Notes: generated from the letters alone by a model not told the origin. A stretch of 64,000 nt of DNA from Nemertoderma westbladi (GCA_032718475.1 JAUCBJ010003122.1:1-64000); one strand, 5' to 3'; shown: positions 1-64,000, counted from the stretch's first letter. Made by a program: numbers and translations.

Positions 1-197
1 GAAATCAATCCAATAGATCAATTGATTGTTACAACTTATTTCTCTCATTTCTGAGGTTTATGGGGATTCTGAATTCAATTGAATAAATAATTCTGTAACT
101 AGACGTCTCAAACTTGTATTTTTCGGTAGTGGTTGCAATCTTTTGTGCTAGCACCAATTTTTGAAACCCATCAAATACATCAATTAATAGTTTCACC

Positions 198-2342
198 TTG
201 TTTCTTGCGTTATACGGGTTTGCGAGGCTGGACCACATAATCCGGTGTGACCCAGGAATATGGATAAGCTTTATTTTTATAGCAATTACTTATCATTCAT
301 TCTTCCAGGCTTTTATATTAAAAATTGTTAAAACTTGTCTTATTCCAATCTATGTTATTGTATCAAATATTGTTTATATGGCACTATACCACATTTTTTT
401 ATTATTTATTCCTATTTACATAATGTTCCAGTTTACTTCTCTGCGATCGTTGACTATGAAACAAAGCAAATACAGGATTAAGAAAAATAAGTTTAGTGCC
501 ATATTTACAAATATAAAACAAGTGCTTGTTGTTGTCTCAATTGCTATTGTAATTTTTGGTATTTTTGGTATAATAATAGCAAGCACCCAGCATGAGTACT
601 TGTCAGTGCGAGCACATGCACCTGTTTCACATTTCGCATTCTTATATCAATTTTTCTCATTTTTTTGCTTTGGTGTAATATTTATTTCAATCCCGTTTAC
701 AAAATCTAAAATACCTCGTAATAATATCTTACTCGGTATCGTTCTCAATGCGCTATTGAATCACACAATATCAACCACTACTGACACATCGAGTAGGCCT
801 ATAACAATAATGACGAAACTGAAACATGTTAAGGGATCCATTAAAATCATTTTATATTCACTCGCCCATTCATTCAACATATACCGTAGCTGTGTCTTAG
901 ACGTCGTACTTATTATCGCACTTACTATAAACATGCTACTACTTATATCTGGAAATATACACCCAAATCCTGGCCCTAGGCGGAATACTAACAAAGGCAG
1001 GCACATAAAAAATAACAGCAATAAAAACAAAATACAACCACCAAGTTATTCATTTAATAATCTAAACTGCAAACTGAAGGACTCACAGGGTGATATTAAG
1101 GAACATATGAAAAATAACCAGGCTGATCTAAAATTAATTCATATAAATTCTAGAAGCCTATTTAAAAATATTGACGAATTATCAGAAACTTTGCTGGGGT
1201 CAAAGAATACCATTGCGTCAGTGACAGAGACATGGCTACATAGAAATATTGACACAAAGGCAATCACTATCCCAGGTTTTAACATCTATCGGCGTGACAG
1301 AAAGAAAAAACGTGGGGGCGGAGTACTTATATTTATTCCAGATAACTATCCTTCAAAATTACGAGACGACATTAAATGTAACACCAAACTAGAAAGCCTT
1401 TGGGTAGAAGTCGATGGGCTGCTTATCTGCACTGTATACAATCCACCGCGGGCAAATAAGCATTTCATTGATGACTTTGCGGAAGAGCTTGAAAATGCAA
1501 TAGCACTAGAACCCAACCTAAATATTGTTATTCAGGGTGACCTTAACATCAATATTTTAAACTCCAATGACTCCAAAACCAAACAACTAAGCGACGTCCT
1601 TTCCACTTATAATCTTTCAACCTTGAACACAACAACACCCACAAGATATACTAAATCATCAAGCACGCTCCTTGACCTTGTCCTAACAAATCTGAACTCA
1701 GACTCTATAATAAATAGTCTGGTATTTTTCTGCGACTTCTCAGATCATGAGTATACATTAACTACTATAAAGCATAAAATTACACCGGCTCAAAATATCA
1801 ACAAAGAAAAAATAAAATATCGTGACTTTTCATCATTTAATTCTGCGCATTTTATTTGTGAAATCGGTAAAATTGACTGGTCCCCATTGTACTTCGAAAC
1901 AGATGTTAACTCGAAATTACAATACCTTGAATCCAATATTGAAACTTTACTAAACAGACAAGCACCAATCAAATACAAGTATACAAAAACACAATGTCAA
2001 TATCTGGGAAACAAGGTAAAATGGTCCAATGCAGAGCTTGTGAACTTGAGACAGAATAAGGACAGTAAACTAAAACTATGGCGTTCAACTAAAACACAGT
2101 CGGATTTCAAAGAATTCAAAATGGCAAGAAACCGATTTAATAATCTTAATAAAAAACTGAAAAATGATTATGTGAAGAATAAATACTTAAATCAAATTGA
2201 CAGCAAAAGCCGTTGGAAAGTTATCAATAAAATTCTGAATAGAAATTCGCCACGAAAACCCATCCCACAAATTAAATATCAAAGTAAATTAATTACAAAT
2301 CCACTAGAAATCTCAAAAGTATTTAACGAGGTTTATGATTGA
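198..2342 (+). CDS. LINE ORF, N-terminal part: hydrophobic region, 2A-like motif, APE endonuclease
   Basis: 714-codon open frame; LLLISGNIHPNPGP at 936-977 followed by an APE domain. True start codon uncertain. Confidence 0.8.
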   Translation: MFLALYGFARLDHIIRCDPGIWISFIFIAITYHSFFQAFILKIVKTCLIPIYVIVSNIVYMALYHIFLLFIPIYIMFQFTSLRSLTMKQSKYRIKKNKFSAIFTNIKQVLVVVSIAIVIFGIFGIIIASTQHEYLSVRAHAPVSHFAFLYQFFSFFCFGVIFISIPFTKSKIPRNNILLGIVLNALLNHTISTTTDTSSRPITIMTKLKHVKGSIKIILYSLAHSFNIYRSCVLDVVLIIALTINMLLLISGNIHPNPGPRRNTNKGRHIKNNSNKNKIQPPSYSFNNLNCKLKDSQGDIKEHMKNNQADLKLIHINSRSLFKNIDELSETLLGSKNTIASVTETWLHRNIDTKAITIPGFNIYRRDRKKKRGGGVLIFIPDNYPSKLRDDIKCNTKLESLWVEVDGLLICTVYNPPRANKHFIDDFAEELENAIALEPNLNIVIQGDLNINILNSNDSKTKQLSDVLSTYNLSTLNTTTPTRYTKSSSTLLDLVLTNLNSDSIINSLVFFCDFSDHEYTLTTIKHKITPAQNINKEKIKYRDFSSFNSAHFICEIGKIDWSPLYFETDVNSKLQYLESNIETLLNRQAPIKYKYTKTQCQYLGNKVKWSNAELVNLRQNKDSKLKLWRSTKTQSDFKEFKMARNRFNNLNKKLKNDYVKNKYLNQIDSKSRWKVINKILNRNSPRKPIPQIKYQSKLITNPLEISKVFNEVYD

Positions 2343-4038
2343 CATTGGCAACTTCGTTGGCATTAACCACAATTCCATTAGCCCCCCCACTCCCACGGTC
2401 AGTACATTCCTAAATAATACAACACCTACACCAAAATTTTCCTTCAGATGTGTAAATGCCTTGTACGTTTCTGAAATAATATCCCAAATGCAAATGAACA
2501 AACCCTCCGGCCCATCTGAAATTCCAACTAAAATATACAAATTAATTGCCCCTCAAATCTCTGTCCCATTAACAAACATCTTTAATGACTGCCTAACGAA
2601 ATCTACAGTACCTAATGTATTAAAATTGTCCCATGTCACCCCTGTCTACAAAAAAGGCAATGACTCAATTCCTGATAATTATCGCCCAATATCTGTCACA
2701 CATCCCTTAGCGAAAATCTTAGAAAAAATAATGGTTATCCAAATAGAAAGTTATATAAAAAAGAATAATGTCATGTCGCCGTTTCAATTTGGCTTTAGGA
2801 AAAAATATTCCACAGTTGATGCCATAACCTTTGCCACCGAGGAATGGCGGTCAAAATTAGACAACGGCGATCACGTTGCAATTGCCTTCCTTGACCTCAG
2901 CAAAGCCTTCAACTCTCTCGAACACTCCCGACTAATATCAGAACTAGATTCTCTAGGTTTTCATCACACTGCCTGTCACCTGATAGAAAATTACTTGACG
3001 AACCGCAAGCAAAGAGTTAAAATAGGAGAAACTTTATCCCCATGGTTAGTTGAGAAAAGAGGCGTCCCTCAAGGTACGCTTCTTGGCCCACTTCTATTCT
3101 CACTCTACACCAACAGAATCGCATCAACCATGTTCAATCATAATACTAACATCATACAGTACGCAGACGATACTTCCTTATACATATCTGACAAAGATCC
3201 ATTAAACGCAAGTCAAAAATTATCAAATAGTGTTAACCTGATCTCAACTATATTCGAAACATATAAACTGAAACTAAACCCAGAAAAAACAGAATTCCTA
3301 CTGATATCACCCTCACCGACAAACAAACCGCCTGGCACATCATCCATTAAGTTAAACATAAATGCTAACATTTCCGTTGAACAATCACAAGAAGTCAAAT
3401 ACCTAGGGGTTAATATCGATAACAAGCTCGAATGGAAACCACATATTAATCGCATCATCCAAAAAATGTCTCTCGGAATATCATGCCTTAGGAAAATTAA
3501 GGGTCAACTACCTCTAAAAACGAAACAAAATCTCTATAAATCACTTGTACTGCCGTATCATCAATATTGTTGCTATCTTATGCTATCCTTACATAACGTC
3601 CACGGCCACAAAGAAATGTTATACAAACTCGAAAAAATACAAAATTACGGCTTACGATCCGTGTACAATGCAAGAATCAAGGACTACACTGGAACTGAAT
3701 TACGAACAAGAGCAAGAATACCAATACTCTCTGCATACCGGGAGTATTTCGGGTTACTATTCTTTGCCAAGTACATAACAAACATATCCATCCCATTCCA
3801 ACATCTAAATCTTCCTTACCTACCAGATACAACCACGGATGACTTACTTAACAGACGCACCCTTAATATTAAACTACCAAGGACTAACAACCGGTTTGGG
3901 CACTACAGCTTAACTACCCAACTCATAAAATTATGGAATGACTTACCGCACACAATAAAACAACTAGTAACGAACTATTCCACTTTTAAAGGCTCTCTAA
4001 AAAAGCATTTCCTCTCACGATTTGAACGGGATAAATAA
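2335..4038 (+). CDS. LINE reverse transcriptase (continuation of the upstream ORF after a frameshift)
   Basis: Full set of non-LTR RT motifs including YADD; stop at 4036-4038. Confidence 0.88.
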   Translation: MIDIGNFVGINHNSISPPTPTVSTFLNNTTPTPKFSFRCVNALYVSEIISQMQMNKPSGPSEIPTKIYKLIAPQISVPLTNIFNDCLTKSTVPNVLKLSHVTPVYKKGNDSIPDNYRPISVTHPLAKILEKIMVIQIESYIKKNNVMSPFQFGFRKKYSTVDAITFATEEWRSKLDNGDHVAIAFLDLSKAFNSLEHSRLISELDSLGFHHTACHLIENYLTNRKQRVKIGETLSPWLVEKRGVPQGTLLGPLLFSLYTNRIASTMFNHNTNIIQYADDTSLYISDKDPLNASQKLSNSVNLISTIFETYKLKLNPEKTEFLLISPSPTNKPPGTSSIKLNINANISVEQSQEVKYLGVNIDNKLEWKPHINRIIQKMSLGISCLRKIKGQLPLKTKQNLYKSLVLPYHQYCCYLMLSLHNVHGHKEMLYKLEKIQNYGLRSVYNARIKDYTGTELRTRARIPILSAYREYFGLLFFAKYITNISIPFQHLNLPYLPDTTTDDLLNRRTLNIKLPRTNNRFGHYSLTTQLIKLWNDLPHTIKQLVTNYSTFKGSLKKHFLSRFERDK

Positions 4039-5475
4039 AATTGACGCGGGTTCTATCAATGCTGGGTGCTTGAGCACATTATTTACGGTGAAACGAATTT
4101 TTGTAATTTAATAAATTTTTTAATAATAAATAATGTCTGGCAATTAATTACTTAATTATATTTATTATTAATCATGTGTATTTTTTTTTGTATGTATTAT
4201 GTAATAGTTTCCTGTAATATAAGTACAGTACCGTACAATTAATTTACTAGATAAATATATTGCTCTTCTGCATGGAAATATTGTGTAACCATTTCGTTCA
4301 TAGGTTTATTATTTACTGCATGCATTTTATATTTATATTTAGTACTTACTTATTAGGATAGAGTGCCAGCTGACCTCCTTAAGAGGTCAGTTATTATCAG
4401 TTAAAGAGGCTTGCCTCTAAAATGCCTTATATACAATATTGTATTTAAGTATGGCAATAAATAAATAAATAAATAAATAAAGAAGTACCATTACTGCATT
4501 TGGTCTAAGCCAGTCTACAAACTACTCGATCTATTGTAGATGATGATAATAAAGATTACAATAAACCCACTAGAACGCCAGCAAGCTGGCTTTAAACGAA
4601 CCTGCCCATCAAACCAGTACCCTGAGTAAGCTGTTTCGGTTCTCTAAAAATTCGACGTAGCTGAGAGAACAAAAAAATTGTCTAATTTGATCTCCCAGCC
4701 ACTATTACTTGGACAGATAACAATGTATTATTATATAATATTAAGATGGAACTTTAATATTCTAAGGAAGGGAAGGGAATTTGTTGACGAAGTCAGATTT
4801 GTTATATGTATATCTATTATTACAGTATGATGTTGAATAAAGTGTTTTTAATTTGTTTCTTTTTAAAAGCCGCTTTAAACTTTTCCCCTGGTGTGGGCGG
4901 CACCATGCAGACAATATCTACTGTCCTGGTTTGGGCGGCACCATGCAGACAATATCTCGGTTCGCAAGAATTACAGGAAAGCCTCAAGCCTATCAGCTAG
5001 AACATTGTCAATGTGCGTGCACATACATACTGTACAGCCAATATCAATGTGCACATACGTACTTATACGTAGGCCGTACTCAGATCGATCGGTTCGACTC
5101 CAGCTCGATCGGTTCGATTCGGCATTCTTAAATAGCGAAATTTATTACCTTTTTAATTATTATAATGTATTTGTAATAAATAAATTTATTTATTTAGATT
5201 ATTTTTTATTTAACGTAATAAATAAAAAAATATTTTTTTTTTATCTTATTTTATTTATTTTTTTATTTTTATTTTCTTTTTCAATTTATTTTGCTAATGT
5301 CTCGCACCACCGTTTTCGCATGGCTCGGCCCAATGAATTACCAGTGTGCTAATTGTAAATGCGTTTTGGCTGCCATTTTATGGCTCTAAGGAAGTCACAG
5401 GGAACAATCCTCCACCGAAGGAAACCCTTTATGACGAGGGATTTACTGTGCTAGAGAAGAGGCTCTTACTTCTAA

Positions 5476-5823
5476 CACTACAGTAGGGAGGCTACCTCGT
5501 GTTGGGTGGCGCTACAGTAGGGAGGCTACCTCGTGTTGGGTGGCACTACAGTAGGGAGGCTACCTCGTGTTGGGTGGCGCTACAGTAGGGAGGCTACCTC
5601 GTGTTGGGTGGCACTACAGTAGGGAGGCTACCTCGTGTTGGGTGGCACTACAGTAGGGAGGCTACCTCGTGTTGGGTGGCACTACAGTAGGGAGGCTACC
5701 TCGTGTTGGGTGGCACTACAGTAGGGAGGCTACCTCGTGTTGGGTGGCACTACAGTAGGGAGGCTACCTCGTGTTGGGTGGCACTACAGTAGGGATGCTA
5801 CCTCGTGTTGGGTGGCACTACAG
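5476..5823. repeat. 34-bp minisatellite, ~10 copies (CTACAGTAGGGAGGCTACCTCGTGTTGGGTGGCR)
   Basis: Head-to-tail, near-identical units with no spacers. Confidence 0.95.
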
Positions 5824-5829
5824 ACTGTT

Positions 5830-7190
5830 GGCTAAAGACTAATTTCGGACCTACAGTGGTCTCTACTGTATACTGTGTAAATCAGAAGCGGTTAGAGCCG
5901 GTTTTGTCTGCAAGGATGTTAGACCCTGGCCTATATTTGAATTTTGTGAATGGGGTCGCTTTTGCGGCTACGGGCTCGTTATTTACAGGCTCATTTACTA
6001 TGATGGGCAGACTACGATGGGATGTCAGCTGGAGACGCGTTTCCTGAAGCCACGTTCTCTTACGTCCTTCGAGACTGGATTTAACTACGGTCCTCAGATT
6101 CGGTAGCAGTACTTTCATCAGAAGAAGTATTCGAATACTTGTCTCTTTGGTCTAATACTCGCGGCATGGGCTTTCGCTAATTCCCTCCATTTTTTATCTA
6201 GCTATCCTTATTCTTTTAGGGCTTCCATTTCTAGTTCAGCTGCCTGCCAATCTTTTCCAGCTGTTTTTTCTGCAGCCTGTTCTAGATGCTTTCTTGTTAA
6301 AGCTAGTCTAGCTTTAGCATCCTCAATTTCAGCTTACATCTCTTTGATCTTGTATCCCATCTTCTCGCTCAATGTCCAATGAATCCAGTATGCTCTGCGC
6401 ACCCTCACTATTGGGGGCGAGACCCTCCAGTCAACGTCGCAGTTCTTTATCACCTACCTGCCTCTGATAATCTGACAAATATATGTCGATGGTTTCCCAC
6501 GTGTGAGGTCTTTCAGGTTCGGTTTCCTCACACCCATGCGAGAAGATTGCATCAGTCGCCTCTACAGGATCGAGTTGAGCGTTAGGCTTTATCTTCCCAG
6601 GTGAGTGCGCCCATGGCTTTGGAGGCCACTCGCTGGAACCATTGCTTTACTCCGGTGTGGATAGATGTATATGAACTCGCAATAGGCAGACAAGATTAAT
6701 CTAATTCTCAGTATCTAACACTCTTGGATCTGAGATCTGATGGAATAATTGAGTTCGCTCTGTGGGGTTAGAAGTTCCTCTAAACCGCTGGGACTCCATA
6801 CGTCTCAAAGAATTAAAAAACCGTTGAGTATATCCTGCTGCTGAGCGCTTCCTCACTGCGCGGGATCAGTGGTGTCTCGGGATACTCGTAAACGGTGTAA
6901 ATCCTCCCATGTGGCTGATCCTAGACCGAGAGGTTCTCCCAGACTGGGAAAGTTATACTGCTGCTGTACTATCTCTTTCAGCACCTCACATTGGAATATC
7001 CAGCATAAACTACTGTACTGTATTTTACGAGACGATCCACCCCGGGCTATGTCTGCGAGATGATCTTCTATAGACTCCAAGGTCTGAGTCAACATGATGC
7101 TGGGTAGGTGGAGCAAAGGATCTTGATAGGTGTCCGCAAGGATTAAAGTTGCTGTTGCCGCAATCACCTGATGAGGATGAAAATAAAAGC
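5830..7190 (-). pseudogene. Possible decayed gag-like coding relic of an LTR element
   Basis: Higher GC; broken minus-strand frames give VKQWFQRVASKAMGALTWED, ETIDIYLSDYQRQVG and a coiled-coil-like stretch. Many stops and frameshifts, no diagnostic motif. Confidence 0.25.
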
Positions 7191-7217
7191 CCAGCCAGTA
7201 ACCTGCTGTTTTGCCTC

Positions 7218-7535
7218 AATGGGTAGGTAAAAACAACGTTTATTGTTTTGGTTAGAAAAGCCCGCCACTGTAATCTGCTGCTTTCCCTGAATTTGTAGGT
7301 AACAACATCGTTTATTGTTTAGGTTAGAAAATGCTGCAGCTGTAACCCGCTCCTTTCACACAATGGGTAGGTAAAACAACGTTTACTGTTTTGGTTAGAA
7401 AAGCCCGCCACTGTAATCTGCTGCTTTCCCTGAATTTGTAAGTAACAACATCGTTTATTGTTTTGGTTAGAAAATGCTGCAGCTGTATCCTGCTCCTTTC
7501 CTTAAATTGGTAGGTAACACTAGCGTTTATTGATT
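7218..7535. repeat. Tandem duplication of a ~145-bp unit built from ~70-bp subunits
   Basis: aatgggtaggtaaaa..gtttattgttttggttagaaaagcccgccactgtaatctgctgctttccctgaatttgta.. occurs twice; the CTGTAACCTGCTCC-like motif is shared with 7621-7991, 9238-9423 and 27619-27806. Confidence 0.8.
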
Positions 7536-7620
7536 CCCACATTCCCATCCATGTGGACAGAAGACAACCACAACCGTTATAATGGGTGAGGGAAGAGAGA
7601 ACAGGTTACAGTGGCAAGTT

Positions 7621-7991
7621 GGGTGACTACAAAACAATGACCAAAGACCCAAATAATAAAGACCTGTACAAAACACATATGTTAACTTTCACTTTCGTTT
7701 ATTGTTTTGGTTCCCCAAACACGCCTCTGTAACCTGCTCCTTTACTAACCTGTTCCTTTAAATGGCAATGGGACCTAACGCTCTTTGGGATTTAACGCGA
7801 CTTTAACTCTTTGTTTTGTACAGGTCCCAAAGAGCGTTAGGACCCATTGCCATTTAAAGGAGCAGGTTAGTAAAGGAGCAGGTTACAGAGGCGTGATGGG
7901 GGAACTAAAACAATGAACGAAAGTTAACACATGTTACAAGATTATGCAGGTCTTTATAATTGGGTAGTTGGTGTTTGTTTTGTAGTCACCC
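7621..7991. mobile_element. 371-bp palindromic MITE/foldback element with 10-bp TSD (Mutator/Foldback-like)
   Basis: Ends GGGTGACTAC...GTAGTCACCC; arms are complementary over most of the length; GTGGCAAGTT duplicated at 7611-7620 and 7992-8001. Confidence 0.85.
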
Positions 7992-8753
7992 GTGGCAAGT
8001 TATAGTAATTCTAACCCAAATAATAAACGGGCGTCGGCGTAGTATTTACACCCAGGCACGAACTGTACTAGAAACCATCGCGATTTAAAATATAGCTTGT
8101 TAAGTTAATTAAAGAAACTAAGAAACAATATATAGGCCTAGTAAGAGATTAAAAAATATGCAGAATAAGACCGTTTGATAAAGCCTCGACTCTCATCTTG
8201 GCTCGCCCCAAATATACCCTATCATTAAACCCAACATATTACTGTATAAACGGACGTAAACATGTTTCGTAATGAAAACGCACAGCTGCACAAATTTATT
8301 ATTTTATATTGGAAATAACCGAGGTCAATTTAACTATACTAATTGTTACATGAATTGTTACAATAACCGAAATTGCAACTCCGCAGATCCAAAGAAAATT
8401 GGGCTTCATAACCAATTACAACATTGAAAATACAGTAACAGCAATTACGAAGTACAATTATGACGTACAAACGTAATTTTTGAAAGAAAACAATAAAAGA
8501 CACTAAACAATTCTAACTCGGTTTGCAGTTTTATAAAGTTACAAATAGAATAGTAGTAATAGAATAGTAGAATAGAAATAATAAAATATATTATTTGACA
8601 CCGACCAGCCATAAATACGCCTACACATATACGTAGGTACCGGTTTGTGGTAGGTCACTCCCCACCCCCCAAATAACCATTCAAAGTGGTGGCAAAAAAA
8701 GTGTTATTTTTTGTCAAACTTGAACGACTTTGACATAGAAGTGACTTACAAAT

Positions 8754-9078
8754 AAAATAATTATTTATTACATGGGGAAAAAGGTATAACTTTTATTCAC
8801 TATTCTCGGGGCATTTCATTTACCGCGCGACAGGGAGGTTAATAAAGGTGTCGAGAGAGTATTGAAAAAAATGTACGTTTTTTTCCCATGTAATACGTAA
8901 TTTTATTCTTAAATTTGAAACTTTTTGTTCAATACTCTACTTTAATAACAGATAGAACGATATAGGACTACCGTTAGTAGTGTTACAAATTAATTTGAAC
9001 TTCAGTATTTTACTATATTGCTTCCATAGTTACTGCGATTCCAATTACTGTACTTTTCATCTCCTGATGTTGCTATAC
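8754..9078 (+). repeat. Dispersed repeat, inverted copy at 20396-20781; includes a small palindromic unit (TATTACATGGG...CCCATGTAATA)
   Basis: Direct comparison with the reverse complement of 20396-20781. Confidence 0.8.
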
Positions 9079-9237
9079 TCAATGTTAAATAATTCTCGAA
9101 TATTTATTACCGATACGTAACTAGAGGGCTGCTTAACAACATAAACCATTATTGAATATTGAGTTCCGTTTTGGAGTACGCCGCGAATTAATATCATTAA
9201 TATCAATATTATAATTAATATATAATATATAATATAA

Positions 9238-9423
9238 TTGGCGAATTAATATCCCGCCACAATGTTAAATTCTCAATTTAGGGAAAGGAGCAGGTTACAG
9301 TGGCACGTTATTTTAACCAAAACAATAAACTAAACACAATAGAACAGGTTAGTTTTATCTTTGAGAGTAATCAGCTGTTATGTGCGTCGAATTTCACCTG
9401 GAGAGGGATGGATTTTTATTGTG
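9238..9423 (+). repeat. Dispersed repeat, inverted copy at 27619-27806
   Basis: ttggcgaattaatatcccgcc..gggaaaggagcaggttacagtggcacgttattttaaccaaaacaataaac matches the reverse complement of 27619-27806; both give the spurious ORF MARYFNQNNKLNTIEQV. Confidence 0.9.
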
Positions 9424-9658
9424 GCCTTACATTTATTGCATATTTAGTAATACTTTTTCTTTTCGTAATCCTTTTTAGACAAGCTGGTTATGCAGATAGA
9501 TTATATCTGTAATTTTTCACTGATCTTACATTGGTAAGACCTAGTAAATGTTTTATAGACAGTTTATTAACAACCCCGTAAAAGTCAACTAAAGGTTTTG
9601 TTAGTTTATCGGATCATTTTTTCCTTTAATTCTTTATTTAATTACAAACTACATAACA

Positions 9659-9879
9659 ATGACGTCATCACCAATACAATGTTCTACGCTTTGGATAATA
9701 ATTCAGTTGATGTTGGCGCTTTACGTCATAAAAGGCAACGCAATAAAAATGAAAGCCCATATTAATGGAAAACCATGTCACGGAGACAATGTTCTAAATA
9801 ACGAACAATTGAGCAATTTCGCAGATATTCGAGCAACTTTCAATAATGCAGTAACAGATGATATGTGGGCGACGTTTAC
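9659..9879 (+). CDS. Unknown secreted protein, exon 1 (signal peptide)
   Basis: ATG at 9659, hydrophobic LWIIIQLMLALYVI, donor AC|GTAAGT, phase 2. Confidence 0.8.
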
Positions 9880-10056
9880 GTAAGTTATTGTTGAGTTATT
9901 TAGGAAATAATTTATCAGCATGAATTTATAAGAACAAAATGCCGTGCAAATAAAGTTCTGAAGGGATTGGTCCAATTCTACTGATAAATAAGATTATCAG
10001 ATATTTTTGGTGTGGTGGAATGATAATTTAACATTGAACTGCGTGATTTATTACAG

Positions 10057-10291
10057 AATGAGACAACTTGGTTGCGAGTACGAGGGAGTTCAAGGACCTT
10101 GCGAAGGTTCGTCTGCAATCGATTCCACGATTGTTTCATGGCTCTCCCCAGAAACGCACCAGTTTATGATAGATGCGGTTGGTGTGGATCTCACAGACCC
10201 TGCAGTTGAGGACCAGGACCGCTTCGGGAGGAGTTTCATTCATCCGTATGCGTTGGATACATTCGAATATGAATTTCATTACGCACCTTTT
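10057..10291 (+). CDS. Unknown secreted protein, exon 2
   Basis: TTACAG| acceptor, phase matches exon 1, open frame MRQLGCEYEG..FHYAPF, donor |GTAAGT, phase 0. Confidence 0.8.
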
Positions 10292-10385
10292 GTAAGTTAT
10301 ATGACTACAAGGCAGTCATCCAGTCTACCAAACGTGTTGTTTTGTTTTACTTTATGTTTTTGTGTTTACGTGCACGCACATAAAC

Positions 10386-13073
10386 CATGTCCTGGAATAT
10401 AATAGTGTCGTTATTGAGGTACATAATAGGTCCATAATTTTTATTTTTGCCTTCATTCTTTAGCTACAAGCGTTTGAAAAAGGTGTCTCTGGTGATATTG
10501 CGCCAGTTAAGGCTATGATACACCACAGGAGCGGCCGCGGCGAGCGGCCGCGGCGAGCGGCCGCGAATTTTTAAAAATAGAACACATTATTCTCTATGGG
10601 TGATGATACACCACAAATGGCCGCTGTGGCTCGCTGCTCCTATAGTGTATCATACTAAAAGTCGCCGCTCACATCGGCCGCGGCCGCTCCTGTGGTGTAT
10701 CATGGCCGTTACACTCCAGTTATTCTTCAACCTTATAGTGATTTGTTGGTACTGATAGAAAGCTGACCGTACAAGGATTTCAAATATGTATCACAATCTG
10801 AATTTCGTCTTAAAACAGCAGAAATATGGGCATTCTAAAGTTGCAAGGTTTTACACCTGCACAAGGTTATATTATTAACTATTAAAAAAATCCACCATAT
10901 TATAGAACATGTTGTTTATCCCATACGTAGCTGGGCAACAATGCATTAACTCTGTAATCATACTATTGCGTAGCTATTGGTACATAAACAAAGTGTTCTA
11001 GGATAGGAATTATTAGGAGCCCGCTCGACAGCGGGATACTTACTGTAAAAATCTACAGGATACTTACTGTAAAAATCTCAGGATATATAACACTGACTGA
11101 CTGATAATTATCTAGGTTCAGGCACTTCCTGCCTGGCGATTTTGATGAAATTTTGCAAGTACATTGCTTTGGTGGTTCATAATCGCGTTACAAAATATCA
11201 GATCGATTCTATGTGTGGTATTCGATATATTTAGTTTTTTGACATTATTTTGTCGCGAAATTAAAAGCAATGGTAAAATAACAACTCCTGCCTGAGCTGC
11301 AGCAGCTAGCTGTGGAGTAGGAACGGTGGAGTGCAGGGCTGTCTGAGATAGAATTCCATCCAGGCGGAATTTCTTGACTTTGACTACACCCCTCCTGCCT
11401 GCCTTTGCCTTGTAGGAGCAGCGCTGCTGGCTGAGTCCACACTTCCTTATCATATCAGCTCTCAGGTATAGACAGAAAATTGTTGAGTTGTCAATAAACA
11501 TAATAAAATATACCACTGCAGTAGAATTATATTATTATTATTCCACGAATCCTTGGGCTGATTATTTTGTATAGGATATATGTAGAAAGTTCTTAAAAAC
11601 AATATTCTTATTTTTTTTATTACATAGGATTAGCATCATTTTTTAGCTGAAGCATTAATAGTGCAAATTAATTTAATTATATTTTAATACCATTACTACA
11701 TTGGCATAAGATAAGTTTTAACATTTCTTACAAATATTATAAAACTCAATAGTGGTGCGAGCATAAAACTCAAATCACGCAAATTTAAAAGAACCGGGTG
11801 TGTTGTCATAATATCTATCTCCATAGGTTATTCTGCTTGACTGGGTCTGGGTGCGGCTTTGCTTTTGGGACGGGGTGCTGATTGAAAGGGGGGTTGAAGG
11901 GGGGGAACTGTCCCCCCTTTTCACTTTGACTGATTTGCGGTTTTGTTTAATATCTTGGATATAGTTGTTGTGATGCTAAAATTTAATTTGTCTTTGATAA
12001 TGTATTATTTTGTTTCATATTGTTTAGACCTTCAATTTTTCATAATATTAGTTGAGTTTTTGTTTATACATTTGCTCTATAATATATTATATAATTTGTA
12101 TTTATTCAAAAAATTGAATGAAACTGGTTATCACTATTATTATCTTACTAGAACTACTGACACTAATGTGGAACAGCTAGGCTATTTGCGCTTTGTTTGT
12201 GTTTTAGTTTTAGTAACTATAGCTACCCCTTTCTATTGTTAGTTTTGTTCTATAATGCAGCATTGGTTGATCGCCTTAGCAGCCGGTGTTGTAATATTCG
12301 TATGGAAATGGTGTCTGCATTTATAATATAGGGTGGTTCTAGGGTGGGTTCAGGGTCATCCCTCGCTCGGTGTCCTGGTTGTGCATCATGGGCATTTTTT
12401 CATAAATATTCGGTAATCTTATTTCTTGTAAACGTGCTTGATAATGAAATTATTTGCTTTATATTATATTTTTGTTAGTGGTAGCAAAGTTTAATTTTTT
12501 ATTATGTGGGACGATCCACAAAGTCAGCTAGCCTCACGCCTTACAGTTTAGACAATTGTTTAGTTTAGGCCTACTTACTAGGCCTACAGCTGACTGACAT
12601 AGTTCATTTGTAATAGTCTTGGCTAGGATTCTTCCCCCGGGCTCCTTCCAGCCAGCTTTCTGGCTTTCTAGTTAATTAAATAGAATAAAATAGCCTCGCA
12701 GATGCTAAATCATGCAACTTTCGAACATTCATATCTCAGCTATTTTACGACGAAATTCAGATTGTGGTACATATTTGGAATCCTTACATGGCCAGCTTTC
12801 CGTCAATATCAACAAATCACTATAAGGTTGAAGAATAACTGGAGTGTAACTGGTGAAATATCACCGGAGACACCTTTTTCAAACGCTTGTAGCTAAAGAA
12901 TGAAGGCAAAAATAAAAATTCCGGCTCACCCAGCAAGTAGGAGGGAGGTGAAACTATCTCTGTTTCAAATTTCATGCAATCTCATTAAGATTTGTTTTGT
13001 AGAAAAATTGGGGGGGGGGGGGGGGGGGGTGGGGGTCCAGGTACCTCAATAATGACACTATATTCCAGGACAT
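10386..13073. mobile_element. ~2.7-kb non-autonomous DNA transposon with long imperfect TIRs (exact termini uncertain)
   Basis: 10387-10421 is the reverse complement of ~13040-13072; 10436-10830 (minus the nested MITE) is the reverse complement of ~12730-12920. No transposase inside. Confidence 0.7.
10510..10708. mobile_element. 199-bp PIF/Harbinger (Tourist-like) MITE nested in the left TIR of the previous element
   Basis: TTA TSD at 10507-10509 and 10709-10711; ~30-bp TIR GGCYATGATACACCACAGGAGCGGCCGCGG; the opposite TIR arm preserves the empty site CCAGTTACACTCC. Confidence 0.9.
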
Positions 13074-14199
13074 CGTGTATGTACTGTATGCTGTTATCAA
13101 CATCTTACTACGGCAAAATTTCGGCGGCTGTTCTAGGGCGCTGGACTAGTTGTGAACAAACATCGCGGAACTTGAACACTGCATGGCTGAAGTGGGAGAG
13201 GTTTTGGCAGGGATACCGGCAGTGCACCATATAGTGTAGTGCGGCCCACCTTGTAGGCCTAGTCCAAGGTGTACTAAATAACAGGTGATTTTATTACATT
13301 GCTATGAATCCTTGTCATCATATCCACATAACCAAAGAAGCACAAAAGAAGTTTCTAAGGAAATATTACGAAAATAGAGCCAAAAAAAAGGTGAAAAGAT
13401 CGGCCCACGCTAATTTCAGCAATCCGCCCGCTGCATGACCTGTTATTTAGGCCTAGTCCCATGTGTTTATGCAGCTACTAAATGCTTACACATGACCAGC
13501 CAGCCAGTCAAGAGACATATATGGCATATACCCACCTCGGAGGGTAACAGTAGTCATATTTAATTAAGAAGAGTCACCAATAAAGATCACTAATAAAGTA
13601 ATGTTATTAGGATTATTAGTTTTATGTGAACAATTAATTGAATCATTACTAAACTCCAATGCTTATTATTTAATGGATTTTTATTATTTGGATTAAGTTA
13701 CGGTTATCTATTATTAACCTTATATGGGGGGCCTTTGCGCAGTACGAGAGCCTAAATTAGAAAGTACATTATACTAATCTCTATTAGATATACGAAAACT
13801 GTCTTTCCTAAAATATGTAAACCTTCTAACTAGGGCTGTTTAAGTTAAGTATGACATTTTTAGTTTTACAATACTCTTATCCTTCATTAGCCTCGTTGCG
13901 CTCGTCTTGTTTTGTCTTAAAATAATTTCCCTAAACGGAGACTAACCACCTTTATAACTGTGCAAAGTTTCGAAACTGTGAGATCTAACTGCTAACTGCT
14001 GATTTATGGCAGATAGATACTCGTATCCACTGTAAACTCGTTGCGTTCGTTCGTTTTTGACCAAGCTTGAGATTCTTTCTAAACTTTAGCCGGACTACAT
14101 ACGTACCAAGTTTCGTTTAATTTCATCAAGGAATAACCGAGTTATTAGCGATCAAAAATTTACGACGACGACAGGCGACGACGACAGACAACTCGTTAA

Positions 14200-15766
14200 C
14201 CCTTTATTGCACCGAGCAGACGATTTTAATGAAAAAAAATTAAATTTATGTTTTTGGTAATAAAATGGTGTCAATACTGTGAAATATACTGTGAAAAAGC
14301 CAAAATTTTATGATTTTGTGTGTTTTCACAACACGTTGCTTAAAAGCAACACGGTGCGACAAAGGAACGTAATAATGAAGAAAAATAGAGTGAATGTTTT
14401 TTCTGTCTATTTTGTTCCACTTCTTTCAACTGTTTGTATGTCTATCTACCTGTCTGTTCGTCTGTCTGTCTGTCTATCTATCTGTCTATCTGTCTGTCTG
14501 TCTGACTGTTTGTATGTCTGTCTGTCTGTCTGTCTGCATGCCTGACTGTTTGTCGGGGTCTGCCTGTCTGTCTCTCGGTGTGTTTGTATGTCTGTCTGTC
14601 TGCATGCCTGACTGTTTGTCGGGGTCTGTCTGTCTAGCTGCCTGCCTGTCTATCAGTTTGTCTGTCTGTCTGCCTGTCTGTCTGCATGCTTGATGGTTTA
14701 TCGGTCCGTCTATCTGTCAGTAGTCTGTCAGTCTGTCTGTATGTATGTCTCACTGTCAGTCTGTCTGTCTTTCTGTCTGTTTTTCTGTCGGGTTTCTAAA
14801 ATCGAGTTCCTTGTGATTTCAGTTCATATTTATTTACAAATTATCCTAATAATTCCTTTAATAATAATTCCTAATAATCTAATAGTTCCTAATAGTTCCC
14901 TAGTATTTCCTAATAGTTCCTAAAGGTGGAAGTCTTGCAAGCAGTTTTTCTTTGTAGTTAGGCAAAGGAAAATGCGTACACCGCTACTTCTGTGCACTTT
15001 GCGCAGTATAACTGCGTGGTCGAATTGCAAAGGTTCTCCCTCCCTATTCTGTGTACCACTATTTAGTAAATTAATTTCCTATTTAAATAATTAGCATATC
15101 AATGTGATTAATTAACCTAATTAACTAGTAATAACCAATAATTAGTCTTCTAATTAATTAACTGAAATCATCGAAAGACCATTCTCTACACTTAAAAAAT
15201 TTCCTGCGCAACTGTAAATTCCTTAGTAATTTAATTACCTAATTAAATAATTAGTCTAATCACTTATCAAATAATTAAATTAATTAAATCATTAATTAGC
15301 TCTAAATAACTCTGTCTTTCTATAACAATCAATAATTACTTAGAAGTGACAAACAATAAGGCTTTTACAAAAGGAAAACCTAATTGCACAGTTCAGTTCC
15401 ATTTTCCACTACTTTCCTTTACTGCACCCTGTTGCTTATAAGCAACACGGCTTATTTTGTGCCTTAGAATTACAAAAGAATGTAGAATTTTTTAGAATTT
15501 TTTTGGCACCATAAAATTATCGCAAGAATAAAAAAAGCCGACCTAAAGACACCTATAAACTAAAAATATCAATTTTCCTTTCAGCATTTTCGAATGTTAA
15601 CTTACAACACAATTTAAACCTCCCACCCAAGACTCTTCGTTTTTATTGGATAATTTAATTATCCTACTTTAAGCTACAAAGTGCAGTAATGGTTGCTTGA
15701 TGGTTTTTCTATGAGATAAGACAGATAATAGAACTGTTGCTTAAAAGCAACAAGTGCAACAAAGGG
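14200..15766. mobile_element. Non-autonomous piggyBac-type element
   Basis: TTAA on both sides (14196-14199, 15767-15770); TIR CCCTTTRTTGCAC 12/13; repeated palindromic motif GTTGCTTAWAAGCAAC at ~14336, ~15431 and ~15736. Confidence 0.8.
14440..14790. repeat. Degenerate (TCTG)n microsatellite
   Basis: Visible TCTG/TCTA/TATG runs; source of the spurious CLSV ORFs. Confidence 0.9.
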
Positions 15767-15942
15767 TTAATGGTACCCATATGCTAAGCTAAGGCTTCGC
15801 TCACTTCGTGGCTCGCCCCACAAAGTAATTTTAATTAGTATTTTTTTTATATAACTATCTTATTAATTAATATAACTTTCTCTCTTTTTTTTCCATAGAA
15901 AATAAATTATTTTCAAATAAAGTAACAAATCAAAAATTATCC

Positions 15943-18900
15943 CTATGGAGTTGACTCAGTGTCACTGTGATATGCTGTAGCATGAGGACTCCCCATTGTA
16001 AACTGCACTGTCGGACTGGCCTCGCTGGGGGTCAAATCAATACATTCTGGTCCTTCATTCAAGTGATACCGTAGTAAACGAGTTCCCCCAGACCCATCCC
16101 TATTGGGACTGGTTCTTCGAGACCCATCGCCATCCCTGTTGGGACTGGTTCTTCTAGACCCATCCCTGTTGGGACTGGTTCTTCTAGACCCATCCCTGTT
16201 GGGACTGGTTCTTCTAGACCCATCCCTGTTGGGACTGGTTCTTCTAGACCCATCCCTGTTGGGACTGGTTCTTCTAGACCCATCCCTGTTGGGACTGGTT
16301 ATTGTAGACCCATCCCTGTTGGGACTGGTTCTTCTAGACCCATCCCTGTTGGGACTGGTTCTTCTAGACCCATCCCTGTTGGGACTGGTTCTTCTAGACC
16401 CATCCCTGTTGGGACTGGTTCTTCTAGACCCATCCCTGTTGGGACTGGTTCTTCTAGACCCATCCCTGTTGGGACTGGTTCTTCTAGACCCATCCCTGTT
16501 GGGACTGGTTCTTCTAGACCCATCCCTATTGGGACTGGTTCTCCTAGACCCATCCCTGTTGGGACTGGTTCTCCTAGACCCATCCCTATTGGGACTGGTT
16601 CTTCGAGACCCGTCCCTGTTGGGACTAGTTATTCTAGACCCATCCCTGTTGGGACTGGTTCTTCTAGACCAATCCCTGTTGGGACTGGTTCTTCTAGAAC
16701 CATCCGTGTTGGGACTGGTTCTCATAGACCCATCCCTGTTGGGACTGGTTCTCCTAGACCCACCCCTATTGGGACTGGTTCTTCTAGACCCATCCCTGTT
16801 GGGACTGGTTATTGTAGACCCATCCCTGTTGGGACTGGTTATTCTAGACCCATCCCTGTTGGGACTGGTTCTTCTAGACCAATCCCTGTTGGGACTGGTT
16901 CTTCTAGACCCATCCCTGTTGGGACTGGTTCTCCTAGAGCCATCCCTGTTCGGACTGGTTCTCCTAGACCCATCCCTGTTGGGACTGGTTCTCCTAGACC
17001 CATCCATACTGGTAGGTGAACCATCCCTGGAGTCTAGCCCACTTTCTACCGAGCCGACCTCCTCTAGATACCTCCGTTGTTTCTTTCTCCTCCGCATCTC
17101 CTCCTCGGCTCCTCCGGAGGAGTCCGCGACTGGGTGTCTCCGTTTCGCCCCAGCTGTCTGTAGCGGTAGATCTAGCGGCGGTAGACAGCAGGGCTGCCCG
17201 CTACCATACATAGTCCGGTACAAGGTAACGAGATCACCACGGAGAAAGCTGTCGTGTGACGTCATCGAGTTGATGGTCAACCATAGGCGGTCGACCAGGT
17301 GTACAGTATCGAGGGGATGGGTGCCCCGAGAGACGGCGAGGAAGGGCGGTTTATCGATGAGCATGTTGACTAAGCTGTAACGCACTCTAGGTTCGGGGTC
17401 CTCCTCCACAGCATCCAGTAGGTAGGCCAACAGACCCCGACTCGAGGTCTCGCTAAGCATGTCGACGAGGCAATGGAACGCGGCGAGACGCACCTCGATA
17501 AAGATTCCGACTCGTGCGTACGATTGGAATATCTCAGAACTCAAAGGAATGTGACCATTGCATTGCGCTACTCTCAATGCTTTAATACACGCCACTGTCA
17601 CTTCGTACTTGTAACTTTGAATCACTTTCTCCAGGTTTAGAAGTCTTGTAATTTCTTCTAGAACGACGTTGGCTTCAGGAGTGAGTTTATCGGAACTGGT
17701 AACGAGACTGGGCGCGGGAGTTATTGTCCTCGACAAAGCTTCCACCAACACAGAGCGGTAGGAGCCATCGCTGAACTTATTTAAGCGGTTGTCGTTGTAC
17801 TTGATAAGATCTAGGATGAAAGCGAGGACCTCTTTAGGGCAGAGGTTGAAGGAGTTTCTGATGCGACTCATTGCGAGAGGAAAAGCCTGGAGGAGGAAAT
17901 AACTCTGAAAGTTTGAGAAATCATTGAGTTTGATAATCTCTGGACAGGATCGCGATCCGTACATGCGGCGGAAGAGTTTGAGCAACGATTCGTAGCCGAC
18001 GGATAGGGAGGAGCTGGAGGAGGCCACAACGGAAGAAGCCATCGAGGTGACAACGGAAGCCAATGAGTGCAGAGCGGCGAGACGAACTCGATAGAAACAG
18101 CGGTCGTTCTCCACGATATCGGAGAGGCAGATCTTGGCGATCGCGTTGGGGAAGGCGAGCAGGCCGACGACTGCGTCCAACTGCGCGGTAACGTCCCGTT
18201 CGAACCGCGCCTGGTAGTGCCACATGTAGTCGGACTGACGGATCTCGAGTCGACGGATTAGCAGCATATCGGGGTCCAGACGAACCCACATGACCGGAGA
18301 GTCGTCCTCAATGTAGTTAAAGTCCACGTCGATTTCCTCTCCGTTCATAAGCGGCACGCGTTTCTTACGAGGTCGTCGCCCCTTCGAGTGACAGATGACG
18401 TCATGATGGCTGGTCATATCCTCGATCAGTATGGTGTGCAGGAAGGAGCCGTCTGTCTCCTGTATCCGAACTGTCAGCGGTCCCATGTACTTAGAGACGC
18501 CCTTGCGACCGGGCTCCTGGATGATATCCAACTCGATGCAGTTCCGCTTCCGGTTGAACGTGTAGTTGGCGTGAAGCGACGGACATCCCGACTGGAAGAT
18601 CCACTGCTCAAGAATAGAGGCGAGGTCCTTACCGGAAACCATGGCAACGAGTTTAAAGAAACTGTGTGTGGACACTAGGATGTTAGACCATGTTCCGCTG
18701 GAGTATTTAGCGCCGGCGCATTGGCTAGCTAAACTAAGCAGTTTGCTGAGCACTTGTATGAGAGTATCCCGCCCTACTCGATGCTCCATTATCCGCATCA
18801 CTAGATAGGCTTTCTTCTCCATCACGTCGATGTACCTGGTGCTGACGGACTGCGCTGGTTCCTTGCGTTGCGCGTCCAGTATCATCTCCCCGGTATCGGC

Positions 18901-20094
18901 CTCATACGCGCATACCGTTCGGATATCCTCGCGCACCGAATACAGATATTCGTTGGTACCGAAGGTTTTACACCGATACAACCCAGACAGGTAACCCGCC
19001 ATCGCTTTGGGAAGCCAGGCGTCGGACCAACGCGCTCGCGTGATGAAACAACCGAAGAATTGTGTGGCTACGACCTGAGCGATGCGAGTCATCGCCTCCG
19101 GTACGTGGTCTATAATCCCGGAGTGGTGAAGAAGATTTGTATCGAATAGTCCCATAGAGGCGTAACTTTGAGAGACAAAAGGAGCCTGATCTACGAACAC
19201 CTGCTTGTAGTTACTGTAAGGGAATCTATTGCCGACTGTTTGTTCGTAGAATTCGATTACTTGATGGAGGAAGGAAGTTGTATGAGAGAGGAGAGTTTTT
19301 AGTTCTGGTAGACAAAAGTGGGTGACTTCGTGCATAGCGGGGTCCACTAGAATCTCGAAGGGACCCACCGCTATCCCGATGTTCGGTGCGGAAGTCGGTA
19401 CGTTTAGCGAGTAGTAGAAGGTTTTCTGTGAGGAGTCCGCATTGTAAACCGTGTCCACCAACTCGCCCGGACAGACGGGGGTCATCCCGTTATCTACGGT
19501 AACTCGTAACGACCAGGTGCACGGCTCGCTCTCTGCGTCCACGCACGGGAACCACAGACGCGAGGAGTTCTCTCGTCCGTACGAGAAGGCGTGGCATCCT
19601 CGGTCCACATCCGAGCCGGAACCATCGGGAACCACAAACTGTAAACCTCCGCTCGGGTTCTCTAAAGAAAACTCGAGGTTTACTTTAACCGGTCGGCATT
19701 CCCGCATCGAGGCTTCGAGTTTCTGTGGAATTTTAATCGTTAGTTCCCCGTTACCAGCGTCCGGGTCCACGCTAGATACCACGCCGCTGTGACACGCATC
19801 AAAGTGATCGAGATTGCGTTGGTTTGACTCGCTCGAACATATCTCCAATGTGGGATCGTTGTACTCGAAGGTGGCGTCGAGATCCCCGTTGAAGCAGACC
19901 TGGTAGATTCGGCATTGCTTCGCGTTGAGAACAAAGTTTCGCAGTTCAGGTTTTAATGGAACCAGTAGGAGTTCTGTGTAACCCACTAACGAGTGCTTCT
20001 GGAAGTTGATGGCAGTTATTCCTAAGGTTTGGTGAATCACCTTGAACGGGCGCAAAGAATCGAATTTGTCTGGTTTCTTGAGTGAAAAGACCAT
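15943..20094 (-). CDS. TAF2: Transcription initiation factor TFIID subunit 2, single coding exon, with C-terminal decapeptide repeat
   Basis: Recognisable TAF2 motifs: RPFK..HQ, LNAKQCRIY, SSRLWFPCVD, IAVGPFE, YKQVFVD, WSDAWL, FNRKRN, YMGPLTVRIQETDGSF, WVRLDPDM, ERDVTAQ, NDNRLNKFSD (inactive M1-aminopeptidase-like fold). First ATG at 20094; the track start at 20121 is TTG. A possible 5'UTR acceptor TTTTACAG lies just upstream. Confidence 0.95.
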   Translation of the reverse strand: MVFSLKKPDKFDSLRPFKVIHQTLGITAINFQKHSLVGYTELLLVPLKPELRNFVLNAKQCRIYQVCFNGDLDATFEYNDPTLEICSSESNQRNLDHFDACHSGVVSSVDPDAGNGELTIKIPQKLEASMRECRPVKVNLEFSLENPSGGLQFVVPDGSGSDVDRGCHAFSYGRENSSRLWFPCVDAESEPCTWSLRVTVDNGMTPVCPGELVDTVYNADSSQKTFYYSLNVPTSAPNIGIAVGPFEILVDPAMHEVTHFCLPELKTLLSHTTSFLHQVIEFYEQTVGNRFPYSNYKQVFVDQAPFVSQSYASMGLFDTNLLHHSGIIDHVPEAMTRIAQVVATQFFGCFITRARWSDAWLPKAMAGYLSGLYRCKTFGTNEYLYSVREDIRTVCAYEADTGEMILDAQRKEPAQSVSTRYIDVMEKKAYLVMRIMEHRVGRDTLIQVLSKLLSLASQCAGAKYSSGTWSNILVSTHSFFKLVAMVSGKDLASILEQWIFQSGCPSLHANYTFNRKRNCIELDIIQEPGRKGVSKYMGPLTVRIQETDGSFLHTILIEDMTSHHDVICHSKGRRPRKKRVPLMNGEEIDVDFNYIEDDSPVMWVRLDPDMLLIRRLEIRQSDYMWHYQARFERDVTAQLDAVVGLLAFPNAIAKICLSDIVENDRCFYRVRLAALHSLASVVTSMASSVVASSSSSLSVGYESLLKLFRRMYGSRSCPEIIKLNDFSNFQSYFLLQAFPLAMSRIRNSFNLCPKEVLAFILDLIKYNDNRLNKFSDGSYRSVLVEALSRTITPAPSLVTSSDKLTPEANVVLEEITRLLNLEKVIQSYKYEVTVACIKALRVAQCNGHIPLSSEIFQSYARVGIFIEVRLAAFHCLVDMLSETSSRGLLAYLLDAVEEDPEPRVRYSLVNMLIDKPPFLAVSRGTHPLDTVHLVDRLWLTINSMTSHDSFLRGDLVTLYRTMYGSGQPCCLPPLDLPLQTAGAKRRHPVADSSGGAEEEMRRRKKQRRYLEEVGSVESGLDSRDGSPTSMDGSRRTSPNRDGSRRTSPNRDGSRRTSPNRDGSRRTSPNRDWSRRTSPNRDGSRITSPNRDGSTITSPNRDGSRRTSPNRGGSRRTSPNRDGSMRTSPNTDGSRRTSPNRDWSRRTSPNRDGSRITSPNRDGSRRTSPNRDGSRRTSPNRDGSRRTSPNRDGSRRTSPNRDGSRRTSPNRDGSRRTSPNRDGSRRTSPNRDGSRRTSPNRDGSRRTSPNRDGSRRTSPNRDGSTITSPNRDGSRRTSPNRDGSRRTSPNRDGSRRTSPNRDGSRRTSPNRDGSRRTSPNRDGDGSRRTSPNRDGSGGTRLLRYHLNEGPECIDLTPSEASPTVQFTMGSPHATAYHSDTESTP
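16099..17004 (-). repeat. In-frame 30-bp coding tandem repeat, 30 copies (DGSRRTSPNR)
   Basis: 29 contiguous units at 16135-17004, a 6-bp DG insert, then one more unit. Confidence 0.97.
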
Positions 20095-20395
20095 AATTTG
20101 TGGGGAGTCTGGCTCAATCAAACTGTAAAATACTGAAATAACAGTCTACAGCCAGGTCTAACAGCTGAACAGTACTGCACTAGCCACTACCGGTAGCTGC
20201 GAGCTATAGCAAAGTAAAGTAAAGTAAAAATGGCAGACCAGCACCGGTATGCCTCGGTCCGTCTAAACACCCAGAGTAAACTGGGGTGAAGTGAGCTACT
20301 TTTGCAGTATTTCGTGTTTTAAAAGTAGTTAATATCAGCATATTGAGGAAATACCAATGCATTCCTTTGTGCACTACATTATACCGGTATTGTGT

Positions 20396-20781
20396 AAGGC
20401 AGCATCAGGAGTTGAAGAGTACAGTAATTTGAATTTCAGTAACTATGGAAGCAATATAGGCCTAGTAAAATACTTGATTATTGATAGTAACAATGTGTTG
20501 GATCCCTTCTTATAATAAAATGTATAGTAAAATACTACCAGACTATAGTTCAATTTATTTTGTACCACTATATCGCTGTACGTTTTATTAAAGAATTAAG
20601 CAACAAAAAAGTACCAATTTAAGAATAAAATTACTTAATACATGGGAAAAAAAACATAAAATTTTTTTTTTTCAATATTCTCTCGACCCTTTATTAACCT
20701 CGCTGGCGCTCGGTAAATAAAATGCCTCGAGAATATTGAAAAAAAAGATCTACTTTTTTTCCCATGTAATAAATAATTATT
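20396..20781 (-). repeat. Inverted copy of 8754-9078, upstream of TAF2
   Basis: Sequence comparison as above. Confidence 0.8.
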
Positions 20782-21041
20782 AACAATTATGACAATGCAA
20801 TACCAGAATACTAAAAAAACAAACGCGAGCGAAGCGTGCGAATTTTTTATTTTTAACAATGCAAAATGGTGAATATTTTTAACAATGCAAAATGGTGAAA
20901 TGGAAAAGAAATGCGAATGAAACACGAAGGAAGCGAAATTCTTTAATTTTAGCAATGCAAAATGGAAAAGAATTGCGGATTTTGCACTCCAATTTACAGC
21001 CTGTTGGCCTGTGTTAGTGTAGTATAGTGTGTAGTGTTTGG

Positions 21042-21315
21042 CAGTTGGGTCCCTCCCCAATGAACAGCTTTGCTTACAGTCTGAGAGAGAGAAATCCCAG
21101 CCTCAATATGTCATTATTATTAACCTATAAAACATATGAACGGAGAACGGCCCACTGCAATTCAATCAGCCTGCGTCCCACCTAACATAGCAGTGAGTAA
21201 CCTTGTAGATATTCAGATAGGATGCACTGGGAAGGGCTATTCAGATGGCGGAGTAATACATTACAAACAACAGTTGATGTTTACTTACTGCCTGGGATAC
21301 AGTGAGAGAGTAACA
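21042..21315 (+). repeat. Dispersed repeat, direct copy at 28162-28436
   Basis: agttgggtccctcccca..tacagtctgagagagagaaatcccagcc..ctgggatayagtgaga shared. Confidence 0.85.
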
Positions 21316-21470
21316 TACAGTATATATATACAGAATAATTTTAGAATAATCAGTCGCTCCTAACGGTCTTTTAATTAATTTAGAGTCTTAATTATTTATT
21401 CTTATGTCTTAATAGTAAAAATATTTTTTTATGTAAGTAAATTAAATATTAAATATTTGAACATTTATAG

Positions 21471-21625
21471 TGTTCAGAGGCAGATAAAATGGATGCCACG
21501 TGTTTCACTGATAGAGATGATGTGACGCTCGGGGAATGGAATGCGGTTTCGGGTCAGCTGACTCTCGAATGCGAGGTAGATGGGACCGGATATTATGATA
21601 TCAAAGTTCATAATCTACTTCCCTG
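21471..21625 (+). CDS. Unknown secreted protein, exon 3
   Basis: TTTATAG| acceptor, phase 0 matching exon 2; CSEADKMDATC..VTLGEWNAVSGQLTLEC..HNLLP; donor TG|GTATGT, phase 2. Confidence 0.75.
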
Positions 21626-22786
21626 GTATGTCGATAAAGTACAGTATATTTTCAAACTAGGCCCTCATGTACATCTTTCGGTGAAACTTCTTATTATCCT
21701 TTAAAATAATAACAAAAAGTTATTTATAATGTACAGTAGCCGCATTTTTAATTCCTCGACTTTGGTTTGAAGACGTTTGACAACGAGACAGAGTAGGCCT
21801 ACTGTACCGGTAGTTAAAATCGGATAGGGTGATTAATTTAAAATGATGAAGTTAAAAAATGACGATTTTTTCAAAAAATTCATCTTACTTGTGTTTAGTT
21901 AATTTATTCAAAATTATTTAAAATATAAAACTAATTTAATGATAACCTTAGTCCTTAACAAGCTTTTCATTGCGTCCCTCGGCGAAGTAGCTGAATCTAG
22001 AATGTGAACTTTATCCGGAAAACCCTTGTAGGCTATACTGCAGATTATTATAGGCCTACACATTTCATTAATTTTATTTCTTATGTCCAATTCGTGCAGT
22101 TACTACAATACTGTGCAAGTTTACATTCTGATGTTTTAACTACCTCTTGAATGGATTGGTTAATGCGCTATATTTTGGTTGGACGTTGAAATCATGTAAG
22201 GAATGGAAAGAGGTGTCCAGGGTTCGAACTTCTGTAATGTAAGAGTTTGGCAGGTAGAAAATGTTCCAGTTATTATCTGCTTATTAAAAATTAAATTATT
22301 CGGTTCATTATTAAAAAAATATATATACGAATAACAGTATACAGTAGTATACCGGTACATATATTAGAGTGGAAATAATGTATTATAATAAGGAATCGAT
22401 TTACAGACCATTCTCCTTAATTTTTACGATCGAATAGATTGTAATAATAAAGTAACTTTATTGGTAGGCCTAGTATTTAAGATTGAAATTCATTCATTTT
22501 GAAATATTCATTAAAAGCATTTCACAATTTGTAAACATAAAAGCTCCAATGAAATAATAATCTCTTGATGTTTCTAATGTATTTTAGCATTTGTTAGATT
22601 TGCATTTATGTAGTAGTTCAACCCCTCCCTCAATTCCTTGCTGGAAAATTATACTGTAGTTCATTAACCAATCCCAGGCACCAATTCAAGATATGTTCCT
22701 ACTACAGTAGTGGACTGTAGTGTAAGGATTGGGAACACGCTTCCGGGAACTATTACTACGGTAATAGTATCTGTTTTATTTGACAG

Positions 22787-22939
22787 GACATTGTATACTG
22801 TTTGGGCGTTGTTTGCGTGCTCTGAGTCTCATGGAGACGATCCAAGATGTCCTGGTGTTGACGCTGATGGTAATCCTGTCGGTAGTCCGATGTACTACAA
22901 TATGATGGGAGGCTATTCCAGTGTCATCATGACGGATAG
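22787..22939 (+). CDS. Unknown secreted protein, exon 4
   Basis: TTTGACAG| acceptor completes TGG; TLYTVWALF..MMGGYSSVIMTD; donor AG|GTAAAT, phase 2. Confidence 0.8.
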
Positions 22940-23464
22940 GTAAATAAACACTTTATGTAATGGGTTGTTATCATTTCCACATTATTACTCCACTTTACTC
23001 TACAGGTAGTTATAGTCGTCCTGTGGAATACTGTTGTTAATTTTGCAATATATCCCGCTAACGGTGTTGCCCTTATGAGGTCCACGCTGTATGACATTCA
23101 ACGATCATAAAAAAACAAAGAAATACTGACTAAGTGCAGGTATTCAGTAGTTATAGGTAAAAGTGTTAAACACGAAACACCAGAGGAAATCTGAGTTTCA
23201 TCTTACAGTATTTTGATGTTACTGTAATAGAAGGCCATGGAGGTCGTAACGAAGAAAATTAAAGTCAACTCTTATACAACGCTAACGCTCAAGCTAACGC
23301 CAACGCTAAGCCTAACGCTCACAGAAAGTACACCATTGTCATATAAAGTAACTAATTGGAGCATACTTGAGGCCGTTTACTGTAGGTGTACTGTTAGAGA
23401 TAGGACATGCAACTTAAGACTCCCTGTTCAATAGAAGTGTATAAGATGGTTTAGTAAGTGTTAG

Positions 23465-23550
23465 GGGCAAGTGGCTGAACTGGTTAGTGCTACTGGTAAG
23501 GCCTGATAGCCCGAAACATATGTATAGCGTTGGTTCAACCCCCGGTGACG
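23465..23550 (+). repeat. Possible degenerate tRNA-derived SINE head
   Basis: A-box-like TGGCTGAACTGG and B-box-like GGTTCAACCC; no convincing cloverleaf. Confidence 0.3.
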
Positions 23551-24304
23551 TGCTTCCACATTTTTTCCATTTCTGTACAAAACCATTCTATATTATACAT
23601 TACATAATAGAACGTAATGACTCAACAGTCCTAGCAATTACTCAACGTTATATAAACCACTTAGCAGTCTCATAAACGTATCACCTGCCATTTAGAGGGC
23701 ATGGGACTGTAAACATATGTACATTATTAGTATTTATACGAGTTCTATAAGTTCTATTACAGTAGTTCTTGTAAAAATAATTCGCTTTAGCCCTGACTGA
23801 AAATGACAATAAAGCTGTAGAAGTTTGCTTAATAACTATACTTCTAGTTGTAGAGGATTGATTTAATTGGTTACGACTTCAAGCCACCATTTTCTTTCAT
23901 CCTAAATTTCATATCATTTAGTCTACCGTTTATATTTTGAAACTTCTGGATTTTTCACCCTTCCATCTTTACTCCTTAACTTTTTGATTTCTGATTGTCG
24001 CATATGATAACTGAGTTGGATATCTGTTTTTCATATGATAAATGATAGGCCTACATACAGACATATGAGTTGAAAATGATTCCGATGTTACATGTTATTT
24101 TTAAAATCTTCCAGCTTTCCAACAAGATACGGTATGTCTTTACAAACGAGTGGCAACTAATCATTTACTGAAGTAGCCTATTAATTAAATAAACAACCAC
24201 TACCACTTCCTGTAATTGTACACCCGAAAGCAAAAACTGTTATTCGCATGAAGTGTCAAATAATAACAAACAATATTGTTTATATTTTTATTATTATTTT
24301 CCAG

Positions 24305-24497
24305 AAAGGGTTATGGGGCAATTGATAAACCATTATCGTATTGCCCACTGGATACTGTGAACCCCTTGATGGTTGTAAATCTGTTGGCCCACCCAGATGG
24401 AGTTATTTGGGGAGGCATGCCTGCTGGATTGAAAAATTTAGCTCCTTTTGCGGCAGATCACATAACCTTCCAAGTTGGTGATGAACTTCTGGAATAA
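24305..24497 (+). CDS. Unknown secreted protein, exon 5 (terminal)
   Basis: TTTTCCAG| acceptor completes AGA; KGYGAIDKPLSYCPLD..LAHPDGVIWGGMP..LLE stop; AATAAA at 24530-24535. The five exons sum to 957 nt = 318 aa + stop. Confidence 0.8.
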
Positions 24498-24685
24498 TGA
24501 TGATCAGTTACATTGCATTCCAAATATCCAATAAAACTATCTGGTCTACAGTTATCATGGGTGACGGGTAATAATTTATGTGATTTTATTTTTAATATGG
24601 CATTTCCTCCTGTAGAAATTGCAGTTCGTTGAATTAATTCTGAAATATCGTTTATTTTGATTAATAAGTAGGCCTACATTTTAAT

Positions 24686-24939
24686 CCGAAGGCGGGGTAG
24701 CTCAGTTGGTTGAGCGCCGGGCCTGCAATCTATTGGTTGTAGGTTCAGCCCCGCCAGGTTCCACTCAGCCTTTCATCCACTGGGGTCGATAAAATGAGAA
24801 CCAGTGAGTACCAGTTAAATAACTGGGAGCAAATCTTGATAGGAGTAGCGACCACACCTACCCTCGGGTAGCAGCTATCGAAAGAGGAGCCTTCGGGTCG
24901 CCTCCGGCTTCGGCCGACTGTTTGCTTGTTTGCTTGCTT
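24686..24939 (+). mobile_element. tRNA-derived SINE with Deu/Nin-like central domain
   Basis: A box TAGCTCAGTTGG, B box GGTTCAGCCCC, core ACTCAGCCTTTCATCC..GGTCGATAAAATGAG, (TTGC/TTGT)n tail, 11-bp TSD TACATTTTAAT at 24675-24685 and 24940-24950. Confidence 0.88.
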
Positions 24940-26193
24940 TACATTTTAATAGCTTGCTATAGGTGATAATATAATAAAAATAAAATAAAATAAAATTATT
25001 CTATAAATTTCAATTCTTATAAAATTATACTGTATTTCATTTTTTAAATGCACAAAAAAGTAAATAATTATTTGGCGGATCGTGTATTTTACATAATCTA
25101 TAACTTAAGTTTAAATTATGACTATTTACCGGTAATAAAACCCATTGATACCAACTGTAAGCCTACTGTACATTCAATACAACATACACTCATGTACACG
25201 AACAGAAAAGCTAGGATTGGCTTGAAGCCAGCCCCAGCTGAGTATATTCCTGTATTGTATCATGGCAACAGTATAAACTTATTAATATAAAGGCAGAATA
25301 CAGATAAGATGGAGTAGGGTAGGATACTGTTGTACCGATACTGTTGACACTGCTGGATACTGTTGTTTTGGCTATGCTACATTGTTGGGTTGTACCGTGA
25401 GTGTTGGCATTAGTACTGGACTGGGCAAGGTAGATGGAGCGCACTTTGTATGTATAATTCAATATACCGTATCAGCTTTTTGTGATTTGACTAATAATGC
25501 GTGTTAGTTCTTCTGGCTCCTTGTCCTCATCGGACGCTTTTTGCAGCATTATGTTACTGTTGAGAATGTACCGGTACCTAATTCGACTACCAGTACAAAT
25601 TGGCCGTTTTTATTGTTAATTTGCAACCTTCTGAAATAATTGAATTGACATACATTGCCAACCCATACACGCCGGTATGAGGTAAGGCCTACCTAATGTG
25701 GAAAATGTGACTGGCATTGACATGGCATCATAGCCTTAAGATATCAAAAGAGTTATACGTAATGCGGTAGGTTATAATGGAATACGGGAAGACGTGAAGT
25801 AAACCGTAGAGTAGCAGTAGAGTCGGCGTTTTGGATGTAGACCGAAACGGATGAATTCCTTAAGTTTACATCCGTAAAGTTCACACCCGATATATGCAAA
25901 TTAGAGGTACCGGTACTTGCCATCTTTAATAATAGTACTACTGCCTACCCGGGGCTGGTAGCTCTTATGATAAACAGCCAATTACAGTACATGACAAACA
26001 CATTGCAATCTCAATCAATAGTCACCCTAGTCTGTTTCTGTATTATGTAGGCCTAGTCTATTAAATCCGACGTATTAAATTTTGATTTTTCACTTATTTA
26101 ATTCTCATTATTTTTCCACCATTTACATTTGAGCTAATGAACTTCATTATTAACTATTTTCAATCACAATAAATCATCGAAGAACCACATTAA

Positions 26194-26196
26194 ATG
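26194..26196 (+). CDS. LZTFL1: LZTFL1-like, coding exon 1 (ATG only)
   Basis: AAATG|GTAAGT, phase 0 matching the next exon. Confidence 0.6.
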
Positions 26197-26512
26197 GTAA
26201 GTTGTTAATTGAATTTCCGGGTTCGGGTTGTATACTTCCCGACCTTAGCCTTTTTAGCTTCTGTGCAATAGCAAATACCAATAGGTAAGGTACAGTGCGT
26301 AACGTAGAAGAGGTCTTAAGGGGTGGGTCTGTGGAAGTGGTGGATATGTAACCAATTTTATAACAGTAGGCCCCTACCTTAAAATACGTCCAGAAGAAAC
26401 GAGTTTACAGCTTGCACTGTTTCGAGGTGTCTTTATTTATATTATTGGCATGAAACATATCCCTACAATTAATCTACGCTTGCGTAGAATAACATTATCT
26501 TCTGTTGTTTAG

Positions 26513-26652
26513 GCGACGAGTAATAAGGTATCGGAGCCGAAATACCAGCAACACAAGACGACGTTGGTAAATCTGGTCCGATTCTGTCGGTACAGACGAG
26601 CGCTCATGATGCAAACAGTTGAGGCTTGTTTTGGGGATACCAGAGCCAGTCG
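26513..26652 (+). CDS. LZTFL1: LZTFL1-like exon 2
   Basis: TTTAG|..|GTAAGC; HKTTLVNLVRFCRYRRALMMQTVEACFGDTRASR aligns to recalled human HQNEVINYMRFARSKRGLRLKTVDSCFQDLKESR. Confidence 0.85.
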
Positions 26653-27618
26653 GTAAGCAAAATGGGCAGTGCAACAGTACACTACACCGCAGGCATTGGC
26701 GGTTAGTTGGTTTGGTTTTGGTTAGTTGATAAATTATTTTTATTTTTGTATATCATGAGATAAAATATCCTCAACCAAAATTAATAAATCCAAAATTGTA
26801 TTAATGAAATAATTATATTTTGTTAATAAGTGGGCATATGATAGAGCTAAGAGGCGTGTATATAGTGGTTGGAAAGAAACCGAGGTTAGTGCTAACATCC
26901 CGAGTAGGGGTGATTAATTAAGTTAAAATAAAATTGATGCAGCAATGACCAATGAGTGCGTTCGTTCAGGTATTAAATAATTTATTTAGCTTGGGAATTA
27001 ATATGGAAGGTTAAAAGCGAATTTAGTATGCAATATTTCGATGTGAATCGAATCATGATAATACGTCTAAAACAAGAGGTAACTACTGTGGTTAGCCAAA
27101 GATATGGTGTTTAAATATGGGAGTGAGTGGCGCAGTTTGAATTGAGTGATGCTCTACTAGCTTTAGCATCCTGATTAAGCCCCCTCTGTTTTGCACAACC
27201 TACCGATCAACTGATATGGATGCATGTCCGTCTTCTTGGTCACCAGTTGAGGGGTAACTGTTTTAATGTAATATTAATAACTAGAAAGTCAGCAAGCTGG
27301 TTATAAGAAGACCGTCTATAAGACAACAAAACCGAAAAAAACTAAATCTTAATTCCGTTTCTGAAGCGAAAATATGAACAAATATTTAACGATATCCAAT
27401 CCCGGCATCACTTGATGAAGCAACCAATTTAATATAAGCTAAGCATATAATATGCATGTATCCTAATAATAATTTCTACGAAACCAGAGGGCGCTTTCTC
27501 CCAATAATGGTTTGATTAATAATATAATGGAGGTAGAGTGTGAGTGGGGGTGTCAATATAATCGTCCAGTATCAATATACGTCTGCCCGACAGCTGTTGG
27601 GATTATAGGAAAACTGGA

Positions 27619-27806
27619 CACAATAAAAATATATCCCTCTCCAGGAGAAATTAGACGCAAATAACAGCTGATTACTCTCAAAAATAAAACTGTAACCTGT
27701 TCTATTGTGTTCAGTTTATTGTTTTGGTTAAAATAACGTGCCACTGTAACCTGCTCCTTTCCCTAAATTGAGAATTTAAGATTGAGGCGGGATATTAATT
27801 CGCCAA
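27619..27806 (-). repeat. Inverted copy of 9238-9423
   Basis: Sequence comparison. Confidence 0.9.
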
Positions 27807-28135
27807 GATCCCATCTTGGCGATCTTTGGCATCTTTACGTCCAGTCCCCCCCCCCCCCCCCCCCCCCTGTCTCAGCTGCACACATACTTGACATCCCAAC
27901 ATGTAGAACACGTTCTCTTCCAAGCCAATATCAATGTGCACGCACACACACAGACAAACAAACAACCATGTTTTTTGACAGCAAGAAGCCCAAACTGTCT
28001 TCTAATTATAATAAATTAAACAATAAATTATTGTTTTAGATCGACAGTTTTAAATTAATTGATTGAATGTTGTTGTCTAATTTTATAAGGAAATGTACAG
28101 GCCAGAGAGCTTATGTATGGGTATGGCTGTAATTA

Positions 28136-28780
28136 AACTAGAAAAGCCAGCAAGCTCAGTGTAGTTGGGTCCCTCCCCATTGAAAAGCTTTACTACTACA
28201 GTCTGAGAGAGAGAAATCCCAGCCCCTAAATGTAATTATTATTAACCTATAAAACATTGAACGGCCGAGTGCTTATAAATCAATCAGCTTGCGTCTCACC
28301 AAACATAGCAGTGAGTAAGTAACCTTTTAGATATTCCCATAGGATTCACTGGGAAGAGCTATTCACCTGGCGCCTAGTATGCAATGTTTACATTACCAAT
28401 GTTTGCTCTATGTCTGGGATAGAGTGAGATAGTAACAAACTTGGCAAGTAATATACTTCTCTGCAGTTTGGGCCTATCCATTCAATCAATAGTAGTAGCT
28501 TACTAGGCCCTCATGACCACCAGCAGCTGGTGTTTCTATCATTGAGTCTATGGCAATTTTCGTGTTATGGGGTTATTTTTCAAAATAAAAAAAAACTTTA
28601 TTTATAATAATTTTATCGAAACTTTTTTCCACATCCTGAGGTTGAGCTGCGTCGATTGATATAACTTTCATTGACCCCACGAGCTATAGTTTCGGAGGAG
28701 TTCATCTGATATACATAGATAGAAAGATAGATAGTGAATACTTTTACTGTAAGACTAAAAAGTCATAACGGTCTTCTAAT
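28136..28780. mobile_element. Possible non-autonomous Helitron/Helentron-like repeat
   Basis: Begins ACTAGAA..CAGCAAGCT (also at ~4569 and ~27280); (GATA)n-like tract near the end; short inverted motif AGAAGACCGT/ACGGTCTTCT at ~27306 and ~28768; internal part shared with 21042-21315. Confidence 0.35.
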
Positions 28781-28854
28781 TATTACATATACAGTATATA
28801 AATAAATATTGACTCATCAGTTTCCTTTTTAATTAACACATAATTGTAATATAG

Positions 28855-28993
28855 AGTCCAGGAGACAACTTACACTAAGGATGAAGTTAGCAACATGCTG
28901 GAAGAGCTAGAAGATACCTTGAGAACTGAAATGGAAGCGGAGATGATGTACAATTCCAGAGCTACTGTACTTCTATTGAGAATGTTGTTCGAG
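28855..28993 (+). CDS. LZTFL1: LZTFL1-like exon 3
   Basis: ATATAG|..GAG|GTATTC; VQETTYTKDEVSNMLEEL..EMEAEM..VLLLRMLFE aligns to LVEDTFTIDEVSEVL..EVESEL..VLLLRQLFA. Confidence 0.88.
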
Positions 28994-29496
28994 GTATTCA
29001 AAAATAATGTTAATCATTACTGAGATATAAATATTCACTTTTATGAAGAACTATCATCATACAGTAATAGTTTATTATTTTCTACCAATGTTCATTTTAT
29101 TATTATAGTATGCATTAGTTCATAGCACTAGTGATAGTACTGTAGTGAACATGAAAACCCACCGGAGGTTTCCATTACTCTCGTTACTTGTTGCAGTCGA
29201 GTGATTAAAATATGAAAACAGCAAACATTAAAATTGCAGATTTTAGATTTTTAGATTAGATTTTAGATTACTTTTGTGAATTTATTTAAAATTTAATGAG
29301 AACATTTGGAATACAACTAATTATAATTTCCAAAGTTTTATAGTGTTCTGCTTCTGATATAATATCTCCATCAGAACGTTCGTTCATAAACAGACCGCAT
29401 ACTGTAAGGTCGTACTTTACAGTTATCATAATGCAAAGTCGTACTTTGCATTACAGGCAAGAAAAAGTCTATAAATAGTTATTATATTTCATTTAG

Positions 29497-29596
29497 CAAG
29501 CTGAACAATGGGAGTTAACATTTTCCGCTGATCTCGGTCGAATAGAAGATCAAAGGGGAATGGCAGACGTCGCAGCTTGGGAGGATAAAGAATTCG
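29497..29596 (+). CDS. LZTFL1: LZTFL1-like exon 4
   Basis: TTTAG|QAEQWELTFSADLGRIEDQRGMADVAAWEDKEF(G)|GTTAGT; aligns to QAEKWYLKLQTDISELENRELLEQVAEFEK; phase 1. Confidence 0.88.
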
Positions 29597-32500
29597 GTTA
29601 GTTTCAGTTTAATGGGATATATAATTTGGTTAGTTTCAGTTTAATAGGATAAATCATTTGGTTAGTTTCAGTTTAAAAGAATCAATAATTTGGTTAGTTT
29701 CAGTTTAATAGGATAAAGAATTTGGTTAGTTTCAGTTTAAGAGGATAAGGAATTCGGTTAGTTTCAGTTTAATAGGATAAAGAATTTGGTTAGTTTAAGT
29801 TTAAGAGGATAAATAATTCGGTTAGTTTCAGTTTAAGGGATTAAGAATTCGGTTAGTTTCAGTTTAAGAGGATAATAATGCGGTTAGCTTCAGTTTAAGA
29901 TGATAAGGAATTCGGTTAGTTTCAGTTTAATAGGATAAATAATTTGTTTAGTTTCAGTTTAAGAGGATAATAATTCGGTTAGTTTCAGTTTAAGGGATTA
30001 AGAATTCGGTTAGTTTCAGTTTAAGAGGATAAATAATTTGTTTAGCTTCAGTTTAAGAGGATAAGGAATTTGGTTAGTTTCAGTTTAATAGGATAAATAA
30101 TTTTGTTGGTTTCAGTTTAAGAGGATAAATAATTTGGTTAGTTTCAGTTTAAGAGGATAAGGAATTTGGTTAGTTTCAGTTTAATAGGATAAATAATTTT
30201 GTTGGTTTCAGTTTAAGAGGATAATAATGCGGTTAGTTTCAGTTTAGGAGGATAAATAATTTGTTTAGTTTCAGTTTAAGAGGATAATAATTCGGTTAGT
30301 TTCAGTTTAAGGGATTAAGAATTCGGTTAGTTTCAGTTTAAGAGGATAAATAATTTGTTTAGCTTCAGTTTAAGAGGATAAGGAATTTGGTTAGTTTCAG
30401 TTTATTAGGATAAATAATTTTGTTGGTTTCAGTTTAAGAGGATAAATAATTTGGTTAGTTTCAGTTTAAGAGGATAAAGAATTTGGTTAGTTTCAGTTTA
30501 AGAGGATAAGGAATTCGGTTAGTTTCAGTTTAAGATGATAAGGAATTCGGTTAGTTTCAGTTTAATAGGATAAAGAATTTGGTTAGTTTCAGTTTAAGAG
30601 GATAATAATTCGGTTAGTTTCAGTTTAAGGGATTAAGAATTCGGTTAGTTTCAGTTTAATAGGATAAATAATTTGTTTAGTTTCAGTTTAAGAGGATAAT
30701 AATTCGGTTAGTTTCAGTTTAAGGGATTAAGAATTCGGTTAGTTTCAGTTTAAGAGGATAAATAATTTGTTTAGCTTCAGTTTAAGAGGATAAGGAATTT
30801 GGTTAGTTTCAGTTTAATAGGATAAATAATTTTGTTGGTTTCAGTTTAAGAGGATAAATAATTTGGTTAGTTTCAGTTTAAGAGGATAAAGAATTTGGTT
30901 AGTTTCAGTTTAAGAGGATAAGGAATTCGGTTAGTTTCAGTTTAAGATGATAAGGAATTCGGTTAGTTTCAGTTTAAGAGGATAAAGAATTTGGTTAGTT
31001 TCAGTTTAAGAGGATAAGGAATTCGGTTAGTTTCAGTTTAAGATGATAAGGAATTCGGTTAGTTTCAGTTTAATAGGATAAATAATTTGTTTAGTTTCAG
31101 TTTAAGAGGATAAATAATTTGTTTAGTTTCAGTTTAAGAGGATAAGGAATTCGGTTAGTTTCATTTTAATAGGAAAAATAATTTTGTTGGTTTCAGTTTA
31201 ATAGGATAAATAATTTTGTTGGTTTCAGTTTAAGAGGATAATAATGCGGTTAGTTTCAGTTTAAGAGGATAAAGAATTTGGTTAGTTTCAGTTTAAGAGG
31301 ATAATAATTCGCTTAGTTTCAGTTTAAGAGGATAAATAATTTGTTTAGCTTCAGTTTAAGAGGATAATAATTCGGTTAGTTTCAGTTTAAGAGGATAAAT
31401 AATTTGTTTAGCTTCAGTTTAAGAGGATAAGGAATTCGGTTAGTTTCAGTTTAAGAGGATAAATAATTTGTTTAGTTTCAGTTTAAGAGGATAAGGAATT
31501 CGGTTAGTTTCAGTTTATTAGGATAAGTAATTTTGTTGGTTTCAGTTTAAGAGGATAAATAATTTGGTTAGTTTCAGTTTAAGAGGATAATAATGCGGTT
31601 AGTTTCAGTTTAAGAGGATAAATAATGTGTTTAGTTTCAGTTTAAGAGGATAAGGAATTCGGTTAGTTTCAGTTTAATAGGATAAATAATTTTGTTGGTT
31701 TCAGTTTAAGAGGATAAAGAATTTGGTTAGTTTCAGTTTAAGAGGATAAGGAATTCGGTTAGTTTCAGTTTAAGAGGATAAATAATTTGTTTAGCTTCAG
31801 TTTAAGAGGATAAATAATTTGTTTAGCTTCAGTTTAAGAGGATAAATAATTTGGTTAGTTTCAGTTTAAGAGGATAATAATGCGGTTAGTTTCAGTTTAA
31901 GAGGATAAATAATGTGTTTAGTTTCAGTTTAAGAGGATAAGGAATTCGGTTAGTTTCAGTTTAATAGGATAAATAATTTTGTTGGTTTCAGTTTAAGAGG
32001 ATAAAGAATTTGGTTAGTTTCAGTTTAAGAGGATAAGGAATTCGGTTAGTTTCAGTTTAAGAGGATAAATAATTTGTTTAGCTTCAGTTTAAGAGGATAA
32101 ATAATTTGTTTAGCTTCAGTTTAAGAGGATAAATAATTTGGTTAGTTTCAGTTTAAGAGGATAATAATGCGGTTAGTTTCAGTTTAAGAGGATAAATAAT
32201 GTGTTTAGTTTCAGTTTAAGAGGATAAGGAATTCGGTTAGTTTCAGTTTAATAGGATAAATAATTTTGTTAGTTTCAGTTTAAGAGGATAAAGAATTTGG
32301 TTAGTTTCAGTTTAAGAGGATAAGGAATTCGGTTAGTTTCAGTTTAATAGGATAAATAATTTTGTTGGTTTCAGTTTAAGAGGATAAAGAATTTGGTTAG
32401 TTTCAGTTTAAGAGGATAAGGAATTCGGTTAGTTTCAGTTTAAGAGGATAAATAATGTGTTTAGTTTCAGTTTAAGATTATAAGGAATTCGGTTAGTTTC

Positions 32501-35500
32501 AGTTTAATAGGATAAATAATTTTGTTGGTTTCAGTTTAAGAGGATAAAGAATTTGGTTAGTTTCAGTTTAAGAGGATAAGGAATTCGGTTAGTTTCAGTT
32601 TAAGAGGATAAATAATTTGTTTAGCTTCAGTTTAAGAGGATAAATAATTTGTTTAGCTTCAGTTTAAGAGGATAAATAATTTGGTTAGTTTCAGTTTAAG
32701 AGGATAATAATGCGGTTAGTTTCAGTTTAAGAGGATAAATAATGTGTTTAGTTTCAGTTTAAGAGGATAAGGAATTCGGTTAGTTTCAGTTTAAGAGGAT
32801 AAATAATGTGTTTAGTTTCAGTTTAAGAGGATAAGGAATTCGGTTAGTTTCAGTTTAATAGGATAAATAATTTTGTTGGTTTCAGTTTAAGAGGATAAAT
32901 AATTTGGTTAGTTTCAGTTTAAGAGGATAAAGAATTTGGTTAGTTTCAGTTTAAGAGGATAAGGAATTCGGTTAGTTTCAGTTTAAGATGATAAGGAATT
33001 CGGTTAGTTTCAGTTTAATAGGATAAAGAATTTGGTTAGCTTCAGTTTAAGAGGATAATAATTCGGTTAGTTTCAGTTTAAGAGGATAAATAATTTGTTT
33101 AGTTTCAGTTTAAGAGGATAAATAATTTGTTTAGTTTCAGTTTAAGAGGATAAGGAATTCGGTTAGTTTCATTTTAATAGGAAAAATAATTTTGTTGGTT
33201 TCAGTTTAATAGGATAAATAATTTTGTTGGTTTCAGTTTAAGAGGATAATAATGCGGTTAGTTTCAGTTTAAGAGGATAAAGAATTTGGTTAGTTTCAGT
33301 TTAAGAGGATAATAATTCGCTTAGTTTCAGTTTAAGAGGATAAATAATTTGTTTAGCTTCAGTTTAAGAGGATAATAATTCGGTTAGTTTCAGTTTAAGA
33401 GGATAAATAATTTGTTTAGCTTCAGTTTAAGAGGATAAATAATTTGTTTAGTTTCAGTTTAAGAGGATAAATAATTTGTTTAGCTTCAGTTTAAGAGGAT
33501 AAATAATTTGGTTAGTTTCAGTTTAAGAGGATAATAATGCGGTTAGTTTCAGTTTAAGAGGATAAATAATGTGTTTAGTTTCAGTTTAAGAGGATAAGGA
33601 ATTCGGTTAGTTTCAGTTTAATAGGATAAATAATTTTGTTGGTTTCAGTTTAAGAGGATAAAGAATTTGGTTAGTTTCAGTTTAAGAGGATAAGAAATTC
33701 GGTTAGTTTCAGTTTAAGAGGATAAATAATTTGTTTAGCTTCAGTTTAAGATGATAAATAATTTGTTTAGCTTCAGTTTAAGAGGATAAATAATTTGGTT
33801 AGTTTCAGTTTAAGAGGATAATAATGCGGTTAGTTTCAGTTTAAGAGGATAAATAATGTGTTTAGTTTCAGTTTAAGAGGATAAGGAATTCGGTTAGTTT
33901 CAGTTTAATAGGATAAATAATTTTGTTGGTTTCAGTTTAAGAGGATAAAGAATTTGGTTAGTTTCAGTTTAAGAGGCTAAGGAATTCGGTTAGTTTCAGT
34001 TTAATAGGATAAATAATTTTGTTGGTTTCAGTTTAAGAGGATAAAGAATTTGTTTAGCTTCAGTTTAAGAGGATAAATAATTTGTTTAGTTTCAGTTTAA
34101 GAGGATAAATAATTTGGTTAGTTTCATTTTAAGGGGATAATAATGCGGTTAGTTTCAGTTTAAGAGGATAAATAATGTGTTTAGTTTCAGTTTAAGAGGA
34201 TAAGGAATTCGGTTAGTTTCAGTTTAATAGGATAAATAATTTTGTTGGTTTCAGTTTAAGAGGATAAAGAATTTGGTTAGTTTCAGTTTAAGAGGATAAG
34301 GAATTCGGTTAGTTTCAGTTTAAGAGGATAAATAATTTGTTTAGCTTCAGTTTAAGAGGATAAATAATTTGTTTAGTTTCAGTTTAAGAGGATAAATAAT
34401 TTGGTTAGTTTCAGTTTAAGAGGATAATAATGCGGTTAGTTTCAGTTTAAGAGGATAAATAATGTGTTTAGTTTCAGTTTAAGAGGATAAGGAATTCGGT
34501 TAGTTTCAGTTTAATAGGATAAATAATTTTGTTGGTTTCAGTTTAAGAGGATAAAGAATTTGGTTAGTTTCAGTTTAAGAGGATAAGGAATTCGGTTAGT
34601 TTCAGTTTAAGAGGATAAATAATTTGTTTAGCTTCAGTTTAAGAGGATAAATAATTTGTTTAGCTTCAGTTTAAGAGGATAAATAATTTGGTTAGTTTCA
34701 GTTTAAGAGGATAATAATGCGGTTAGTTTCAGTTTAAGAGGATAAATAATGTGTTTAGTTTCAGTTTAAGAGGATAAGGAATTCGGTTAGTTTCAGTTTA
34801 ATAGGATAAATAATTTTGTTGGTTTCAGTTTAAGAGGATAAAGAATTTGGTTAGTTTCAGTTTAAGAGGATAAGGAATTCGGTTAGTTTCAGTTTAATAG
34901 GATAAATAATTTTGTTGGTTTCAGTTTAAGAGGATAAAGAATTTGGTTAGTTTCAGTTTAAGAGGATAAGGAATTCGGTTAGTTTCAGTTTAAGAGGATA
35001 AATAATGTGTTTAGTTTCAGTTTAAGAGGATAAGGAATTCGGTTAGTTTCAGTTTAATAGGATAAATAATTTTGTTGGTTTCAGTTTAAGAGGATAAAGA
35101 ATTTGGTTAGTTTCAGTTTAAGAGGATAAGGAATTCGGTTAGTTTCAGTTTAAGAGGATAAATAATTTGTTTAGCTTCAGTTTAAGAGGATAAATAATTT
35201 GTTTAGCTTCAGTTTAAGAGGATAAATAATTTGGTTAGTTTCAGTTTAAGAGGATAATAATGCGGTTAGTTTCAGTTTAAGAGGATAAATAATGTGTTTA
35301 GTTTCAGTTTAAGAGGATAAGGAATTCGGTTAGTTTCAGTTTAAGAGGATAAATAATGTGTTTAGTTTCAGTTTAAGAGGATAAGGAATTCGGTTAGTTT
35401 CAGTTTAATAGGATAAATAATTTTGTTGGTTTCAGTTTAAGAGGATAAATAATTTGGTTAGTTTCAGTTTAAGAGGATAAAGAATTTGGTTAGTTTCAGT

Positions 35501-38500
35501 TTAAGAGGATAAGGAATTCGGTTAGTTTCAGTTTAAGATGATAAGGAATTCGGTTAGTTTCAGTTTAATAGGATAAAGAATTTGGTTAGCTTCAGTTTAA
35601 GAGGATAATAATTCGGTTAGTTTCAGTTTAAGAGGATAAATAATTTGTTTAGTTTCAGTTTAAGAGGATAAATAATTTGTTTAGTTTCAGTTTAAGAGGA
35701 TAAGGAATTCGGTTAGTTTCATTTTAATAGGAAAAATAATTTTGTTGGTTTCAGTTTAATAGGATAAATAATTTTGTTGGTTTCAGTTTAAGAGGATAAT
35801 AATGCGGTTAGTTTCAGTTTAAGAGGATAAAGAATTTGGTTAGTTTCAGTTTAAGAGGATAATAATTCGCTTAGTTTCAGTTTAAGAGGATAAATAATTT
35901 GTTTAGCTTCAGTTTAAGAGGATAATAATTCGGTTAGTTTCAGTTTAAGAGGATAAATAATTTGTTTAGCTTCAGTTTAAGAGGATAAATAATTTGTTTA
36001 GTTTCAGTTTAAGAGGATAAATAATTTGTTTAGCTTCAGTTTAAGAGGATAAATAATTTGGTTAGTTTCAGTTTAAGAGGATAATAATGCGGTTAGTTTC
36101 AGTTTAAGAGGATAAATAATGTGTTTAGTTTCAGTTTAAGAGGATAAGGAATTCGGTTAATTTCAGTTTAATAGGATAAATAATTTTGTTGGTTTCAGTT
36201 TAAGAGGATAAAGAATTTGGTTAGTTTCAGTTTAAGAGGATAAGGAATTCGGTTAGTTTCAGTTTAAGAGGATAAATAATTTGGTTAGCTTCAGTTTAAG
36301 AGGATAAATAATTTGGTTAGTTTCAGTTTAAGAGGATAATAATGCGGTTAGTTTCAGTTTAAGAGGATAAATAATGTGTTTAGTTTCAGTTTAAGAGGAT
36401 AAGGAATTCGGTTAGTTTCAGTTTAATAGGATAAATAATTTTGTTGGTTTCAGTTTAAGAGGATAAAGAATTTGGTTAGTTTCAGTTTAAGAGGATAAGG
36501 AATTCGGTTAGTTTCAGTTTAATAGGATAAATAATTTTGTTGGTTTCAGTTTAAGAGGATAAAGAATTTGTTTAGCTTCAGTTTAAGAGGATAAATAATT
36601 TGTTTAGTTTCAGTTTAAGAGGATAAATAATTTGGTTAGTTTCAGTTTAAGAGGATAATAATGCGGTTAGTTTCAGTTTAAGAGGATAAATAATGTGTTT
36701 AGTTTCAGTTTAAGAGGATAAGTAATTCGGTTAGTTTCAGTTTAATAGGATAAATAATTTTGTTGGTTTCAGTTTAAGAGGATAAAGAATTTGGTTAGTT
36801 TCAGTTTAAAAGGATAAGGAATTCGGTTAGTTTCAGTTTAAGAGGATAAATAATTTGTTTAGCTTCAGTTTAAGAGGATAAATAATTTGTTTAGTTTCAG
36901 TTTAAGAGGATAAATAATTTGTTTAGCTTCAGTTTAAGAGGATAAATAATTTGGTTAGTTTCAGTTTAAGAGGATAATAATGCGGTTAGTTTCAGTTTAA
37001 GAGGATAAATAATGTGTTTAGTTTCAGTTTAAGAGGATAAGGAATTCGGTTAGTTTCAGTTTAATAGGATAAATAATTTTGTTGGTTTCAGTTTAAGAGG
37101 ATAAAGAATTTGGTTAGTTTCAGTTTAAGAGGATAAGGAATTCGGTTAGTTTCAGTTTAAGAGGATAAATAATTTGTTTAGCTTCAGTTTAAGAGGATAA
37201 ATAATTTGTTTAGCTTCAGTTTAAGAGGATAAATAATTTGGTTAGTTTCAGTTTAAGAGGATAATAATGCGGTTAGTTTCAGTTTAAGATGATAAATAAT
37301 GTGTTTACTTTCAGTTTAAAAGGATAAGGAATTCGGTTAGTTTCAGTTTAATAGGATAAATAATTTTGTTGGTTTCAGTTTAAGAGGATAAAGAATTTGG
37401 TTAGTTTCAGTTTAAGAGGATAAGGAATTCGGTTAGTTTCAGTTTAATAGGATAAATAATTTTGTTGGTTTCAGTTTAAGAGGATAAAGAATTTGGTTAG
37501 TTTCAGTTTAAGAGGATAATGAATTCGGTTAGTTTCAGTTTAAGAGGATAAATAATGTGTTTAGTTTCAGTTTAAGAGGATAAGGAATTCGGTTAGTTTC
37601 AGTTTAATAGGATAAATAATTTTGTTGGTTTCAGTTTAAGAGGATAAAGAATTTGGTTAGTTTCAGTTTAAGAGGATAAGGAATTCGGTTAGTTTCAGTT
37701 TAAGAGGATAAATAATTTGTTTAGCTTCAGTTTAAGAGGATAAATAATTTGTTTAGCTTCAGTTTAACAGGATAAATAATTTGGTTAGTTTCAGTTTAAG
37801 AGGATAATAATGCGGTTAGTTTCAGTTTAAGAGGATAAATAATGTGTTTACTTTCAGTTTAAGAGGATAAGGAATTCGGTTAGTTTCAGTTTAAGAGGAT
37901 AAATAATGTGTTTAGTTTCAGTTTAAGAGGATAAGGAATTCGGTTAGTTTCAGTTTAATAGGATAAATAATTTTGTTGGTTTCAGTTTAAGAGGATAAAT
38001 AATTTGGTTAGTTTCAGTTTAAGAGGATAAAGAATTTGGTTAGTTTCAGTTTAAGAGGATAAGGAATTCGGTTAGTTTCAGTTTAAGATGATAAGGAATT
38101 CGGTTAGTTTCAGTTTAATAGGATAAAGAATTTGGTTAGTTTCAGTTTAAGAGGATAATAATTCGGTTAGTTTCAGTTTAAGAGGATAAATAATTTGTTT
38201 AGTTTCAGTTTAAGAGGATAAATAATTTGTTTAGTTTCAGTTTAAGAGGATAAGGAATTCGGTTAGTTTCATTTTAATAGGAAAAATAATTTTGTTGGTT
38301 TCAGTTTAATAGGATAAATAATTTTGTTGGTTTCAGTTTAAGAGGATAATAATGCGGTTAGTTTCAGTTTAAGAGGATAAAGAATTTGGTTAGTTTCAGT
38401 TTAAGAGGATAATAATTCGCTTAGTTTCAGTTTAAGAGGATAAATAATTTGTTTAGCTTCAGTTTAAGAGGATAATAATTCGGTTAGTTTCAGTTTAAGA

Positions 38501-41500
38501 GGATAAATAATTTGTTTAGCTTCAGTTTAAGAGGATAAGGAATTCGGTTAGTTTCAGTTTAAGAGGATACATAATTTGTTTAGTTTCAGTTTAAGAGGAT
38601 AAGGAATTCGGTTAGTTTCAGTTTATTAGGATAAGTAATTTTGTTGGTTTCAGTTTAAGAGGATAAAGAATTTGGTTAGTTTCAGTTTAAGAGGATAATA
38701 ATGCGGTTAGTTTCAGTTTAAGAGGATAAATAATGTGTTTAGTTTCAGTTTAAGAGGATAAGGAATTCGGTTAGTTTCAGTTTAATAGGATAAATAATTT
38801 TGTTGGTTTCAGTTTAAGAGGATAAAGAATTTGGTTAGTTTCAGTTTAAGAGGATAAGGAATTCGGTTAGTTTCAGTTTAAGAGGATAAATAATTTGTTT
38901 AGCTTCAGTTTAAGAGGATAAATAATTTGTTTAGCTTCAGTTTAAGAGGATAAATAATTTGGTTAGTTTCAGTTTAAGAGGATAAATAATGTGTTTAGTT
39001 TCAGTTTAAGAGGATAAGGAATTCGGTTAGTTTCAGTTTAATAGGATAAATAATTTTGTTGGTTTCAGTTTAAGAGGATAAAGAATTTGGTTAGTTTCAG
39101 TTTAAGAGGATAAGGAATTCGGTTAGTTTCAGTTTAATAGGATAAATAATTTTGTTGGTTTCAGTTTAAGAGGATACAGAATTTGGTTAGTTTCAGTTTA
39201 AGAGGATAAGGAATTCGGTTAGTTTCAGTTTAAGAGGATAAATAATTTGTTTAGCTTCAGTTTAAGAGGATAAATAATTTGTTTAGCTTCAGTTTAAGAG
39301 GATAAATAATGTGTTTAGTTTCAGTTTAAGAGGATAAGGAATTCGGTTAGTTTCAGTTTAAGAGGATAAATAATGTGTTTAGTTTCAGTTTAAGAGGATA
39401 AGGAATTCGGTTAGTTTCAGTTTAATAGGATAAATAATTTTGTTGGTTTCAGTTTAAGAGGATAAATAATTTGGTTAGTTTCAGTTTAAGAGGATAAAGA
39501 ATTTGGTTAGTTTCAGTTTAAGAGGATAAGGAATTCGGTTAGTTTCAGTTTAAGATGATAAGGAATTCGGTTAGTTTCAGTTTAATAGGATAAAGAATTT
39601 GGTTAGTTTCAGTTTAAGAGGATAATAATTCGGTTAGTTTCAGTTTAAGAGGATAAATAATTTGTTTAGTTTCAGTTTAAGAGGATAAATAATTTGTTTA
39701 GTTTCAGTTTAAGAGGATAAGGAATTCGGTTAGTTTCATTTTAATAGGAAAAATAATTTTGTTGGTTTCAGTTTAATAGGATAAATAATTTTGTTGGTTT
39801 CAGTTTAAGAGGATAATAATGCGGTTAGTTTCAGTTTAAGAGGATAAAGAATTTGGTTAGTTTCAGTTTAAGAGGATAATAATTCGCTTAGTTTCAGTTT
39901 AAGAGGATAAATAATTTGTTTAGCTTCAGTTTAAGAGGATAATAATTCGGTTAGTTTCAGTTTAAGAGGATAAATAATTTGTTTAGCTTCAGTTTAAGAG
40001 GATAAGGAATTCGGTTAGTTTCAGTTTAAGAGGATAAATAATTTGTTTAGTTTCAGTTTAAGAGGATAAGGAATTCGGTTAGTTTCAGTTTATTAGGATA
40101 AGTAATTTTGTTGGTTTCAGTTTAAGAGGATAAAGAATTTGGTTAGTTTCAGTTTAAGAGGATAATAATGCGGTTAGTTTCAGTTTAAGAGGATAAATAA
40201 TGTGTTTAGTTTCAGTTTAAGAGGATAAGGAATTCGGTTAGTTTCAGTTTAATAGGATAAATAATTTTGTTGGTTTCAGTTTAAGAGGATAAAGAATTTG
40301 GTTAGTTTCAGTTTAAGAGGATAAGGAATTCGGTTAGTTTCAGTTTATGAGGATAAATAATTTGTTTAGCTTCAGTTTAAGAGGATAAATAATTTGTTTA
40401 GCTTCAGTTTAAGAGGATAAATAATTTGGTTAGTTTCAGTTTAAGAGGATAAATAATGTGTTTAGTTTCAGTTTAAGAGGATAAGGAATTCGGTTAGTTT
40501 CAGTTTAATAGGATAAATAATTTTGTTGGTTTCAGTTTAAGAGGATAAAGAATTTGGTTAGTTTCAGTTTAAGAGGATAAGGAATTCGGTTAGTTTCAGT
40601 TTAATAGGATAAATAATTTTGTTGGTTTCAGTTTAAGAGGATAAAGAATTTGGTTAGTTTCAGTTTAAGAGGATAAGGAATTCGGTTAGTTTCAGTTTAA
40701 GAGGATAAATAATTTGTTTAGTTTCAGTTTAAGAGGATAAATAATTTGTTTAGCTTCAGTTTAAGAGGATAAATAATTTGGTTAGTTTCAGTTTAAGAGG
40801 ATAATAATGCGGTTAGTTTCAGTTTAAGAGGATAAATAATGTGTTTAGTTTCAGTTTAAGAGGATAAGGAATTCGGTTAGTTTCAGTTTAATAGGATAAA
40901 TAATTTTGTTGGTTTCAGTTTAAGAGGATAAAGAATTTGGTTAGTTTCAGTTTAAGAGGATAAGGAATTCGGTTAGTTTCAGTTTAATAGGATAAATAAT
41001 TTTGTTGGTTTCAGTTTAAGAGGATAAAGAATTTGGTTAGTTTCAGTTTAAGAGGATAAGGAATTTGGTTAGTTTCAGTTTAAGAGGATAAATAATGTGT
41101 TTAGTTTCAGTTTAAGAGGATAAGGAATTCGGTTAGTTTCAGTTTAATAGGATAAATAATTTTGTTGGTTTCAGTTTAAGAGGATAAAGAATTTGGTTAG
41201 TTTCAGTTTAAGAGGATAAGGAATTCGGTTAGTTTCAGTTTAAGAGGATAAATAATTTGTTTAGCTTCAGTTTAAGAGGATAAATAATTTGTTTAGCTTC
41301 AGTTTAAGAGGATAAATAATTTGGTTAGTTTCAGTTTAAGAGGATAATAATGCGGTTAGTTTCAGTTTAAGAGGATAAATAATGTGTTTAGTTTCAGTTT
41401 AAGAGGATAAGGAATTCGGTTAGTTTCAGTTTAAGAGGATAAATAATGTATTTAGTTTCAGTTTAAGAGGATAAGGAATTCGGTTAGTTTCAGTTTAATA

Positions 41501-44500
41501 GGATAAATAATTTTGTTGGTTTCAGTTTAAGAGGATAAATAATTTGGTTAGTTTCAGTTTAAGAGGATAAAGAATTTGGTTAGTTTCAGTTTAAGAGGAT
41601 AAGGAATTCGGTTAGTTTCAGTTTAAGATGATAAGGAATTCGGTTAGTTTCAGTTTAATAGGATAAAGAATTTGGTTAGTTTCAGTTTAAGAGGATAATA
41701 ATTCGGTTAGTTTCAGTTTAAGAGGATAAATAATTTGTTTAGTTTCAGTTTAAGAGGATAAATAATTTGTTTAGTTTCAGTTTAAGAGGATAAGGAATTC
41801 GGTTAGTTTCATTTTAATAGGAAAAATAATTTTGTTGGTTTCAGTTTAATAGGATAAATAATTTTGTTGGTTTCAGTTTAAGAGGATAATAATGCGGTTA
41901 GTTTCAGTTTAAGAGGATAAAGAATTTGGTTAGTTTCAGTTTAAGAGGATAATAATTCGCTTAGTTTCAGTTTAAGAGGATAAATAATTTGTTTAGCTTC
42001 AGTTTAAGAGGATAATAATTCGGTTAGTTTCAGTTTAAGAGGATAAATAATTTGTTTAGCTTCAGTTTAAGAGGATAAATAATTTGTTTAGTTTCAGTTT
42101 AAGATGATAAATAATTTGTTTAGCTTCAGTTTAAGAGGATAAATAATTTGGTTAGTTTCAGTTTAAGAGGATAATAATGCGGTTAGTTTCAGTTTAAGAG
42201 GATAAATAATGTGTTTAGTTTCAGTTTAAGAGGATAAGGAATTCGGTTAGTTTCAGTTTAATAGGATAAATAATTTTGTTGGTTTCAGTTTAAGAGGATA
42301 AAGAATTTGGTTAGTTTCAGTTTAAGAGGATAAGGAATTCGGTTAGTTTCAGTTTAAGAGGATAAATAATTTGTTTAGCTTCAGTTTAAGAGGATAAATA
42401 ATTTGGTTAGTTTCAGTTTAAGAGGATAATAATGCGGTTAGTTTCAGTTTAAGAGGATAAATAATGTGTTTAGTTTCAGTTTAAGAGGATAAGGAATTCG
42501 GTTAGTTTCAGTTTAAGAGGATAAATAATTTGTTTAGCTTCAGTTTAAGAGGATAAATAATTTGGTTAGTTTCAGTTTAAGAGGATAATAATGCGGTTAG
42601 TTTCAGTTTAAGAGGATAAATAATGTGTTTAGTTTCAGTTTAAGAGGATAAGGAATTCGGATAGTTTCAGTTTAATAGGTTAAATAATTTTGTTGGTTTC
42701 AGTTTAAGAGGATAAAGAATTTGGTTAGTTTCAGTTTAAGAGGATAAGGAATTCGGTTAGTTTCAGTTTAATAGGATAAATAATTTTGTTGGTTTCAGTT
42801 TAAGAGGATAAAGAATTTGGTTAGTTTCAGTTTAAGAGGATAAGGAATTCGGTTAGTTTCAGTTTAATAGGATAAATAATTTTGTTGGTTTCAGTTTAAG
42901 AGGATAAAGAATTTGTTTAGCTTCAGTTTAAGAGGATAAATAATTTGTTTAGTTTCAGTTTAAGAGGATAAATAATTTGTTTAGCTTCAGTTTAAGAGGA
43001 TAAATAATTTGGTTAGTTTCAGTTTAAGAGGATAAATAATTTGGTTAGTTTCAGTTTAAGAGGATAATAATGCGGTTAGTTTCAGTTTAAGAGGATAAAT
43101 AATGTGTTTAGTTTCAGTTTAAGAGGATAAGGAATTCGGTTAGTTTCAGTTTAATAGGATAAATAATTTTGTTGGTTTCAGTTTAAGAGGATAAAGAATT
43201 TGGTTAGTTTCAGTTTAAGAGGATAAGGAATTCGGTTAGTTTCAGTTTAAGAGGATAAATAATTTGTTTAGCTTCAGTTTAAGAGGATAAATAATTTGGT
43301 TAGTTTCAGTTTAAGAGGATAATAATGCGGTTAGTTTCAGTTTAAGAGGATAAATAATGTGTTTAGTTTCAGTTTAAGAGGATAAGGAATTTGGTTAGTT
43401 TCAGTTTAAGAGGATAAATAATTTGTTTAGCTTCAGTTTAAGAGGATAAATAATTTGGTTAGTTTCAGTTTAAGAGGATAATAATGCGGTTAGTTTCAGT
43501 TTAAGAGGATAAATAATTTGGTTAGTTTCAGTTTAAGAGGATAAGGAATTCGGATAGTTTCAGTTTAATAGGATAAATAATTTTGTTGGTTTCAGTTTAA
43601 GAGGATAAATAATGTGTTTAGTTTCAGTTTAAGAGGATAAGGAATTCGGATAGTTTCAGTTTAATAGGATAAATAATTTTGTTGGTTTCAGTTTAAGAGG
43701 ATAAAGAATTTGGTTAGTTTCAGTTTAAGAGGATAAGGAATTCGGTTAGTTTCAGTTTAATAGGATAAATAATTTTGTTGGTTTCAGTTTAAGAGGATAA
43801 AGAATTTGTTTAGCTTCAGTTTAAGAGGATAAATAATTTGTTTAGTTTCAGTTTAAGAGGATAAATAATTTGTTTAGCTTCAGTTTAAGAGGATAAATAA
43901 TTTGGTTAGTTTCAGTTTAAGAGGATAAATAATTTGGTTAGTTTCAGTTTAAGAGGATAATAATGCGGTTAGTTTCAGTTTAAGAGGATAAATAATGTGT
44001 TTAGTTTCAGTTTAAGAGGATAAGGAATTCGGTTAGTTTCAGTTTAATAGGATAGATAATTTTGTTGGTTTCAGTTTAAGAGGATAAAGAATTTGGTTAG
44101 TTTCAGTTTAAGAGGATAAGGAATTCGGTTAGTTTCAGTTTAAGAGGATAAATAATTTGTTTAGCTTCAGTTTAAGAGGATAAATAATTTGGTTAGTTTC
44201 AGTTTAAGAGGATAATAATGCGGTTAGTTTCAGTTTAAGAGGATAAATAATGTGTTTAGTTTCAGTTTAAGAGGATAAGGAATTTGGTTAGTTTCAGTTT
44301 AAGAGGATAAATAATTTGTTTAGCTTCAGTTTAAGAGGATAAATAATTTGGTTAGTTTCAGTTTAAGAGGATAATAATGCGGTTAGTTTCAGTTTAAGAG
44401 GATAAATAATGTGTTTAGTTTCAGTTTAAGAGGATAAGGAATTCGGTTAGTTTCAGTTTAATAGGATAAATAATTTTGTTGGTTTCAGTTTAAGAGGATA

Positions 44501-44557
44501 AAGAATTTGGTTAGTTTCAGTTTAAGAGGATAAGGAATTCGGTTAGTTTCAGTTTAA

Positions 44558-45267
44558 GGGGGGGGTACACCATTTTCGGACAACTCTTCGATTTATCACT
44601 CTCAGCGTTTCAAAATTGTTTGGTTTTGGCTAAAATTTGGCATATAGGTGCCTAAGATGCTATTCTACATGACAGGTCAGAAAGTTTTTTTTTCCGCTAT
44701 TTAATATTAGTTAATACTAGTTAACAATAAAAAAAACTTGGTTGCGCTTAAAACCCTAAGGCTTTTACAGTTTTGAACCTAATCACATGAAAGTTTTTTT
44801 ATATGATAGATCAAAGATGGGGCAACATAACTATCAGGCGAAATTTTGTTAAAATAATTCTGCACCGCTAGGTGGCGCTGCAAATTTATGCTAATTTTTA
44901 GGTTTTTTATAAATAGTATTAAATTTTATTAACAAAAAATTTCGAAAAGGTGCCTGATACTTTTATGCAGGGTGGCTATCTAGACACCCACAGGAAGTTT
45001 CAGACTAATTACTCAAAAATTGTAGAAGTAGTAGGGTTCTGAAGTTGACAATTTCATGAAAAAAATATTTGGAGATAATCAACCTTTCATTATACATAGT
45101 AATAGTAATTTCAATAGGATTCCCTAAATGGAAATTGTTATAACTTGAGAAGTAAAAGAGATATTAAATAGCGGTTTTCAGATTTGGAAACACCATTCAA
45201 TGGTGCATTATAATATACCATAAAAAAAATTTCGACATATTTTGGACCAAAATGGTGTACCCCCCCC
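44558..45267. mobile_element. 710-bp non-autonomous DNA transposon, Kolobok-type, copy 1
   Basis: TTAA TSD (44554-44557, 45268-45271); 19-bp perfect TIR GGGGGGGGTACACCATTTT. RR..YY termini with TTAA fit Kolobok rather than piggyBac (CCY..RGG). Confidence 0.88.
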
Positions 45268-48200
45268 TTAAGAGGATAAATAATTTGTTTAGCTTCAGTT
45301 TAAGAGGATAAATAATTTGGTTAGTTTCAGTTTAAGAGGATAATAATGCGGTTAGTTTCAGTTTAAGAGGATAAATAATGTGTTTAGTTTCAGTTTAAGA
45401 GGATAAGGAATTCGGTTAGTTTCAGTTTAAGAGGATAAATAATTTGTTTAGCTTCAGTTTAAGAGGATAAATAATTTGGTTAGTTTCAGTTTAAGAGGAT
45501 AATAATGCGGTTAGTTTCAGTTTAAGAGGATAAATAATTTGGTTAGTTTCAGTTTAAGAGGATAAGGAATTCGGATAGTTTCAGTTTAATAGGATAAATA
45601 ATTTTGTTGGTTTCAGTTTAAGAGGATAAATAATGTGTTTAGTTTCAGTTTAAGAGGATAAGGAATTCGGATAGTTTCAGTTTAATAGGATAAATAATTT
45701 TGTTGGTTTCAGTTTAAGAGGATAAAGAATTTGGTTAGTTTCAGTTTAAGAGGATAAGGAATTCGGTTAGTTTCAGTTTAATAGGATAAATAATTTTGTT
45801 GGTTTCAGTTTAAGAGGATAAAGAATTTGTTTAGCTTCAGTTTAAGAGGATAAATAATTTGTTTAGTTTCAGTTTAAGAGGATAAATAATTTGTTTAGCT
45901 TCAGTTTAAGAGGATAAATAATTTGGTTAGTTTCAGTTTAAGAGGATAAATAATTTGGTTAGTTTCAGTTTAAGAGGATAATAATGCGGTTAGTTTCAGT
46001 TTAAGAGGATAAATAATGTGTTTAGTTTCAGTTTAAGAGGATAAGGAATTCGGTTAGTTTCAGTTTAATAGGATAAATAATTTTGTTGGTTTCAGTTTAA
46101 GAGGATAAAGAATTTGGTTAGTTTCAGTTTAAGAGGATAAGGAATTCGGTTAGTTTCAGTTTAAGAGGATAAATAATTTGTTTAGCTTCAGTTTAAGAGG
46201 ATAAATAATTTGGTTAGTTTCAGTTTAAGAGGATAATAATGCGGTTAGTTTCAGTTTAAGAGGATAAATAATGTGTTTAGTTTCAGTTTAAGAGGATAAG
46301 GAATTTGGTTAGTTTCAGTTTAAGAGGATAAATAATTTGTTTAGCTTCAGTTTAAGAGGATAAATAATTTGGTTAGTTTCAGTTTAAGAGGATAATAATG
46401 CTGTTAGTTTCAGTTTAAGAGGATAAATAATGTGTTTAGTTTCAGTTTAAGAGGATAAGGAATTCGGTTAGTTTCAGTTTAATAGGATAAATAATTTTGT
46501 TGGTTTCAGTTTAAGAGGATAAAGAATTTGGTTAGTTTCAGTTTAAGAGGATAAGGAATTCGGTTAGTTTCAGTTTAAGAGGATAAATAATTTGTTTAGC
46601 TTCAGTTTAAGAGGATAAATAATTTGGTTAGTTTCAGTTTAAGAGGATAATAATGCGGTTAGTTTCAGTTTAAGAGGATAAATAATGTGTTTAGTTTCAG
46701 TTTAAGAGGATAAGGAATTCGGTTAGTTTCAGTTTAAGAGGATAAATAATTTGTTTAGCTTCAGTTTAAGAGGATAAATAATTTGGTTAGTTTCAGTTTA
46801 AGAGGATAATAATGCGGTTAGTTTCAGTTTAAGAGGATAAATAATGTGTTTAGTTTCAGTTTAAGAGGATAAGGAATTCGGATAGTTTCAGTTTAATAGG
46901 TTAAATAATTTTGTTGGTTTCAGTTTAAGAGGATAAAGAATTTGGTTAGTTTCAGTTTAAGAGGATAAGGAATTCGGTTAGTTTCAGTTTAATAGGATAA
47001 ATAATTTTGTTGGTTTCAGTTTAAGAGGATAAAGAATTTGTTTAGCTTCAGTTTAAGAGGATAAATAATTTGTTTAGTTTCAGTTTAAGAGGATAAATAA
47101 TTTGTTTAGCTTCAGTTTAAGAGGATAAATAATTTGGTTAGCTTCAGTTTAAGAGGATAATAATGCGGTTAGTTTCAGTTTAAGAGGATAAATAATGTGT
47201 TTAGTTTCAGTTTAAGAGGATAAGGAATTCGGTTAGTTTCAGTTTAAGAGGATAAATAATTTGTTTAGCTTCAGTTTAAGAGGATAAATAATTTGGTTAG
47301 TTTCAGTTTAAGAGGATAATAATGCGGTTAGTTTCAGTTTAAGAGGATAAATAATGTGTTTAGTTTCAGTTTAAGAGGATAAGGAATTCGGATAGTTTCA
47401 GTTTAATAGGATAAATAATTTTGTTGGTTTCAGTTTAAGAGGATAAAGAATTTGGTTAGTTTCAGTTTAAGAGGATAAGGAATTCGGTTAGTTTCAGTTT
47501 AATAGGATAAATAATTTTGTTGGTTTCAGTTTAAGAGGATAAAGAATTTGTTTAGCTTCAGTTTAAGAGGATAAATAATTTGTTTAGTTTCAGTTTAAGA
47601 GGATAAATAATTTGGTTAGTTTCAGTTTAAGAGGATAATAATGCGGTTAGTTTCAGTTTAAGAGGATAAATAATGTGTTTAGTTTCAGTTTAAGAGGATA
47701 ATAATGCGGTTAGTTTCAGTTTAAGAGGATAAATAATGTGTTTAGTTTCAGTTTAAGAGGATAAGGAATTCGGTTAGTTTCAGTTTAATAGGATAGATAA
47801 TTTTGTTGGTTTCAGTTTAAGAGGATAAAGAATTTGGTTAGTTTCAGTTTAAGAGGATAAGGAATTCGGTTAGTTTCAGTTTAAGAGGATAAATAATTTG
47901 TTTAGCTTCAGTTTAAGAGGATAAATAATTTGGTTAGTTTCAGTTTAAGAGGATAATAATGCGGTTAGTTTCAGTTTAAGAGGATAAATAATGTGTTTAG
48001 TTTCAGTTTAAGAGGATAAGGAATTTGGTTAGTTTCAGTTTAAGAGGATAAATAATTTGTTTAGCTTCAGTTTAAGAGGATAAATAATTTGGTTAGTTTC
48101 AGTTTAAGAGGATAATAATGCGGTTAGTTTCAGTTTAAGAGGATAAATAATGTGTTTAGTTTCAGTTTAAGAGGATAAGGAATTCGGTTAGTTTCAGTTT

Positions 48201-48298
48201 AATAGGATAAATAATTTTGTTGGTTTCAGTTTAAGAGGATAAAGAATTTGGTTAGTTTCAGTTTAAGAGGATAAGGAATTCGGTTAGTTTCAGTTTAA

Positions 48299-49009
48299 GG
48301 GGGGGGGTACACCATTTTCGGACAACTCTTCGATTTATCACTCTCAGCGTTTCAAAATTGTTTGGTTTTGGCTAAAATTTGGCATATAGGTGCCTAAGAT
48401 GCTATTCTACATGACAGGTCAGAAAGTTTTTTTTTCCGCTATTTAATATTAGTTAATACTAGTTAACAATAAAAAAAACTTGGTTGCGCTTAAAACCCTA
48501 AGGCTTTTACAGTTTTGAACCTAATCACATGAAAGTTTTTTTATATGATAGATCAAAGATGGGGCAACATAACTATCAGGCGAAATTTTGTTAAAATAAT
48601 TCTGCACCGCTAGGTGGCGCTGCAAATTTATGCTAATTTTTAGGTTTTTTATAAATAGTATTAAATTTTATTAACAAAAAATTTCGAAAAGGTGCCTGAT
48701 ACTTTTATGCAGGGTGGCTATCTAGACACCCACAGGAAGTTTCAGACTAATTACTCAAAAATTGTAGAAGTAGTAGGGTTCTGAAGTTGACAATTTCATG
48801 AAAAAAATATTTGGAGATAATCAACCTTTCATTATACATAGTAATAGTAATTTCAATAGGATTCCCTAAATGGAAATTGTTATAACTTGAGAAGTAAAAG
48901 AGATATTAAATAGCGGTTTTCAGATTTGGAAACACCATTCAATGGTGCATTATAATATACCATAAAAAAAATTTCGACATATTTTGGACCAAAATGGTGT
49001 ACCCCCCCC
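48299..49009. mobile_element. Kolobok-type MITE, copy 2
   Basis: Appears identical to copy 1 apart from one extra terminal G; same TTAA flanks. Confidence 0.88.
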
Positions 49010-52000
49010 TTAAGAGGATAAATAATTTGTTTAGCTTCAGTTTAAGAGGATAAATAATTTGGTTAGTTTCAGTTTAAGAGGATAATAATGCGGTTAGTTT
49101 CAGTTTAAGAGGATAAATAATGTGTTTAGTTTCAGTTTAAGAGGATAAGGAATTCGGTTAGTTTCAGTTTAAGAGGATAAATAATTTGTTTAGCTTCAGT
49201 TTAAGAGGATAAATAATTTGGTTAGTTTCAGTTTAAGAGGATAATAATGCGGTTAGTTTCAGTTTAAGAGGATAAATAATTTGGTTAGTTTCAGTTTAAG
49301 AGGATAAGGAATTCGGATAGTTTCAGTTTAATAGGATAAATAATTTTGTTGGTTTCAGTTTAAGAGGATAAATAATGTGTTTAGTTTCAGTTTAAGAGGA
49401 TAAGGAATTCGGATAGTTTCAGTTTAATAGGATAAATAATTTTGTTGGTTTCAGTTTAAGAGGATAAAGAATTTGGTTAGTTTCAGTTTAAGAGGATAAG
49501 GAATTCGGTTAGTTTCAGTTTAATAGGATAAATAATTTTGTTGGTTTCAGTTTAAGAGGATAAAGAATTTGTTTAGCTTCAGTTTAAGAGGATAAATAAT
49601 TTGTTTAGTTTCAGTTTAAGAGGATAAATAATTTGTTTAGCTTCAGTTTAAGAGGATAAATAATTTGGTTAGTTTCAGTTTAAGAGGATAAATAATTTGG
49701 TTAGTTTCAGTTTAAGAGGATAATAATGCGGTTAGTTTCAGTTTAAGAGGATAAATAATGTGTTTAGTTTCAGTTTAAGAGGATAAGGAATTCGGTTAGT
49801 TTCAGTTTAATAGGATAAATAATTTTGTTGGTTTCAGTTTAAGAGGATAAAGAATTTGGTTAGTTTCAGTTTAAGAGGATAAGGAATTCGGTTAGTTTCA
49901 GTTTAAGAGGATAAATAATTTGTTTAGCTTCAGTTTAAGAGGATAAATAATTTGGTTAGTTTCAGTTTAAGAGGATAATAATGCGGTTAGTTTCAGTTTA
50001 AGAGGATAAATAATGTGTTTAGTTTCAGTTTAAGAGGATAAGGAATTTGGTTAGTTTCAGTTTAAGAGGATAAATAATTTGTTTAGCTTCAGTTTAAGAG
50101 GATAAATAATTTGGTTAGTTTCAGTTTAAGAGGATAATAATGCTGTTAGTTTCAGTTTAAGAGGATAAATAATGTGTTTAGTTTCAGTTTAAGAGGATAA
50201 GGAATTCGGTTAGTTTCAGTTTAATAGGATAAATAATTTTGTTGGTTTCAGTTTAAGAGGATAAAGAATTTGGTTAGTTTCAGTTTAAGAGGATAAGGAA
50301 TTCGGTTAGTTTCAGTTTAAGAGGATAAATAATTTGTTTAGCTTCAGTTTAAGAGGATAAATAATTTGGTTAGTTTCAGTTTAAGAGGATAATAATGCGG
50401 TTAGTTTCAGTTTAAGAGGATAAATAATGTGTTTAGTTTCAGTTTAAGAGGATAAGGAATTCGGTTAGTTTCAGTTTAAGAGGATAAATAATTTGTTTAG
50501 CTTCAGTTTAAGAGGATAAATAATTTGGTTAGTTTCAGTTTAAGAGGATAATAATGCGGTTAGTTTCAGTTTAAGAGGATAAATAATGTGTTTAGTTTCA
50601 GTTTAAGAGGATAAGGAATTCGGATAGTTTCAGTTTAATAGGTTAAATAATTTTGTTGGTTTCAGTTTAAGAGGATAAAGAATTTGGTTAGTTTCAGTTT
50701 AAGAGGATAAGGAATTCGGTTAGTTTCAGTTTAATAGGATAAATAATTTTGTTGGTTTCAGTTTAAGAGGATAAAGAATTTGTTTAGCTTCAGTTTAAGA
50801 GGATAAATAATTTGTTTAGTTTCAGTTTAAGAGGATAAATAATTTGTTTAGCTTCAGTTTAAGAGGATAAATAATTTGGTTAGCTTCAGTTTAAGAGGAT
50901 AATAATGCGGTTAGTTTCAGTTTAAGAGGATAAATAATGTGTTTAGTTTCAGTTTAAGAGGATAAGGAATTCGGTTAGTTTCAGTTTAAGAGGATAAATA
51001 ATTTGTTTAGCTTCAGTTTAAGAGGATAAATAATTTGGTTAGTTTCAGTTTAAGAGGATAATAATGCGGTTAGTTTCAGTTTAAGAGGATAAATAATGTG
51101 TTTAGTTTCAGTTTAAGAGGATAAGGAATTCGGATAGTTTCAGTTTAATAGGATAAATAATTTTGTTGGTTTCAGTTTAAGAGGATAAAGAATTTGGTTA
51201 GTTTCAGTTTAAGAGGATAAGGAATTCGGTTAGTTTCAGTTTAATAGGATAAATAATTTTGTTGGTTTCAGTTTAAGAGGATAAAGAATTTGTTTAGCTT
51301 CAGTTTAAGAGGATAAATAATTTGTTTAGTTTCAGTTTAAGAGGATAAATAATTTGGTTAGTTTCAGTTTAAGAGGATAATAATGCGGTTAGTTTCAGTT
51401 TAAGAGGATAAATAATGTGTTTAGTTTCAGTTTAAGAGGATAAGGAATTCGGTTAGTTTCAGTTTAATAGGATAAATAATTTTGTTGGTTTCAGTTTAAG
51501 AGGATAAAGAATTTGGTTAGTTTCAGTTTAAGAGGATAAGGAATTCGGTTAGTTTCAGTTTAAGAGGATAAATAATTTGTTTAGCTTCAGTTTAAGAGGA
51601 TAAATAATTTGTTTAGTTTCAGTTTAAGAGGATAAATAATTTGCTTAGCTTCAGTTTAAGAGGATAAATAATTTGGTTAGTTTCAGTTTAAGAGGATAAT
51701 AATGCGGTTAGTTTCAGTTTAAGAGGATAAATAATGTGTTTAGTTTCAGTTTAAGAGGATAAGGAATTCGGTTAGTTTCAGTTTAATAGGATAAATAATT
51801 TTGTTGGTTTCAGTTTAAGAGGATAAAGAATTTGGTTAGTTTCAGTTTAAGAGGATAAGGAATTCGGTTAGTTTCAGTTTAAGAGGATAAATAATTTGTT
51901 TAGCTTCAGTTTAAGAGGATAAATAATTTGTTTAGCTTCAGTTTAAGAGGATAAATAATTTGGTTAGTTTCAGTTTAAGAGGATAATAATGCGGTTAGTT

Positions 52001-52974
52001 TCAGTTTAAGAGGATAAATAATGTGTTTACTTTCAGTTTAAGAGGATAAGGAATTCGGTTAGTTTCAGTTTAATAGGATAAATAATTTTGTTGGTTTCAG
52101 TTTAAGAGGATAAAGAATTTGGTTAGTTTCAGTTTAAGAGGATAAGGAATTCGGTTAGTTTCAGTTTAATAGGATAAATAATTTTGTTGGTTTCAGTTTA
52201 AGAGGATAAAGAATTTGGTTAGTTTCAGTTTAAGAGGATAAGGAATTCGGTTAGTTTCAGTTTAAGAGGATAAATAATTTGTTTAGCTTCAGTTTAAGAG
52301 GATAAGGAATTCGGTTAGTTTCAGTTTAATAGGATAAATAATTTTGTTGGTTTCAGTTTAAGAGGATAAAGAATTTGGTTAGTTTCAGTTTAAGAGGATA
52401 ATAATGCGGTTAGTTTCAGTTTAAGAGGATAAAGAATTTGGTTAGTTTCAGTTTAAGAGGATAATAATTCGCTTAGTTTCAGTTTAAGAGGATAAATAAT
52501 TTGTTTAGCTTCAGTTTAAAAGGATAAATAATTGGTTTAGCTTCAGTTTAAGAGGATAAGGAATTCGGTTAGTTTCAGTTTATTAGGATAAATAATTTTG
52601 TTGGTTTCAGTTTAAGAGGATAAAGAATTTGGTTAGTTTCAGTTTAAGAGGATAATATTTCGGTTAGTTTCAGTTTAAGAGGATAAATAATTTGTTTAGT
52701 TTCAGTTTAAGAGGATAAGGAATTCGGATAGTTTCAGTTTAATAGTGTGATATAAATGTTTAATGTATTTTATTGAGATACCGGAAGTATCCCAGATAAT
52801 CGGTTTGACCTTTGCAATGTGTACGGTGAAGGGATTGATTTATATTAGATAGTAGGTAAGGCATTGCAAGAGGGGTTTATAGATTAATTGTCGTTTGTTT
52901 GATTAAAGTTTGGAGTTAATATTTAATTGTGATTTCCCTGTTTTAATATTGGCGCAGTGTGATTTACATAAAAC

Positions 52975-53628
52975 ATGAAATTATCAATAACATCCGATTT
53001 CGCATGTTGGGAAACAGCATTGAGGGCGGAGATCAACTTGTTAGTGTTGCAAGGGAAAATCGAGGAGGAAAAAAAGGACGAAGCTTTGCTAATGAAGATA
53101 CAGATTTCCGTAGAAGACAGCATTTTAAAGAAAATGCATATAGACCGCCGAACCACAGCAAATTCTTTACTAACAAAACTCAAAGAGGTATGGACACAGT
53201 TGGTGGTACCAACCGACGGAGTAAATTCATTAGAGTTTGACATAGTGTCAAGGGACGATGTAACCAAATTTGATGACAATTTGAGACTACTCCGCTATAA
53301 ACGAACGATTTCCGATGATTTAGCTATTAGTATATTCATAAAAAACATAAAAAATGAAGCGTCAAGAAAGATCGTTCTGGTCCAGCAATTCACGTCATGG
53401 GATGCGTTGGTGCGTTTCATTATGGACACAGGTATCTCTCTAACCAATTGTAACCAACATACTTCGCATCTACCAGTATCAGGAGCCGTAAAAACGGGAT
53501 GCTACAATTGCGGTGTAGCCGGCCACTTTGCTAGACAATGCTTCAAGCGGTGCAATCGTTGCACCAATCACAATCACTTGCCTAAAGACTGTTTAAAAGG
53601 AAAATCAAAAAACGACGCTTCCCAGTAG
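52975..53628 (+). CDS. gag: Gypsy gag with two CCHC zinc knuckles
   Basis: CYNCGVAGHFARQC and CNRCTNHNHLPKDC. Confidence 0.9.
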   Translation: MKLSITSDFACWETALRAEINLLVLQGKIEEEKKDEALLMKIQISVEDSILKKMHIDRRTTANSLLTKLKEVWTQLVVPTDGVNSLEFDIVSRDDVTKFDDNLRLLRYKRTISDDLAISIFIKNIKNEASRKIVLVQQFTSWDALVRFIMDTGISLTNCNQHTSHLPVSGAVKTGCYNCGVAGHFARQCFKRCNRCTNHNHLPKDCLKGKSKNDASQ

Positions 53629-53671
53629 TGGGGGGTGCAACTACTGGGATCATCAACGAACCGATAGCACC
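53607..53671 (+). promoter_or_regulatory. -1 programmed ribosomal frameshift signal
   Basis: A AAA AAC at 53607-53613, 6-nt spacer, 10-bp stem TCCCAGTAGT/ACTACTGGGA; pol is in the -1 frame. Confidence 0.85.
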
Positions 53672-56393
53672 ATTCATTTACGCAGAAATCGATTTGAATG
53701 GTGGAAGCCCACGCATACCTATGTTAGACACCGGATCTGAATTAAACTTAATGTCAATAAACATGGCTAATGACTTGTCAGTTCCGATTATACCGCATGG
53801 TATATATTTTCGTACAGCATCTGGTGATGTTGTTAAATCGAGAGGTTTTGTTCAGGTTTGGGTGAAGTGGGGAGATATTCGTCAAACATTTGATTTTCAT
53901 GTACTGGGAGATCCTCCATTTGATTTAATACTTGGCATTAGGGCCATATGGACCTTCCCCTCAATATTATCTTATCCCATTGTGGCGATGACTGCGACTA
54001 CGACTACCGATACAGCTCTTTCAAAGGAATACTTTTTTAAACTTTTCCGTTGGCCATCATCATGGTCATCCGATAATACAAAACGTCTCCACGACTTGAT
54101 CTGGGAATTTCAGGATATATTTAGTCGATCGAAATTCGATGTTGGAAGAATGAAATCATTCACCCATCACATAGAAACGTCTGGTCCTCCTATTTTCAGA
54201 AGACAATACAAAAACGCATACACAGAACGAGAAAATGTACACAAGATAATCACGGAGATGCATGAAAATAACATTATCTCTCCTGCTTCTTCGCCATGGA
54301 ATTCGCCATATTTGTTGGTAGATAAACCTGACCACTCAAAACGATTTTGTGTTGATTTTAGACCTCTAAACAAAGTCACTCAGGACAATAAATTCCCCAT
54401 GCCAGTAATAGATGAACTTTTAGATAGACTTCAAGGAAAGAAAATTTTTTCGACGTTAGACATGACGGCCGGTTATTGGCAAGTACCCTTATCTGAGGAA
54501 AGTAAACCGAAGACGGCTTTCCAAGCGGATCATAGACAGTGGCAATTCAATGTGTTAGCAATGGGATTGAAAAATGCGGCCCCAGAATTCCAACGAGACA
54601 TGCAAACTGTATTAAGAGGTCTCAACACGTTTCCTTACCAGGACGACATCATCAACGCTACTGAGACTGAAGAAGAACATCTAGAGAGCCTACAGAAAAT
54701 TTTCGTACGATTACGAAATGAAGGAATTAAATTAAAACCATCAAAATGCGCATTTGGTCTAACTGAGATATCGTATTTGGGTTTTATTATTCAAGATGGA
54801 CAAGTCAAACCTGATCCTGATAAAATAAAGTGTATACAAGAATTTCCTACGCCAACCAATGGAAAGGAATTACAGTCATTTCTTGGACTCATTAACTTTT
54901 ATTCAAGGTTCGCTAAGAGATTAGCTACATACGCGGCTCCCTTATATGAGTTGACAACAAAATCAAAAAATAAATTCAAATGGTTACCCGAACATTCCGA
55001 AGTCTTTGATAAAGTAAAAAATTTATTCTCAGAAGCAGTATCATTATACATTCCCGATTTATCACAAGCTTTCATAGTCAGAACCGACGCAAGCGATAGG
55101 GCTGTTGGAGCTGTGTTGAGTCAAATAATTAATTCTGAAGAAGTCCCAGTGCATTTCGCAAGTCGAACCCTACGCGGATCGGAACTTAACTGGTCAACTA
55201 CTGATAAAGAATTTTTTAGTTTACATTGGGCAATCAGAAAATTTGATATGTACTTAAAGGGAAATGAAGTAACAGTTTACACTGACCACAAACCATTAAT
55301 TGGACTGATAGACAAGAGAGCTGGAAACAATCAACGACAAAGACGATGGCTAGATTATATACAGGACTTTAAATTAAATATTAACTATATACGTGGAGTT
55401 GAAAACGTTGTGGCAGACACTTTGTCTCGCTTGCCATTAGACTCAACGTTCCCAAATGTAAAGGCCGCTCCATTCGTACCAAACGCCGTTTGTGCTCTCA
55501 AGGCGTTATCTGACAAAGATTCCGAGATAGTAGCAAGGCAATACCATGATGCGGGACATTACTCTATAAACAAAACTCGTGCGGCAATTTTAAATGACGG
55601 CCTATGGTTCCCAAAAATGAGATCCACACTACGATCAATTCAAGATGATTGTATAGAGTGTCGCACAAAGAAGTCGTACACAAAAAATCCCCCAAAAGGA
55701 GAACTACCAAACCTAGAAACTCGTGCTATTGGGGAGATTGTCTCTATTGACATTGTTGGACCCTTACCAACAACAAGATTAGGATTTCGTTACATCTTGT
55801 CGATGATAGATATGGCGTCACGTTACCTGGAAGCGGTACCAATGAAAATGGTTACAGCGCAAATAACTGCAGACGCTTTTCAGAAAGGATGGGTATTTAG
55901 ACATGGTCCTCCACGACGAATCCACACCTACAACGGTTCCCAATTTCGTTCTGCGTTGTTTAATAATATTCTGGAAACTGCCTTTTGCAATTATGAAATT
56001 GATCATACATATTCATCGCCGTACTATCCTCAAGGCAATGGAGTTATTGAAAGAATACACCGTACTTTAAAAGATCGCATTCGATGCATGTCTGGGGATT
56101 GGCAATCGAACTTATCGGAAGCTGTTTATAATATAAATCGCCATGTTCACGATGGTATTGAGTGTTCGCCGTTTTTCGCACTCTATGGGTATAATGTCCC
56201 ACCAGCCACTTACCCAGCAATGCTTAAAGAAAACCCATCCATCATGCAATCGTTAGCTCCTCCTATCCCACCACCACAAAGATCAACGTTTGGCCCCAAA
56301 TTTCACCCACCTCAACGAGTTGTAGCAAAATTATCTCCGCAGGTTGTTCGCCTAGATCAATATGGAACTGTGAATATAAGAAAATGTACTTAG
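53613..56393 (+). CDS. pol: Gypsy pol (protease, RT, RNase H, integrase), expressed by frameshift
   Basis: LDTGS; RFCVDFRPLN, YQDD; TDASD, TDHKPL; HHCC, IDIVGP, NGVIER. The second catalytic Asp of integrase reads Tyr. Confidence 0.93.
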   Translation, partial: RRFPVVGGATTGIINEPIAPFIYAEIDLNGGSPRIPMLDTGSELNLMSINMANDLSVPIIPHGIYFRTASGDVVKSRGFVQVWVKWGDIRQTFDFHVLGDPPFDLILGIRAIWTFPSILSYPIVAMTATTTTDTALSKEYFFKLFRWPSSWSSDNTKRLHDLIWEFQDIFSRSKFDVGRMKSFTHHIETSGPPIFRRQYKNAYTERENVHKIITEMHENNIISPASSPWNSPYLLVDKPDHSKRFCVDFRPLNKVTQDNKFPMPVIDELLDRLQGKKIFSTLDMTAGYWQVPLSEESKPKTAFQADHRQWQFNVLAMGLKNAAPEFQRDMQTVLRGLNTFPYQDDIINATETEEEHLESLQKIFVRLRNEGIKLKPSKCAFGLTEISYLGFIIQDGQVKPDPDKIKCIQEFPTPTNGKELQSFLGLINFYSRFAKRLATYAAPLYELTTKSKNKFKWLPEHSEVFDKVKNLFSEAVSLYIPDLSQAFIVRTDASDRAVGAVLSQIINSEEVPVHFASRTLRGSELNWSTTDKEFFSLHWAIRKFDMYLKGNEVTVYTDHKPLIGLIDKRAGNNQRQRRWLDYIQDFKLNINYIRGVENVVADTLSRLPLDSTFPNVKAAPFVPNAVCALKALSDKDSEIVARQYHDAGHYSINKTRAAILNDGLWFPKMRSTLRSIQDDCIECRTKKSYTKNPPKGELPNLETRAIGEIVSIDIVGPLPTTRLGFRYILSMIDMASRYLEAVPMKMVTAQITADAFQKGWVFRHGPPRRIHTYNGSQFRSALFNNILETAFCNYEIDHTYSSPYYPQGNGVIERIHRTLKDRIRCMSGDWQSNLSEAVYNINRHVHDGIECSPFFALYGYNVPPATYPAMLKENPSIMQSLAPPIPPPQRSTFGPKFHPPQRVVAKLSPQVVRLDQYGTVNIRKCT

Positions 56394-58070
56394 TTCAATA
56401 TTATTGACTCCATTTAGCGCGATTCTAATTTAGATTCATATTTTTGATGTTGTTGAATTTTATATAAAATTTTATATAAATGTTTAATGTATTTTATTGA
56501 GATACCGGAAGTATCTCAGATAATCGGTTTCACCTTTGCAATGTGTACGGTGAAGGGATTGATTTATATTAGATATTAGGTAAGGCATTGCGAAGGGGGG
56601 TTTATATATTAATTGTCGTTTGTTTGATTAAAGTTTGGAGTTAATATTTAATTGTGATTTCCCTGTTTTAATAAATAGGATAAAGAATTTGGTTAGTTTC
56701 AGTTTAAGAGGATAATAATTCGGTTAGTTTCAGTTTAATAGGATAAATAATTTTGTTGGTTTCAGTTTAAGAGGATAAAGAATTTGGTTAGTTTCAGTTT
56801 AAGAGGATAAGGAATTCGGTTAGTTTCAGTTTAAGAGGATAAATAATTTGGTTAGTTTCAGTTTAAGAGGATAATAATTCGGTTAGTTTCAGTTTAAGAG
56901 GATAAATAATTTGTTTTGTTTCAGTTTAAGAGGATAAGGAATTCGGTTAGTTTCAGTTTAATAGGATAAATAATTTTGTTGGTTTTAGTTTAATGGGATA
57001 AATAATTTTGTTGGTTTCAGTTTAAGAGGATAAAGAATTGGGTTAGTTTCAGTTTAAGAGGATAAGGAATTTGGTTAGTTTCAGTTTAAGAGGATAATAA
57101 TTCGCTTAGTTTCAGTGTAAGAGGATAAATAATTTGTTTAGTTTCAGTTTAATAGGATAAATAATTTTGTTGGTTTCAGTTTAAGAGGATAAAGAATTTG
57201 GTTAGTTTCAGTTTAAGGAGATAAAGAATTTGGTTAGTTTCAGTTTAAGAGGATAATAATTCGCTTAGTTTCAGTGTAAGAGGATAAATAATTTGTTTAG
57301 TTTCAGTTTAATAGGATAAATAATTTTGTTGGTTTCAGTTTAAGAGGATAAGGAATTCGGTTAGTTTCAGTTTAATAGGATAAATAATTTTGTTGGTTTT
57401 AGTTTAATAGGATAAATAATTTTGTTGGTTTCAGTTTAAGAGGATAAATAATTTGTTTAGTTTCAGTTTAAGAGGATAAGGAATTTGGTTAGTTTCAGTT
57501 TAATAGGATAAATAATTTTCTTGGTTTCAGTTTAATAGGATAAATAATTTTGTTGGTTTCAGTTTAAGAGGATAAAGAATTTGTTAGTTTCAGTTTAAGA
57601 GGATAATAATTTGGTTAGTTTCAGTTTAAAAGGATAATAATTCGGTTAGTTTCAGTTAAGAGGATAAATAATTTGTTTAGCTTCAGTTTAAGAGGATAAG
57701 GAATTCGGTTAGTTTCAGTTTAATAGGATAAAAAATTTGGTTAGTTTCAGTTTAAGAGGATAATAATTCAGTTAGTTTCAGTTTAAGAGGATAAATAATT
57801 TGTTTACTTTCAGTTTAAGAGGAGAAGGAATTCGGTTGGTTTCAGTTTAATAGGGTAAAGAATTTGGTTAGTTTCAGTTTAATAGGATAAATAATTTGGT
57901 TAGTTTCAGTTTAAGAGGATAAAGAATTTGGTTAGTTTCAGTTTAAGAGGATAAAGTATTGGGTGAGTTTTAGTTTCAACTTTGGTTGGTAAATAACAAG
58001 ACGCCTTGTGTTTATATCATTATTAAGTGATGTACTGCGTCCACTGTAACTATTATCTAATCGTCCGCAG

Positions 58071-58228
58071 GTAAACAGGTATCCCAGGCTCGTCCGACGT
58101 ACCTTCAGCTAGACAAACTTCCCAACACACAACCCGGTGGACGAATGCAAAGCGAAATATCTCGACTGCAAACCCAGGCCCGAGAGACTTCCATAAAGCT
58201 AAAGGCAATTCTCGAAGATCCATCGCAG
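58071..58228 (+). CDS. LZTFL1: LZTFL1-like exon 5
   Basis: TCCGCAG| acceptor, phase 1 matching exon 4; LQLDKLPNTQPGGRMQSEISRLQTQARETSIKLKAI aligns to KLAPLNEGGTAELLNKEILRLQEENEKLKSRLKTI; donor CAG|GTAATA. Confidence 0.82.
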
Positions 58229-58726
58229 GTAATATGAGAACTTTGTGTTTGTTTCGTACCGCAATTTGTTATAACATTCACTGACACGTATTTAATATAA
58301 ATATATATTCATGAATTAAAATTTGTGATATAGGCGGTACAGTGAACGAACGTGGTCGAAAAATGGGAGGAAAAGCGGTTATCGGATAAATTAATGTCCG
58401 AAGAAACAGTAAACAATGGATCATGTCCTTTTATTGTTAAAGTTTAGGGTGTCGTTTACAGCCAGCTTACTGCGAAAGTTAGGATGTTTCTGCCACGTTT
58501 ATACCCCCATAAAAAATAATTGTTTAGATGATAAATACGGTAATATTATATCTGATAGTGTATCATATGTGTTTAAATACACAACATGTGCCATGGAATC
58601 TTGATTCTTTTCGCTAACTGAGTTCCTAACCATTATTGTGCACAGATATTTAGTGGAGTGAGAGGGGGGGACTGAGTTGCTAACCATTGTGCACAGAATC
58701 GCGATTATTGTTAAAATGTAATTATA

Positions 58727-61013
58727 ATACTACTACTAGGGTCTACTATAGAGGTACTACTACTACTAGGTCGAGCGAGCTCGGATTGTGGAAATGAGAT
58801 TCTCCATAGTTGTCGCAATTTCGTTTCTCCCAAGTTCAGTATCCCTTTCAAATTGATCTATATATGTTATGGCCAGTCGTCCACGACTACGCTTTCTATG
58901 AGTTGGTTGCCAGAGAAGTAGATCTGGTATGACCTCGTCTTTACTTCGCCAGCAGTGCCCACTGAATCTTAATCTGCGTTCACGGAGGGTGGTTGATTCA
59001 GGTGGTATTGTACCATAAAGCTCGGCGTTTGTCATGTGTTGTCTCCAGCTGATGTTTAGGGCTGCCCTTAGTAGTCTTGTGTAGCAACCATCAATACGTT
59101 GTTCAAGTGATTTAGTCAGTGTCCAGGTCTCACCCCCGTATAAAAATACACTTTCCACTGTGGCTCGAAAGAACTTAGTCTTCAGGTGCCTGGAGAGATC
59201 TGATTTCCAGATGGTATCCATTTTTGATAGAGCTACCCAAGCCTTTGCTTTCCTAACTTCAATGTCCTTTTTGCTACTCTCTATCCATGATCCAAGGTAC
59301 TGGAAGTCATCGACCTTCCTTAGTTGATTATTATCAATGGTTGTCAAGTTTCCATCAACATTAAAGGTCATGAATTCGGTCTTTGTAGCATTTATATGCA
59401 ATCCAACCTCCTTAGCAGCCCTCTCCACTTTATTTAGTAGAAGCTGTGCATCTGCAAGCGTATTAGAGAGCAGGGCGATGTCATCCGCAAAGTCGGTGTC
59501 TCTGACTGTAGTTGCCGGATATCTACTACTTCTGCGTTCTTGAAATCTTCAGATCTTCACCTTTTGTGGCCGTCCTCATTGCGTAATCCAGCACAATTAC
59601 AAATAGTAATGGTGCTAATGTGTCACCTTGCAGTACGCCAGCCAGGATTGAGAAAAACTCAGTTTCACCATCTGGTGAGAGTACCTGCGCTTCTGTGTCA
59701 CAATATAACAATCCAATGCTGCAACAATTACTTCTGGTATTCCATAAGCTCTTAGGATTTCAAGCATTTTACCTCTATGGATGGAGTCGAATGCCTTCTT
59801 GAAGTCCACAAAAGTTATGACTGCGGGGAGATTCTTTGACTTAATTCGTTCAATCAGTCTCCGTAGTGCAAGTATCTGAGCTATTGTTGATCTACTTGGT
59901 CGAAATCCGTTTTGGCTCTTACGCAGTAGTTTCTCTATGTGAGGCCTAATCCTATATAGAATCATTTTATTGTATATTTTGGCAGCTACCACAAGCAGAC
60001 AGATCCCACAATAGTTTGTTGGTATGCCGAGGTCTCCTTTCTTGGGGAGAGGCTTTAGTTGACCTTTAGTCCAAATTGGTGGTGGCTTTTCCCCTTTTAA
60101 CATCCGGTTGCAAACATTCAATAATGGTCTGTTTAGCACTCCGGTTTTCCATACCTCCGCTGGGATGTCATCTAATCCACTCGCTTTATTATTGGACATG
60201 CTTTTGATGCTTCTTTGGAGTTCGGCAGGTGTGAAGTCCCCTTCTATAGGTAGTGTCTTGTCATATATTTTCCTTGTAGGGCTGACCTCGATGTTTGGTG
60301 GCTGCCCAAGCAAGTTACTGAAGTGATTTTTCCACTTCCCAACACGTTCTTCAGGACTATCGGCTTTGAGGCGCCCCTTTGCACAACTTTTCCGACCAGA
60401 TACCTCATTTACAGTTTGCCAGCTAAGTCTTGATTGTTGCTGAATGTGAGCAGTTGTAATTGCTTTAGTTTTATCCTATATGTACTTTTCCTGGCTGATG
60501 TTGTAGGCCAATTTAAGATCGTCCTTAGCTTTCTCAACCTTGTTAATGTTTTCGGTTGTTGGTTGTTCGGTTTTAACTTTGTAGGCTATCATAAGATCTT
60601 CTCTCTTACAAGTAACCTCAGAGTTTTGCCATGGCACATACTGTTTTCGTTTGGGTTTCTGGGGGATATGCCTCTTAGCTGATTCCTTGTGGGCTGTTAT
60701 TATATTCTGGTATATTGAATTGGTGGATTGGTCTTCATCCATTGACTGAAGTTCTTCAAAGCGGTTTTTAACTTCTGCTGTATAAGCTTCCTTTACAGCA
60801 TTGTCAGTTCTGAGTTTCTCCCAGTCATATTTGATTTGCTTGCTTGTCCTGGGTTTGCTGGCTCTCAAACTGAGACTGATCTCTGCAGTCACAATTCTGT
60901 GGTCCGAACCAATTAGGTTGAACGAGCTGTATGCCTCACAGTTGATCATGCTGTTTCTCTACTTTTTGTTTATAAGGATGTAATCCAGTTGTGCTTTGGT
61001 TCCATTAGGGTAT
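58727..61013 (-). mobile_element. 5'-truncated, frameshifted RTE-type non-LTR retrotransposon
   Basis: End of APE (QLDYIL, SDHR), QNGFR, FVDFKKAFDS, LQGDTLAP, FADD, FQYLGS, RSRGR..TYID spread over several minus-strand frames; (TAG)n tail at ~58727-58768. Confidence 0.92.
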
Positions 61014-62243
61014 TGTGTTCGCGCTTTTAAGACCTTTGGCAGTTTAACCCGCCAAATCTATATGTCTTCTAGGTTATAAATCGACTTTAGCCTATGACAA
61101 GTATTTGACACAAATAAATCCAACATTAGCCGAAGCCAGTCTATGCGCGACCATTCACCCGCTGGATATACCCGGGAGACTGGATTCGGATGCTTTAATT
61201 TGATTGCGGTGCAGGCCTACCGTACTATTCGATTGATCGTTAATATAATTCCTGACAAATATCATTCACTTTCGGGAGATATTAGCAGTTCCTTTAGGAC
61301 GTGGCGCTCTATCTATATAAACCGAGCTATGGCTTACACTAAACACAACGGAATGGATTATAAGTTACACATAAGGCGCATTCTTTAGGAGATGCTTTGT
61401 TACGCGGACAAGCACATACAGACTATTGCACACCGCTGCACACTGAATTGCCGATAGTCACTGATTTTAATCATATATAAAGAGAATAGCAACCGACATT
61501 TGTAGGGCCTATAAAATAGCATTCAATTCACTACAAACCACGATAATATAAGTCGCAATTGCTATATGTAGCCGGTCTCTCTAACCTTAGTGTATCAAGA
61601 AGATCGGGGTTTCTGATCGTTTATCGTTATTCTCCAAATAACAATATGTAAACGAATGATACATTTAATAACAAACAGCAAATAGCAGTAAATAATGTGC
61701 AATTACCGTAAATTACCGCAATTAAATAAAATTACCGCAATTAATGTACCGTTATGTGTTCTTAGTGTCTCGTACCGCTGTACCGTGCCGGTAACAGTTA
61801 TGTGTTCTTATAATTAAAGCCGTTCTAATGTTGGAATAATTCAGAATAATTCCATAGCCGATGTTCATGGCATCAGGAAAACCAACACACTGAACCCTGT
61901 GAGCTGTTGCAGGTAGCTTTCAACACAAAGAGGAAAAGCTCTCATTGGCAGAGTTCCAGTTTCTATAAGTTCCATGAATGTCTAAATGCCAAACCTCCAT
62001 AGCCTTTGCAGCCCATAGCCAACACAAGGCTAAATCGCTCTGATTGGTCGATCATTGTTCTGATTGGTTAATAGAACAGAACAAAGAGGCCATGCGTACA
62101 GCAAATCAGCCAACCAGCGGGCGGATTGTGCCACTAGAAGCAACAGTTTAGAGGATTTGAGCGAATGGGGGAAAACTGGATTACAAATGGAAAAGGCCAG
62201 TTATATCCCCAAAAGCTTTTACACCGCTCCCAGAAAATGGGAT

Positions 62244-63847
62244 TTAATTATATAAAATATAAAAAATCACAGTTTCTAAAATATAAAAATACTCTAAACA
62301 GTTAGTCTTTCTTGCGCGGACGGCGTTTACGCAGTTTCTTGAGGCTAGCAAGAGTCCTTTTCTCTTTAGGGCGAGCCACTTTACTAGGAGGGCTATAACT
62401 CCTGGGTGAAGGGTGCAATACAATTGCATCAGAAGGTTTAAGGTTACGGTCGGTGTCTCGTCCATTTCGATATGCTTCTCCTCGAGCTGATTTTCCTCCG
62501 CTTGTCGTTGGATACGTTCGTCCAAAACTCTCGCAGAGAATAGGGTTGTCTAAGTTCGATATCTTCTTAAAGATTCTGGATTTCCCGATCGAACTGAGAT
62601 ATGGTTACTTTGTTTACCGCTTGGACTTGCTAGTGCAATTTACGTTTACCTGAACAAGCGTAAGTTCCTTTTCTGATCTTTGTAGAATAGCGTCTAACTC
62701 ATTTGGTACAACGCTCTCCGCCACTTTGGTGACAGGTTATATCGTGTTAAGCCGGGACGATGGTAAGGGTTAAACGGCGATATTAAATGTCCGCGTCCCA
62801 ATCCGGCTAGGTAGGATGGGCTAATATCTAGGAAGCCCACAACCGGGGTGCCACCGACTAATCGTTCAGGTAACACTAGATCTTTGAGTAGTGAGTACAG
62901 CTGGGGAGGATCCGTCATACTAATAGGATCAAGAGTCTGAGGTCTCACTAGGGAATGAGGAGATCTGATCGAGTATTCCGAAACTCTGATCATTGGTTTA
63001 TTTAAGGATCGTCTGAGTCGAACGAGCGTAGGTGATACATCGAACAAGTTTCGCTCGAAACTCCCGTAAATATAGCGAGTAAAACCGTGTTTAAAGCAAC
63101 GTCTCCGCGGATGTTTATGTCTTTCCGTTTGTTGGTTGGGTCTTGGGCATTCATCGCAACAATACCAAAAACGCACGTCTTGTAGGGGAAACGCGAGTGA
63201 TCTTTCTCCAGCTTACAATATTCCTCCATCCGTTCGAAGCTATCCGGTACAACAGGTAGCGGTCGATCGGCGGTTAGATACATCATAGTGGAATAGAGCC
63301 GTTTGAGTTCTACCATGCGGTCATGATGTATACCTTGAGGATATCGAGTTTCTAGATTCTGTTGACTGGTAATATCGAGATAGGTTTCTCTCAAGAATTC
63401 CAGGTATTTGGTGAAGTCGCTGCGTTTATCCGGCTCTTCAACATCTGCACTTTCGAGTCGGTTTCGAATAGAATTTTCGTGTTCGAGTCTCAGTTTATCG
63501 TTCCGCTTCCGCTGGGTATGATATTTAAATAAAACCATTTCCCTTTTGGTGTCTATATCGTTCGTATCGTGTAGGTCGATAGGATGACCAGTAGTTAAGA
63601 AGTCCATATACGTACCATTACGATGCGTATAGCGAGCGGTGAATTTTCTACAGTCCAATTCACGCGTAAGTTGCTTCCTGGGACATTGGCGGTTCGATAT
63701 AACGACCATCGTCCTCCGTAGTAGTTGGACCAGCGTCGCCGCGTATCAAGCTATCAACAAACGCTTGTAAAGGTAGAGTATATCGCTCCCTGATACCAAG
63801 ATCATCTTCTATCAACTCAATCATATCTGCTATATAAGTTTATCCAT
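62244..63847 (-). pseudogene. Unidentified decayed intronless ORF (possibly viral or transposon-borne)
   Basis: Consecutive long minus-strand frames (63002-63709, 62694-63176, 62244-62525) linked by apparent frameshifts, higher GC than flanks; no recognisable motif. Confidence 0.35.
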
Positions 63848-64000
63848 ATTATAATGAGTTTATATTTAGGCGAGCGGGCGTCGCTGCCTACCCCTCTCTG
63901 CCCCCGGACAGTGTGAGATCCTCAGCGCTGGTGTACTTTCGCCGATGTGCCTATCGCCAACGTCGTAGCTGCACAACGACTACAACAACCAGCACGAGTC

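What the first reader, a model, noticed from the sequence alone, without database searches (positions are those of the whole stretch)
29581..57978. A 28-kb intronic satellite whose monomer is the gene's own exon/intron junction: hundreds of copies of a 5' splice site
Seen: the first monomer GAGGATAAAGAATTCG|GTTAGTTTCAGTTTAA is the last 16 coding nt of LZTFL1 exon 4 (E-D-K-E-F-G), the donor, and the start of intron 4. It is amplified about 700-fold, and the phase-matched exon 5 follows ~90 bp after the array. Many monomers keep G|GTTAGT, others carry variants (GTTTAG, GTTGGT), and nearly all carry an acceptor-like YTTCAG. Any downstream donor would include the in-frame TAG (GGT TAG), and a YTTCAG-to-next-donor pseudo-exon starts GTT TAA, so only the first donor can give protein. 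Inference: this records the birth of a satellite from a splice junction. It poses a splice-site choice problem and may act as a U1 decoy array, protection against premature polyadenylation, a stepwise-splicing scaffold, or an NMD-linked attenuator. LZTFL1 is a BBSome/cilia regulator, a loose parallel to satellite-filled giant introns in Drosophila Y fertility genes.
Basis: partly seen in the sequence, partly recalled or inferred. Interest (0 to 1): 0.9.

Follow-up and report, generated by a model that had tools for sequence, protein, structure and literature searches.

The report
Splice donor copied 723 times
The end of one exon and its splice signal are repeated 723 times inside the next intron of an animal cilia-type gene, and the one spliced transcript found joins the first signal straight to the next exon, so this is likely a harmless, very large example of an oddity already known from several human genes.

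Summary
Real, but of a known kind. Window 29581-57978 holds 723 units of 31-32 bp (23.0 kb), not 28 kb of satellite: two Kolobok-type MITE copies and a Ty3/gypsy retrotransposon add 5.3 kb. Unit 1 is the last 16 nt of exon 4 plus the first 16 nt of intron 4 of an LZTFL1-like gene; 391 of 723 units keep G|GTTAGT, 221 have lost the GT. A spliced contig in run X4 joins exon 4 at the first donor directly to exon 5, so the gene is expressed and correctly spliced. Both array ends recur in DNA contigs of two samples; its length is unverified. No test supported a function: almost no AG|GT ratchet points, donor decay no different from other positions by distinct alleles, no array RNA contig. Human F7, CBS, IFI6, LMNB2 and PDGF have the same design with 5-26 units (PMC1557585); this scan noted it before in other genomes (up to 56). 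What stands out is size, about 28 times the largest case I found in print, and a stronger donor in the last unit, 108 nt before exon 5, that the transcript ignores. Most likely neutral expansion tolerated by first-donor commitment.

The parts
26194..26196 (+). Coding end of exon 1 (ATG), donor GTAAGT follows
   Evidence: X4 contig skips 316 nt GT..AG here
26513..26652 (+). Exon 2 of the LZTFL1-like gene
   Evidence: Pfam PF15294 positions 1-23, E=0.04; spliced in X4
28855..28993 (+). Exon 3
   Evidence: Pfam PF15294 positions 26-69, E=1.8e-10; spliced in X4
29497..29596 (+). Exon 4; its last 16 nt are the first half of unit 1
   Evidence: Pfam PF15294 positions 71-103, E=0.045
29581..29612 (+). 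Unit 1: 16 exon nt + authentic donor (GT at 29597) + 14 intron nt
   Evidence: donor used in the X4 contig
29581..57978 (+). Tandem array, 723 units of 31-32 bp in four segments (470, 95, 117, 41 units)
29597..58070 (+). Intron 4, 28,474 nt (124 nt if reduced to one unit without inserts)
   Evidence: junction seen in X4
44558..45267 (.). 710-bp non-autonomous DNA transposon, TTAA target duplication, 19-bp terminal inverted repeats starting with G (Kolobok-type termini)
   Evidence: definition from PMC9587614
48299..49009 (.). Second copy of the same element, identical but for one G in a homopolymer
43938..51443 (.). Near-perfect tandem duplication of a ~3.74-kb block (95 units plus the element); recent unequal exchange or assembly artefact
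52746..56673 (+). Ty3/gypsy-type LTR retrotransposon, 3,928 bp, 5-bp target duplication, open gag (218 aa) and pol (935 aa) frames, LTRs 97% identical, same orientation as the host gene
57947..57978 (+). Last unit, with the array's only G|GTRAG donor (TGG|GTGAGT, GT at 57963), 108 nt before exon 5
58071..58228 (+). Exon 5; the next exon lies outside the window
   Evidence: X4 contig covers 58070-58228 with exon 4 letters before it; next exon's start not in window

Best explanation
A 32-bp piece spanning the exon 4/intron 4 border of an expressed LZTFL1-like gene is present as 723 tandem units, likely grown by neutral slippage and unequal exchange, and the gene likely tolerates it because splicing commits to the first donor, the one used in the spliced transcript found. 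Steps: (1) shown: unit 1 is exon end plus donor, and the spliced contig joins 29596 to 58071; (2) inferred: a first duplication of the junction in a short intron of about 124 nt; (3) inferred from structure: growth by copying blocks of units (periods of 13, 28, 41, 54, 80 and 95 units), with more diverged units at both ends; (4) shown as insertions with target duplications: a DNA transposon and an LTR retrotransposon landed in the existing array, and the transposon lies in a duplicated block; (5) inferred from human minigene work: the first donor wins because it closes the 100-nt exon first and stays attached to the polymerase, so identical or stronger donors downstream stay silent; any slip would give a stop codon and likely be degraded.
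For: Spliced 1,349-nt contig in X4, depth 436, no differences, skips introns 1-3 and carries exon 4's last 30 letters directly before 58070; the record positions of the two pieces meet (795). No X4 contig on the array units laid (depth 0 at 29601-29710 and 57883-58064). Donor decay looks neutral: 15 of 51 distinct alleles fall in the 9 donor positions of 32, p=0.88; 10 of 51 in the 6 core positions, p=0.86; intact G|GTTAGT stays at 28-41 per 60 units along the array, with no depletion next to the exon (units 1-9 all intact). Rare variants: 20 of the 40 end units against 38 of 683 inner units (p=2e-13). Block periodicity, 95-unit exact repeat. Precedent: F7 minigenes use only the most upstream site, even against TGG/gtgagt, the same 9-mer as the last unit here (PMC1557585); upstream donor tethered to Pol II through U1 (PMC8316553 abstract).
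Against: Positions with variants above 5% are concentrated in the donor 9-mer (6 of 9 against 3 of 23, Fisher p=0.006); this is post hoc and several of the changes do not weaken the donor, but it could mean that donor-weakened units spread preferentially. The TTTCAGTTTAA part is nearly invariant. RNA evidence is one contig from one run and study, listed as 'DNA?' and taken as RNA because it lacks introns; contigs drop rare isoforms. No orthologous locus was found, so the short ancestral intron is inferred. The mechanism of donor choice is carried over from mammalian cells to an unrelated animal.
Confidence: 0.75

Rival explanations
1. The array works as an expression dial: internal donors, or the 21-nt pseudo-exon ending at the strong last donor (57942-57962), are used in a share of transcripts and send them to nonsense-mediated decay.
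For: 711 of 712 pseudo-exons carry a stop; the last unit has the best U1 match (7 Watson-Crick + 3 wobble against 7 + 1 for unit 1) and an acceptor-like TTTCAG 21 nt upstream; in human IFI6 and CBS two extra sites are used (PMC1557585 introduction).
Against: No X4 contig or joint on the last three units or first four units. The stops follow simply from the unit's sequence. 617 of 722 unit acceptors have another AG 4-12 nt upstream. Some leak is expected without any function.
Confidence: 0.1
2. The array is a U1-loading strip that protects the transcript from premature cleavage at poly(A) signals, notably those of the sense-oriented retrotransposon and the MITEs inside it.
For: 392 of 502 GT-bearing units have 7 Watson-Crick pairs to the U1 consensus, as many as real donors of the gene; inserts carry AATAAA/ATTAAA, including in both LTRs; full-length spliced mRNA exists.
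Against: Units themselves have no AATAAA or ATTAAA, and the inserts came after the array, so protection cannot be why it arose; 221 of 723 units lost the GT with no spatial pattern; whether X4's sample carries the inserts is unknown.
Confidence: 0.06
3. A pre-existing satellite from elsewhere in the genome inserted here and supplied the donor and the last five codons.
For: No whole genome is held, so other loci cannot be excluded; the consensus differs from unit 1 at two positions; the loose-end test is insensitive when a contig holds under about 40 array letters.
Against: Of 69, 375 and 29 DNA contigs laid on 57883-58640 in X1, X2, X3, every loose end on the units was exon 4 or more units; summed depth lies within the wide range simulated for this one array; exon 4 aligns ungapped to the family profile through the EDKEF codons; no look-alike in the scan's other windows.
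Confidence: 0.06
4. The array is a scaffold for stepwise (recursive or nested) removal of the 28-kb intron.
For: Each unit has a donor-like and an acceptor-like motif, so internal donor-to-acceptor splices are conceivable.
Against: No AG|GT ratchet point in the unit (3 AGGT in 23,036 nt): a splice from the first donor to an internal acceptor would not rebuild a donor and would fix a stop codon. The array is itself what made the intron long.
Confidence: 0.03

Closest known systems
Human F7 intron 7 37-bp VNTR (Borensztajn et al. 2006, PMC1557585; abstract, introduction, results section 9 and discussion read)
   Same: First unit spans the exon/intron border, the donor is reiterated in the intron, only the most upstream site is seen used; their engineered stronger site TGG/gtgagt equals the last unit's donor here.
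   Different: 5-9 units against 723; 4 exon bases per unit against 16; no inserted transposons or block structure described in the parts read; mammal against a distant animal; allele length variation shown there, untested here.
Human IFI6 (6-16), CBS intron 13, LMNB2 and PDGF junction minisatellites (seen only as summarised in the introduction of PMC1557585)
   Same: Same architecture; LMNB2 uses only the authentic donor.
   Different: 10-26 units; IFI6 and CBS also use two nearby pseudo-sites, which was not seen here at contig level.
Drosophila Y-linked gigantic fertility genes (PMC11207136, abstract only)
   Same: Intron enlarged far beyond the gene's other introns (316, 2,202, 503 nt); co-transcriptional splicing likely matters.
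   Different: Megabase scale there, 28 kb here; that their repeats are simple satellites unrelated to splice sites is recalled, not read.
Recursive splicing at ratchet points (recalled)
   Same: Long intron with internal splice-site-like motifs.
   Different: Needs AG|GT; the unit has an acceptor-like and a donor-like motif 21 nt apart, not abutting.

Membership tests
Junction-spanning minisatellites (F7/CBS/IFI6 type) | First unit spans an exon/intron boundary of a real gene | tested here: met
Junction-spanning minisatellites (F7/CBS/IFI6 type) | Donor sequence reiterated in the intron | tested here: met
   391 of 723 G|GTTAGT; 163 with the same 9-mer as the authentic donor
Junction-spanning minisatellites (F7/CBS/IFI6 type) | Most upstream donor used in mature RNA | tested here: met
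   One spliced contig in one run; minor sites not excluded
Junction-spanning minisatellites (F7/CBS/IFI6 type) | Single locus | tested here: inconclusive
   No foreign flanks among loose ends but low sensitivity; no genome
Junction-spanning minisatellites (F7/CBS/IFI6 type) | Variable copy number between alleles | not testable with these tools
   Only short contigs; none spans the array
Recursive splicing (ratchet points) | AG|GT juxtaposed acceptor and donor inside the intron | tested here: not met
   3 AGGT in 23,036 nt of units
Recursive splicing (ratchet points) | Intermediates or saw-tooth nascent coverage | not testable with these tools
   No raw or nascent RNA reads offered
LZTFL1 family (name recalled for Pfam PF15294) | Collinear match to PF15294 above the curated cut-off | tested here: met
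   Exon 3 41.3 bits against cut-off 28.2; exons 2 and 4 weak (E 0.04) but collinear; exon 5 no hit
LZTFL1 family (name recalled for Pfam PF15294) | Orthology to a named LZTFL1 | tested here: inconclusive
   Single-exon searches gave no hit
Kolobok non-autonomous element (inserts) | TTAA target duplication with 5'-RR..YY-3' termini and inverted repeats | tested here: met
   definition PMC9587614; no transposase sought
Ty3/gypsy LTR retrotransposon (insert) | Two LTRs, target duplication, gag then protease-RT-RNase H-integrase | tested here: met
   ends are TG..TA, not the usual TG..CA

The most novel reading that the evidence does not exclude
The array has been co-opted: about 390 intact U1 sites shield the transcript from the poly(A) signals of the sense-oriented retrotransposon and MITEs that landed in it, and the strong last donor with its upstream TTTCAG forms a 21-nt poison microexon, so that array length and make-up set the dose of a ciliary trafficking protein; a satellite born at a known base and turned into a splicing regulator.
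Probability: 0.1. Interest if true: 0.7.

Novelty: new member of a known kind. Interest (0 to 1): 0.34.

Why it matters
Even if neutral, it is an extreme natural test of 5' splice-site choice: 390 intact competitors and a stronger donor 108 nt from the acceptor lose to a donor 28 kb away, which favours first-come, exon-side commitment over acceptor proximity in an animal far from mammals. It is also a satellite-sized array whose birthplace and likely founding unit can be named, with block structure and inserted elements that order its growth. It does not reveal a new mechanism; the kind has been in print since at least 2006.

Tried and rejected
No whole genome held, so no genome-wide count of the unit. 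No RNA holder listed by the run search; X4 turned out to hold a spliced contig. Homologue searches with exon 3 alone were empty (20 candidates, none at E<=0.001; 0 in 1.84 billion; 0 in PDB); the atlas did not answer; one homologue search was left unused; the full-length protein was not searched, so the ancestral state of the last five codons and the orthologous intron remain open. Depth as copy number: rejected; observed 137,830, 101,417 and 3,010 base-coverage per unit depth in X1, X2, X3 against a simulated 5,346-231,923 depending on an unknown length filter; X3 falls below that range although it shares X2's sample. The junctions of the three inserts did not appear as loose ends, as expected from the short array share of such contigs, so neither their presence in other samples nor the 3.74-kb duplication is confirmed. 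Avoidance of AATAAA in the units (one change away in about 440 units) was considered and dropped: only 51 distinct alleles exist at all. Retrocopy explanation for the X4 contig: rejected because X4 has no depth on the unique intron parts. Pseudogene: rejected (open frame, spliced contig). Literature searches for a larger or differently working case listed none; PMC10078293 and PMC7544216 passages did not bear on it. No supplements were read; genome-wide tables of splicing-linked repeats (PMC10078293) could hold longer human cases.

Full report
Observation. Tandem Repeats Finder reports a 32-bp array at 29581-52742 and 56677-57976. Parsing it unit by unit gives 723 units, 73 distinct sequences, 23,036 bp in a 28,398-bp span. 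The rest is three insertions: two copies of a 710/711-bp element with TTAA target duplication and 19-bp inverted repeats beginning with G (44558-45267, 48299-49009; Kolobok-type by the definition in PMC9587614, passages read), and a 3,928-bp Ty3/gypsy-type retrotransposon (52746-56673) with a 5-bp target duplication, open gag and pol frames and LTRs differing by 4 substitutions and 1 gap in 200 bp. Outside the array the best match to the consensus is 20 of 32 letters.

The gene. Five exon pieces on the + strand (26194-26196, 26513-26652, 28855-28993, 29497-29596, 58071-58228) have GT..AG borders and give an open frame of 180 codons. Exons 2, 3 and 4 match Pfam PF15294 at profile positions 1-23, 26-69 and 71-103 (E 0.04, 1.8e-10, 0.045); exon 5 has no hit. 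That PF15294 is the LZTFL1 family, and that LZTFL1 regulates the BBSome, is recalled. Single-exon homologue searches found nothing. The neighbouring TAF2 is 44-49% identical to vertebrate, echinoderm, mollusc, arthropod and coral proteins alike (120 listed of 208 hits): an animal without a close relative among the hits.

RNA. The run search listed 6 runs, none on record as RNA; I laid 4 of the 6. Run X4 holds a 1,349-nt contig (depth 436, no differences) that skips introns 1-3 at GT..AG exactly as modelled and has no depth on the unique intron parts. On the far side the same contig covers 58070-58228, and the 30 loose letters before it are the end of exon 4; the record coordinates of both pieces meet at position 795. 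So the first donor (29597) is joined to exon 5 across 28,474 nt. X4 has no contig on units 1-4 beyond the donor or on the last three units. This is one contig in one study; contigs drop rare isoforms, so minor use of other sites is open.

Is the array real? DNA contigs of X1 (sample S1, possibly the source) and X2/X3 (sample S2, another study, one difference at 57983) run from unique sequence into the units at both ends (X1 and X3 to 29652, X2 to 29613; all three from 57925-57927 onward). Summed depth on the last units reaches 125,956 against 40 in X1 and 68,808 against 30 in X2, but only 3,402 against 54 in X3. A simulation of this array alone gives a range wide enough to include X1 and X2. 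So a many-copy array exists in two samples; its length, the inserts and the 3.74-kb duplication rest on the assembly alone.

Origin and growth. Unit 1 occurs once exactly, lies one substitution from 185 other units, and ranks joint second as centre of the 19 common variants. In 229 of 723 units the exon half still reads EDKEF, in 374 it holds a stop. Exon 4 aligns to the profile to its last codon, modest evidence that the codons predate the repeat. With one unit and no inserts the intron would be 124 nt. Unit types recur at periods of 80, 95, 54, 41, 28 and 13, one 95-unit block with its transposon is repeated exactly but for one G, and rare variants make up 20 of 40 end units against 38 of 683 inner ones: the pattern expected from unequal exchange (established model, recalled).

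Splice signals. GT is kept in 502 of 723 units, G|GTTAGT in 391, the authentic 9-mer in 163. Distinct alleles are not enriched or depleted in the donor (15 of 51 in 9 of 32 positions, p=0.88), and intact donors are evenly spread, with units 1-9 all intact. Against this, positions with common variants cluster in the donor 9-mer (6 of 9 against 3 of 23, p=0.006, post hoc). The last unit has TGG|GTGAGT, the only G|GTRAG in the array, with better U1 pairing than unit 1 and only 108 nt from the acceptor; the transcript found does not use it. Any downstream donor or pseudo-exon gives a stop (711 of 712). There is no AG|GT ratchet point in the unit and no AATAAA/ATTAAA in the units; the inserts do carry such signals.

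Comparison. PMC1557585 (abstract, introduction, one results section and discussion read) describes the F7 intron 7 repeat and lists IFI6, CBS, LMNB2 and PDGF as genes whose first minisatellite unit spans an exon/intron border, with 5-26 sites. In F7 minigenes only the most upstream site is used, even against TGG/gtgagt. PMC8316553 (abstract) offers a mechanism, tethering of the upstream donor to polymerase through U1. Searches listed no case with hundreds of units; the library lacks most subscription journals and I read no supplements. This scan's notes list at least five such arrays in other genomes, of 5-56 extra units (unchecked); none by place or sequence for this one.

Verdict. Observation real with corrections; birth from the junction likely; function not supported by any test here. 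A new, unusually large member of a known kind. Interest 0.34; a co-opted regulatory role has about 10% probability and would merit 0.7.

Noticed in passing
15943-20145 (-): Intronless 1,400-codon TAF2 frame (Pfam; hits) whose C-terminus holds about 30 copies of a 10-residue Arg/Ser/Pro-rich repeat (16090-17005).
   Followed up: partly
52746-56673: LTR retrotransposon with open gag and pol, in the host gene's sense direction, ends TG..TA, ATTAAA in both LTRs; the first bases of the two LTRs do not align.
   Followed up: partly
43938-51443: 3.74-kb block present twice, differing by one homopolymer base; very recent duplication or assembly artefact.
   Followed up: partly
58069-58076: Exon 5 begins with GT after its acceptor (AG|GTAAAC), a donor-like site at the end of a long intron; the X4 contig includes exon 5.
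   Followed up: no
165-4038 (+) and 58766-60958 (-): Non-LTR retroelements: endonuclease and reverse transcriptase frames at the window start, and a fragmented one in intron 5.
   Followed up: no
27578-27815 and 28292-28767: Very high-copy dispersed repeats in intron 2 (summed depth up to 505,770 against 16 in X1).
   Followed up: no
5476-5823 and 7185-7532: Two further short tandem arrays (34 bp x 10, 72 bp x 5), not at a modelled exon border.
   Followed up: no
about 9660-10400 and 21490-24500 (+): Exon-like stretches with GT..AG borders of two further small genes, seen by eye; not modelled.
   Followed up: no
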